Origin: Fimbriosthenelais zetlandica
Lineage: Eukaryota
Length of the DNA stretch: 64,000 bases
Reading direction: 5' to 3'
Assembly (NCBI GenBank): GCA_977030845.1
Contig: OZ365118.1
Span: 18,786,001-18,850,000, forward strand
This document shows positions 1-64,000 of this stretch, piece by piece. The notes under the pieces were generated by a model. That model ran no database searches. It was not told where the DNA came from and worked only from the letters and a program-made list of their open reading frames with translations. The translations under genes were made by a program, and so were the position numbers. Every line of letters starts with the position of its first letter. Position 1 is the first letter of the stretch.

Positions 1-395
1 TTTTTAATAAGTTTCTGCATGTAGGCTACAGATGAATGGCAAATACACGACTGGATTATTTCTCAGAATTTCTCCACTTCAATCCAATCCTTCAAACATT
101 CCCTATGAAATCTGAACTCGAAAAATGTTATATTTTACAATCAAAGAAATGACAAAATATGATACTTCCCGAACCAAGTTTGTTCAGAACACTGCTTTGC
201 TCCGAGCAACTTTATAAGCGACAGCTCCATAAGTCTGGTCCTGGGAGGAATGAGAGGGCGCTTTGAATACATCAAACGACTGAGAGGATAAACCCCAGCA
301 TCGATTCACCTCCCTGCTTCATCCTCTCCTCAAGAAGATACATTCCTCTTATCCCACACAACCACTATAACCCCCAGGATTTACCAGGTCCGGGG

Positions 396-441
396 GTACT
401 GCCCCATTATGTGACTGCCGTACTGCCCCATTATGTGACTG
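396..441. repeat. Tandem duplication of GTACTGCCCCATTATGTGACTG (24-bp period)
   Basis: Seen directly. Confidence 0.85.
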
Positions 442-3400
442 GGGTGTGCTAGCGGGGGTTCTTTTATCCACCCGTAATGGCACGAGCTTCCTCGTAACAG
501 CAGATTTTAATGGACAAAACCTGACTTTATATTGACTCATTCGTGCTGTTATAACAAGAAGGTTTCCTTGGGTCAACGGATGATAATTTTGGTAGAAATA
601 AATGGTTTCATTTTTTTTAAATGAATGCTAATGGGTTTTGGGTGGAGGGAGATGTTTGGTAAATGGATAAATATGATATTTTATATATCGAGGAGTGACA
701 CCCCATAGAATCCTTCACTGAGGAAGGATCATAGACAGGAATCGTTGAGATTTTACTCCAGCCAATCCCGACCATCGATCTCCCTGCCTCTGTCTCCAAT
801 ACAGAGCTGTAGGCAAACTGTGAACCAAGCAAAGTGTGGCAAAGCACCCTGTTAACAAGAAAAACCACCCACTTCCTACCCTTCACAGCCTGCCGCGCCC
901 TCCCTACAGCGCCAATTACATGATAAGAACTGCAGCATAGCTCAAGCCACTTAAAGCGCTACAGATGCAGTTAGAAAAGAAGGCAATACTGAAGTAGAAC
1001 ATTAACATCCCTGCATATGCTCAGTACATTGATAAATGTACTGGCTGGAGGACATAACGGTGCCATGGTTGCTCAGGCTTTAAAAGCCGAGTAGTGTGTG
1101 GTGGAGGTGTATGGGGGAGTCAGGGGAGGGTGCCAGGCCCCACCACTGTCCACCAGAGGGGACCGTTACGTAAAAAATGCACGAGCGATGCCCCTTACCA
1201 CTGCCTAATGGCATACATCTTTTTTAGGAAATGGTCCCAGAGCTATTTTCTGTGAATTTGTGGGTAGTTTGATGGTCAGTTAAAGGAAGTAGAAGCAGCG
1301 ATACTTTCCACTCATATCACTTGATAACAGCATTCATATACAAAGCCGTGATATCCGCACAATGGGAGGCTGGCTCTTATACAATAGCCAGACTCATAAC
1401 TGATATTCTATGGCAAGTAGGGGGAGAAAACTTCCTCCGCAAAGTGCCAGCTTCTATCTGCATTTGCATCCATTATGCGCAGTATATCCAGGCAGTCCCC
1501 GCCATTTGAAATGAATACAATGGCCAGAAAAAAACAGCAAAAATTAAAGAATGGATATACATTAAGATCTTCAGCAAGGTTTTTATATCAGTAATGGGGT
1601 AAGGCTTTTGTTCCCTGATATGTCAGCGCAATATGTACTTTGCTCCTAGAATGAGGGATACATGCATGGGGAGGCTATAGCCGGAGATGGTTTTTTTTAT
1701 CCTGAGGCAACCTTTCTAGATTGCAGACAACAGGTCTCGTAATTGCATTCTTTCTGGCACCTTTCATGCGGCCACAGGTCCAGCCTTGCATACACTCAAG
1801 TCATACAAAATAAGTTTTGGCGGAAAAAAGGACCCTACATAATATCAAGGGACAGTGTGAAAGACAAAAAAACGCTCCTGAAGCAAGCAGGCGAAAATAT
1901 CACATAAATTACCCTTAGGGCATTCTCTTCACACAACCCGGCAGAGACAAGCCATTTCGCCTATGACGATGGTATTAATTATTTGCTTATACCTTGCACA
2001 CTTTCATTGACCTCTTGTGCTATGTGTTGCCGGTAAGGAACACAAATAGCATGAAAAATGTATGCTCACCTTTATATGACACATCTCACGGGCTGGAGGA
2101 GGGACAGAGCGCCATCATGTGGCTAGAGGCGGGATCATGAAGCGTTTAGTAAACTCTCCTGGCTGGAGGACTATAGGGCTTACTGTAGGCGGGTCTACCA
2201 GGCCTACACTGCCCCTACAGGCCACCAAGTCTCTTTGATCCTTTCTAAGACTCGATCCTGGTATGTCCAAGCTGTATGCATACAGTTCTCCTACTGTGTT
2301 ACACCATGGCTTACACAGCCTGCTTACATCACAATACTCAACCAATGCTCTCAAAAATCTCTTCACCGTCTTTAAAATTCACAAAACGTTCAAAGAGAAC
2401 TTTCTCAGATGAGTGGCGCACTTTGTGTGATTTGATTTCACCAATTCGTGCCTGGTTTGGAGCTGTGTACACGTGTACAAATAAAGACCGATCCGCAGAA
2501 TAATGAAATCATTCCAGCTCAGTTAGTCAATGATGCTTTTCGTTTTGTTCAAAGGGTCCTGGTGGCGGGGTGGGTAGTTTGACACGGAGGGCACAGGTCC
2601 AGGTGGAGCGGTGCACTCCTCCAGGCGGGAGACGATCAGAGACGAGTGATTCAATGTCCTGACTACAGGGATCTGACCAGAGTTCTCTAGCTGTCCCAGA
2701 GGCAATAAGAGCAGTATAATGTACTCACATTACCCGGGTTCAAACAGGCTGTAACGGGCGCTGAATGCCGACACCTTTAAGAAGTGTCTACTCCACTGTG
2801 GCTGAGTGGTATGATGAGAGAGCAGCTCAACCTTACCACGAGTTGATCCCCTAGCGGAGTGAGCTTCCGTCCGTGGTTGGTGGTGGTGCTAGACCACCTG
2901 GCCGCACCCCGCACAGCAAGCAAGATCCACAAACACTTTTTGGACTCTGATCTGACACCAATTAGCCCCAAAGACACATGAGCGCAATGCCTCAGTGGCC
3001 AGGAGCAGTTGTGGACAATGGATTAAGGTTTTTTAACACCTGGAGGATGGTGGGATGTTGGTGTTGGCGGGCGGCGTTGTTGTGGGAGAGTAAGTGATGC
3101 AGGAAGAAGGGAAGGTTTGGTGTAGAGCTAACCATGGGTGATGAGGGGAGGAGGGGGGAGAGGGGAGAGGGGGGCGGGGGGAGAGGGGGCTCCTCCACTA
3201 CTACTGATCTCACAGTCGGCTACTGCTGAATCTGCTCAATGACTTTCACCCTCATATTCATATTCTCTTCATCTCCCTCCCTCTGTCTCTCCTCCCCTCC
3301 CTCTCCCTTCATTTCTTCCTACATATTTCTTTGTAAGTCTTGCTCGAATTCTGGCTACCGTCTCTCCATTTCTCGCAACTTCTTTATCTTTACTTCACAT

Positions 3401-4247
3401 CACTCTGTTGTCTATCACTATATAAGATCAATTAAACTTTATATTCAAGAGCAATGCTCTGAACAGTTGTAAATACATGCCAGTTCATGCGCTTATATGT
3501 ATACATGTATGTAGACTCTTTAATGAACAAGTGGCTGAGAGAAATCTATAATTATAATATTCAGTTTCCGGAAGCCACGCCTTGTTCTTCCTGTCTCTCT
3601 GTCCCTCAGTCACAGTTTTTTCCTCCACTTTTCCTCCTGTTATTCCATGGCCATTTCCTCCTCCATCAATTTCTCTTCTCATCTCCATCTCCCACTCCTC
3701 TTTACACCACCACCTGCTTAAATTCCCTCACTCCTCCACCCATCCCCCTGCCAATCTTTTAATTTGATCTTCATTTGGAAGGAACATGGTTTATTTAGCT
3801 AGTGGTCGGGTGCAATTTGAACACAAAAACCCGCGCCTCTGCGCCATGGCTGTTTTGCTTTATGTCAACAAAGCATCAGTATTTATGTGGAAACCAAGAG
3901 AAAGTTGACTAAATGAGGCGGGATTTGATTGATGTGGCGGTGTTGGATGACAGTTTAAAAATCAGATGAAATAAAACACTCTCAGGATTCCAAAAATGAT
4001 CCTCAGCTCAGGGGGTACTAGATCCCCGTAAGGTGCGGGAGAGGATCAAACGGTGGTTAACATAAGCACGGTCAATACCACTCAATACCACCACCGTCCA
4101 CCAGCCCGTTATTTAATATTCCAGCTGGATCACATTTTTCCCCTTTTCCCGCTCTGTCCTTGCGGGCAAATTACTGGAATTTCATTTGCTTCTGGGAGTT
4201 GAGTCAGAGAAAAGGCTGACTTTGTTCTCAAGCCAATCCACACTTAC

Positions 4248-4296
4248 CAGCAACGTAAGGAGGTGGAGCGTGGGGCCTTTTGTAAACACTATTCAT
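4248..4296 (-). CDS. Candidate start exon: MNSVYKRPHAPPPYVA
   Basis: Acceptor ctcttgtttgtag at 4323, stops in all frames before the ATG, strong donor CTG|gtaagt; downstream exons not resolved. Confidence 0.3.
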
Positions 4297-6340
4297 AACT
4301 GATGATTAATATTTCACACTATCTACAAACAAGAGCTTTCCCTTCATGAAAACCCAGCAGCGCCGCCATGCTAAAGGCGGCCCTCGACAGGCCTAACACC
4401 TCCAGAGACAAGCGAGCTTTTAAGGGAAAAAATAACTTCCCTCAGACTGGCAAGTCCATTTCAATCGGAGCTATAGCAAACAGGGAGAGGAAATTGCCTT
4501 AGAAGGCGAAAAACAGAAAACTTAATTATCAAATTAACAGTCTTTATTGGCTCCGCGGTGTCCGGGACAAATGAGCCACTTAAGCTCTGGTGAAGGAAGG
4601 AATTTGTTCCGGCCTACATTTTCCACTCAATCAATATCCCATTTCACTCACTAGCCTTGATATTATTTTAATACTCTTTTTTATTGCCATGCCTGCCAAT
4701 ACCAGCTTTTTGATGGTGGAAAAAGCGTGGTAAAACAGTGTGGGCTTGTGAGTATAAAGTTGATTGATTTCAATAAGGGAGGGGAGTGAGTGTGGTGGCG
4801 GTGTGAATTGTGACATATTCAGCGTTTGTGCCGCTGTTTGTGCATCGTTAGGGAACAGGGAGTGGCGAGGACTGCTTGTTAGACTTGACATATATGCCAT
4901 GTTGTCTTTGGAAATACGGCTGTCTGCTGAGCCGGCAGAGTGTGCAACCAACCAACACTCTTTGATCTATACACTTCTGTGGGAGGTGGTGTGCGGCAAT
5001 TGGCAGAGGGAGGAGAAATATGTATGACGAAGTAAAGCTAGACCACGTCCATGTACACACTCCAGTCACCATCTAATTTACTCACCATACTTTCACCCAC
5101 TAAGTCTGGTACTCTTCAAATCTACCACAGCCTACATTCATACATCCTAAAGATACCTCAGACCTGACTAATGTCCAACCCTTGAGCAATCCGCAATGCT
5201 AAATCTCTTTTGATCTTTTCCCTCTGGTTCGAAAATTAATTCTGGGTATAGGAATATTACTAGCAAACTTAAATTTCAGTTTCTTATAATTATCAAGTGA
5301 CATTTATAAAGGATCAAGATCAATTTCTTGGTTGAGCAAAAAGGTGAAAGCCATTACTGTTGTCTATCTACAATTCAATAGGTCTTAGAGCATATCATCT
5401 TGATATTTCTAGATGAAAGAGCATTTGTGTGGTCGTTCAAAGCGTAAGCAGCTTTCAGTAAATGTCATGCAAATGAATATAACTATTTCTATGGTAGCCG
5501 TGGCATTTCAAACTCATCATCAAACGATTTTCACTCGGTTTCTGTCTAGATTTTACCTTGTAAAGATTGGATGCAGGATGTAATATGGCTTAATCAATGT
5601 GGTCAAAAATGTGCTTCACGGTAGTTCAACTTTAATAAAAGCCCACCCACGTTAAGAATAGTGTCGCACTGAAGATAGTTAACTTTGATTTAATGGATTG
5701 CCCTCTCAGACGGGGAAACCTGAGCACGTTTCTAACAGAATGTGTTATTTGTTATCATAACGTGTTATTTTACACCTGCTGGGGTGTGAATCTTGTAGCG
5801 GTAGTGATCATTAGTAAGCAGAGTGAGCATGGTTCCAGCTCACACCCAGCTCAGGTGTCAGGTATAGCAGAGTCAGGTGTTTTATTTATATGTCTCATGG
5901 TTCATGCCACCTTGACCAGTGCTTGATCAGAATGTTAACCTTATAGATGCTTACCAGAAGCCAGCATCAGAAACTCCATATATATGTTATATGTGAAACT
6001 CCTGATACGCTTATTAGAAACGATCATTAAGGTGAACACACATCAAGTGCTCAAAACATACAATATAACATATATTTCACTGGGGAAACATGTAATGGAA
6101 ACATATATACGAACAAGAAAACAGGGCACAAATGCAATGAATAGAAACCTGACAAGAGACATGTAAACTTGGATATGAGATTCTTGTTCTAAAGTAAGCT
6201 TTTTTGTATCAGGCAACAAACACCTACCATCAGAAATTGTCTCGACAAACGCCAAATCTTTGAAATATAATTTCTATATCCCTTTCTTCTATAAATTGGT
6301 AGCATGATATAACAATATGTCAGAATGTACATATCCTCAC

Positions 6341-6421
6341 CTTACATGGCCTGAGTGTGAAGTCATCATCTTCTTATTGTAGGACTGGAAGGTCGCCTGT
6401 CCTTGGTTGAACTTGAACATC
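6341..6421 (-). CDS. Candidate isolated exon: xMFKFNQGQATFQSYNKKMMTSHSGHVx
   Basis: Acceptor ttccttctgtggcag, donor AAG|gtgagg (alternative CAT|gtaagg), 81 nt, single open frame; no partner exons established. Confidence 0.4.
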
Positions 6422-7589
6422 CTGCCACAGAAGGAATCAGTAAGATAGATCAGTGAAAGTTGATCATTACTCAAAGACATGCAGCTCTGTGATTCTATGT
6501 ATTATGCTATTATCTCTGAACCAGGAGACAGGGTAGTCTTATTTTAGGCTTTCTGAAAGGCAGTCTCAGGAGTGCACGCTACCAATTAATACCCACCTTT
6601 ACCTTCTAATCAAGTATCAGTTTATACAAAGGTGGCAGCTGTGAAATAATATCTGCCTTCTATTTTGACTATTGAGGAATGATAGGGATCATTAAAAGGG
6701 TAAGAGGCATTGAATATAACAGATAGAACTGATGCCAGTCTCGCTCAGACACCCACTTCAGGAATCTCTTGAGTATTGTGATATAAGACTCAAGCACTGA
6801 ATATAAAAGAATTGTCAAACGTATTCAATCCAACCACACCCATTTCTACTTTCACTAAATGGAATATGGTAAAAAGCTAAGAACCTTATGAAAAAACATA
6901 TAGATGAATATAATGAAAATGGGTTATTTTGTAATACTTTCCGCGACATATCGGCATTATATTCTACCGCACTGGGGTCTTAACTTCCCATTATCTGACT
7001 TCAAAACATAAGTGCAAATTGTGCACAAGGAATGTACAAGACATCTGTGAGCCACAGTGACTAGGGAAGTCTGGTGCACAAAAAGACATTTTTTATCCAG
7101 CACGTTTTTAATCCTTAATCACAATGGATGGTTTGATGACACACCACGGCTCTTTTCCTAATTCCTTTCTTTCTTTTGCCTTTTTTAACCGAGAATATCA
7201 ATTATCATCAGATATCAATAAATCAAAGGAAATACACGCTTCATTGAACAGGGAGATAAGAAAAATCAAGCACCTCTTCCCCAAGCTCCTGTAACCCACT
7301 TTTATTCCTCTCTTATCTCCTCCTTTTGGTTAAGATACACTCTCTTATCTGATGGGAGATAAGGAAGTGAGTGACAAGGCCTATCTTCAGGTAGCTGATA
7401 CCGGGCTGGATGGGGGATAGGGAAGGCACTGAGGCCACAATGTAAGGCAAATAGGGCGGCGCCTTTAAAAGTCTGCCTCGTACCACTGATGGATTGTGGC
7501 TTTCCTTGGGTCGGCAGGCGGAAAATCCTGCACGAAGGGAAACAGGCGGCTCGTCTCATCGCCTCATGGTGGAGATTTATCATCAAGTA

Positions 7590-7910
7590 GAGACTGTGGT
7601 AGAGAGGGAGAGAGAGAGGGTAAAGAGGGGACAGGGGGAAAGGGAAGTGAAGATGAAGGGGAAGAGGATAAGGAATAGTTCCGAAAGGGGAAAAGAATAA
7701 TAAATAGGAATGGGATATAAGAATTGAGAAAGGGCTGGAAGGGAGAAAGGAAGTAAGAAATGAAGGGAGATGGAAGAAGAAGGAGGAAGAAAGGAAGGAG
7801 GGACTGAGCGAAGATAGGAAGGAAGGAAGGAAGGAAGGATAGAAGGAGGGTAGGAAGTTAGGAAGAAGGAAGGAAGAAGGAAGTAATAATAGAAAGACCA
7901 AATGAAGGAA
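7590..7910. repeat. Purine-rich low-complexity tract (GGAA/GA-type); explains spurious ORF 7302-7970
   Basis: Seen directly. Confidence 0.85.
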
Positions 7911-10900
7911 GGTCAGACATATTAGATGAGCATAGTGTGAGTGAGTTAGTGGAGTTGCTCCTGTTTTCACTCAACACCAACAAGTGCCTGAAATGAGCAA
8001 CTGGAGGGGTGTGTGCGGCGTGTAATCATGGAGGTACAGGAGAGGGGAGGGATGTTCTTCATGTTAGCCCGCCCGGAACCTTCTCTATCATCTCCTCCTC
8101 CCCCGGCTTCTAGTCTGATTATTACCCATTCACAAACCCTCGCCCACTTCTTCTCCCATCAACTCATTTAAGTACTCTCTCTCTCTCATTCTTTTCATTC
8201 CTCTTTGAACAAAGTCGCCAAAAAATAGGAGTAACATGAGCGGAGTTAAATCCGGTTGGAAGTTCATTTTCTGCCTGAGTGACATGATCTGTGCCATCTC
8301 GGCGGGTGATTACTAAATGATTATTAGCGTCTCAGTCCTAGTGATTCCTGATTAATGATTACAGTGAATCAGGCCGTGAAATAACGTGAATCATCTTACA
8401 TCAGGTCGACATTTAATAATGCTCCATCAATGTTCCCTGACTCTTTACTGGTTGTTATAATATGGAACATTATCAGACTTCTAAGTTTGATGACTTAATT
8501 AAGATTTTTAAGTTTCATATTTAAACATTTAACTAAGGGAATGATAGTGTAAAATCTAATCACTTAGATTAAGCAATGATATAATTCAGTCCAATATACT
8601 GAAGACCTAATGGATTGTTTGGGTTGAGGAGATTCCTCCAAGCCTGATGGCAGAATACATCATTTCATCCCACGACTTCAAAATATTGATAACAAGCAAT
8701 TATTTACAGGAAATTAATGGAGGAAGTCATTCTATAATTCAGGTAATGGCTATAACCAGCCTGGGGCCATGGAGGCTGAGGTGTGACACCCGCCCAGCTA
8801 AAGTGCGACACCCGCCAGCAAAGGTGTGTCTGGGTGTAGGGAAACGTGCAGTAAAAATAGTAATCACCTAGTTGACAGACAGAGCTAACCGCCTGGGGGA
8901 AGATGTCTACCTTCCTGCTATCTACAACCTGGGCGGACTGGGGGTTACATAGTACTAGGGACACGGGAGAACAGGAATACAATAGTTAAAACTTTTAGAT
9001 TTTCCTTGTAATTGTTCTGATCACACTGAAGGTATTGTTAACTTTGATAAAGGCTTTTGTAAAAGACACGAGTGAGCCGAGGAGACAGTATATGTACACT
9101 AAGATTTCCTCTAAATGACTATTATTTTTTTACAATCGGTTCATAGATTTGTTTCACTCAATGTACGCTAAACTTTGTAGCTCTAACAGCCATTAAACTT
9201 AAACCAGTTTAGGGTGTGCCACTATCAAAGACTTTTAAAACAATATTCTGTAAGAGGCACACTCATCAAAGGAAGGTAATTAGTGGCAACTTATCTAACT
9301 CTTTCACCATACAATTTTGGGTGGGACCCTTTCAATTGAATGGGTGTGAACCATTGAAAGGCTGTTCAAATGTATTTTTCAAGGATAAATGTAGAGAGGG
9401 ATCAAAGTCAATTAGCAGCTACTTAGCAACAAAAATTGTGCAGAACAATATTCCAGGCAGAAAATCAAAAGATAAGTGTTGAATATACATACCTTATACA
9501 GTCGTTGCACCACACAGCGGTCTGGCAGCTTATGGCAGTGAAAGCCGGTGGCACCTATTAATAAATGGGTTAAAAAATTGTCTTTAGTGAAATCATTAAA
9601 TTTCTGTTAACTTCGTTTCAAGTTATCGAGAATATATTTTCAGGAATTTATATATTTTAGATATATATTACATTATATGGGATAGTGAACTAACATAATG
9701 CTGTTAGTTAAAATACTAACAGGAGAGACACTAAAGACTGAGTGAGTGCCACCATAGAACTGTATTCTAGTTCTATGGTGCAACTGTGAAAGTCAGAAAG
9801 AAGGTGTAAGTTTGGCCTTAATCCATCAATTAAGAAGCTAAGTCATCTTCATCCATCCTGATCAAGCTGACCACTTTTACAGGTACTATCAAATGACCTT
9901 GTACCCTCTAACAGACCTTGGTCAGGAGAAAGCTTGTCCCACCAAGATCCACGACTCAATCTCCACGAATTAACACGCCAACCATCAATAAACCAAACAT
10001 CATATTAAACCTTTGTTCAAAAAACTACACAGGCCATGCATTAAAGATTAGCAATTAATTTTAGATTAGTACAAATTAAAAAGCTCACCCATGGGAGTGG
10101 AGATGGAGTGATTCAGGAGTTGTGAGTTTGGAGGCAGCACACGGTGATTTGGTTAAGGCATGTTTTTTCTCTCACAGTTGGTTGGATGGAGGATGGATGA
10201 GGTGTTTTGGTGGTGATTGGTGTGAGACAGGTGGGCCGCCAGGTGGTAGGTCATATATTCTACATGACCGGGTGAGATGGTGAGTCAAGGCTGAAAACAA
10301 ATAAATAAAAACCCAGTGAGAGATGGTGTGAGATATGATGATAGGATGAGAGATGAGTGAGGACAAGATGCATTCATATTATGACACACGACAAATCTAC
10401 CCACAAACACATTCCTTCATTTGCTCCAATAACATTGACAATATTTCGACCTATATAGTCTTAGATCGAACACCATTGCAACAGAGGATCTGATCTGAGC
10501 ACAAAATATTTGAAACAAATCTACATGTGAATAGAGGTATTCCAATAAGAAATTATGATTCAATTTTCAATTAAATATGTTATAAATTATCTTATCTTTG
10601 TCAGGTAAAATAATCATCATCTCTTTTGAAATAGATTAAATTTGAGATGACTTTCAATGTTGATTAAATCCACCTTTTTTTAATTACAGGTATGAAGCAA
10701 TCGTCTCACAATCCAATAATTCAGATTGCTAGAGTATATTAAGTGGTACTCTCATTATATTTCCCATTTGATAATTAAAACTTAAGTGAAATTTCATCTG
10801 ACCTTCGCAATATAACCTACTATAACAGACATGCCTGCAGCCTAGTAAGAGGTTTGGTCTAAAAACCCGCCACATATCTGGCCTGAAAATCAGCCACATA

Positions 10901-11940
10901 TCTGGCCTGATTGGATTTAGCTTTGACAATACCTTTGCATGTCCTACCGCCGTAACATTTGTCCGGCTAGTTACGCCACAAAATCAGCCATTTACTCTAT
11001 GAATTTTTCATGATTATTTGTTTATATAAGGAGCAAAATATGTAAATTATTGAAATTTGGCTCGGGGGTTCTCTTTCTAGACTTGGTTTAAAAATCAATG
11101 GCTTGGTGTTAAATGGTGCCCTGTGGTAAGGTTGAATATGGAGACATGACGGGGTGGGGGGATGGAGGGGAGGGTGGGGGGATGGAGGGGAGGCCGCAGG
11201 TACATTTAACATGGCATTTACACGAGCTTAATGACCCCCTGTCACAGCCTACATGACGACCATCCATCACCCCTCACACTACTTAACACGTCTCTATGTC
11301 ACTTCATTTGACCCGCCGAGGACCTTGAGCTTCTCTAGAAACTGGACGGGAGGGCAATATGCCTACACACGGCTTATTCTACCTCAATGTAATGTCTAAA
11401 ACTGGGACCATGGGACAGGCAAACCAGCAGTTGATTATTCCGTCTTCCAGAGTTAATATATGGTATGAAAACTATCTATAGAATAGACCAATCTTACCTC
11501 AAACTCAATATCTTATATCAAAAATCGTATGTGATACACGAGGCATATATACTCACCAATACTACCACTGTACTGACTACAAACCCAAAACTAACCTCTT
11601 ATATAGAGGGCTATGTTCTTTTTCTGTGAGACATGATTGTGTTGTCTCATTTCAAAAGACTCTAGACCTCTCAGTGACCCATATATGTAATCTATTTGTA
11701 TACAGGTAGCACCTGGTTTGAAATGTACATACAGCTAGATTGTTTTTAGTAGTATATGGAAAGTAGAAATATGGAGTGGTTCAGCAATGTGCAACCAATC
11801 TTTCTACTACTGCAGATTTATACAATAAAATTATATATTGTCAAAAAACTTTATCGTCATTCATGTTGCGAAAAGGCTGCACCATCAACTAAAAATAAAA
11901 ATTATATCTTCCCTTCTAGTCATATAGTAAAATGACTAAT

Positions 11941-12161
11941 CAGGGATGAAAGTCAAGGCACCTCAAATTCACTGAAAATTTTCTAAGCCTATTTTTCCGG
12001 GGTAGACCGGCTATGAGCGTAAGAGTCGTAAGGACCAGACATGGCATATTTCTGATGAATAAATCTAGTTTTACAGGAAATAATGGGCATAAAATAAAAA
12101 CAATTCTTAGAAAATTTCAAAACCCGGAAATCAGGGAATTCCCTGAAGACTTTCATCCCTG
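11941..12161. mobile_element. 221-bp non-autonomous DNA transposon (MITE), hAT-like termini
   Basis: Perfect 14-bp TIR CAGGGATGAAAGTC (11941-11954) / GACTTTCATCCCTG (12148-12161), internal inverted GAAAATTTTCTAAG/CTTAGAAAATTTC, flanking CTAAT duplication on both sides. Confidence 0.8.
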
Positions 12162-13099
12162 CTAATATCTTAGATCAATCAGTAATTGATCGTCTATGAC
12201 TAAGTCTGTGTATATTTGGAATAGCCAGCTTTACCTTGTTGACCTGGAGGGACTCAATAACCAAGAGGGAAACATTAAATGAGGCAGAAACATCGACCAG
12301 TCCTAACTAAGCACCATTAGTGCCAATCACACCGCCAGGGGCTCTGGTAGCAGGCGCGGGTTATGCATATTGGAGGGATGATAAATCAGTTTATGGTATC
12401 TGCCTCAATCATCTCAACCGCCGCTCATGATAATATAAGTAGCATTGTGCTTATCTCTTATATCCATCTGCTACATTAACATTATACGGGCGTTATAGGA
12501 CCTTGTGATACAGGCGGATTAGATGCATGGCAATATGCCCGCAGCCACCACTGATCGCTCTCAATGATAAAATTCAGTTGGTTGCTTTTTACAGCGATTA
12601 GGCGACCATGACTGCATACTGCAGCATGCTATCTCCGACATATAGAATATCAATTGTCTGTGCTGGACCAGATTGGCATCGCTTGATTCCAAGTGTCCAT
12701 GCTCGTCATCAAAAAATCACTTCCTTGCCAATCATTGGCAGCAGTCGGAATTACCCCACACAACTACAACTTTTTGATCCACAACTTTCTGAGTTAAAAA
12801 AGCCATCATTAAAGGGTGATTTTGGTCGGCCGTCAGTATAGTTGTCTTTACAAGTATTTGATGCCTGGATTTTGGAGTGAATTTCTCTCAATGCAAATAG
12901 TGTTAATTAATGGTGGGTGGTGGTGGGGCTCTCAGACAGCGCCCGGCCGACAAGCCTCCCTCCTTATTGTGGAGAAACCAGATCGCCCCATGCCGTCCCA
13001 ATTCCCGGATGACGAATTGGATTACTGGAATGAATTTCCAAGATGTCTTAAATTAGTTTCTGCTGCCAAAAATTCAACTAAAGAAGAGTAGGGGCTGTC

Positions 13100-13277
13100 T
13101 CATGAAGGAGCAATGTCCTGAGTGTTGACCCAAAACCATGTGAGGTCCACAGACAAGAGGCGCATGATGAGGCGAGTCGAGTCTGTTTCCTCGTGGAGGA
13201 GTTGGATGTGACGGACTGTGCACTTGCTCAGATTATCCCAGACTGAGACTGGTCGACCCAGGTCATCCCAGAACTCT
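13100..13277 (-). CDS. Gene C terminal exon: (R)EFWDDLGRPVSVWDNLSKCTVRHIQLLHEETDSTRLIMRLLSVDLTWFWVNTQDIAPS*
   Basis: Acceptor ggttttgttgtag, phase 2, TGA at 13100-13102; GC-elevated, protein-like sequence. Product not recognised. Confidence 0.65.
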
Positions 13278-13291
13278 CTACAACAAAACCC

Positions 13292-13410
13292 CAGGTCCGT
13301 CCCTGGGAGATACCACATCCCAACACCCTTACAGCATTCTATAACAGGTCCGTCCCTGGGAAATACTACATTTCAGAACCCCTTACCAACATTCTATACC
13401 AGGTCCTGCT
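13292..13410. repeat. About 2.3 copies of a 53-55 bp unit beginning CAGGTCCGTCCCTGGGA, next to the gene C terminal acceptor
   Basis: Copies start at 13292, 13345 and 13400. Confidence 0.8.
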
Positions 13411-15968
13411 GGAAAATGACCACCCAAGCAATCTCATTTCTCAGGTTAGGATACATTCAGTTAGCCTGGGTCTACATATCAGAATCACTGTTGATCTGGT
13501 ATAGTGGAGGGAGGCTGTATGGTATAGTGGAGGGAGGCTGTATCCATTTTAGACTATTACATTACATAGAGCGGCTCAGGAGCAGCTCGCCCGGGCTGGC
13601 TCCTGCTTGTATTTGTCAGCGTCAGACGTCGCCATGAACGTCAGGACGTGTAACGTGGTTAGAGGAGGGGTGAGGACGTTAGTTAGGCTGGTCATTACTG
13701 GTCATTACTGGAGGATGAGATAATGTGGTAACGTGTTTATAAGCAGGCCTTATAATCAATGACACCATGACCAAGGTCATCCTACTCATACATCATGTAA
13801 TACTGACCATTCACTGGTCTATAACATGGGGGGGGGGGGAGTGTTTGAGACACCTAAAAATCATAAAGGGCCCTCTATTCTAGAGCAATCTGCCACACAC
13901 TCCTCAAGATCTTAATCAAAATGAATTAAAAAATAAATCTGGCAAATGAACTCTTGATATATCTGGGCAGTTGCCTACATTTTCTAACTTGAGAGTCCAG
14001 AAGACTACATACAAATTGTGCCTCTATAGTCTAATCTAGCCCTGAAGTAGTTCAGTTTCGTCTCCAGACAACAACTCAAATCCGTGAATAATATGATAAT
14101 GAATCATGGGAATTGAAAGTATTGACTTCAACCTATGACATTAACTGATGAGAAAAGACAGCTCACATAAATGATAGGTGCTTGAGCAATGTTCAGGCTA
14201 CAAAAACTCACATCTCACTGATTTACCAGAGATTGGCTTGCCCGGGTGAGGCTAGGCTCACACTAATAGCTTCACTCACATTGTCTAAAGGCTAGGACTG
14301 GCATTAAAGTTTGTAAAATCCACTCACCAATTAAAAGTCGTGCCGCATGTGTTGAAGTTGTGGCCATTAGTCTGGGAGGGCGTGTGAAGTGCTTGGTCTT
14401 CATAAGGTGGGCGTGAAGATGGTCTCTAACACAGTCATGAGTGATGGCAGGATAACAGTGTACCTTATAGAGGCAAAAATAATAGACTATTACATATAGG
14501 TCTACATCATACCGATACAGGTCAAAGGGCAATATATGTAGGCCAGCAGTGGATTGCTTCATTTGTTTCTGACAAAAAATGCAACCCTATCATGAAGAAC
14601 AATTTGTCATTCACCTCATAATCTTATCATATCGTGCAAACATCTTACTAGGAAGGACAGTAATGTAGAGAAGACAAATTTTGTAAGCTTGAATTAACTT
14701 TTACAAGTTTGTTCTCACCATAAAAAGCAAAAGAAATTAAAAGATACGGATTACAACAGGAGGCAGTGCATTATTCTAAATGAATCCTGATTCTATTTTT
14801 TATGTCATGAATCTCAGCAAGTGTCACATGCCGAGTACTTGATCGAGGTTTCTACCCCATCTTTGATCTCCACTAATGTAATGTAGGTTCTAACATAAAA
14901 CCATTATTTTTTTGCCACAGATCCATTTTCTGAAACACACCATTGTTTGCAACAAAAAAACAGCTTTCGGTTTCTTTGAGTAGGGTGGTTCGGATGCTTA
15001 TGAAGGAAATCCATGCAGAGAAGGAAATGCAAAGAGGGAAATATTGGTACAGTGGGCAAATTAATGTATTTACATCGATTAGCCTAAATGCAGCTCTTCA
15101 TTTGCACCTGATACGACGGAAAATACATGAAATGTATAATACTTCTGTATACGGCGACAAAAATATAGGGATATACAGAAATGGTTGGACAAAATATACG
15201 CTTTGCCTTAGAGATGCAAATGAGTAGCCCAATGTTATTGAATAATTTTAGTCATTAAATTTGCTTTAAAACTGCCCCCAGAATATGGTCCTAGACCTAT
15301 ATCTAAAAATAACCGATAGCCTAAATGTTCATTGTCGATGAGTACTGCTAGCATTTTAGCCCTCAATACCATGTGTGCTGGTTCATAAATTACATGTTCA
15401 TGTCAAAAACATTCGCCGTTTGATTGTCACATGTGAAATTAACAAGTGAAGCTAGAGGCTGCATTTAGGACGAGTCAGTGACGTGTGTTTGTGTCTAGTA
15501 GCACGCAATGCACATCACCTCAATGATAATTAATTCACCAGGCTTGGTCCTACATCTCATGTCACAACTACCTGTGATAACATCTCATCATCTCTCTACT
15601 CTCACAATTCTTTATAGTCACAAATAACAGACCCACGTTTGTTGCAATAAGGCCAAATATTTTGTAGAAAATGGTTGATTTTAAATCTACTACTCGAATA
15701 GTAATCCTCAGTATAACCCAAATATAAATATATCTAATGTTGCTCCTATCAAGCTCCTTATCTTTCCAACTTCAAAATAATGAACAAGACTTCTTTCAAC
15801 TAGGCCTACTACACCGGTATTTGATTAGATATTTAAGTATTATTAATGAGCTACCATATATTCCAGTTTAAAACTGCACACTCAAATCTCTATTTCACAT
15901 AAATTAACTAATACAGGATGAGAAACTGAAGCCCTGCCATCAGCAGGAGCTGCTCTTCATGACATGTG

Positions 15969-15982
15969 GCGCCATCTGGTGG
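15969..15982 (-). promoter_or_regulatory. CTCF-type motif CCACCAGATGGCGC
   Basis: Consensus match; binding not shown. Confidence 0.5.
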
Positions 15983-16429
15983 ATAAAGGTGACACTGCTT
16001 ACAGGAGGAGGGTCGAGGCATGGTTATATGATAGACTGGTGGAGGTGGCAGTCACTAATGCCTGCTACAGACTCCATACTCTATACTACTACCTAGTTGG
16101 CCTGGCTAGGGTAGAGCTATTTAATATAGGCTTCATCACTTCAGGTTCAAGTGAAATGCAATGTTTCTTCACAGGCCTCTTCTACAATTTATGAAGTGCC
16201 TATCTAGTATCTAGGCTAGCTTAACTTCAATATTTTGTCATTTAAATTTTGGGTTAAGGTAGGTTTAGGCCTACCAGTACCCCATGTCTTAGGAATTCTG
16301 TGGAAGGTATGCCCGAAGGCCAAGGGTGCCTCCTGGGGCGAGGCTAGGCCTAATGTTATGGCAATATACACGAACATAAGATACAATACATGAACATCAC
16401 ATGAACATGTGGAAGAAACGAGAACTTAC

Positions 16430-16568
16430 CTGGGTTTTGTAGGGTTTTGACTTTTGTAGGTACCGGTATACTGTACACTGACACTGTGACACTGACAGTC
16501 ACTGTCCATGAATCTGATACGATCATACGGTACAGCATTGTTCGGTATCCATTGGCCGACCTCTCTCC
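16430..16568 (-). CDS. Gene C exon: xREVGQWIPNNAVPYDRIRFMDSDCQCHSVSVQYTGTYKSQNPTKP(R)
   Basis: Acceptor aatcttgtttgtag, donor CAG|gtaagt, 139 nt; the open frame ends in phase 2 and joins exon 13277 in frame. Start codon uncertain. Confidence 0.62.
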
Positions 16569-16901
16569 CTACAAACAAGATTGAAACTAACTCAACTCAG
16601 GTCATTGATAAAGTAGGGGGCCCTATAGGCTAAAACAGTCAAAACAAAAGCTTGCCAAAAGGAGACAAGTGAGGGTAAACAAATCGCCTCCCCCGACCAC
16701 CACTCCACTCAATGAATGAATGTTCACACGTGTGACACAAATACTAGCTTATTTACGGACCTCTCAGCCCATGACCCCACATATCAGCACTCTGGGGAAG
16801 TCTTTATATATTCCTGAACAAATGTCAATACTTTTTACCTACTTTTAAACTCTTTACAGTGGTGAAAATAGCGATAAACATGGGAAGAAAATTCAACTTA
16901 C

Positions 16902-16965
16902 CCGCTAAAAGTAAATCCAAGATGGCGGCCGGAAAGCGTGCCTGGATCTCGAGGACTTCCGGTTA
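16902..16965 (-). other. Probable first exon of gene C (no ATG; 5' end approximate)
   Basis: Strong donor CGG|gtaagt at 16901, directly after the ETS/YY1 promoter cluster. Confidence 0.55.
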
Positions 16966-17025
16966 TATACTTCCGGCGCACTCCTTTAGCGGAAGTCAGC
17001 TTACGCCTGGGCCACACGTGTTGGC
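16915..17025. promoter_or_regulatory. CpG-rich housekeeping-type promoter, probably bidirectional
   Basis: YY1-type CAAGATGGCGGC 16918-16929; ETS-type ACTTCCGG 16955-16962 and 16969-16976, GCGGAAGT 16989-16996; E-box CACGTG 17015-17020; splice donors face outward on both strands. Confidence 0.75.
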
Positions 17026-17415
17026 AAGCGTGGTCTGGCCGCTATCTAGTGCTGCCACCTTGTGTGCTGCGAGTGAAGTAAACTCCACCGGGCCCTTACT
17101 TCACCTGTAAACCACCAGGTGCCACCTCTGTTTCTTGTCACCATCAACTGGGTGCCACACGAGCGGGCTAGCGTGCTCCGGCGAGGAAGCCCTCACGCGG
17201 ACGGGAGCGGTACTACAGTGGAAGCGTGGGAAGGGTAGGCCTCCTGGGAAGCCACATGGACCCCATGCTCCTTCCCAGTTTTAAAAAGGAAAGTTTTCCG
17301 GAACCAGCAGTAAGGGCAGACAGAGAGGAAGAGTTTCTACAAGAAAGACGCTTGAATCGTAGGCCACGAGGCATTCTGCAGACTGTAAACATAGGCCGAA
17401 TGTGATCTTTTCCAG

Positions 17416-17450
17416 GGACCTGACTTCTAGGCCTGAAGCGCCAATAGTGG
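17416..17450 (+). ncRNA. Candidate 35-nt plus-strand exon of a divergent, probably non-coding or 5'UTR transcript
   Basis: Acceptor gtgatcttttccag, donor TGG|gtaagt; upstream donor AAGG|gtaggc at 17234/17235. Confidence 0.4.
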
Positions 17451-18855
17451 GTAAGTGACGTACTAAGGGGCGACCATTAGAATACCACTGCATTACCAGG
17501 GGGAGGGGGCTGGAGTTTTTTTAAATAAATAGTCACCAGAGACGGTGAAGATAAATATTTTATCCCCATATGCGGGTGAAATAAATAGAAAGTTCAATGA
17601 GCACTAGGCTATAAACATTTCGGACCGGCAATTGTACTGATATAGGGCCTAGCCTAGTCTTGACTAAATACAATTGGTCAAAATCTCCACCCCCACCCCC
17701 ACCCACTGGTATTCTAGGCCTAATGGTCACTCCTAAATACTATTATAGGCCTAAATCCATGTGTTAAATAATTTGTTAGGAATTAAGAAATGCCTTTGAT
17801 GAGTAAACTTGCCCCTCAAGGCATGTTAAGATAATTATGATAGGCCTATTTTGTCTTGGGTCAATTTTAAACAGTAGGCCTAACATTAACTCAGGCCGGA
17901 GGCCTAGAGATATTAATTTCACATGCAATATCAATCAGGACCAATGAATTCTACCCAATCCTTCACATCAGAATACTCAAAAACATTAAAACAGAATTGT
18001 AAAAATGAAATAGGCCACCCTTCACAAAACTATGAGCATATCCTCTAGTAGGCCTAGACCTATAAGCCCAGCCCTAATTATAATATTTGGTCGGACCGTT
18101 CTGTTTTTCAATACAAAGAAATTAAAGTCAGTCAAATTTACGAGGTACAGAGTGTGATGAGGTGTGTGAAAAAGCCCCGACTTCGCCATGACAACTCATC
18201 AAAACACATCCTCGCCAAGCGAGCAAATGCAATCAGGGCTTAAATTGATTCTCAACTTCACTCACTGTCCGTGAATGGAGGATGGAGCCTATTCACAGTA
18301 AAGGCAGTCCCCACTATTACACTGCATTCAGTCACTGACATTGATGTCCAAATTACAGTACAGTTCATTCAATCACTTCACTTGTATCTTAATTAATATT
18401 GACATCCTCAGTTGAAAATAACATTGGACTTTGAATAAAAGTTTCTCTGACATGATAAGTTTGAAAAGGGTGCAGTTGGAACTGCTAAATTACAATTTGC
18501 ATTGAAGGATTTTGGTTTCTAGTTACACAATGTCAGTTTAGATTTCAAATTGGATAGAAATGATAGATTACAAAAGAAACAATTTACAAAGCAACATAAC
18601 TCAACAAAAATTCAACAAAAATCAAGGCTCACTTAATTAAACTCGTACAATCTTTACATTATTTTTATACAATTCAATTTCGAGATTTTCCAATATAACT
18701 GACATTTCATGATCTCTTGATCTTCTGTTCAATATTAAAAGGCTGAGGATCTTAACTATACAGCTCGTGAATTCTGAGGGATATCCTCATCCATTTGTAC
18801 ACAAAACATGAGCACAGATCAGTAATACGATAAGAAGTAAAACATTTGTATGCTT

Positions 18856-18861
18856 TTTATT
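18856..18861 (-). terminator. Candidate polyadenylation signal (AATAAA) for gene A, implying a 3' UTR of about 2.3 kb
   Basis: TTTATT on the plus strand in AT-rich UTR-like context; other sites are possible. Confidence 0.4.
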
Positions 18862-20193
18862 CAAAAATCGGTATCTTTCACGATAAAATAACAGCTGCAG
18901 ACGATTGTATTTATACATTATGATGATGAGAGAACGAGAGTACATGTACACATAAACACAGTAGATGATGTCATTTGTCGTTCACAGTGAGAGATTCTCA
19001 GTTTTCTAGATCTGATCTTTACTATAGGCAGTAGTGGATGATGAAGTATAATTTAATGAACCTGAGGAGTGTGGAATACTAATAATAGAAATCATACACA
19101 GGGGGGAAACAGAGGGTGAAATCAGGAGGCGGCATCAATAGTCAAGGCTGGATCTCTAAGTCAATCAACTTCCAAAGGACTCCAGTCTCTAACCAATCGC
19201 CTCTATTGAGCCACCCTGTACGCTATTAGTTTCGACATTAAGATTATATTAATTTAATTGGGAATCATGTAGGGGGAGCATCGGGGGAAGTCTTAATTCA
19301 TTATTCTTTAAAATTGACCAAGCATAACCCTCTTAAATTGATTCATTATAAAAGATACGTCACACAGAAAATAATGCCATTACTTAAACCAAAGAGGGCG
19401 GGGTACTTGCTGAATATTAATGTTTACCATTCAAGCAGCAATCATGGCATAAAGGAATCATATATACCTTATATGTCAGCCACAGTTCATGCAGAATTCA
19501 CTAGCACACCAACAGACATTGAAGATGAGTATGGTACAATCAGTAATTAACAACTGTCCATTCTTCAAACAACTGGCAAAAACACTAAGATAAAACAGAA
19601 AGTTAGTATCAAGTCGTACTGGGATGTATTCATTACTCATTTATATTTTTCTAAACAGAATGTTTCTTGAGTCAGATTTCCTGGTCTGTTTTGATAATAT
19701 AGAATCCCAGGGTATCTCACATTTCTTATAATTGAAACTATTAAAAGTTTCCCATGTGTTAGTAATGTACAGGCGCTTTGGGAAAACAACGATTAAAATA
19801 TTATCTTGACTGAGTTTGTCTATAGATACTGTACAGCATAGGGCGCCTAGATCACTGCCAAGGAAGAAAGCAATAATGAAACCATCAAAAAAAGATCCAA
19901 AATATTTCATTAAATTCCTCGACACAGCCATCGTATTTATAAGATGGTTACAAGCAGGTTATATAATGATCATAATTATCTCTAATCTAGTATCACCATC
20001 AAGTGATATTTGGTCAAACCAACCAGATACACTTCATACTTTGTATACCGTACAGTATACTTTACACTTAGAAAAGAATCACTCATGAGGCAGTCCTCTC
20101 AATGTCTGAGTCGCTCTGAGCAGCTCTCTGTATATACAGAGCTAGAGCTGGAGGTTTCTATGTACACATGTCAGACCTGGGTCTCTAGAGAGC

Positions 20194-20247
20194 AGGTCAC
20201 GAGCAGCAGATGACCTCAGGTGACCTTTGACCTCTGTCATCACGTGA
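20194..20247. promoter_or_regulatory. Nuclear-receptor half-site cluster (overlapping DR4 and DR1) plus E-box
   Basis: AGGTCA 20194-20199; TGACCT at 20211, 20221 and 20228; TCACGTGA 20240-20247. Confidence 0.45.
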
Positions 20248-20557
20248 CCATGTTGATGAAGGATTTGATTCATTATTGTGAGAGGGGTAGGTCCGTACAA
20301 TCATTGGTGGATTATGTGGGTGGGTGGGAGGGGGGGGGGGTGCGGGGTCCACTCTGCGTTATTGGGAGGACCTGTGTTTGCCTGATATCACAAGTTGTGT
20401 CTTCACAGGCAGGCCATACTTAATAGTGTCCAGCTCACCCATCAATCAGTTTAACAATGGTGTATTGACTCTCTCCTGCTCTCAGCCTCACGCATGTTTG
20501 ACCGTGCCAAGGCGAGGCCAATTTCCCGGATGGAGGTCTCCAGTAAACACCACTGAT

Positions 20558-20571
20558 CTGCCCCCTAGTGG
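20558..20571 (-). promoter_or_regulatory. CTCF-type motif CCACTAGGGGGCAG
   Basis: Near-perfect match to the CTCF core consensus; binding not shown. Confidence 0.5.
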
Positions 20572-21103
20572 ACAAACTGCGTACTCCGGGGGTCATATGA
20601 CACAGGAGGAGCGGGTTAAGTCCCATGACTGTCGCCAGGAGGGGCTGCGGTGCCGGGTAGGTGGCACTTGAGTGTGATCCCGGGGTGGAGGGCTTCCGGG
20701 AGTGGGCAGAGATTAGCCACGCTAGATGGCAGCACACCTTGAGCTTGATGACATGGGGCTGCCTTATATGGTCATCCTCCTGAACACTGGCCACGAGGAT
20801 GAGATGGACTAGGTTGATGACGTCATTTCCGTCTTGGTGATTAGAGCCCACCACAGGTGATGAGCAGCTCAGGTATAATTGTCTTACCAGATCATAAAGA
20901 TGACAACGAGGCAGTAAGAAGAGACGAGGCCTCTCCCTGTAACCAGCCTCGTCACAGCCTCGTCAGCTACACCTCTCCTCACTGTCACTGATAGAGGAGT
21001 AGGTGAGTGAGAGGCATGACAGCAATAATGCCCCCGCGCATGCCTCCTCATGATCTCACCATGCCTCTCATGAGGAGGCAGGGCGGGCTGGCGACGCCAG
21101 GCC

Positions 21104-21354
21104 TCATGTCCTTGTCACTGTAGAGGGATGTATGGGATGCCAATGTCGGCAACAGAAGGCAATGATGACTGCAGATAGACAGTACAAGAACACAGACGCT
21201 GAAGTGCGCTGAGCAGCTGACCCCAGGTACTGTTGCTGTCCCTGGTCCTTCCGCTCGTCCTCCTCCGTGGCGCGGATATCCTTGGTTTGAGTCCGTGGGG
21301 AGGGACTCGGAGCTGGTGTCTTCTCATTTTTAGGACACCGCTGGCTGATGCGAT
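21104..21354 (-). CDS. Gene A terminal exon: (D)RISQRCPKNEKTPAPSPSPRTQTKDIRATEEDERKDQGQQQYLGSAAQRTSASVFLYCLSAVIIAFCCRHWHPIHPSTVTRT*
   Basis: Pyrimidine-rich acceptor ending tttcag at 21355, phase 1, TGA at 21104-21106; P/T-rich charged stalk followed by a 17-residue hydrophobic segment. Confidence 0.88.
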
Positions 21355-21592
21355 CTGAAAAAGGTGGAATTTGAGCAATAAAATACTATAATAATACTAA
21401 GAAAAGTCCATAAATAACAAACAGTTAAATACAATTTCACAAGATTGTATAATCAAGAAATTCTTTAGGAATTAAGAAATATGTACCTTCTACATATCCC
21501 TAATTCCAGTAGACAGAACTTCTAAAGTCTGTTACTTTCTCTTTTTAAATATTTTAATATTTCAACAAGGACATGTAAGAGTAGAGTAGTAC

Positions 21593-21734
21593 CATGGGGG
21601 ACCTGGAGTTGGAGGTCTGAATCTCGGGGTACTGACGGGTCGTTCTCCTCCTCCATCCCACACTGAGCTCGTGTTAACCGGTAAGCACTCTTCCACGGTT
21701 TATAATTCATCCTCTCTGGGTATGTGTAAATCAC
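21593..21734 (-). CDS. Gene A exon: VIYTYPERMNYKPWKSAYRLTRAQCGMEEENDPSVPRDSDLQLQVPH
   Basis: Acceptor gtgtttctcttgagcag. The donor ATG|gtacta is weak but gives the required phase 1 and the same 142-nt length as the paralogous exon 35509-35650. Confidence 0.75.
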
Positions 21735-22216
21735 CTGCTCAAGAGAAACACACATCAAATCACGTCCATTTTCCATTATCATTTGTGTTTTACCCAAAGT
21801 TTACTGACTGTTTCATAACTTCCTTATATATATACACTTTTCCAATGTTTCTGGTCAAATGTTAAGAACAATTTCTATCATATCTAATACCCTATGGATA
21901 AAACAGCGTTCAATATGCAAAGTATGTAAGATTCTATTAGATTCTATTCTAAGTCATACTAAGAATAAACTCTTCCGTCTTATTTCCTGAAGTGGGCTGA
22001 GATATTTGGCATTTTCATATCGATTAGTACTTCACAGTAGAGAACCAGAGAATCTTATACTTGTCATTCTAGAAGAATCTTATCTGTGAAACATTTAAAA
22101 GAATTCTTTGAGAGGCTGAATGGGGAGAGAGTTGGCAGCCAAGAATCACTTTGATGTCTCCACAGTTTGGCTGGAGACTCAGAGAGTAAGCTTAGACGAG
22201 ATCAAACAAAACATAC

Positions 22217-22305
22217 CCAGCAAGAAAATATTTTTGTCTCAGGATTTTGCGTGATGAGGAAGCTCCTTCCCTCGGCTAGATTGACATAGGCCTTGCACTC
22301 AAACT
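22217..22305 (-). CDS. Gene A exon: (E)FECKAYVNLAEGRSFLITQNPETKIFSCW
   Basis: Acceptor atttttaattgcag, donor TGG|gtatgt, 89 nt, phase 1 to 0. Confidence 0.9.
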
Positions 22306-22554
22306 CTGCAATTAAAAATAAAGTAAATCTTCAAGGTTTTTAACGAGGAAGGTGAAGGTATTCATGGTTCAATCAGCCATTACAGTCTAGTGTAGAGCTA
22401 GTACAAACAACACGATAGTGGCCAAACTTGGGTTTCTCCATTTTAATACTATCGTACCACTGCTACCACTACTTCTATGCTACCTCCATCAGACATCTTA
22501 TCTTTTTGTTAACTTGATCAATGTTTTAATGCCTTAAGCCATTGGCATACACAC

Positions 22555-22737
22555 CTTGTGTGAACCTGAATCGGCCTAAACATCTGTATAGAGTGAGCTG
22601 TAGTCGAGGTCTGATAGCACAGATCTCCTCATCCCAGTCAGACAGCTGACCACTACACCGGTGACCTCTAGGTAATGTCACATTAACGTCAATGGTACCG
22701 CGCAGTCCGCAGCTGTTGGGGGACGTCAATGGTCCAG
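22555..22737 (-). CDS. Gene A exon (domain B2): (S)GPLTSPNSCGLRGTIDVNVTLPRGHRCSGQLSDWDEEICAIRPRLQLTLYRCLGRFRFTQ
   Basis: Acceptor atttgtattttag, donor AAG|gtgtgt, 183 nt, phase 1 to 1. Confidence 0.9.
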
Positions 22738-22942
22738 CTAAAATACAAATAGCAATTAATAAATTAGTAATTATATAAAATAGCAATTATATATCAAAGA
22801 TATCTTTGGTTGTATTAAAAAGATAATACATCAATGTAGGCTGCCAATTACATAAAAATATATGATTGCATTAAATATATACCATATATAAAAGTACCAA
22901 GTACTTCAAATAACTAATAAGACTAAGTTCTCATGAACTCAC

Positions 22943-23047
22943 AGACTAATATCTTGTACTCGGAGCTCCGTATTAACCCTCCCAGTGGCTCAGGGTCATT
23001 CTTGAAATCACAAAGTTTGAAGGACCTATCGGTTGTCTCACTTTTTG
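22943..23047 (-). CDS. Gene A exon: (S)KSETTDRSFKLCDFKNDPEPLGGLIRSSEYKILV
   Basis: Acceptor gtgttattttcag, donor TCT|gtgagt, 105 nt, phase 1 to 1. Confidence 0.86.
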
Positions 23048-26000
23048 CTGAAAATAACACATGAATATATTAATTTACATCGCCTTAGAGAGACAAATTC
23101 CTGCAAAAATCTTATTTCAGTATCGAGTGACATTGCCTAAGCCTTGCATTAATGTGTGACTCATGGGCCTCGGCTTGTATTCCCTCTTCGACCAGATTAT
23201 TTAGGATGCTGACATTTTTTTAAACTGTGACATTTTTTAAACTAACGTAGAGCAAAGGAAGTACATGTAAATCGATCATAGCGAAACAACTCGAGCAAAA
23301 GGAGGAGGAAATGAGAAGTGGGTGGAAGGCCGAGAGCCTGAAACTAATACAGAATGGTCTGCCACACATATAACCCTGACCGAGTCTCACACAGCCAGCA
23401 GTGCACGGGATAACACAGGGATTAGCTCGACATCCAGGGAAATGGATATTCACTCACAACATGAGCTCTTTTTTTGCCGGTTTCCTTCTAACAAAAGTGT
23501 TAAAGAAGTCATCTTGGGGCGGAAATATCCGAGTGGTGTGGATGTTTGTCTAGGGCCAGGACAACCGTGGACCTCAAGGCTAAAAAAACACAGCTAGATT
23601 TCTCCAGGGTGGACAGCCATGCCGGGGCCGGAAATTAAGGCGTACAGATGGTGTTAATAGAGGCATGGCTGTGATAACAATAGATGGAGGAGTCACTCCA
23701 TGAGCTGCTCACCACACCCAGGGTCAGACCCAGAGAGACTCATGACTCAACATAATGTTATATAGCCTAAGAATCAAGTGTTTAAATTATCAGACGCAAA
23801 ACTATCAGATCAGATTCAGAAAAAGAATTCTCATCTTTTGGTGCTAGCACATGCATGAGGTCTACCCTCTGATTGACTCAGTGTTTTGACATACAGTGTC
23901 GAAATCAAAATCGGTGGGTCATGCTTGTGCATGGAATTATGTATTTCTTAAGAATGTTTAAGAATGTGGACGCATTCATCATGAAAATGCGACAGATTCT
24001 GATTCCTAGAGCACATCTCAACTGCATCAGAACTTGCAACTGCAGAACTTGCAACTGCATTCCCCCTCCACTGGGGCCCTCGATTCGCCCTTTCTACTCT
24101 TAAGCCTAACTCTCCCTCCCTCCTATCTCCACAGATAGCCATGTTGAAGCAACTACTAACAGTGAAAGATAATTTATATCGTTTAGCAGACGACTGCATG
24201 GTTTATTAGGGTATAGCTCAACAACTCTTTGCCATTCTGCAACCAGAAGTACATTTGGCTGCCATTTTGAGCCGTTATAACGGGTAGCGGGTGACAACTC
24301 GCACCGTTTTCCCGTTAGTTCCCAGATTTGCCGATGGTGGCGCACGGTTATTGGATCCATTGGGGTTGAACGAACTAGCCTACTCGCGTTCCATTAACGG
24401 CTCCCAAATCCATTGTTATGGGATTTGACAATAAATTTGTGAATAAAAATTAACATTTACATTAGGCTTGACCCTCTGAGCAAGTTCAAAAGCCCCAGAT
24501 TCTTTTAATGTACTGGTGAAATCGAGCTAAAAAGCAACAGTAATCCACAATAGGCCTAATATTTTCACCACCCCTGATTCTAAAGAAAACCCATTACTTA
24601 TTCATGAAAGCAGATGTAAAGGAGGAGAAAAGAAAAATGAGAAAACTGAGTTGGATTGTGGTATCAATCACAGCAGTACAGGAGAGTAGAGAGGTTTCTC
24701 TTGTGAACGCGTGACACTGGAACATGCGGGAAGAGAGGTGGGAGGCGGCACGCAAGGTAAACGAGGGGGAGGGTGGGGGGGGGGGAGGGGTGATTAACTG
24801 GGAGAATTGGGATCAGATAAGACCTTATCTCCAACTAAAATCACACACAAATATATCACTCTAAACCATGGAGACAATACATAATATTCATTATTTTTTA
24901 TTGAGGGAAACGTTGGGAATATTTAAAACTATAGATCTCTAGACTATGTTTGATTTCAAGATCATCTTGCAATACTGCAGCTAAAATAGTTTCTTCATAT
25001 ACTTCAAGGCCACACATTTTTGAGACAGACTATTATATCCCAGAGAGTTGAGGATATTATGTTTCAGCGCAATGGGAAATGTTATAACAATGCTGCCTCA
25101 AGACATGAAAATAAAAATAGAAATAAAATAATGTGAGGTGAGTAGGTGTACAGGAGCTGAATTCAGTCTCATAGTTACGAATGTCCAAGAAAATTAGTTA
25201 AATTGAATCATAAAATGTCTAAACCTGATAGCTTGAGAGAAATCCACATTAAGGGGATTGGAATCATCTAGAATCCAATCGTTCAATCGTTACTTTTCGG
25301 CCCAAACCAGCCTGAACTGTGATTTTATCAGAAAATCAGTTTTTTCCAGGAATTTTACAAAGCCTGTTATTGCCTGAATCTAGCTATAAAAATCGCCATT
25401 TTTTCCCTGAGAAATGCTTTCAAAATACCTTCACCTTAAGGCGTAATGAAGTGGGGAGGACGTAAAAGTGATTTTCCTTTGGGAAACACTGAAGTAATGT
25501 TTTAGATAATCACGTGTTCGCTCCTAAATGAGACATTTTATTGTAATGAGGAATGGTGGGCATGATGGCAGGTCTTTATACAGCGGTACATTTTACAAGT
25601 TTATATCAAATCACAGGGGATTTGTATGTCCAGTAGGGAACATTAGGCACATTTTAACATTAGTCTTTCATAATACACTCAGAGTATATACTTTGTTGAT
25701 GAAATTATCCCCAATTATCGAGAGACAAAATGGTTCAAAAGAGTTAGGATATAACTGTGAAGAAAAGTTTTAAAATGGACACGGACACGTCTTGTAAAAA
25801 GTATAGTGGGGGCGGGTGTTGTATTTCATCTCACAAATCTGATTTTAAATAACTGTATGAAACTATATGGTCCTGCCGGCAACTGTACAGGACCTCACCC
25901 GGGGGACCTCACTGTAATTTATATTTGAAATGCAGAATATGTGGATCAGTGTTTGGGTCCAATTTCCATCATTAGTTTTGGAAACAGTATATTATATCCA

Positions 26001-27054
26001 CTTTAAACATCTGTTTTAATTGTGAGTTGGATTAATTTGGGCTGGGATAGTGTTGGTTTTTAACCCCAGGCTGAGTTTAATATTCATACTGGACAGAGTT
26101 ACATTGTCTGAGCTGCCGGCACGTCACAGATGGATTTCTTGCCGACTTGACAAATGGCGTCTCTACGTCACTTGAGTGGCCAATTACCTTCACATGAAAA
26201 ACGTCTGTCCAGGCATTGAGATCATGGTTTCAAACTGAAAGCATTCTCAGTTAATAGATTGGTACTTGCATTAGATGTGAGCTAAAAATGCGTGCATTTG
26301 ATAATTTGAACTAAAGGATCACGAGAGACAGATGGTTTTGTCAGAGCTACATTTTTTTAATTAACATTGGGAGTCTTGGAGGTGAGGGTTTGTAACATTG
26401 TGGACGTTTTCATGTGTTATTTGATTTGTATAGGTTTTGACCCATGTTAACCCATGTAGCCCTGTACCATCACTCAGCCCTATTGATGGCAGCAGTAGCA
26501 TCTTATTACAGCTGATGGTAGCTGGAAGGCCCCGGATCATGGTCAGAAAGGATCCAATCCTTCCCTCTGGTCATTACTGCCCAGTCCCTGACCCTGAGGT
26601 GTGGTAGATAAAGCCACCTAACACCCTACAGCTGACCCTGACCACTGACCACCCCTCACAGCTCCCCCTACCGCCAGCTGTACACGTCAGGTCAGACCAG
26701 CGACACCCGACCCCTCCAACAATCCCCAGAACAAAGAGTCATTACCCAGTCAGCAGCCGGCCTGCATGCTAATGACCGGGACATGATCGCAGGGCATCAT
26801 GGCATCCCGGTCTCCACCCTATCTGACCCCTTGTTTAATCTTATCTTCTTTACCGACATAAGATAGGCCCAGCTTGTGGCTGTCCCTATGCAGCTACAAT
26901 TAATCCCCAAACCACTTCTCCGATCCTCTTGTGCCATGGGGCAAAGTAAACAGACAGGGACTGGGGCGGTGAATACGCGGCATATGTGGTGATCGCTTTC
27001 ACCATGGCAGAACACGCTATGTCAACATTTATTGCAAGAAAACTGGCCACTTAC

Positions 27055-27122
27055 AAATCTGGAACTGTAGGGTGGTGCCGTCCGTGTCCGGATTGAAGTG
27101 GACGCACGTGTAGCGCGGGCGG
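27055..27122 (-). CDS. Gene A exon: (C)RPRYTCVHFNPDTDGTTLQFQI
   Basis: Acceptor cctattttcctgtttcag, donor TTT|gtaagt, 68 nt, phase 2 to 1. Confidence 0.92.
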
Positions 27123-27832
27123 CTGAAACAGGAAAATAGGAAAAGCATTCAACGACCTGTGGCTTCACAGCAGAGACGTGAGCCGGGGTAAGAAGACCAG
27201 ATGGGAACAGGCGAAATTGAATGTCTGTTGCCTTTGTCAATATTGATCAGCGTTACAGAAGGGGAGGCCGGGAATAAAGGTATCCCTTCCTATTGGGCTT
27301 TACGCTCCATGCCTATTTGGCTTCTTCAGTAAAAGCTAGCATCCCAGATGTCTGCACTGATGGCTCTAACGTTAACAATAATATTTTGCCATTTTCAATA
27401 ATGGTTGGCAAACAATGGTCATCTTTTCCCCATTGCGCTCAGTAGAATAAATAAGTCATGTGACAATATTGAAGTAACTAATATCCATTTGATGGCCAGC
27501 TGAATCTAACGTCGGCCACCCGCAAACAGAAACTAACTTCTCTACTGTTAGCAAAAAGACTGCGATTGCCTCACCAAAGCCATGATTTATTTTTAAGTTA
27601 CTCTTTTGTGGTATCGATTTCTCTGGCCAGTAATTTCCCAGTGATAACAAGTCTATCGTTATTTTAGTTCCAGTTGCCTGTGTGGGCACCGGGGACAATA
27701 GGAGAGCCTGGTTGCCTGGCGTTCTCATTCCATGGGCATTCTTATAAATTAGAGCACCATGCCCAGGCCAGTATTGACCAACAAAATCAAGGGACCAAGT
27801 TTGTAAAGTGACATAAAATCAGTTTGTCTCAC

Positions 27833-28034
27833 CAGCCATTCGTGTAATAGGAGAGGAGTTTGAATCGGGTGAAAGCCCAGTGTTTACTCTTGCAAATAAA
27901 CTCCCCCAGGGTAGAAAAAGCAAGATGGCCGCCGTGGATACGGACTCGTTCTTCCCGATCCGTCTCAAAGAGGAACCAGTCCTTCCTAATGTTCCCAGGG
28001 AACCTGCATTCTGGTCTAGTAGATGGTAACAAAT
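27833..28034 (-). CDS. Gene A exon (domain A2): (N)LLPSTRPECRFPGNIRKDWFLFETDREERVRIHGGHLAFSTLGEFICKSKHWAFTRFKLLSYYTNG(C)
   Basis: Acceptor tttgttacttgcag, donor CTG|gtgaga, 202 nt, phase 1 to 2. Confidence 0.92.
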
Positions 28035-29823
28035 CTGCAAGTAACAAAATAAACCAACCATATAACTCTATGTTTTAAGAGAATGCCATATGGAAAATGG
28101 TGCAAATAACCAACAACTAACCAAGAAGTAAGCAGTAACCCTTGGTCTGAGGCATTACTTTCAGACGTACATGAGTATTTGAGAATTCACTGCATGGATA
28201 AAATGGCCCTGAAATTGAGTTGAGATGGATAGAAGGAGAAATAAGAAGGTAGAAATAACTGCAGTGGGTCCAGCATTACTCTCTGGGTATTCTATGTTTG
28301 ATACCATGCATTTTTTACCATATTCAACATTCAAGGTTGCACCTGCAAGCCTTGACATTATGATACATATAGCTCATTTACTATGCCCAATCCTAGCCCT
28401 CCCCATCATCATTATCTATGTATATTATTCATGGTATAATACTTATACATAGTCTTAATGTAACATCATGGCAATGCTTACAATCATCACTTCTCATAGT
28501 CATACAGACAACATTTCTATTTGTTCACACTGCAATTTTAAGGCACATTTCTTGACGTTCCCTATACCAAAACATGTTGACAATGCAGTCTTGTTTGACA
28601 GACAACCCAAGTTTTGGGTGTCAAAAATGCCATTTGAAAAGTAATAGGAGGACTAAATCAAAGGGATCGAGCAGTGTCAAAGAGTGCAATACTCGCACTG
28701 CAAACCGATAGAATTTCCCTGGTATAGAAACTTTGTGTATTTTATTCCGGGATAGCAAAAGGGAAGATGGCCTTGATGTTCTGTCTGCCTGGATTGAGCA
28801 CAGCCTCAGAGACAAGATGTTCATCCAGGATAAGATGAAGATATGTTCCTCTACTTACACCACTGATATACAATATGGCGAGGAGGGTCAGGAACATGGA
28901 TGATAAATGTGATAGTATCCCATCTCCACCTGTCCTCCAATCACTTCCGGCCAGATTGACCAATAGGAAGCCAGGAAGAGGAGGCCCCCTAGCGGGGATG
29001 GTATGAGTTAGATATACCGTGAGACCCATCAATTAGATCATTTATCTAAACAAGAGCTTAGGTCTCCCGGGGGCGAAAAGAGACACGGAGACAAGCGAGA
29101 AGAGATCTAGAGATCGTTTTGATTAGGGAAACATTGCTGGGTGTAATCAGAAACTTATAGCAGTGACAAACGAGCTAGGTTTAGAGAGATTAAACAATAT
29201 CGTCTCTCTATTCCCCTCCTGCTTTATACAATACCCTGATAAAAGAGGCTACAAAAACTGCCTCTCAAACTTCTACTTCCAGAAGATTTCTTTTTTCTCT
29301 GGTGCTGTCTGTATTTAATGATAGGCCGTCTGTCGTGAGTGGAGGAATAAATATTTAGACATTAGTTTTACCACCACTGTAACCATCTTCAAATGAAGAT
29401 GGGAGAATTTAGTTTGTTTCTGAAAAAATGAAGATGAAAGGTATCGGCTCAGATGAAGTACGTGTGAAAATCGATCATTGGAGGAAATTTGGCTTCCTAT
29501 TTGAAATAATTTAATGGGCGTTTGAATTGGTTTTTATTTGTTTAAATCCAATTTAGCCTAGCATTTTATTTCATTTAGCAAATGGAGTTCGCGACCCTCT
29601 TATGTGGTATCATCCTTCCTTGAGTGGAAGATGTGAAGCGGTGGTTATGCTCCCCGGGCTCTTGTGTTATTAGGCAGGATAAGGGATGGAAAACATGACT
29701 GCAGGCTCCAATTAGTCCTACTTAGTCATAAATCTGACTCTTTAAAGTCATGGCTCTTCTTAGTCACTGGCTAAAAAGGCACATGCCGAAACCATTCAAA
29801 AGCAGAAATGGTCCATATTGGCT

Positions 29824-30050
29824 CACACAGGGTTAAAGTGTGCTGTACACAGCATGTGTGTGAGTGGACGTGTCTATTCACATGACATCCACAACCTAAA
29901 CCCCATGCTCTGACGGCTCAGTGCGAACACAGCGAGCATCTAGATGGTTCAATGCATTTTAACGCAACCTCAAAAATTATCACGCTAGATTGACGGAGTT
30001 CAGACTGCCTCAAAACGGACGCTTACACAGCCCTGTGTGAACAGCTCTTA
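29824..30050. mobile_element. Possible degenerate PIF/Harbinger-like MITE
   Basis: Inverted CACACAGGG / CCCTGTGTG; right end GTGAACAGCTC followed by TTA; left terminus degenerate. Confidence 0.35.
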
Positions 30051-31559
30051 AGACTGGTACATGAGACAGTCGCCTGGAACTACCAGGGCCCAATGCTGCC
30101 TCAGGATACATGTATTTGTATTCAGATTACATATATAAGAGACCGAGTCTTCATTTCTCACAGTCTCATCATTCTCCTCTTCCAAAGGGAAAACAAATCT
30201 TTCAGAAAGAGCAACTCATTACATGATGATTGCTTTAGAGAAGAATAAAACACTAAATCTATAACTTGTGAATCTGAGAACTCAGGCAATTTGAAAAGGA
30301 ACATTGCAGGCTGACATATCATATCCACGATGAAACCGCAATCAGTGGAAGAGAGTATGTGAAATAGAAAGATAGAATCTGATACACAACTCATCAACTC
30401 TCCACCACGCTATAAAAGGTTTCAAACTCGTTGCTAGTCTTAGAAGGACTCTTGTATGGATGTGGGGATTTTTGGTTAGCTTTCATACAAGTCCAGTGGA
30501 CACACATTCAAAAATGATCTTTGAAAAGTGTAGTACGAAGGCAAACAAGCCGGGTAGTGGGAGTAACCTCCGTCAATTCTACTCAGAGACACATTATACC
30601 AGAGGACGTGTGTGCTGAATATGCTCAGCTTGTTTGCTCAGAGATTAGAATACAGGCCGGTTGTTTCTCTCAGCTAAGTGAGCAGGGAAGTGCCACCATT
30701 TTTATTCTTTAGCATTCCTTCAAGAGAGCTAAAAGAATTACATTAATTCCTCTCGCCACCAAGTGTCAAATCGTATTAAGGGCCGGTTCCTGGCCGGGTT
30801 TTACTTGACTGTTCAGCAATAACTGGCAAAAATAAGAGCAGCTGCACTGTATCAAGACGGAGGGCTGAATCCGAGGTACAGTGACACAGAGAGATGGTCT
30901 ATACCGATAGACAAATACTCAACTATAATATCCTTATATATAGACATAGTCAACACATATGTCACACACTCTCATCACCTTCAGGCCTATATAAGTCACA
31001 TATAGCCTGGGTTTAAGGCTTTAAGATGCTTCAGGATTGCTGGCGTGGCAAAAATCACAATTCATTCATTCTTGCTTTAGGGGCTTAAGAGTCTATAGGA
31101 TGGGCCCAGTATGAGGGAAGCTAAGCAAAGAGGAATAACGCTTTGAGCCGAAAGGTTGAAATATATGAGAGTATAAATTGCCTGAATGTGTTTATGAATA
31201 CTTCAAAGCCTGTGTTATGACCTGTCAACATCTACAATATGTGTAGACATGATATACATTCTCACTGTATGTGAGCCCCGTAAAGGTCAAGCTCAACATG
31301 CAGCCACATCTAAATGTAGCCCTATTATTCCTCCCTTTCAACAATCATTGGCACTGAGCTTGGGTTTGTACAAATGAACTGTCACAGAGTAAGGTGAGAG
31401 AGTAAGGTGAGAGTGTATAGGAAGGATAGTCCACATGGAAAGGTATGTAGAAGAGGGCAAAGCTGGCAAGGATGGCAAGAAACAATGGTTTTTTCTAGTA
31501 AATGTTAGATATCTAAGACTTGGACAAAAATATTGATCTAAATATCACAGAATACTTAC

Positions 31560-31679
31560 TACATAACCCACAGGAACGTTTGCAATAGTTAGCGTATTCG
31601 TGCAAGGCACTGTTTGTGCACTTCCCCTCCTTGGCATGTTTTACACACTGATCGCTTTCATCGTAGCAGATCCCAGGCT
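31560..31679 (-). CDS. Gene A ShKT-domain exon: (E)PGICYDESDQCVKHAKEGKCTNSALHEYANYCKRSCGLC
   Basis: Acceptor tttttctgtttttcag, donor TA|gtaagt, 120 nt, phase 1 to 1; ShK pattern C-x6-C-x8-C-x11-C-x3-C-x2-C ending CKRSCGLC. Confidence 0.92.
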
Positions 31680-34600
31680 CTGAAAAACAGAAAAACGTCT
31701 ATGAATAAATGACATTATTAAATCAACCCACTCGAAATCTCAAGTGTTCCAAACTCTTACAAATCCAGCCTTAAAAACTCCACCCATCATATGAATGGCA
31801 TTCTCTTCAAATTGCAAAGATTACAGAATACTCATCAGAAAAAAGCCTATGAACTTTTAAAAGGTTGTATATGGCAAGCGCATTAAAGTTCAAATTTGTC
31901 GGGGTATAAAATGATGATTGGTGCCTCAGAATAATGCGGATAGAGGATGAGTTATGGTGAGGTTCAGACTAACCAGATCTGATGAATGACTAGGAGGGGG
32001 ATGGGGGGTGGGTGGGGGGGTTGTTCTGTGCACACCACAAGCCCCCAACCTTGTATATGTACACTAATTAGGCTCCCTGGTGTATAGGACCATCCGTGCC
32101 TAGACTTTTTAACAGCATTACTTAATGGATTTAATGGGGGTGTGCCTCCCAGGGCTAAGCAATTTCATTATGAGTGCGAGCCAAACTTGGCATCTACATC
32201 AGCCAAGTGCAGGAATCAATTTTTTAAAACGGGATGGGGGATTCATCAAATTAGTGGCTGATCTTTTTCAAGAGATATTTCAAACTGGCGTTAAGCAGCT
32301 TGACTAGAGTCCATATATAAAGGTAACAAATATGGTAGAAGAAAAGAGGAATGAGGAGTGAAACAATGCAAATTGGATATCAAAGTTTTTATTGGCAACT
32401 TTTATGCCACTTTCCGAAAGACAACCAGGAAACTTGTAAAATGAAGCCTGTGCACTTAGTTCGATGCAATATTAATTGATCCCAATTCATCAGTGCATGA
32501 ATTTGATATGAAAAGCTCAAATGTTGCTTGATAGCGAGGAGGCATGGATGGAAGGCGATATGGGAGTATATGAGAGAGGCAGCGCCTTGATTAGACATTA
32601 TCATAACTCAATAGGAAGTCTACAACTGTTAGATCCTACCCCCGGGGAGCTCTTCCCACTCCCTCCCTCCTCCTCACGTCTATATACCCTGATAACAGTC
32701 TTCACTCAATTTGCTGTTTACACATTACACCGCCTCCCTCCTGCCACAACTGGCCTGATTGTATTAATAACAATGCAAATGCTCCACAAAAATGCCTCCT
32801 CTGCTGCGCCATAGTCAAACAGCCAACTTGCAATAGGCGTATAAGTTTGGCTATATCAAAGGTGGCCTAAAACACATCAACACAGAGCGCCACCCATTAC
32901 AGGGGACAGGCCAGCTCTGTAATTCCTGTTCCAACCTCTCGGGACAGGAGTTTTGAAAGCAGCACTTTTCGGGATGTTTTTCTATTCTGTTTGACCAACA
33001 GTCGAGTGTTGATTCGTATTACGCGGCTTTGTACCCCACTCTACACAATGCTTATGTCGTTCCTGCCAATCGAAGGCTTTGTCATTGGCCCCAACCATAT
33101 ATGTCAATGTCGTTTACCTGAACGGGTTGGAACAAGTTCTTTATGCCATTGACCTCTAAAGGATGCATGTTAAAGGGGAATAAAACACATAATCTTTGAC
33201 ATAGTCTGACACAGCCAATTACACATGACGGTAGATAGGGTGAATATTGTAGAGAAATAGTCGGCATTTTACCGCCAATGCCTACATCTATTAGGTACAG
33301 CAATTTATCCTGTAACTTGAAAACCAGCCCACTGTCAGACAGAAATGATTTACTGACTGGTGAAAAAAAACATGCAAGGTTTAAATGTGATTAAAAAGCC
33401 TTGCATTATTCCCACCTCTGGCCATATGTGTCATACAGAAACATAAATTGTTGTAGGGAATTTGTCCTGACCGATGTTCCCGCAGATGATGCAATCTGCA
33501 GTAGTAGGCCTACTCCCTACTAATCAATATTATCATAGAGAAATCTCTGAGGAATATGTAGCAATGGGCCTAATTCATAAGACAAATGCTAAAGGTTACA
33601 CTTCAGCAAGTGAGGCACTGGGGAAGACGGGAGAGTCCCCCATTCGTTATCACTACTATCTTATCAAGGTACGGCCACTGATTACAGAAACTACCGCTAG
33701 GGGATGGGGCAGGAGGGGGAAGCCGGCAGAGGCCCGGGAGACAGAATAAATTGACTGAATCTCCTGTTGGGCTTTAACATCGCAATGTTAGCTGAGCTGA
33801 GAATCTTCCTCCTGGGATGAGAAATACAGAAGTTCCTAATGAACATCCAGTCCGGGCTTGATCCAGGCTGGAGGCTGGAGCAGGAATGCAGTGCCTCTCG
33901 CGGGCATTTATAACACTAGTACTCGTGGAGTGTTTAGTTAGAACCCCCGGGGTGTAATAATACAGCCATGTCTTTATATTATAGACATGTAAAGACACAA
34001 GGACACTCCAGGCTGGTGAGTGGTACTGTGACCATGTCATAACTCCCTCACTGAGCAATGTTCACCACTCTCCACCTACATCTCTAGTGAGGGATAGTCA
34101 TCAACCTTTGTACTGTGTTACACAGTACATACAGACTTTATGTGGGACGTATTTACTTATTTAGCTAGTATATTCTATATGGTTATTACACCCAATTATC
34201 AGCGGCCAGTACGCGCCATATATCTTCATTGTCATTGTAAATATGCAATAAATGTAACTAATCTGGATCAGGTAATTAGGACGGGGCTAGAAATGCAATA
34301 TATGACTCCCATATCTCTACTGTCATTACCATTAATATAACGTTAATATGATAGATATGTCCATCATGCTCATATCTAGAAGATATCAATATTTCACTCC
34401 AGCATCAAGTGAAATATTTATAACAATTCCAATGAAAATCTTGGAGAAATTCACCTCCAACATAGCACTGATGGAAAAATCCCAATAACTTAAAAATGAA
34501 ATATAACATGTAGAGAGAACTATACTATAACAGCTCAGTGACAATCATGAGAGGGATTGAACGAAGTGGGGAAGTTGAATCTTGAAACTGAAATGTAAGG

Positions 34601-35508
34601 AAATTTCCAACAAATTGTCTTACTCTTATTTGATGGTTCAGTATCATTTTAACAACTTAAATGTCTTCATCAGCCCTTACTGTTCGTTTCCATGTTAATT
34701 AAAAATCTTTTCTTTTCAAGACAAAGAGACTTATTTGCCTTTAATTTGGATAATTCAAAAGTATTAATTCCCTCGCTCATCAGGCAAGGAATGAACTTTG
34801 ACAAGACAAAGTGACCTAAGTGCAGATATGAAATGTCACGAGCTTTTACTCATTGTCCGGCCCAAAACTGAGCCAAAACTTTATGACCAATCTTTGTAAT
34901 AAGAGACTATTTCCCTTCTGGTTTATGAACAACTGCCTATTAGTCACTTCATTGAAGTATTTCCCACTGTTATTTCCGCCTGTCATTTGCTGAGCAGATT
35001 TGAGAAGTCTGGAGTTTCAAAAGTTTTAACTGCTTTGCCAATGCCCATCTTGGTGCATCTTTATCCACAAAGAATAACAGAAACAAAGAGTTGAGTCGTG
35101 TATGTTGGTGTAAAGAACCTCTGGCAATATAGGAAGGCATCATATGACAATGTGAGAAGACTGGACTAATCTGCTGTGGCTGACTATTGTACCTGACAAT
35201 CTGTAACATATATACCCAGATTGACCTATTAGAAAGACCTATAGAACAACCCAGAAGATGAGTGGATCATCAGCTTATAGGCAGGTTACAGTGGAGGTGA
35301 ATGTAACCAATCATTGGAACATATAATATAGTCGTTCACTGGGGTGGTCACTTTAGTCAAATCTGTCTTTGAGGTGGTAAAAATGACCATCAAGCGGAGA
35401 GAATCTCTCTTATAAGCGATCTAACCCTAAAGCATGACTTCATAGTGAGTTAAATTTAAGGTTGTCATGAAGGTAGAGGAGTGAGATATTGTGTATAAGT
35501 TGCCTTAC

Positions 35509-35650
35509 CGCCTCTCTTCATGTGGAGCTCAGCGTGTAGGACGTCTTCTAGCCCGGCAGGTCTGGAGTACCGTCTCTCATTCGGGCAAACCGGACTAAAA
35601 TATAGCTCTACAGTAAGCTCTATATTCATTTCTAGATCACGGGGAAAGCG
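35509..35650 (-). CDS. Gene A exon: RFPRDLEMNIELTVELYFSPVCPNERRYSRPAGLEDVLHAELHMKRG
   Basis: Acceptor gtgtttattttcag, donor GCG|gtaagg, 142 nt, phase 0 to 1. Confidence 0.88.
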
Positions 35651-35839
35651 CTGAAAATAAACACATAACCTTTGATTAAAATTATTTTCCCACAATTTAT
35701 CCGACAATTTCTTATAAAGGGATAAAAATAGAAATAACCTCAAAGTCGTATTGGTGTGTGTCTGCCCTTCGAGGGCCTACTGCCACCAATACGGTAGACA
35801 GATAACTCAAGAAGTTAGTTATTGATATCTTTCACTTAC

Positions 35840-35931
35840 CAATACAAATTGTGGCTGCTTATCTGGCTCTGCTGCTACTATGAACTGAAAATCATCTTCT
35901 ATCCAATGGCCCCAAACTTGCAGGGTCAATT
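35840..35931 (-). CDS. Gene A exon: (E)LTLQVWGHWIEDDFQFIVAAEPDKQPQFVL
   Basis: Acceptor tttctttctacattcacag, donor TTG|gtaagt, 92 nt, phase 1 to 0. Confidence 0.9.
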
Positions 35932-36490
35932 CTGTGAATGTAGAAAGAAACAATTGGTTTAATGTTTTTATTCATTTGGAGGGATAATAGGAAATGAAGA
36001 AAGGCCTTATATGGAAAGGTAAATAAGAGGGAAGTGGAATGAGAGGAGTGAGAGCGGAGGGAGGGAGGGGATGGGGGATGGTGGGGGAGGGAGGGAGGGG
36101 AGGTGTATAGGTGAGGGGTGGGTATTCTAAACGAGGCGGACTAGTTGAGGTCTGGGTTAAGGTAATGATCCTCGCCCATTATCTCTGACACAGATTACAT
36201 CCTCCTGTCATTCCGCGCGACCTTCCAGCCACAGATGCTCTCTGCCAATCCTCGGCTTATATTTACGTCTAAATTACACCTCACAAATGAGAGGTGCATG
36301 AAAGACATATCCGGTGAGGGCCGGGACATGGCTGGAGGAGCCAGGACATGGCTGGGGGGTGTGGGGGTGATGAGGGATCTATGCTCATACAGGCCAGGCT
36401 TCTCTCATACAATCTAATGGTCACTCTCAGGAAACATTAAGGACAGTGTAGATTTTTGTTGCTTTAGGCGGTATTCATGGGTTTACTTAC

Positions 36491-36608
36491 CTTGTCTATG
36501 GTTCATAAAAGGACTGCAGGACTTCTCTGGAAATTTAAATGAAATGCCCTCCCCTCTGACACACTCTGTCTCCATCCGCGACGGCCGCCATATTGAATGA
36601 CAGAGCTT
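36491..36608 (-). CDS. Gene A exon: KLCHSIWRPSRMETECVRGEGISFKFPEKSCSPFMNHRQ
   Basis: Acceptor ttccttttacag, donor AAG|gtaagt, 118 nt, only one open frame, phase 0 to 1. Confidence 0.9.
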
Positions 36609-37489
36609 CTGTAAAAGGAAAGGCCTTAAAGTTCAGCTAAAAGCCAATGAAATGTTAACCCATATTGGATTTTTACAAACTTGTACAAAGCAAAAAGGCC
36701 GCAGTGAATTTTGAAAATTTGTTTTTCGTTAGAAAATGAGGGATCAGTGCTGTTTTCATTGTTGGTAATTATTACACTGAAGGTTATTTTTCACAAATCG
36801 TCTCAGATAGATTTCATTTAAGTGTCAAAAAGACACCAATTCTCAATGAAATGCTTTTACCGGTTGCATTTTCATTCTTGCCTTGTGGGTAAAAAATGAG
36901 ATCGGTGCTTGAAATTGGTTATTTGTAATTTAACACTGATGAAATGATTTTTACTATCCTATTATTTACGATCACGATTTTGTAAAATCAAAGAAAGTTA
37001 TAAGGCAATCCATGAAAAAAAACCATTGAAACTGCCCTATGTCAAAAATGCCGGCAACATATTACAGTTGATAAGATAAAAAATGGATTTCAGTTAAAGA
37101 ACAAATACATGAAAGTGGAATAATGCACTGAGAAAAAAGGAGGAGAGTCCTGGTGGGTGTTGAATTAAAGCCTACAGATTGGTTGCCATCAGCTCACGTT
37201 CAAGGCAAAGCTAGCCTAGAATTTTGCACCAGATTTTGAAACAAGACCAAAGGAAAGAGTGAAACGTGTGCCAAGAACATGTGTCATAATGCTCTATCAT
37301 ATCCAGATGCAGCTATAATTCAAAGCTAAACGAAAAACAGCCTTACTATTAAGGACTTGGAAAATCGAAACTGAAGAAAATCTAGTTCTGAGAATGAAGT
37401 AATAATCACATGTAAATAGTTTGTGCACGCGCTAGAGAGAAAAGAAAGTTCAGCGAGATAAGGTGCAGCCTAATTACCTGACGACCTAC

Positions 37490-37569
37490 CTTGCTCCTTT
37501 CATACATAAAGGTAGTAAAATCAAAACCGCCAACAATAGGCGAAAAAGACCACTCCTCAAGTTTTGGGG
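37490..37569 (-). CDS. Gene A exon (domain B1 start): (A)PKLEEWSFSPIVGGFDFTTFMYERSK
   Basis: Acceptor tttttctctcttttcttgcag, donor AAG|gtaggt, 80 nt, phase 1 to 0. Confidence 0.88.
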
Positions 37570-38089
37570 CTGCAAGAAAAGAGAGAAAAATTACTCTCAC
37601 AATGGTTATATCACTGAAATTAATCAAGACAAACTGTAGAGACAGCACTATATTAATTACTATGCAATAATTGGGGAACCGTTTATGTGAACTGCCAATT
37701 GCCCTTTATTTCCGACTCTGATACATGGATGCAGTTTCTCTTAGTTTAATTTCCCTGAAGTATTTAGTCAAGAGTGAGACAAAGGCCCTAAATTGTCAGG
37801 AGTGAAAACCCTTGCCATAAGAATAGATTTATCTGCGCTCACCCTCTTTGATTTCTTACCAATGGCATGCATCCACAGCGGGCCACATTAAGGGAATGTT
37901 AATCAGGATCTGGGAATAGCAAACTTCATTGCATATGCATTGGATTCAAACCGTTACCATAATTAGATTGCATCGTTAAGTGGTGACTTTCTTAACCCGT
38001 CCTACTGATGTGCATACACTGTAGATCATGAGGATAGGAGAACCCAACATCTCCCCAAGTTTACAGCAAGGATCAAGATGTTAACTTGA

Positions 38090-38345
38090 AACAGCTATGT
38101 TCCCTGAGAATATGGTTCATTTTCATATACTACTATGGCAGTAGTATATGAAAATGATCCATAGATTTAGGCACCCAGAGAAGAAAGAGTGTGGCAGAGA
38201 GGTTTCTTATGCCAGTGTATTCTACGGATGTGCATATATGGTAGATCCAAATGGAAGAACAAGATTTCCTCAAGGTTTTAGGTTTAGATATGTAACAGCT
38301 ATGTTCCCTGAGAATGTGGTTCATTTCCATATACTACTATGACAG
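38090..38345. repeat. ~52-bp direct repeat (AACAGCTATGTTCCCTGAGAAT...), copies at 38090 and 38294
   Basis: Seen directly, few mismatches. Confidence 0.8.
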
Positions 38346-38501
38346 TTTCTATGATAGTTCTATGATAGTAGTATATAGAAATGAACGCCTGATCCAGGCA
38401 CGGTGGGAGCATGTGGGGCAGGTCAGCCTGAATTAAAGGTGTTAATATTATGGGGATTAATGGGATTATGACGGGAGATAATCTGTGTAATTGACACTTA
38501 C

Positions 38502-38576
38502 CGAACCAAGGCCACAATTCTCTTTGCATCAGGTGTTCGCCACATAACTCGTTATGGTTTGCCTCTCTAGGTGGTG
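38502..38576 (-). CDS. Gene A exon: (S)PPREANHNELCGEHLMQRELWPWF
   Basis: Acceptor ttgtccattgcag, donor TCG|gtaagt, 75 nt, phase 1 to 1. Confidence 0.88.
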
Positions 38577-39497
38577 CTGCAATGGACAAAGTGAGTCAAT
38601 TGATATAAATTGAACCTCTAGATCAATTAGAGATCCAGGGAGCGGTGAGGGAGGGACAGACTTTAACAGTAAGCACTTTAATGGACAGACAGTCAAAGCA
38701 AATGAACCGAAAAAACATTCAAAATTAGACAGTCAGCCTTGGTGGGAGACATTGATTTCAGAATGTCGTATAATACCTCATTTATTCAAGGTACTCCCGG
38801 CCTTTTCCTCAACACCCTTCATATCAATTATTGAGTTTTTTATCAGGAAATAATGAAAAAATGTCCTTGGCCACTGATGAGCCTCACTTTTCATGGACAC
38901 TCTGCATGGCGCGGGAACTACTTTCATTATTTCCGGTTTGGAGATAGAACCAAAGTCATGTCACGGAGCTGGCTTCATTGTGTTTGTTCAGCGACATCGC
39001 CGCCTGTCATATAAATTATGACCAAGCTTCACATATTTATACTGTCGATTTATTTGCAAATTTCCATTACAGGCCAGGCCTTGGTGGGTGAGGGGTGCCC
39101 GGGGTCCTAATAAAGCGGGGGTCAGAGGTCAGCCATCATCAGTGTATCACTCCGCCGGCACATCACCACACAGAGCTTTATACGCCTACCTGATGAGGGA
39201 ATGATAGGTGCACGCTAAACCCTATACAAATGCAAATTCTCCACAATTGCCCAGCCACCAAGCTCCTCTCCAGAGAAATGACTCTCTAATCGGGTGCTGT
39301 TAGGGTTTTGCCTGTCTTTTATGAATGGAATATAACTGACGGCCCCCGGCATTAGCCAGAAAATGTACACACATTAAGACCAATCAACTTATTTCACACT
39401 GGAACTGTTTTCCTCCACTTTTCCCATTTCCTGACTAAACGAGGGACGTATCAATATTTATTAAACAGGCCGCCAGACATGAGTATTTATCCCATCT

Positions 39498-39499
<2 letters not shown>

Positions 39500-39573
<74 letters not shown>

Positions 39574-39730
39574 GTGAGAGCGTGGGAGATACTGAGAGAC
39601 AGAGTGAGAGAGAGGGAAAGGGAGATGGATAGTGAGAAAGAGACATGTAGAGGGAGAACGAGATGGAGAGGGAGGGAGAGGAGATAGGGATGGGGACAGA
39701 GACAGAGACACTCAGACAGAGGGAGAGAGT
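39500..39730. repeat. (GA)n microsatellite (pure 39500-39570) with degenerate GA-rich extension
   Basis: Seen directly. Confidence 0.95.
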
Positions 39731-41067
39731 GAGTCCATGCCATCATATTATGACAGTCAATGTACACGGCATCATAAGTCATATTTCTCTTGCCATAACT
39801 TGCGTGATTTATTTACTTCCGAACAATGGAGTTTAATATCGGGCCAGAGTTGGCTTAGCTGGCCTAATGTTATAGATAAAGGCTGGCCGGGCTGTCCCTG
39901 GATGATAGTTGACCATGGAGCAGATAACGTCAGCCTGCATGGATGATGTACGGCCATGTATGGTGCTCCATCTGAAGTTTGTCAGATACTCCCTCCATCT
40001 GATGCTCTCTGTCTCTCAATCGGCTGTGCTCACAACACACAACCAGAGATTTAAAAAAACATCAACCCAAGATACAACCCAAATTAAAGCCAGCTTCACC
40101 GAACCAACTTCAGCCTGATAAGGCAGCCGCCTGGAAATCGGGTATTTTTTCTCGGATCAATCCGGGATCCTACAATGTACTTAATCCAGACTTTTTGGGA
40201 TCCCGGTCCAGCTTTTAATCCCGATTTATTCACGTTCAACTAAATTCTCTTTTGAATGAAGTAAGATTTATGGAAATGGAATCCGGATGAGCAGGGATTC
40301 CTTTAGTTGTTTTACTGGTAACAATATAGACAAAGATCATATTGAGATAGTGGAATCATGGCTAATACATAATGTTTAAGATACTTGGGTTGGAAACTGC
40401 TCTGGTGGATCGCCATCTGAAGTGAAGGAATTTTTACACTCTCAGATGCGGAGTAATCAGAAAAGAAGAGAATAGAGTAAATATTGGCCGTGTTTGATTA
40501 GTTTCTTGTGAATATTTGTCTGGTCTTTCTTCTCCCATCCTACTTGATTGATTGGAGCAGTTGAAAAAGTGAAAAACTAATGTGAATGGCCACAGGTTTT
40601 AGAGATTTCACCGACTGAGTTACAAACATATGAGACGTTTTGCAGGCCAGTCAGTCTGACATTTCATAAGATAGTGAGTGAAAATCACATAAAGTAGTCG
40701 GATTCCGTTTTAGACATAAGATCAGACATAAGAAGCACTCAATGTAATAGTCGTTCTATCAGGTTTTTAGTGCTGTAATTGTCTGGCCAGTTAATAATAC
40801 GTCAAACTCCAGGTTTTTATGATCTGTAAAATGACCTGGGGACTGACTGAATAACATGTATAAAAAAACAACCGAGAGAAGATTAGAAAATGTTAATAAA
40901 GTAACTGTAGATATTAGAATTGATGAGTGGAGAAATGGAGATGGAAGGTAAAACAGAGATAGAGATAGGGAAAGACAGGCAGAAACAGAGAGAAACCCCT
41001 ATCCTCAAACCCCCACCCTTCACTCTATATTAAAGTATACCACCCTCCCTTCCTCCTCATCACCCAA

Positions 41068-41149
41068 ACCGGAAGTACAAACCCTCCCCGCGTCCAATCG
41101 AATCAACCCCACACAAGATCTCGCCCGCGGCTTGCTTCTCGCGAGATCT
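41068..41149. promoter_or_regulatory. Intronic promoter-like motif cluster
   Basis: ACCGGAAGT (ETS) 41068-41076, CCAAT 41094-41098, palindrome TCTCGCGAGA 41137-41146, local CpG enrichment. Confidence 0.55.
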
Positions 41150-41262
41150 AACCAAATTAGCCCATGTTCCATATCTATACCTTATTATCTAATCTCCCGA
41201 CCAGGGCCTAATGGCCGGCCCCGGGATTAACACTCCCTCAATCCACCATGATTTACTCATAC

Positions 41263-41339
41263 CGACTCAGACCGAGCTGCTCCGCCCAACAGCTTATCCA
41301 ACCACTTAAAGCAGTGAGGAGCAATAAGGTGGTGGACAT
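41263..41339 (-). CDS. Candidate orphan first exon with signal-peptide-like sequence MSTTLLLLTALSGWISCWAEQLGLS
   Basis: GCCGCCCGCCATG context, TATA-like motifs upstream, donor CG|gtatga. It is phase 2 and does not fit the next gene A exon. Confidence 0.3.
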
Positions 41340-42350
41340 GGCGGGCGGCTGGCCAGGCCTATATAATGATGTCAATCTCCTACACTTATAAAGGTAGCAT
41401 AACGGATGGGTGGAGGGATTCTCAGGGTACGGACACATGAAGGCATGAATGAATGAAGGTGGGGGCGGGGGAGCTGGGATTGGCAATAACGAGTGAAGGC
41501 ATTTTAAAAGGCACAAAGTGGGTTGAGAACGGTAAAGGCTAACTGGTCCTAGAGATGACTATAGGTGTAATATGGCTGGTGTGTGTGTTAGATCGTTATT
41601 GTTCACTACACATACAGTCTGTATATGATACTTCACTGACTGTTAAGTCTATATGTGTCCATTATTACCTCCATGGATCTCATGTCAACTACATTCACAC
41701 TACACCAGACAATATAATATAGGAGGATTTCATTTCATTTCATTCTGATGTCTGAATACATGAAGATAACTGTACTATTATATTACATTTATATAGAGAT
41801 ACCGAGATTAAGCTAAATATCATACAGCAGATTATGATAGAAGGTATTTAGAAATATAATATCCTGAAAAGTATGATCTAGCATTCTATTCATATAAATC
41901 TAATGTATTATTTCATTCTCATATATTGAGGCCCATTGCTTTCTTCTTGTGATGAATTTAATTGTAACTGACCACACACAATCTGTCCCCCAGCCTGTGA
42001 ATTAATGGGGTGGGGGTGGGTTAAGTTTCCCCTGCCTTCATTGTGTTATTTACTGTTAATGAAGCCTTCACCTTATAAAGACATTGTAAGGATATGAGGC
42101 CTGGTGGTATGGCAGTAATTTAGTGGGGAGTCTGTCTATAGGTTGTAGGTTAACCCTGCCAGTGGTTAGTGACAAGGCAGTGATGAATGACTGGTACAGG
42201 AGGAGGAGATGAGAGAGACGAGCCATGTGTGAGCTTACAGAAGGCCAGAGATACTCCACTCATGGTGGAAAGATGCCAGGTACAACTTACTCTCATCACC
42301 AGCCCCCAATACTGCACACGTACTGGTGTAACGAGTATATACTGTAATAG

Positions 42351-42450
42351 ACAGGCACAGACTGGGTGCAACAGGCACAGAATGGGTGTAACAGGCACAG
42401 AATGGGTGCGATAGGCACAGACTGGGTGCGATAGGCACAGACTGTGGGCA
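42351..42450. repeat. About 5 copies of a 20-bp unit (AC/TAGGCACAGACTGGGTGC..)
   Basis: Seen directly. Confidence 0.85.
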
Positions 42451-43124
42451 ACAAGTAACTGGGTATATATATTTATCCCTATCACTGGGTGACAATCTTT
42501 AACACTTGTTGCAACAGGCACACAATCGGTTGATTCTTGAAAAGATACCAAGAAAGTGAATAAGACAAATATAGCTTTCTCAACAATATTCTTAGCCATC
42601 TACTTGTATGTATCCCTCGGCATACATGTATGTAAGTATAGCTTGTGAAAGTGTGAGAAGTTGGTCAAGGCTAGGGTCTTCTTTCCGTTCTATATTTAAA
42701 ATTTCATCTCTCATCTCTTTAAAAATGGCTCTAAACTCGATCTATGGCAGCTAGCATGCCGGCTTTGTAGGGCTGCAGGCGGAATGATATGCTCATGGCC
42801 AGGCGGACGCCAGAACGCCCATTACATTATTAAGGCTAACCATGTTTGCCTATTACGATAATTGAGTTTTTACGTGCTGTCACTGGCCTTTTGTATCTCT
42901 ATGCTGTGAAATAATATGGTTATCATGACATGTATATGTATCTAAAACTAGATGCTGACATTCAACACCATCCATAACTAAAATAGCCCAACACCATCCA
43001 AAGCTAAAATAGCCAGCTTCATATGAAAAGAAAATGGTAAACACATTGACACTGGATACGAATCAAAACAAGAATCAGATGACACTATAAAACATTTATT
43101 AATAGAAAGTGAGTGTATACTTAC

Positions 43125-43189
43125 ATGACCAAACCTGCACTATATTTTTGTTTCTGGGCACGAACTTCATACATAGATAATAGGTCCGC
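43125..43189 (-). CDS. Gene A exon: (G)RTYYLCMKFVPRNKNIVQVWS
   Basis: Acceptor catttctctcattccag, donor CAT|gtaagt, 65 nt, phase 2 to 1; parallels RPRYTCVHF...LQFQI of A2. Confidence 0.9.
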
Positions 43190-45778
43190 CTGGAATGAGA
43201 GAAATGAGGGAAATGTGAGTGAGAGATGAGGGAAATGTGAGTGAGAAATGAGTGAAAGATGGTAGTGTGGGTGGTTGGGTGTAGAAGGGAGTGGGAGGTG
43301 GGCGTGGGAGGTTGGGTGTTTGAGGGAGTGGGAGGGGGAGAGGCCATGTTTTGGGAGCTGTCAGGGAATGCCAGGTGATAGCTCTATGAATGATCCATCA
43401 CACCTGAGGGATCCAAGGCTTACTGCCAGTACTCCTCCTCATATTCACAACAACTTAATAATTAATTTTAAACCAGAACTTTTAACTGAGAGATAGGAAT
43501 GATGTGATCGTACATCATTGTAATTTGTTTGGCAATTTATTCCAACTGTCAGATCGACGTATTTAACCCTACAATCATTCATTATAAGAGTTTAATAGTT
43601 GTATCAAACCGCTTAAGTGTTAAACACCTGATTTCATTTTATTTTTTTTTTCATTATTCCTAAGTGTCACTTTTGATTAAAAGAATTGTGGCTCATAAAA
43701 TAAGCCATATGTATATGGCGGGTATTTTTACTCTTCATGATCTGCCAGGAACTGAGACCAATGTTCATTTGAAATGCGTGTCACGAATGAATGGATAAAT
43801 CAATAGAGACAGACATGGAAGAAAATTACATATGACTGGCATGGGTGTAGAGAGCATGGAGCAGAATGACAATGTGAGTTAAATACAGCTGAATACAGGC
43901 TGCAGGTATACATTAAACAGCCCCACAATTCCATCCCCTCAGGGGACTGTCTTATTCCATTCAAGTAAGTATTGAAAAGCTAATGATATACATTCATATA
44001 GGCTACCACTGAAGCTCATTCTCCACGTTAAATAGTCATATCACAAGCTTTTACTTCCCATGAACTATATTATTGTGGCTGGCATACTTTGGGTATTATC
44101 CCAGCAATTTATATCATATAAATCAATCTCATTTTTTGTGAGGATTTTCTAGGAAAGGTCAGAATGCCTGGTAATATATAACCCGGGTTGTACAGAATGT
44201 TCACAATGAGTGATTGTCGTTATATGAATATTTTCATAACCACAGGGGATTTATCCATCTTATACGGGGATAAAAAACGCATTCTTCACTCTACAAACAA
44301 CATCTATACAGAGTAAAGTGCCCCAGGAGAACACCAGCCCGTTTGCCCTGTCCCAGGCCCAGCAGAGCTTGTAACAAACAGTCAAATCTCACCCAAGGGA
44401 CGGCAGCAATTCTGGGTCAGTCCTAATGAGCTAACAGTGCGGAGAGTTATGAAAGATTAAACCAGCGAGCCGCTATGTGGTATAGATATACTCCGTGACA
44501 ACTTACGTTCACAGGGGAGGGGCCCGGTTCAATTCTCCAGACAATCTCCAAATTGCATGGCCATTGTCCTTCTACACCCAGTGCTGCTAACTGGGATATC
44601 AAATCCCAGTCATGTCTCAGCTACAAGAGTATCAGAAGGACCATCATAGTTAAAGTCATGAATGTCCATTGACTGATATCTATATCTTGCTCCATCATTT
44701 GCACTCAAAATCAGCTTGGACAGATGACCAAAATGACCATTATGTTGAGTTGCGATTCCAACTTCTAGTAGGCCTAAACAATATGAGATGTCTTTGATGC
44801 GCCACAGTGGACAAACGTTGACATAGAGTATAGGTGTGTATGCAGTAGCGAAGCAAGTCATGTTTATATATAGTATGAGTTATAGTTGGGAGCAGCTCGC
44901 GTCCTCTCCCCACCAGCTCTCTGACTGCTCGGGGCAACAATTGGTTGTCACTGACCACAGAGTCTATTACACACCCATATAGACAGTCATAAATAGAGGC
45001 AGGTCAGAGGAGCGAGGACTGGAGTGGAATGTCAATGGACCAGAGCTGGCCTAACCCACATAAACATCCCACCAATATCTCATATAGAAATCACAGTACA
45101 TGACTTCCCCCAGATCCGCCCCCGCCCCCCGCCTACTTCTTTTACTTCATGTGGCCATCAGACTTTGAGATTTTCAAGATTAAGGCTTGTCTTGTGTTTG
45201 AGAAATGGTGGTCTTTGTGAAAGGGGAAGGTCTTTGATGGCAGGATTTGTCAGGGATGGGATGGGGAACGGTCCCGTATGACAGGGTCAGCTGAAAAATG
45301 ATCCAATTGGTCTTTACAGGTCGCCAGCAGAAATTGATGGGCTCTAGGCAATCTGATTAATAACCAGGGGAACTATTTATGACATACATATCAAGATTGT
45401 ATTTTTATGAAGCAATATATTGAAATGGAGGCCTTGGAAATGGAATAAGCGACTCCCGACAATGTCAATAACTGATTAAAAGTGAGGGTAAAGATCAGTC
45501 GTGGTGGCCGGGTGGACATAAAAGTGATTCCATGTACCCCACAGGTCTATAGATTTGTGGGTCAATTTCTCTCAGCGTCGTTTGGCCCAATGGTCAGTGG
45601 CCGGGTTCCTCGCTGACCCCTAACTGGGCTGACCCAAGCACCCCCCAGGCCAGCCTGTACATAAAAGATTCCACCCTAACTCACAATGCGGGATGTGTGA
45701 GTCAAACCAGTCCCAGAACGCTTCTTATTGGCTGAGCCATGTGTCATGTGATAAGAAATAAACAAGCCTGCTATCACA

Positions 45779-45792
45779 GTGCCATCTAGCGG
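45779..45792 (-). promoter_or_regulatory. CTCF-type motif CCGCTAGATGGCAC
   Basis: Consensus match; binding not shown. Confidence 0.4.
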
Positions 45793-46440
45793 GCTCTGAT
45801 GAGTTGGTTGGTCGGTGCCTGCTTTAGACGCTGCCATAGGAGAAGGGTTCAAGCTGCTAAACAGGAGTTGAGGATTATTGGTTTGCCACCCACTGCCAAT
45901 AGAAGCAAGCCGTATCAGTAGCCACACCAATCCCACCTACTGACAATAGCATGCTGCTCAAATTACCCCAGAAAAGGCATGGCTATGTGGAGTAAATTAG
46001 CTGGCCCCATTCCTCTCCTATCATGGGTGTGAACATGGGAGTTTCTAGACAAATTATCACTCAGCTTCCCTTCCCTGAATAAGCTGGTCCTGCGTTACAT
46101 GTATACGAATCAATCCTTGGCCATACACTTCTAAAGAGGGAAATATATCCCTTAGTTCTTTATGAGATTTTCGATCATGAAGTGGAAAGGAAGCTTGACA
46201 TTTCAGATAGCTTGCAAAGAAGCTACAGGACAGGCATCAGTAATATCATTAACACACTTATTTAAGTAATTGAAGTAGGAAAGAAGACAAGTGTGAAGTG
46301 TATAATTCTCCATTCGACTAATACAAGTCTTTTTGGGGTTGACAATCACTTGAAAAGCTATTGAGTGCAACCCAAGTTCAGGCTTATAATGCGTGAAGTA
46401 GGTTTGGAAATTCTGGGTGAATGGTTGGTGTGTGTAAGCC

Positions 46441-47018
46441 AGCAATAAGAGGTGAGGGTATGGGTGTTACAACCAGCAATAAGAGGTGAGGATATGGGTG
46501 TTACAGCTAGTAATAAGAGGTGAGGGTATGGGTGTTACAACCAGCAATAAGAGGTGAGGGTATGGGTGTTACAGCTAGCAATAAGAGGTGAGGATATGGG
46601 TGTTACAACCAGCAATAAGAGGTGAGGATATGGGTGTTACAACCAGCAATAAGAGGTGAGGATATGGGTGTTACAGCTAGTAATAAGAGGTGAGGGTATG
46701 GATGTTACAACCAGCAATAAGCGGTGAGGGTATGGGTGTTACAGCTAGCAATAAGCGGTGAACGTATGGGTGTTACAACCAGCAATAAGCGGTGAGGGTA
46801 TGTGTGTTACAACCAGCAATAAGCGGTGAGGGTATGGGTGTTACAACCAGCAATAAGCGGTGAGGGTATGGATGTTACAACCAGCAATAAGCGGTGAGGG
46901 TATGGGTGTTACAACCAGCAATAAGCGGTGAGGGTATGGGTGTTACAACCAGCAATAAGCGGTGAGGGTATGGGTGTTACAACCAGCAATAAGCGGTGAA
47001 GATATGGGTGTTACAACC
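46441..47018. repeat. Minisatellite, 17 copies of a 34-bp unit (AGCAATAAG[A/C]GGTGAGGGTATGGGTGTTACAACC)
   Basis: Units counted directly; head-to-tail with no spacers. Confidence 0.95.
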
Positions 47019-50000
47019 TGCCTGGTGAATGATGTATGGCAGCTATAGTAGAGATGGCGGGGGCTTTCTTGTCCCATTCACCTCTCAACACAGGGGATAT
47101 GTTAGAAGATGGAATCATGGTGATGTATATCAATATTACACACTGTAAACAGCCAGGCCGACCAGCCCAATAACTTACACCTCAACTCCTAGCGGGAATA
47201 AGGCGGGCAGGCCGGGCCTACCAGGGGACAGCCCGGTAAAATGGACTGTGGGATGGCATTGTTATTGGATGAAATTCCAATGGGAGATCACACAGGAGAT
47301 AAATTGATTTTCAGCCTTGAAGATGCTCAGGAATATGGGATCTGAATGCTGAGCTACAAGTGGAAATATCAGGAGTTAAAGCGTATAGCTTTGATTGTTT
47401 TGTTCCACTGACTGAAACATATTATTACGTGTTATTGCCAGGTTTCTAATTATATACATTGTGGGACAGAAAGGTCATAGTGTGAAAAAGCAGTAGAAAG
47501 GTGGAATCAATCCGTTCCCCTTTAACTGTACACTACAAACAACTTATATTAAAGTGAGAATATTGACCTGGGAATACACATGTAATATCAAAGCAAAAAG
47601 TTCAATACTCAGCCACGATTGTTCATATATGAACACCTACACTGAGCTGAGTATGTACGTGTACAGAGGGCCCACCATACACGGGCGGTATATGAACCCC
47701 TCCCAGTTAACCAATAATCACTTACTTTGCACCTTTGTCACCTTGACTACATCTGTGCCCATTCAGCCTCGTTCCCACCTCTTCTAGCCTCTTTTTTGCC
47801 CAATCACCACCGTGTAATGAATACAGAGGTCTTTTAGGCCCCGGATGAGGCACCATTTCCGGTGGTTGGTGACCAGTCCCTATCTCGCCCATTGATTTGT
47901 CCTGAGACGGAAATTTGGTATTTTCTCAACACAACCTTTCCAGCCGTATCCATCAATAATACTGACCTGAGTTATTTCTTTTCTATTTGGATAAGCTTAT
48001 ATGAGATGGCGGGGAATGTAATTTTGATGTGATTCATGGTCTTAGTTTTATAGTCCTGGCTTCGCTGGAGAAGAATGGAGGATGCTTAGTGAATGATGAA
48101 TGAGCTAGGGTGAGGGTAGAGTAGGTAGATCTAGGATACAGGATTCTCTCAGCGAGTTTCTACATCTTTGACTGGATTTGTATATAACTCACAAGTCACA
48201 ACTTCCATATGCTCAACGATCAAAAAATTTGTTTTGTCAGAATCCAATAAATCTTTTGTCAGGCATTTCTATAGTGTTCAATTAGATGATCTGAATTCAC
48301 TGTACTGAACACTGTAAAGGACTGTAGGGGAATTAGCTACAGTGTTGCCTACTTTTCCCATCTATGAGGGGAGTAGAGGGAGTGCCAGGAGGGTGAGGGT
48401 GATGGTATTTGCCTTGGCAGGGTGACTTTATTGATAACACCAAGTTATGTTCAGCTTCTGGCTAGTGAGGGGGTGCCCTGTATGATGGCCTACAGTTGAA
48501 GCCAGTAAAAGAAGGCTGACATTCGCCAGTTAGTGTGACATGTAATATGGCACATCATTTCTATTATAATGCCAGGTTTTCATGGATGCGAATGAGAACC
48601 GATGAGACAAAGTGTCTGATGAGACCTCATTTGATGTAAAAAGTGTGATTTTTAGGAAGGGAACCCACTTTGTGCTGGAAAAAATGAACCTGCTCCTTTA
48701 ATAGTGGAAATATTTCAACTCGACTCTTTTACAAAAAAGGTGGGTTTTATTACAAAATGTTGGCAGTAATGGGTTGTGTTTTTGACCAGTGAACAGAGCA
48801 GGCGGTGTACCTGGAGGCTGGGAGCCCCCGCGGGTAGAGGACACCTGGGGGGCTCGGGGGGAATGCGCCCCTAATGGGTACTGACAACTCCCTGCACCAG
48901 CGGGGACAAGGTGGGACGGGCAGGGCGGGCAGTGTCAGTAAAATGCTAGGTAATCGGCCTCCATGCTGACGGCTTGGACTCAATAGGATGTCCTAGACTT
49001 GCTAACAACAAGCTGGAGAAGATCACTATAGCTGGCAGCTCAGGCCAAACTTACCACACAAAACCAATAAAGATGGACCGGGAAATCTCCCAGGGTCAGC
49101 CTCCAACATGGGAAGGGTCTTAACAAAGCTTGACTGGTATTATATTTTTATCATGCTTCATTTTAAAAGGCCGCTGCTCTCAGGGGATTAAGGATGCAGT
49201 TTCGAGGCATAACAGGAGAGTTCCATCCAGGATTTTGTCAAGATCAACAAAGCATGTTGGTTTAGGGATCTAAGTTTAAAATCTGAGTTGAGAAGCTCAG
49301 CGTTTCTTCCTCTCTCTGACCTGGAGGTGAACTTGTGCTAGTGATAATCACCTCTCATTGTGACAGCAGTATCAGAAACATCACTGACAGTTCATTCCTG
49401 ACATTGACAGCAGTGACAGCTCTCTTTTCACAATGACAACATGTCTCCCTCCATCACCCTGGGTCAGGGTCATTCCACCCCCTCAGACTTAGGGTTTGTT
49501 ACTTAAAAACTTTTTTTCCCTCGCATCATCCAATGGCATGTGGGTTTTTTTGTAGAATGGGCCCCAGGGTTCTATTGACCCCTGAGCTTTACCCACGCAG
49601 ACGTGTGAGCGCATGCCCGTGGCGAGCGACACCTGGGGGTGGGATAAATCAGGCGAGCTGACGCCATTATGACCTCTACTGTGACCTCCACCACGCCATC
49701 TATTGTTTTATAGAGGAGGCTATGAGAGGCTTTAATCTGGTGTGGTGTTAAACACGCCTGACTACATCTATACGCCTGTCATTTACAGCTACACATTCTA
49801 CAAGCCTACCATTGATCCTTACAACACCACTCTCTGTGAACTTGTACAAAAAATCTACATCACTGTAATCGGCTTACGATAAGATGAGATCGATCCACTT
49901 CTAATGTTTAAAAAAGAAAACATTTAAACCTTATAAAGAATGAGGACTGCATGGTGAAAGCATGAAAGGTTATCTTCCTCCTTTGTATGTTTTCTATGAG

Positions 50001-51720
50001 CAATTGAAGAGTAAAGCTTGGAGGTGCACTTGTAAGGAGGATGTGTTCTATAGTGTTCTGACCTACTATATAGGGAAACCTATGAGATGGCGAGATCGGA
50101 AGTATCTTTGTTGTTGCTAAAACAAGGAAAAGAATCGTCATCCTGATACTTAGTAACATTATTAATCATGACATTACTTAATACAATAATTATATCATCA
50201 CAGTCCAAACAGTGAGGAGATATTTAGTTTTTAGCCTTAGTAACATGATAAGGATGCAATAATGACTCAGCAAAATTAGGCAAATATGAGGGGAGGGGAG
50301 AGATGACACTTGGCTGGGCTCATGTAACTGCATCACGTCATGTCATATTGACGTCAGCGTCTCACAGTGTGACGTCACATTGTCATGGACGTGTTGTCAA
50401 GACCACACCATTAGCTGTCAAGGTCAGAGATGGCAGGGTATAATGCGTACATAGGAAATGAGGGCAGACAAGCAGAAGGCATGCCAGCCTACAGTTATTT
50501 GCCTCTGGTCATTTTTCCCCTTTTATTTGTGATTTGTTTATGTAGTTTGTGGCCGGCTGGCTGGCGCCGGTGGTCGGGAGGGTGAGGTTGGCATGGGAGT
50601 AGAATGACCAGTGAACTAGGACTGATGATTGGTCACTGTGAATCTAGAGAAATCAAATTAGCACCCGAGTATGGGGCGAGGCATCTCCCTGCAGGATGTG
50701 GGCCTGGATGTATGTACCATCATCATAATGGACAAATGGCAACGAACGGCGATATGAGAAAAGGCTACTGACTAGACAGACTAGACTGGTACGGCAGATC
50801 ACGCCAAATGTCTCCATCACTGACCAAGAACAGACGTATTGTACAACTTAAATAATTTACTGGGGTAAAAAATGTACCAGTCACTCAATCTTGAACAAGT
50901 CTCCTCATGGTTACCAATGTCATTGTAAATCAAAACCATATCCATCCTCAAATAGAATATTAATTACTCAGATGGTTCCACATTATTTCAGAGAATCTGC
51001 TATATGTGATGATCATCTTTAGCATTATTCAAGGCTGAAAATATCTCAATCATAAGACCAGACTTAAAATGGTGGAGAAGTTGGATAAATAAGCCAGGGT
51101 TATCATTGTGTTGATTCTTCCATACTCAGACTGGGTGCTAGGAGTTGCCCGCTCTAATGGAAAATATAGGTGAAATGGAGTGGCTTTTTACAAGGTGTAC
51201 GTGTTGTACGTGACCAATAAAAAAGTGGCCAGCAGCAAGCATAGTGTTTTCACCTAGAGTGTACACACCTCACGATTTTATCATGGCACTTCCTACCAGG
51301 GCACACCTACTTGTCATTCACAGGTTTATTGAATAGGAGGAACACATTCAGGATGTCCCTGTACCCTACAGGGCTCATAATCATGTCACAGTGGGTCTCA
51401 CTGCCCGTCTAGACTACTCTCTGTCCATACAGATAAAATTATATTATAACTTTAACAATGTCCATACATGTAATTACACATAGATAATAGACAGAACGTC
51501 ATTTATTATAAACTCCTGGAGTCTGTTTCAAAAGGAGTATTAGCAATGTTAAGTCTATGGCTAATATTCGTTTTGAAACAGACTTCTGGTTCTCAACAAG
51601 TGGACTTCGTGGGCACATTGTCCTTGGCAGTGGACCTAAACTCTTTGTACAGTAATTACTTTGAAAAGAACTAGAGTAACAGTTGAGTAAAGTGAGATGA
51701 TAACAGTGATTGAGACTGAC

Positions 51721-51839
51721 CCTTTATCATGATGCTGGACGCGGTACTTGCCCCCATCCTCCTCCTGCATACACACTCTGCTGTAATGTAGCTCTCTCTG
51801 AAAACATGGCACCGTCCCGGTATACTCATGACACTGAGC
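51721..51839 (-). CDS. Gene A exon: AQCHEYTGTVPCFQRELHYSRVCMQEEDGGKYRVQHHDKG
   Basis: Acceptor gttactgtgttttcag, donor GG|gtcagt, 119 nt, phase 0 to 2. A second in-frame acceptor lies at 51797. Confidence 0.82.
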
Positions 51840-52098
51840 CTGAAAACACAGTAACAATCACTTATAGCAAACTGATTAATAATATCACTATTATATTCTG
51901 AAATATCATTCATATGATACTAAAAATAAAGCCAACAAAAATGTCAGATCTTTAATGCGACCAATTCAATGATGGTTGTCCAAAGTATAGGCCTACTATG
52001 TGGAAATATCTGGACCAAGCTTAACAGAAATTGTTATGATCAGGCCATTGAATAGGCAGCTGGAAGGAGGAGAGAGAGTGAGGATTATTTTGACACAC

Positions 52099-52268
52099 CT
52101 TGTATTTGAGCTTGGCCTTGATGTCCATCTCGGCCACTGTAATCTCCAGCTGCGTGTCCCACAGGTTGGTATTGTCGATAAACTTGGTTTCTGACGTCCA
52201 TGTTGGGTCTTTACCATCCGCCATGGGCATGCGCAGAAACTTAGGGAATACACACTGTCCACGAAGGC
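52099..52268 (-). CDS. Gene A exon (domain A1 start): xLRGQCVFPKFLRMPMADGKDPTWTSETKFIDNTNLWDTQLEITVAEMDIKAKLKYK
   Basis: Acceptor ttactttttccag, donor AAG|gtgtgt, 170 nt, phase 1 to 0; CxFP...W motif also seen in A2. Confidence 0.88.
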
Positions 52269-55200
52269 CTGGAAAAAGTAACGAAAATATGTGAAAATGT
52301 AATATACTATAAGCCTAATAATACATGGCTGTATTGAATGAGACATCAGATTGTAGTATGGCATGTATAAATGTAGTACTGCCCCCAATCCATGCTTTCA
52401 TTTCATGAGCACAGTGCAATAAGTCAGATGAGAAAAGCTGCTATAATCCGGGTTACAGTGAGTGCTGTAAAACTGGTGAACCGATATCCGCCACCCCAGT
52501 ATTCCCGCCAAGTCTACACATTTACTTTCACATATGCAGGAAAGTTGGGCCTAAAGCATATCTGCCTCGTCAACTGTTCTCACGGGGGAGCCATAACTGT
52601 CTGCCATATGGCCTAGTCTCCCTCACACTGCTCGATTCCTTAAATCCACGAGCTTACCCCGAGTGATATAAACAGTTTTATACAGGTTAGTCAGAGCCCG
52701 GGGTTTGGCCCTGGGACAGGTCCAAGGATCCTATCTGATCGTGGATTGCTTGTATTAGAAGCACTACTGCCAGACCTAAAGCCAGCCCTCTACTGCCATT
52801 AGACCTCTTTTTGTTCTGGTAAAAGGCATGCCATTCTTTAAAGGCAATTACAAACAATTCAAGGCATCCAAGAGTCTGTTCTAGACTTCCCTAGTTGGTA
52901 CTGGTCCAATTGAAGAGCTTCTAAAACTCTAGGAGAGATTTCAAGTTTGGAAACCTCTCAATATAAAATCTCTTCGCATGGCATACATGTTATTCATGTT
53001 TCTTTACTATATCTCTAAAAATACCCATGATAAACCTGTACATGTCACTATTGCGGTCATGTAAGGTGACACCGTACCTGTCATTATAGCAGCCATTTTT
53101 AACCTGTTCCGGTTATAGGAAACCCTAGTTGTGGTTTTCAGTTTCTTTGCATGACCTTGTCAACGGTTTTAAATCAAAGAACAAATTGTTCTTTTCTATT
53201 GTAACATACATGTACATGTGCATGCTATCTACATGCACATGCCAAGTAAGACGATCACATGAGTATTTTTACAACTGTTGAGTGCAAACCCAAGGTTGGC
53301 AAGGCAACCAAAATATGAACCAAAAGATCTTTTTTCTTAATCGATTCACCTAGACAGGTTCAAAAGAGGACCTCTTAATAATTGCATGGGTTCTCAGCAC
53401 AATATCAGAGGGCAGGGCTACAGAAGTGAGATATCAGCATTTTAGAAAGTTGCCATCAAGTTGGATAAGAGAAATAAGAGCTTCCATTTGGCGGTGGTCA
53501 GATTTTACAACCTGATCTCACATCTGACAGCTAGTATTCACACTAGAGCCCCCACATCTGTTTGAACTATTTAGTCCGGCGTCAGGATACCAGGTTTGAG
53601 TGTAAAAAGCCCAGGCAGAGGATAACAGAAGCAGCAGAGATGCGCCGACAAAAGTGTTTGCAGTATGCATCATTTATGATTCGCCCATTTGTGCTCCACT
53701 TGGAAGCAATAAACGGATTAGGAGAGTGGCATCTGTTAACTCGGCCGGGATCTTGACTTAGGGAAGCAGTGGAATAGTTCCATCCCGTGTGCGGGCCCCC
53801 TGGGAAGGTCTGACGGCCGATAGGGATAAGGGCATTGGCCGGGGGTCTACATTCAACACATCGCCCCACTATTATCTATGATATCCATTTAGGGGCAGAG
53901 AGGCTGAAGCAGCCATGCATGGAAATCAACCAGCCCATGTTCAGTTACATCCATTAACCTCTGTCAAAGGAGAAGGCTTTGTTCAGTTAGCTGAATTAAC
54001 CTCTCGCTGGGTGGGAAATGCTAATAGATAAAGGACCTAAAAAACCAATGACCCATATATAATGACATTAATTCAATGAATAAAGCTGGGGTTCACATGA
54101 TATGATGTCTAATACAAGATAGTATCCGGGTTAGTCGAGTGATGTATAGACAATATATCATACATAGACCAACATCAAATATAGAGGCATCCATTCTAGC
54201 TACCTTAATATTCATCCGACTTTCACGTATCATTCCAGACAACACTGTGAAAGCTCAGCTTCTTTATAGTGAGTACACGCCTTAAAATCCTAACTTAAGA
54301 CACAGTTTAAAGCTCAACCTAACAGCTAAATATAGAACAAAATGACCTTTAAATGCATACTGACTCATATATTAATCACCAAATATAAAATTTACTAGAT
54401 TTCATTTTCAGAAAGTTCAGAAAGTTTTGCCTATTTATAAATTACAATATGTGTATGGGGATGTAACAAACCTTTGAGCACAGAGCGACAACCTTTCCTG
54501 CCGAGTTCGACATGAGGGCAGACGACAATGATAATGACGCAGCACGCAGTTAGATGAACTGATGCTGCCATGGCAGGCGTCTGTGATTCACAGTGGTACA
54601 ATCATTTATATGTAATCCTAGACTTCCTCTACTAATCAGGCTTTATATCATGTGATACTCCTACACGTCATCATACAGTATATACGATCCACCATCACTA
54701 ATCTACGGCGCGTTACAGCTTTATCCTACAAGCTTTAACTGTGCACGGGGCAAAAGTTGGTGAGAACAACAAGAGATGAACTGCTCCATTTCTGTACATT
54801 GTCCTTCCTGTATGTTACTCGGGAAGTAGTTCCATAATGAGAAGCACTATAGATGAGTGTTTGGGAGATGACCTGTGGGTAGCACTGCTGTCTTCACCTT
54901 TGTGTCAGGGAATAATCTAGTCAGCTACTTGCTGATGGAAGTTCCAGACACTGGAAGATTTCAACAAGATGCTAAACAGTCGACCTGTGTATAAAAAAGG
55001 GTGGCAGGGTGATGTGTTCACACGGCAGGACAAAGTACATCCCCTCCACGGTCAATACTTGTATATGTACAGCTCCTCTTATTCTTCATATAAATACCAT
55101 TCATACCGTACATATATATGAACATCAATATTGATATGAGAATAGATCTAAAGAAGACCTGAGTGACATCACGGAATTTAACTGAAGGAATTTAACTAAG

Positions 55201-58200
55201 CAACATTGCCAAGTACACATTTAGCAAATTAACGCAAATTAAGTTTATTGCAGAAACAACTAAAAATGCTGAAATGGCTAAATGAATGTGACTCCCGTGA
55301 TGACTGAACTTATCCAGCAATTACCGGGCAAATAATCCCCTTTGACAGTACAGCGTTTTACCTAAATGTATAAATCCCTGGTGGTGATAGAAAACTTGGA
55401 TTCAGCCATAGGGCTTTAGTTTTTACCTTCTCATTAGAAGTAAAACTGTCTGATGGCAATATACGAGCCTTGTCTGTCATCCAACAAGACTGCACAATTA
55501 AAACAGACGTGATGGGCTTTTAATAGCCTTTTTTGAGATCTTTTTAAAGATTAAAACTTGTTTTTGGTCTCTCATAATCATTGAGAGTTCGATATCCAAG
55601 TCAAAAATGGGTGTGGTGGACAAGTAGGCGTCGAGTGAAGTATTAATTACAGAGCTACTGTGTCAGAGTACTGTCTGTTATCACCCTACACACCCTGATA
55701 ACTCAATATAAACCCTGAATTACTGATCAAACACATGGGTACTCATCCAACATGTCAACATTACATTATCAAACGCTATAATTATAATCTTTTATTTTCC
55801 CCGCGACCTACTTCTCCATTTAACAGTTCCTCAGATAATAAATCATCAGATGTCCTCGTTTCTCCAAGCACTGGAGGAATTCAAATTATTCATATTTAGA
55901 GTCATTTACCACTCATTTACTCCTAAAAGTGCTCTTTAAATGAGCTAATGACATAATGAATGTATTATTTGACTTGGTGGCCTAGTTCAGGCTTTGTGCT
56001 GAGGTTACAGGATACCACCTGTCTGACTGGGTAGAGAGATCATCTCATTAGAGTATAAAACTAAAGTGCACACATCAGCTGAGAATTTTATGTCCTTGGA
56101 CCACTCACTCATCATCAGCTTGTACGATGCGGCAGTAAAAACATCCACCCATCCCTCGTTCTCCATCCTCCACATCCTTTGTCACCATCAGTCTCTCCTC
56201 CTTAAAATCGATTAAAACTATTAAAAACCCTCCAGTAAGACCATGTCGTGCGGGGCGGCCATGCGGCCGGCGGGACAGACAACCCAACTTTTAGCTATGA
56301 TTAGGCGCCCGTGTTTCAGCGGATGTTCTTTCATAGCTTTGCATTACATCGCATGTGACGGGACCATCAAGTAGCATTCTGGCAATAAATTGACCAGTCT
56401 CAGCCATGATTCTATAATTTGTGTAAAAAGGCTGATGGTAGTGTGTTCGCGATTCAACCTAAGTGATACAATTCTCGTGTTCGATACTGCCTGCCTGCGG
56501 CCCTGTTTATCAGTGGGCTGGCTTTGAAAAACAGCCACAACTGGTGGAGTTTCATAGCGAAATGAATGAGATTCATAATGAAGAATAGGCTAGATTGTGG
56601 TGGTACATGAATGGTGCAGTGAAAGCCCGCAGTACTCAGACCATCTAAGTTCGTCCTCCTGGGACTTGGATATAACTAATGACAGATAGATTCCTTTCCT
56701 TTTTGCTTCATCCCAAACAAAGAAGCGATGTCTTGGATAGCGAGCCTATCAGATGAGCCCCAGCATATTCACCAGTGATCAATGGGAATATGCCTCTAAT
56801 CAGTTTAATCTTCTTCTCAGTGTAAGTGATAGGAGTTGGAGTTGGGGGTGATAAAGACAATATGTGAAGGCATCCTTTATGTGTATACTGAAGGAAGGAT
56901 GAAAGGCCAGGATCAACTTACTTTACATATGTACTAGAAGTACTCACATGCTCTTAAGAAATCAAGTTTGGATCTTTGATTAATGATTTACATAAGCTGC
57001 TGGCTTTTTACACGAACACAAATGATGGGGGATCTATTACAGAGATTTCTCATAGTGCTGGGCTACATAAAACCTACATACTGCTACTTACCATTCACAT
57101 AACTCTAAAACTTTTAATGAGACAACTTTCAAACATATGAAGAATGCCTTGGACTTGTTTGGTTAATATTCCCGTCAAAAGAAATGACACTGGATAATGA
57201 GAAGGATCAACTACTGAGAATAAACATGAAGTAGCTGTGGCGATTATCATACATACTAGACCTTCTGTTACACCTCTTCTCTGAATTACTAAAATATTGA
57301 GACAATACACGACTCAAAAGTCCACTTAGCTGAACATTTCAACTCATTAGTTGAAATGTCAAAAATAAAATGCTTCAGCGTTGGACGATTGCTACAACTG
57401 CCTTTTACTTGGGACAATCAATAAATTTGTAAGAAGAAATGGTTCAAAAATTCCCCTTCACGTTCTGATGCAAATTGAATATGTAAAAACAGGAATATGA
57501 CTGTGAAAATAGCAGAGATGGTGAGGGGATTAAATGCACTTTTCTCACGAATGTGAAGAGGGCCAATCATTTCTGTTTGTGGCTGAATGCCATTGAAGGC
57601 AAAGTGAAATAAATCCAGAAAAATGTGATACGAACGCGAAAGGGCAGTTTTCTATTTTTTCTGCTGTTCTGAACATGTGAAATTGAATGGAGTGTTATAA
57701 AAGTTGATAAAAATCTCCACCTAATGTTAGGTGTAAAATATCAAACGTCCGTGTCTGCCAACATCCAAATGCCGATGGCAGGAAAATAGGGACTAAGAAG
57801 GCCACATATTGAGAGTATTTCTTTATATAAAAAGATTCAGGAGGGAAATCATCCAGATCTAAAAACTTTTGACGCATTGTGCGCACAATAACGGCCTTGA
57901 CGACCGAGTTTTCGATCGGCTTCAAACGGAAGCTTCCCATTGGCTGATGGAGTCACATGACGCAGTTGATCATGTGATGGTCGTAATATTGTGTCTGACA
58001 GGATCTTTTCATGGCAGTTGGTGGAGTGTGAAAGTCAGGCAAGCAGTGGGATGGAGGGCTGAATAGAGGATGTAAAAACCCTCCCAAACGCTGCTCAACT
58101 CCTCTCATCTGAGCATGCGCACACAGGGCCATCAAGGTTATTCCCTTCAAGTGTGAATAACATCATTCTGTGAGAGTTGGATGTCACACCCACAGGCTAC

Positions 58201-59424
58201 CCCGGCCTTCATGTTCCCACACCTCAATGTCTTTTGTCCCTAAAACAAAGGGCGGCGTTATCCACGCATCATTAAGCAGCCTTGTTGTTGATCCATGGAT
58301 CAAATGGATCTAAACTTCTCAAATCTTTAACATTATGATCATTCTACGATCACTGCTGATGGTAAATAAGCTCAGCAATAACTAAAACAAAGTCCAGCAA
58401 TGAGAACAATGTGGTATTTGAGTTATGCACGGTATTCAATTCAATTGAAGAGACGTTAATATTTCAGGCTATATATCACTCGGCAACATGAACGAGGATC
58501 CCATTGGACTAAACAATATATAATCTCGTCTGAATGTCAATAAATATGAACAGTGAAAACGGTTATTAATTATTCTCACAAAAAGACACAGTGGCAATAA
58601 ATCCGCTTTCAATCGCACCAAGAGGTAATATATACTGCTTACTCAGCAAATATTAGAATAGGACTTTTTCCACATGGAAACATAGAGAGATATGAGAGTG
58701 GTATAAAACTAACATGAGAGATATAAAACTAACATCGCCCTAACAGCTAGCTTATCTACCAGTACACCGAACGATAACATAGCAAAGCGTACCATTCTTA
58801 ACTCAGCTGATAATTACTCTCTGAATGTTATCTCAGAATGAGTCCCTCAATACAATCTCACGGCCACTGTCATATTATCTTTGGATATTGAAAAAAAACG
58901 CCATGATTTCCTCTGTCAATATCCAATAATTGATTAATCAGATAGCTTTATAACAATCTGGGAGCGGTAATAATTGGTAATTAGAGACATTGGTGGAAGT
59001 AATTACAGCTACCTGAATGATTCCAGGCAGTAATGATAGAGGGTTAGACGGGGCTGAAGCTGGCAGAGCACGGCTTGACTGAGACATTAAGCTTCCCACT
59101 TATACTAGAAAACCTATATAAATGACAGGAAATAATCCATAAAATCCTACAGAAAGGTGTCTGAGAAGTTGATAGAACCAGACCGCCTCAAACTGAGTCT
59201 GCCTCACATGTGCACTTTTCAAATATTCCAAGGAAATTTATTTCAAAATTTCACAAATTTATCGTGATGTGTAATTACAAAGCAGCGCAAATTGACTGCT
59301 TGATTGAATTAATCAATGGGTTCATCTGGCCCCGATGGATCCCCCACAAATAAAGCCATCAATTATCTGCCTTCTATGTGGATCTTTTGTCCAGAAAAGG
59401 CAGAGTTTTCCTGATGATTTGTTG

Positions 59425-59555
59425 GGGGGTTTGGTGAGGTAGGAGTGTGGGGGGGGAGGGGGGTTTGGTGAGGTAGGAGTGTGGGGGGGAGGGGGTTTGG
59501 TGAGGTAGGGGTGGGGGGACGGGGGTTTGGTGAGGCAGGGGTGGGGGGAGGAGGG
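59425..59555. repeat. G-rich tandem repeat, about 4 copies of a ~31-bp unit (GGTTTGGTGAGGTAGG..GGGGG)
   Basis: Seen directly; G-quadruplex potential. Confidence 0.8.
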
Positions 59556-62500
59556 GGGCTGGTATTGGGTGCATTTCATTATTACAGATGGAATGATGAG
59601 TGGGAACTATTATTATCTTCATTCTCGGCATAGAGGGACATGTTTATGGGAACAGTCCAATAATAATCCCTGCCACATTCAATAACCACCAAGTATGCAT
59701 GACCAGAGATTAGATCTAATGCATAAAGTGGCCCTCAATTTCTATACCAAATGCCTCCAAATGCAGCGCCATCCAGCAAGCCATTTGCAACAACATGCAT
59801 AACCATGGTGTTTGGCAAAATTGCCTTTTTCTTCTCCAGGCCCATCACTTTTTTCTGAGATAAAACTACTCTCACGAAATGCATTTTTAAAACATTTCTA
59901 TTTTTGAAAAAGGGAACGCTTCTCAAGTATTCCGTGGGTTTCCAATTAATCTTAATTAATCGCCATCCTAATTAATGTTCAGATTTGGAGTTCCCTGATT
60001 AATAAGGGTTAAAAACCGTAGCCTGGTATTTTTGATAAAATATTTCAGTAATTTGACTGGGCTGTAAAGCAGGTTGTACCAGCTTGGCCTCGCCAGGTCT
60101 CTGTATTGTCTCACAGGATCTGAAGTAAGTAAACCATTCACAAGTAAACCATTGGCATCTTTAATCCTTAAGTAACTTGAGCATTCCTTTGCTCTGCCAC
60201 ATTAAGATTCACAGTGAAGAGTTAAAGTCTACCCGTCAATGCAGTACTTAATGGTAAAAGTATGATTTAAATGGAGCGATTCACAAGTCATCCACAGCTA
60301 GAAGGTAATAGAGCGTTTAGACGGGCGCTCTTCACTGAATATCTCACACGTCTTTACAGAAGAAATTCGAGCATTTTCCTGTTTCCCTTCTTTCTCTCAA
60401 CTTGCCAAAGAGAGCAATTGCGAGCAGCGGGAAAACGCCGATCTACCTGTTAGTTCTCAAAGCAGGAAGCCTTTGGTGATTTTTCCACTTTAGGCGTAAA
60501 TATGACGCGAGTCTTTGCAGCCTTAGCAACGACTTTAAAGGCTAAGAAGGAGGAGAAAGAGGAAGAGGCGATTGGATTGTCATAACACAATGATAAAAAC
60601 GCCATAAGGGGCTCTTTACTGACAAAGATTGAATGAGAAAATTAGTTCCAGTCACTAGCATTAGCTAAGCTGCCATGACGGCTCGCATCCACACAGCACG
60701 TTCTCCTCGTTCATTTCTCCCCCTGTCGGAGGAAAAACATTTCAAAATCCCCATCTGGAAAATTGACGCCAGCGCCCTGTCTTACTTTAAAAAATTCCCT
60801 TCAAGGGAAAAGAGAGCTTTTTCCTCAATGGACTGAGAGAGCAAATGCTCATAAAATGGAGATGTGATGGCTCGTAATGCCTCCAAGTCGGCGGTGTTAG
60901 GCGCCAAGGTAGCCTTAGTAAATGTCAATTAAATATGCATTAGGATTAACTGCCTGAAATCCCTGCAAACAATAAGTACTTTGTTTAATGTAATAATGGG
61001 AATTATTTAATTGCTGTTTTGTAACTCTATCCTGAAGCTCTTAAGTGTGAAACTTTCTTAGTAAAGGCAACTCAAGTTATGATTGAGGCGAGGTATGGAA
61101 TGATCATTAACATTATAGCAACTAGGGACAAAACACAATATATATCAGTACATTCCTGTGGATTTCAAAAGTAATTTTACATTTCAAAAGTAGAAGATTA
61201 GGCCTTATAGGTCTGTAGATGTAAGGGCCACTTTATCACAAGCAGACATCTATAACTCTAAACTCTGTACTCTAAACGAGTATGTCTGTGTATGAGAAAT
61301 TCTCATTAAAGTAAGAAATGCTTCACATACACAAATATAGATTTTGATGAAGAAGGAAGAAGGCAACTTTAAACACTCCATCTCTGACTGTATGACTGCC
61401 AAGCCACTCAGCTAGAAATCCTTTTGCTGTGACAGTTGCTCTGAAGTCTCATGCTCACTAAAGTATATTTCCATCTGCTATCAAGAGGCCGATCTCTCCA
61501 CCCATCTCATTGAAATGACTTTTACAGTATGAAATAGACAGTTTACATTTTTAGTCTCTTATCCACTCTTATTTATCTGTGGGTATGGAAGTACCATAAA
61601 GAGTCTCATAGTACAGTGCAATGCTCCCCAAAACATAATAGCCATGTCAAATTTGGGCAGTGTTTAGGGTAGTAGATCCTTTGCTCTCTTGACCAGAGGG
61701 GTCGAGTATTTATAGGCCTACTGGGAAAGTCCCATGATTTGATAAGAAAATGTATTTTATCTGAACAGCTGTGGGTCATTATAATAAGGTCTGTATAGTT
61801 TGAATAATGAGCTTGGAATGTCTACTACATTTATATAATATGAGTCATTATTAGTGTAAGATGGATATTTTAAGACTTCAGGATAGCGGTAATAACCATT
61901 ATAACAGTTGCTAAGACAATTACACGCCAGCAGGTGACGGGATCTTAATGTGATAGTCTCTTACAAGGAATGATAAAAGCTCAACCATCAGTTTTTTTCC
62001 ACAGAGCAGATACGCAGTTAGTAAACAGCTCATAATGCAAGCAGTAACAAATAAATTCAGATTGCATTGGGATTTGAATCAACTTTCTTTAAGAAAACCA
62101 CAGGAAAAGCTTGGAAATCCGCTTTACGAGATAATACCTGCAAAGCGTGAAGGTGGCAGAGCGTCTGGCGAGGTGTTACTATTTAGAGAATCGACAAATA
62201 AAGGACGGAGGAAGGATTCACCTGGAAGCTAGCTTTGATAAGATCTCCACATATTTAAACATCCTCCCACATCCCAGGAACAAAAGCTCCGATTCCAATA
62301 TGAGAGATGGTCTTGTCTTTAATTCTAGGCAGCCGGGTGAAGAAATAGAGAAAGCTCAGTGGTGGAACACTTGCAAGTAACTTGATCGACCAGGACTTGT
62401 GCTGTTCAGGTCTGCCATGGGTATTGACTCCACCAAGGCCTTTCATATTTCACTGTATGAGCACATACTCAGCCCAGGGTAGAGCCTGTGGTAGTACTCA

Positions 62501-63420
62501 GCAAATCTTTCTACATTACAGGTTCCCACCACCTTCTTCCTGGTTGGTTTCCCATCCCCACTCAAAATATATAATATAATACCTTTTCAGGGCACACCTT
62601 TCTTTCACTTTCAATTTACATTTCAACAAATCTCAGTCAAAAACCTCAAGGGTTGCTTTCCAATTATTCTCCAACTTTCTCAGCAATGAATTGTAAGTAG
62701 GATTCACATCGGGGATTTTTTACTGGCACACCCAGGAGACTGAGCTGTGAAGAGTGCCTCTGATATTGTCACACCCCTCCTCCACGTTCAACACCCAGTT
62801 TTTTGTTTATAAAACAACAGGGCATCCTTCCGTTAAAAGTAAATACAACGGTAACAAAAGTCTCCCACCGGGGAAGGAGAGAACACAAGCTGTCTCCTGA
62901 CTGAGATGGTGTATTTGGGAGGAACAAGCTTATAACCTATAGAACTAAAATAGACCCTTATACTTCAAAGACTGAGTGTGAGAGTAAAGGTCACATGACT
63001 ACCTAGACAGTATATGACTATCTCTAAACCATCCTCACCATCTCTTTGACCTGGCATTTATCTTCAAAAGGCTAGATTATTTTTATTTCACCATATGTCT
63101 GGTATTTTGTAGGAGCACCGCAAGTGTCAGACAGTTCAGCGTCATAAAGGGACTGAGAGCGAGGAACAATAAAATGACGATTAACTTACAGCTAAAGTTT
63201 ACAATGAAAGTATGGCTGTGTAAGGAACATTTTATAAGTGAGAAGTATTTTCCTCCAGAACCCATGAGGAGCACATGCCTTTGGTATTACACAAAGACAA
63301 GAAATAGGCGCAACAATTGAAGTTCGTAAAGGTTCAGAAGTTGATAAATATATCTTTTTACTCTAAGGATATATGGAAGCCTTAAGGCTGTACCTATATA
63401 CTATAGAGATCTATACTTCT

Positions 63421-63516
63421 ATACGGCCACACGATCTACACTACCCCCCGCCAGGCCTGGAATCGCCCCCAATTTAGGCGAGTTTTGCACGTGAACTAGT
63501 ACACAAGTGGCCGTAT
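63421..63516. mobile_element. Small MITE-like element
   Basis: 10-bp inverted termini ATACGGCCAC / GTGGCCGTAT enclosing 76 bp; no clear TSD. Confidence 0.45.
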
Positions 63517-64000
63517 TAGATGCCATTGAGGTCTTGTTTCACTTTACAAGCCCCGGGAGGGCAGCAGGATGGGTATCAGATTGAGCTCTTTATCTTAATG
63601 GCCACCCAATACCCATGATTCTACTCCTATCTGCTTCTCCTGCTCCTCCACCACCTTCCATCTCAAAGTCTCTTCAACATCTCAATGGCCACTCCACTTT
63701 CTCACTTCTTTTTTTCTCCTTCGGGGTATATTTTTCCTCTTTTTTGCTAAGGTAGTAAAGGGTTTACACATAGAATTGAAATGTCGGTGGCAGATGCCGG
63801 CAATCTTTCAGCGATGTTCTGCCTTCTTCTTTGATTTAATTGCATCTGTTAATTGCAGGATAAAATCAGGGCCGACTGTTGAGATAATCCCCGGTGAATG
63901 TATACCCTTGTGTTGGCCGAGGAGTGTAGGCCGTATTATGAGAACATTGGAATGCTAGCCTCAACCTGCAGGCGTATCATATGAATAGAACATCGACACT

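Follow-up and report, generated by a model that had tools for sequence, protein, structure and literature searches.

An intact multi-exon gene of Fimbriosthenelais zetlandica encodes a putative membrane-tethered protein with DUF7043-DUF7042 module pairs on either side of an ShK domain

The Lys-Tyr dyad is the pore-blocking pair of the ShK toxin, and the BmK1 and AcK1 peptides, as well as the toxin domain of MMP23, act on Kv1.3. Mouse APCDD1 is a membrane-anchored protein with an enzyme-free ectodomain of tandem, disulfide-braced barrels that are distantly lipocalin-like, and it holds the palmitoleate lipid of Wnt at the cell surface (PMC10193966). Lazarillo, an insect lipocalin, is GPI-linked, showing that lipocalins can work while tethered by GPI (PMC10746777). 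Here we describe a Fimbriosthenelais zetlandica gene that invites comparison with each of these proteins, and whose product is, by a modest preference, best explained overall as a tethered multi-barrel binder.

We analysed a 64,000-nucleotide stretch of the genome (contig OZ365118.1, positions 18,786,001 to 18,850,000; hereafter the window, in whose coordinates all positions are given). Judged from its sequence, the locus carries an intact animal gene of 17 exons, which is read on the minus strand from 52268 to 21104, with a candidate exon 1 further upstream. Position 21104 is the final base of the stop codon (TGA at 21106-21104, minus strand), while 52268 is the base right after a strong acceptor (ttttccag/GCC), with no start codon there. 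Exon placement was guided by homology: orthologous proteins were retrieved with one exon (exon 11) and then used in tblastn. All 16 exons placed between 52268 and 21104 have GT-AG borders and pyrimidine tracts, their phases are compatible, and they form a single open frame with no internal stop. Including the tentative exon 1, the coding sequence comprises 2,139 bases with no frameshift or stop, and the product is 712 aa long. A sequence-only reading of the same DNA had already spliced 16 exons into one open frame, and these borders, phases and the collinear orthologues described below bear it out as one gene. On this comparative evidence, the exons within its span of 21104-52268 hold; that span left the signal-peptide exon outside, and the strand was not stated.

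A search of sequencing runs with 9.9 kb of the locus and with the last exon listed no run, so support for the gene model is comparative. A reading on the plus strand was ruled out, since a search for the six-Cys ShK motif matched the minus strand only. A de novo dynamic programme using splice sites and codons over-predicted exons (36 initially, and later 22, 18 or 9 as the exon penalty was varied) and was dropped. The window ORFs at 7302-7970, 13218-13637, 20438-20962 and 42153-42599 matched no Pfam family, and protein searches did not return the locus's own protein, the best match having 61% identity.

The product reads candidate signal peptide-A1-B1-ShK-A2-B2-stalk-hydrophobic tail, the order that the sequence-only reading had given from A1 onwards, with all exons on the minus strand. 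The candidate exon 1 (53556-53673; aa 1-40) would supply an ATG, a signal peptide opening with MMHTANTFVGASLLLLLSSAWA and a phase-1 donor. It is the best signal-peptide-like ATG exon with such a donor 5' of 52268, and the intron between signal peptide and A1 has the same position and phase in Capitella and Lineus. The exon shows no similarity to the paralogues, and no signal-peptide exon candidate was found in the 4.8-5 kb of sequence upstream of the paralogues' A1 exons. We therefore keep 53673-53556 as a candidate whose chances we put at about even.

Module A1 (DUF7043) starts in exon 2 (52099-52268; aa 40-96; motif GQCVFP), whose acceptor and donor each score within the top 1% and which is matched by three paralogues (E 4e-9 to 4e-5) and by orthologue tblastn. 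It continues in exon 3 (51721-51839; aa 97-136), which has a tblastn match to Capitella P0035. The 259-nt intron before exon 3 is absent in the paralogues, Capitella and Lineus; a mobile 'introner' was ruled out, as the intron is single copy in the genome. A1 ends in exon 4 (43125-43189; aa 136-158; located by tblastn), which has the same length of 65 nt and the same phases in Capitella and Lineus. The A1-B1 linker, with an invariant LC...WPW in the alignment, lies in exon 5 (38502-38576; aa 158-183). B1 (DUF7042-like) begins with a GGFxF motif in exon 6 (37490-37569; aa 183-209; tblastn); the lengths of exons 5 (75 nt) and 6 (80 nt) are equal in Capitella and Lineus. Exon 7 (36491-36608; aa 210-249) carries the B1 motif WRPSRMETEC, with 66% identity to Capitella across 35 aa by tblastn and a donor score of 8.2. 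B1 proceeds through exon 8 (35840-35931; aa 249-279), whose 92 nt are again matched in length in both species, and ends in exon 9 (35509-35650; aa 280-327), placed by tblastn to Liolophura P0055 and splice sites.

Exon 10 (31560-31679; aa 327-367) encodes the ShK domain with its six cysteines (C331-C366; Pfam PF01549). It is followed by exon 11 (27833-28034; aa 367-434), which starts A2 (DUF7043) with the motif PECRFP, shows 50-57% identity to the paralogues, drew 76 database matches and, at 202 nt, has exactly the same length in Capitella and Lineus. Exon 12 (27055-27122; aa 434-457; motif CRPRYTC) was located by tblastn to Tubulanus with fitting phases. Exon 13 (22943-23047; aa 457-492), the end of A2, was matched by all four orthologues in tblastn and is 105 nt long, as in Capitella. 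B2 (DUF7042) spans exon 14 (22555-22737; aa 492-553; tblastn), where the intron position is common to Capitella and Lineus, exon 15 (22217-22305; aa 553-582; tblastn to Liolophura and paralogues) and exon 16 (21593-21734; aa 583-630), which holds a conserved QC and ends in a weak donor (G/gtacta). The donor at 21593 was preferred to one at 21603 because its phase 1 matches Capitella and Lineus, and because exactly 28 residues then separate the last two conserved cysteines, as in three orthologues. On phase and cysteine spacing, 21593/21354 is the best placement for the final junction, and it replaced the alternative 21603/21385.

Exon 17 (21104-21354; aa 630-712) contains the last conserved Cys, a stalk of Pro, Ser, Thr and charged residues, a small-residue stretch (GSAAQRTSAS), the hydrophobic tail VFLYCLSAVIIAFCC (aa 683-698), 14 polar residues and the stop codon TGA. 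The tail is the sole hydrophobic window apart from the signal peptide, and hydrophobic C-termini after small residues occur in this protein and in those of Capitella, Lineus and Liolophura. Consistent with the membrane tethering proposed earlier, the protein probably lies at the outer side of the cell membrane. Attachment through a GPI anchor is slightly favoured, with a short transmembrane helix as the alternative. The 14 polar residues past the tail would be unusual in a GPI signal and count against one.

BLASTP with the spliced model retrieved Capitella CAPTEDRAFT_227924 (P0035; 37% over 597 aa, E 2e-133), Lineus longissimus LOC135493212 (P0053/P0078; 33% over 679 aa, E 3e-119), Tubulanus polymorphus LOC141905324 (E 1e-105) and Liolophura sinensis LOC135473592 (E 5e-103). 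Alignments to these four orthologues are collinear end to end, with cysteines in register save lineage-specific ones. Of the 16 introns, 14 lie at the same position and in the same phase as in the Capitella teleta gene and 12 as in the Lineus RefSeq gene, which we judge to be far beyond chance. On these alignments, the gene is related at orthologue grade to CAPTEDRAFT_227924 of Capitella and LOC135493212 of Lineus; A-B-ShK-A-B orthologues, for which the sequence-only reading had proposed a search, occur in all four genera.

Pfam scans of orthologues and relatives gave the architecture DUF7043-DUF7042-ShK-DUF7043-DUF7042. The resemblance to these two families suggested by the sequence-only reading is borne out in the relatives, A corresponding to DUF7043 and B to DUF7042, and the same scans of relatives contained no enzyme domain, as had been claimed. 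DUF7043 (PF23070) reached up to 77.6 bits in the orthologues (cut-off 27); for DUF7042 (PF23069), B2 of Lineus and Liolophura passed the cut-off with 40 bits, and orthologue B1 fell short of it (16-22 bits). Against HMMs of the Pfam-assigned segments, our own A1 and A2 scored E 8e-24 and 1.5e-37, and B1 and B2 scored E 5e-31 and 3e-21. Pfam queries with single exons of the gene found ShK alone and neither DUF7043 nor DUF7042, and a genome-wide PF23070 scan had no exon of the gene among its matches. With hhalign, A1 matched A2 at E 3e-6 and B1 matched B2 only at E 0.007; self-BLAST of the open frames yielded tandem-repeat noise and no exon pairs. The A/B duplication is visible at profile level only.

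The family is found in molluscs, including about 70 members in Atlas clusters, and in annelids, nemerteans and arthropods, the last without an ShK match in the cluster listings. A word-index protein search with P0035 or a five-sequence profile returned P0035 alone; this index misses the family, so that its blank is uninformative. The family is also duplicated in the Fimbriosthenelais genome: three collinear multi-exon paralogues share the contig with this gene, and at least nine distant, intronless copies lie elsewhere. The three collinear paralogues share the ShK donor and the A2 acceptor, and a phase-1 donor right after CGLC is kept in all four paralogues. Intronless paralogues match DUF7043 at 76 bits, and a paralogue from this genome (L032) matches DUF7042 at B1 with 47.7 bits. 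Given these annelid, nemertean and mollusc orthologues, mollusc clusters and paralogues, the protein is not unusual: the gene is a further member of an already catalogued worm and mollusc family without studied function. We found no characterised relative and no paper on the family, in agreement with the earlier description of the protein as uncharacterised.

The fold of module A was modelled on the Lineus A2 module, standing in for the Fimbriosthenelais A modules. The model (pLDDT 87.6, pTM 0.81) is an eight-stranded antiparallel up-and-down beta-barrel of the lipocalin/calycin kind. Its best 50 rows in VIA-align were mostly lipocalins or similar small barrels (Z 8.8 to 5.2), among them Tp0751 (8.8), LTBP1 (7.7), RBP4 (6.7), nitrophorin (6.4) and APCDD1 (5.6-5.7), Z values of 6-9 being borderline for homology and compatible with a common arrangement alone. 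Structure prediction with Foldseek was a check proposed by the sequence-only reading: Foldseek agreed weakly with a lipocalin-like barrel for A2, while the full-length AlphaFold model of Capitella P0035 was poor (pLDDT 47.6) and the B modules obtained no confident model. Automatic AFDB names ('mannose-6-phosphate / IGF2 receptor') had suggested an MRH reading, which was rejected, no MRH chain appearing among the top 50 for the A2 model. Across the family, a near-invariant G-x-W marks the A module's first strand; the Fimbriosthenelais protein keeps the Trp and has Asp in place of Gly. Pfam scans of relatives did not report any lipocalin family, nor APCDDC at E up to 5. The family profile found ShK peptides only among PDB sequences (8e0r included), with no PDB lipocalin. 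From the model, DUF7043 can be read as a small lipocalin-kind barrel braced by conserved disulfides, and, on indirect evidence, DUF7042 may share this fold. At about 110-125 aa, the barrel is small.

These findings suggest a mechanism in which the barrels would be the working parts, about 500 of the 712 residues lying in four putative lipocalin-kind barrels. The ShK domain would then serve as a rigid link, or as a knob for protein contacts, between the two halves, with no pore blocking, and the mode of action would resemble that of APCDD1 or Lazarillo, a ligand being held by tethered barrels. By analogy, the barrels could retain an extracellular ligand, hydrophobic or lipid-modified, at the cell surface, a suggestion we make tentatively. 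We consider it improbable that the family forms a class of poly-lipocalin receptors, so far unrecognised and tethered to the membrane, that capture hydrophobic signals or lipid-modified morphogens (for example, through the lipids of Wnt or Hedgehog) on lophotrochozoan cell surfaces, an APCDD1-like logic of independent origin that later expanded to over a dozen genes in Fimbriosthenelais. As the barrel is small and its best match, Tp0751, is an adhesin, a ligand pocket is hypothetical.

The same observations could be accommodated by an adhesion or matrix protein, in which the barrels bind proteins without a small-molecule pocket, as in Tp0751, and the tether serves cell-matrix or cell-cell contact. 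Tp0751 pallilysin is the top structural match (Z 8.8), the barrel is small, the design places repeated modules on a stalk, and the family is expanded, as is often the case in surface recognition families. However, a known adhesion motif or domain is absent, a fold match alone proves no function, and other top rows are ligand-binding lipocalins. We regard this explanation as rather unlikely and retain the tethered multi-barrel binder.

The sequence-only reading had placed its emphasis on the ShK domain, proposing a membrane-tethered ShK presenter or channel auxiliary protein; on that account, ShK would modulate an ion channel, whether for potassium or not, in cis or in trans, with the barrels as scaffold. 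The domain itself is genuine: the six-Cys motif lies at 31671-31561 (minus strand), PF01549 scores 28 bits (cut-off 20.9) at 31516-31698 on the same strand, the closest solved sequences are BmK1 (2mcr) and AcK1 (2md0), and profile matches include the MMP23 toxin domain (2k72). Moreover, none of the four multi-exon paralogues or the four full-length orthologues lacks the ShK domain. Yet His-Glu stands here where the toxin has Lys22-Tyr23 (six and five residues ahead of Cys4), and the Lys of this register varies among paralogues and orthologues. Of four intronless paralogues examined, L033 and L035 gave no ShK match, and the domain accounts for 36 of the 712 residues, the bulk being putative barrels. 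On this register, ShK is probably not a channel blocker here, a presenter role seems very unlikely, and the earlier emphasis finds no support; the barrels of the proposed binder are likelier working parts than ShK.

An artefact, in which adjacent A1-B1-ShK and A2-B2-tail genes were misjoined or the locus is an unexpressed pseudogene, could draw on the purely comparative support, the 3.5 kb intron that separates the ShK exon from exon 11 and the weak exon 16 donor, but it is most improbable given that exon 11 has no ATG or signal peptide and a phase-1 acceptor conserved in all four paralogues, that the junction of ShK with A2 has one and the same position and phase in the Capitella model and in the RefSeq models of Lineus, Tubulanus and Liolophura, and that the coding bases are unbroken.

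The gene is in itself ordinary, and what is useful at the locus is a checked gene model. New in this analysis is the confident modelling of the A module as a lipocalin-kind barrel. The DUF7043 barrel makes a family of unknown function testable, the idea being that its members bind hydrophobic ligands through several tethered barrels. Should lipids or lipidated signals prove to be what these barrels bind, the family would provide a second, independent case of the APCDD1 design.

Compared with known systems, the protein stands closest to its four orthologues, annotated 'ShKT domain-containing' or 'uncharacterized', with which it shares module order, cysteine framework, hydrophobic tail, intron positions and a comparable length (about 640-700 aa) at 33-37% end-to-end identity. 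It differs from them in the extra 259-nt intron inside A1, in the 14 polar residues after the tail and in missing a B1 Cys pair of Lineus, Tubulanus and Liolophura. ShK toxin, BmK1, AcK1 and MMP23 resemble it in the six-Cys pattern and above-cut-off Pfam ShK match, whereas the Fimbriosthenelais ShK domain sits mid-chain in a 712-aa, probably tethered protein and lacks the Lys-Tyr pair at the toxin register. Lipocalins and calycins, including Lazarillo and Tp0751 (5jk2), share the eight-stranded barrel modelled for the A module, whose first strand carries a G-x-W that is nearly invariant across the family, but are 160-180 aa long as against the roughly 110-125 aa here; the present protein would carry the barrel four times per chain, has more disulfides and shows no sequence-level match to them. 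APCDD1 (8e0p, 8e0r), tethered, enzyme-free and built of tandem barrels, matches the A2 model with Z 5.6-5.7 over 99 residues, a Z no better than that of generic lipocalins and without detectable sequence relation. Its barrels number two rather than four, are about 230 aa long with a helix-loop insert, and are held by a true transmembrane helix in a protein that has no ShK domain.

The window is AT-rich, gap-free animal DNA. A motif search found one six-cysteine ShK pattern in it, at 31671-31561 on the minus strand, which scored 28 bits against Pfam PF01549 (cut-off 20.9). On that strand, 21104 is the final base of a TGA stop and 52268 is the first base past a strong acceptor (ttttccag/GCC), not a start codon; the limits given in a sequence-only reading thus fit a minus-strand gene, as the end of its stop and the start of an acceptor-bounded exon. 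Self-comparison of open frames, single-exon Pfam searches and a splice-site dynamic programme gave no gene model. Three paralogues of the open frame 28074-27832 occur elsewhere on this contig (50-57% identity), and counterparts of the first exon of the A1 module and of the ShK exon occur at these three places too, in matching order. Each of the four ShK exons has a phase-1 donor directly after CGLC (A/gtaagt, G/gtatgt, G/gtaagt and A/gtgagt), and the next exon, where A2 starts, has the same phase-1 acceptor behind a pyrimidine tract. As this exon carries neither an ATG nor a signal peptide, the conserved junction argues that ShK and A2 belong to one transcript.

Exon placement using tblastn with full-length relatives together with splice-site scores yielded 17 exons, all with GT-AG borders and mostly gtaagt, gtgagt or gtatgt donors, and a coding sequence of 2,139 bases (712 aa) with zero internal stops. 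Because comparison with the Capitella and Lineus genes gives phase 1 for the final junction, this was set at 21593/21354, which spaces the last two conserved cysteines by exactly 28 residues, as in Capitella, Lineus and Liolophura. The exon 16 donor is weak and the exon 16-17 boundary soft. Exon 1 is likewise a soft candidate (53673-53556): it encodes a textbook signal peptide and has a phase-1 donor, is 17 residues longer than in the orthologues, and no similarity to the paralogues was found. In the 8.5-kb third intron a 34-bp unit is repeated 17 times in tandem (46439-47018, 93% matches), and the fourth intron contains a (GA)n microsatellite (39500-39684). Short tandem repeats with units of 20 bp and 22 bp lie at 42351-42453, in the fourth intron, and 43199-43257, where the third intron ends, immediately ahead of exon 4. 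A Pfam scan found no match in three long open frames outside the coding exons, at 20438-20962 (minus), 7302-7970 (minus) and 13218-13637 (plus).

A HMMER search of the sequence library with the A2 exon returned many exon-sized fragments and also full-length proteins, a Helobdella protein included, all of the latter named 'hypothetical', 'uncharacterized' or 'ShKT domain-containing'. Four of these were compared with the spliced protein: Capitella teleta CAPTEDRAFT_227924 (698 aa; 37% over 597 aa, E 2e-133), Lineus longissimus LOC135493212 (689-698 aa; 33% over 679 aa, E 3e-119), Tubulanus polymorphus LOC141905324 (637 aa; E 1e-105) and the N-terminally short Liolophura sinensis LOC135473592 (564 aa; E 5e-103). 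All four alignments extend from the first conserved cysteine to the tail, with conserved cysteines in register. Seven stretches of P0070, a 4561-aa 'unnamed protein product' in a record labelled as the bird Coccothraustes coccothraustes, weakly match the A2 exon; a Pfam scan found no family across its 4561 aa, and it is possibly a mis-prediction or contaminant.

Mapping the Capitella and Lineus RefSeq exons exactly onto their proteins revealed that 14 of the 16 introns match Capitella in phase and, to within one or two alignment columns, in position, and 12 match Lineus. Those in common include the signal-peptide/A1 and ShK/A2 junctions, and exon lengths of 65, 75, 80, 92, 202 and 105 nt are identical. 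Together with the orthologue alignment and the GT-AG borders, these shared introns confirm that many exons splice into a single frame, as read from the DNA. One 259-nt intron (51840-52098, minus strand) is peculiar to this gene: it interrupts the A1 exon, which is continuous there in the three paralogues, Capitella and Lineus. The intron sequence has no further copies in the genome, pointing to lineage-specific gain, and we rejected a mobile introner on the same ground. In Lineus, a 27-nt micro-exon (L031:23798-23824, in the gene locus) just follows the ShK exon, and a difference of 8-9 residues separates the listed isoforms; the ShK-A2 linker may therefore be alternatively spliced there.

The three paralogues on the contig retain most exons, with all modules represented in the same order and stop-free in the matched parts. 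A genome-wide PF23070 scan gave 13 further matches, most of them on other contigs within open frames of 627-800 aa that run without interruption; at least nine such frames carry DUF7043. All four loci examined are intronless genes. Those at L032:1349-3493 and L034:1468-3660 encode a signal peptide or N-terminal region, two DUF7043 copies and a ShK match, the former also DUF7042 and a hydrophobic tail; those at L033:1737-3749 and L035:2039-3922 encode DUF7043 and DUF7042, with no ShK match. Their identity to the 712-aa protein (19-21%) is below that of the cross-phylum orthologues, which places them in an older subfamily that may have been retroposed in the distant past. In the ESM Atlas there are clusters of approximately 70 mollusc members with DUF7043-DUF7042-ShK architecture, and arthropod clusters listed with DUF7042/7043/7044 and without ShK. 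The architecture is conserved across at least three phyla. Our literature search found no paper on DUF7042, DUF7043, DUF7044 or the orthologue loci, and the gene adds a member to an already catalogued, unstudied family.

Pfam assigned DUF7043 (A1), weak DUF7042 (B1), ShK, DUF7043/DUF7044 (A2) and DUF7042 (B2) in the orthologues, bearing out the identity suggested for the flanking modules in the sequence-only reading. HMMs built from these segments matched the gene's own modules at E 8e-24 (A1), 5e-31 (B1), 1.5e-37 (A2) and 3e-21 (B2). Profile-profile comparison supports the proposed duplication for A1 and A2 (E 3e-6 across the whole module) and weakly for B1 and B2 (E 0.007), with no significant match between A and B. 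Enzyme domains were absent throughout the domain scans, in line with the sequence-only reading. A stalk rich in Pro, Ser, Thr and charged residues (aa 637-680) precedes a small-residue stretch (GSAAQRTSAS), the sole hydrophobic segment (aa 683-698) and 14 polar residues. The tails of Capitella, Lineus and Liolophura are similar, with RTSAS conserved in Lineus. Across the family the tail looks like a GPI signal, with a short transmembrane helix an equal alternative for the 712-aa protein.

AlphaFold-type confidence was poor for the full-length Capitella model (pLDDT 47.6), while the Lineus A2 module (66 aligned sequences) gave pLDDT 87.6 and pTM 0.81, with seven antiparallel strands in succession, then a short helix and a closing strand. 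Among the matches listed, exhaustive structural comparison returned mainly lipocalins and similar small up-and-down barrels: Tp0751 pallilysin (Z 8.8), the leukotriene-binding lipocalin LTBP1 (7.7), RBP4 (6.7), nitrophorin (6.4), the second APCDD1 barrel (5.6-5.7) and apolipoprotein D (5.5), values that show a common fold and do not prove kinship. Foldseek agrees, with weak E-values, and no sequence method used (Pfam, profile searches) linked the family to lipocalins or APCDD1. A DUF7042 cluster model superposes on A2 at TM 0.63, so the B modules may have the same barrel fold.

The product is an enzyme-free protein, predicted to enter the secretory pathway and to fold into four barrels, with an ShK knot at its centre and, towards the C terminus, a flexible stalk and a candidate membrane anchor signal. 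It would stand on the outer cell surface, where its barrels would bind something; by analogy with APCDD1 and Lazarillo, we tentatively propose a hydrophobic or lipid-modified ligand. The main rival, rather unlikely in our view, is that the barrels bind protein or matrix in the manner of Tp0751, which heads the structural matches in a list made up mainly of lipocalins and other small barrels. A channel auxiliary role, suggested by the sequence-only reading, is quite improbable. Among solved sequences, the ShK domain is nearest to those of the helminth peptides BmK1 and AcK1 and of the MMP23 toxin domain. In ShK toxin, the pore-blocking Lys-Tyr pair precedes the fourth cysteine by six and five residues; this register reads His-Glu here and varies among paralogues and orthologues, giving no support for channel block as a conserved role. 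Of that earlier interpretation, the domains, the lack of an enzyme and the membrane anchor signal stand, and the channel role finds no support. A mis-joined or dead gene is very improbable given the stop-free frame and shared introns.

What the analysis adds is a fold assignment and a family census, and the proposed binding of a hydrophobic or lipid-modified ligand draws on two known systems. APCDD1 is a membrane-anchored protein with two lipocalin-like barrels that holds Wnt palmitoleate (PMC10193966); the protein described here would resemble it in its membrane-anchored, lipocalin-like barrels, with four rather than two. Lazarillo is a GPI-linked lipocalin (PMC10746777), and the likeness would lie in a lipocalin-type barrel held by GPI, a linkage that is one of two candidate anchors for our protein.
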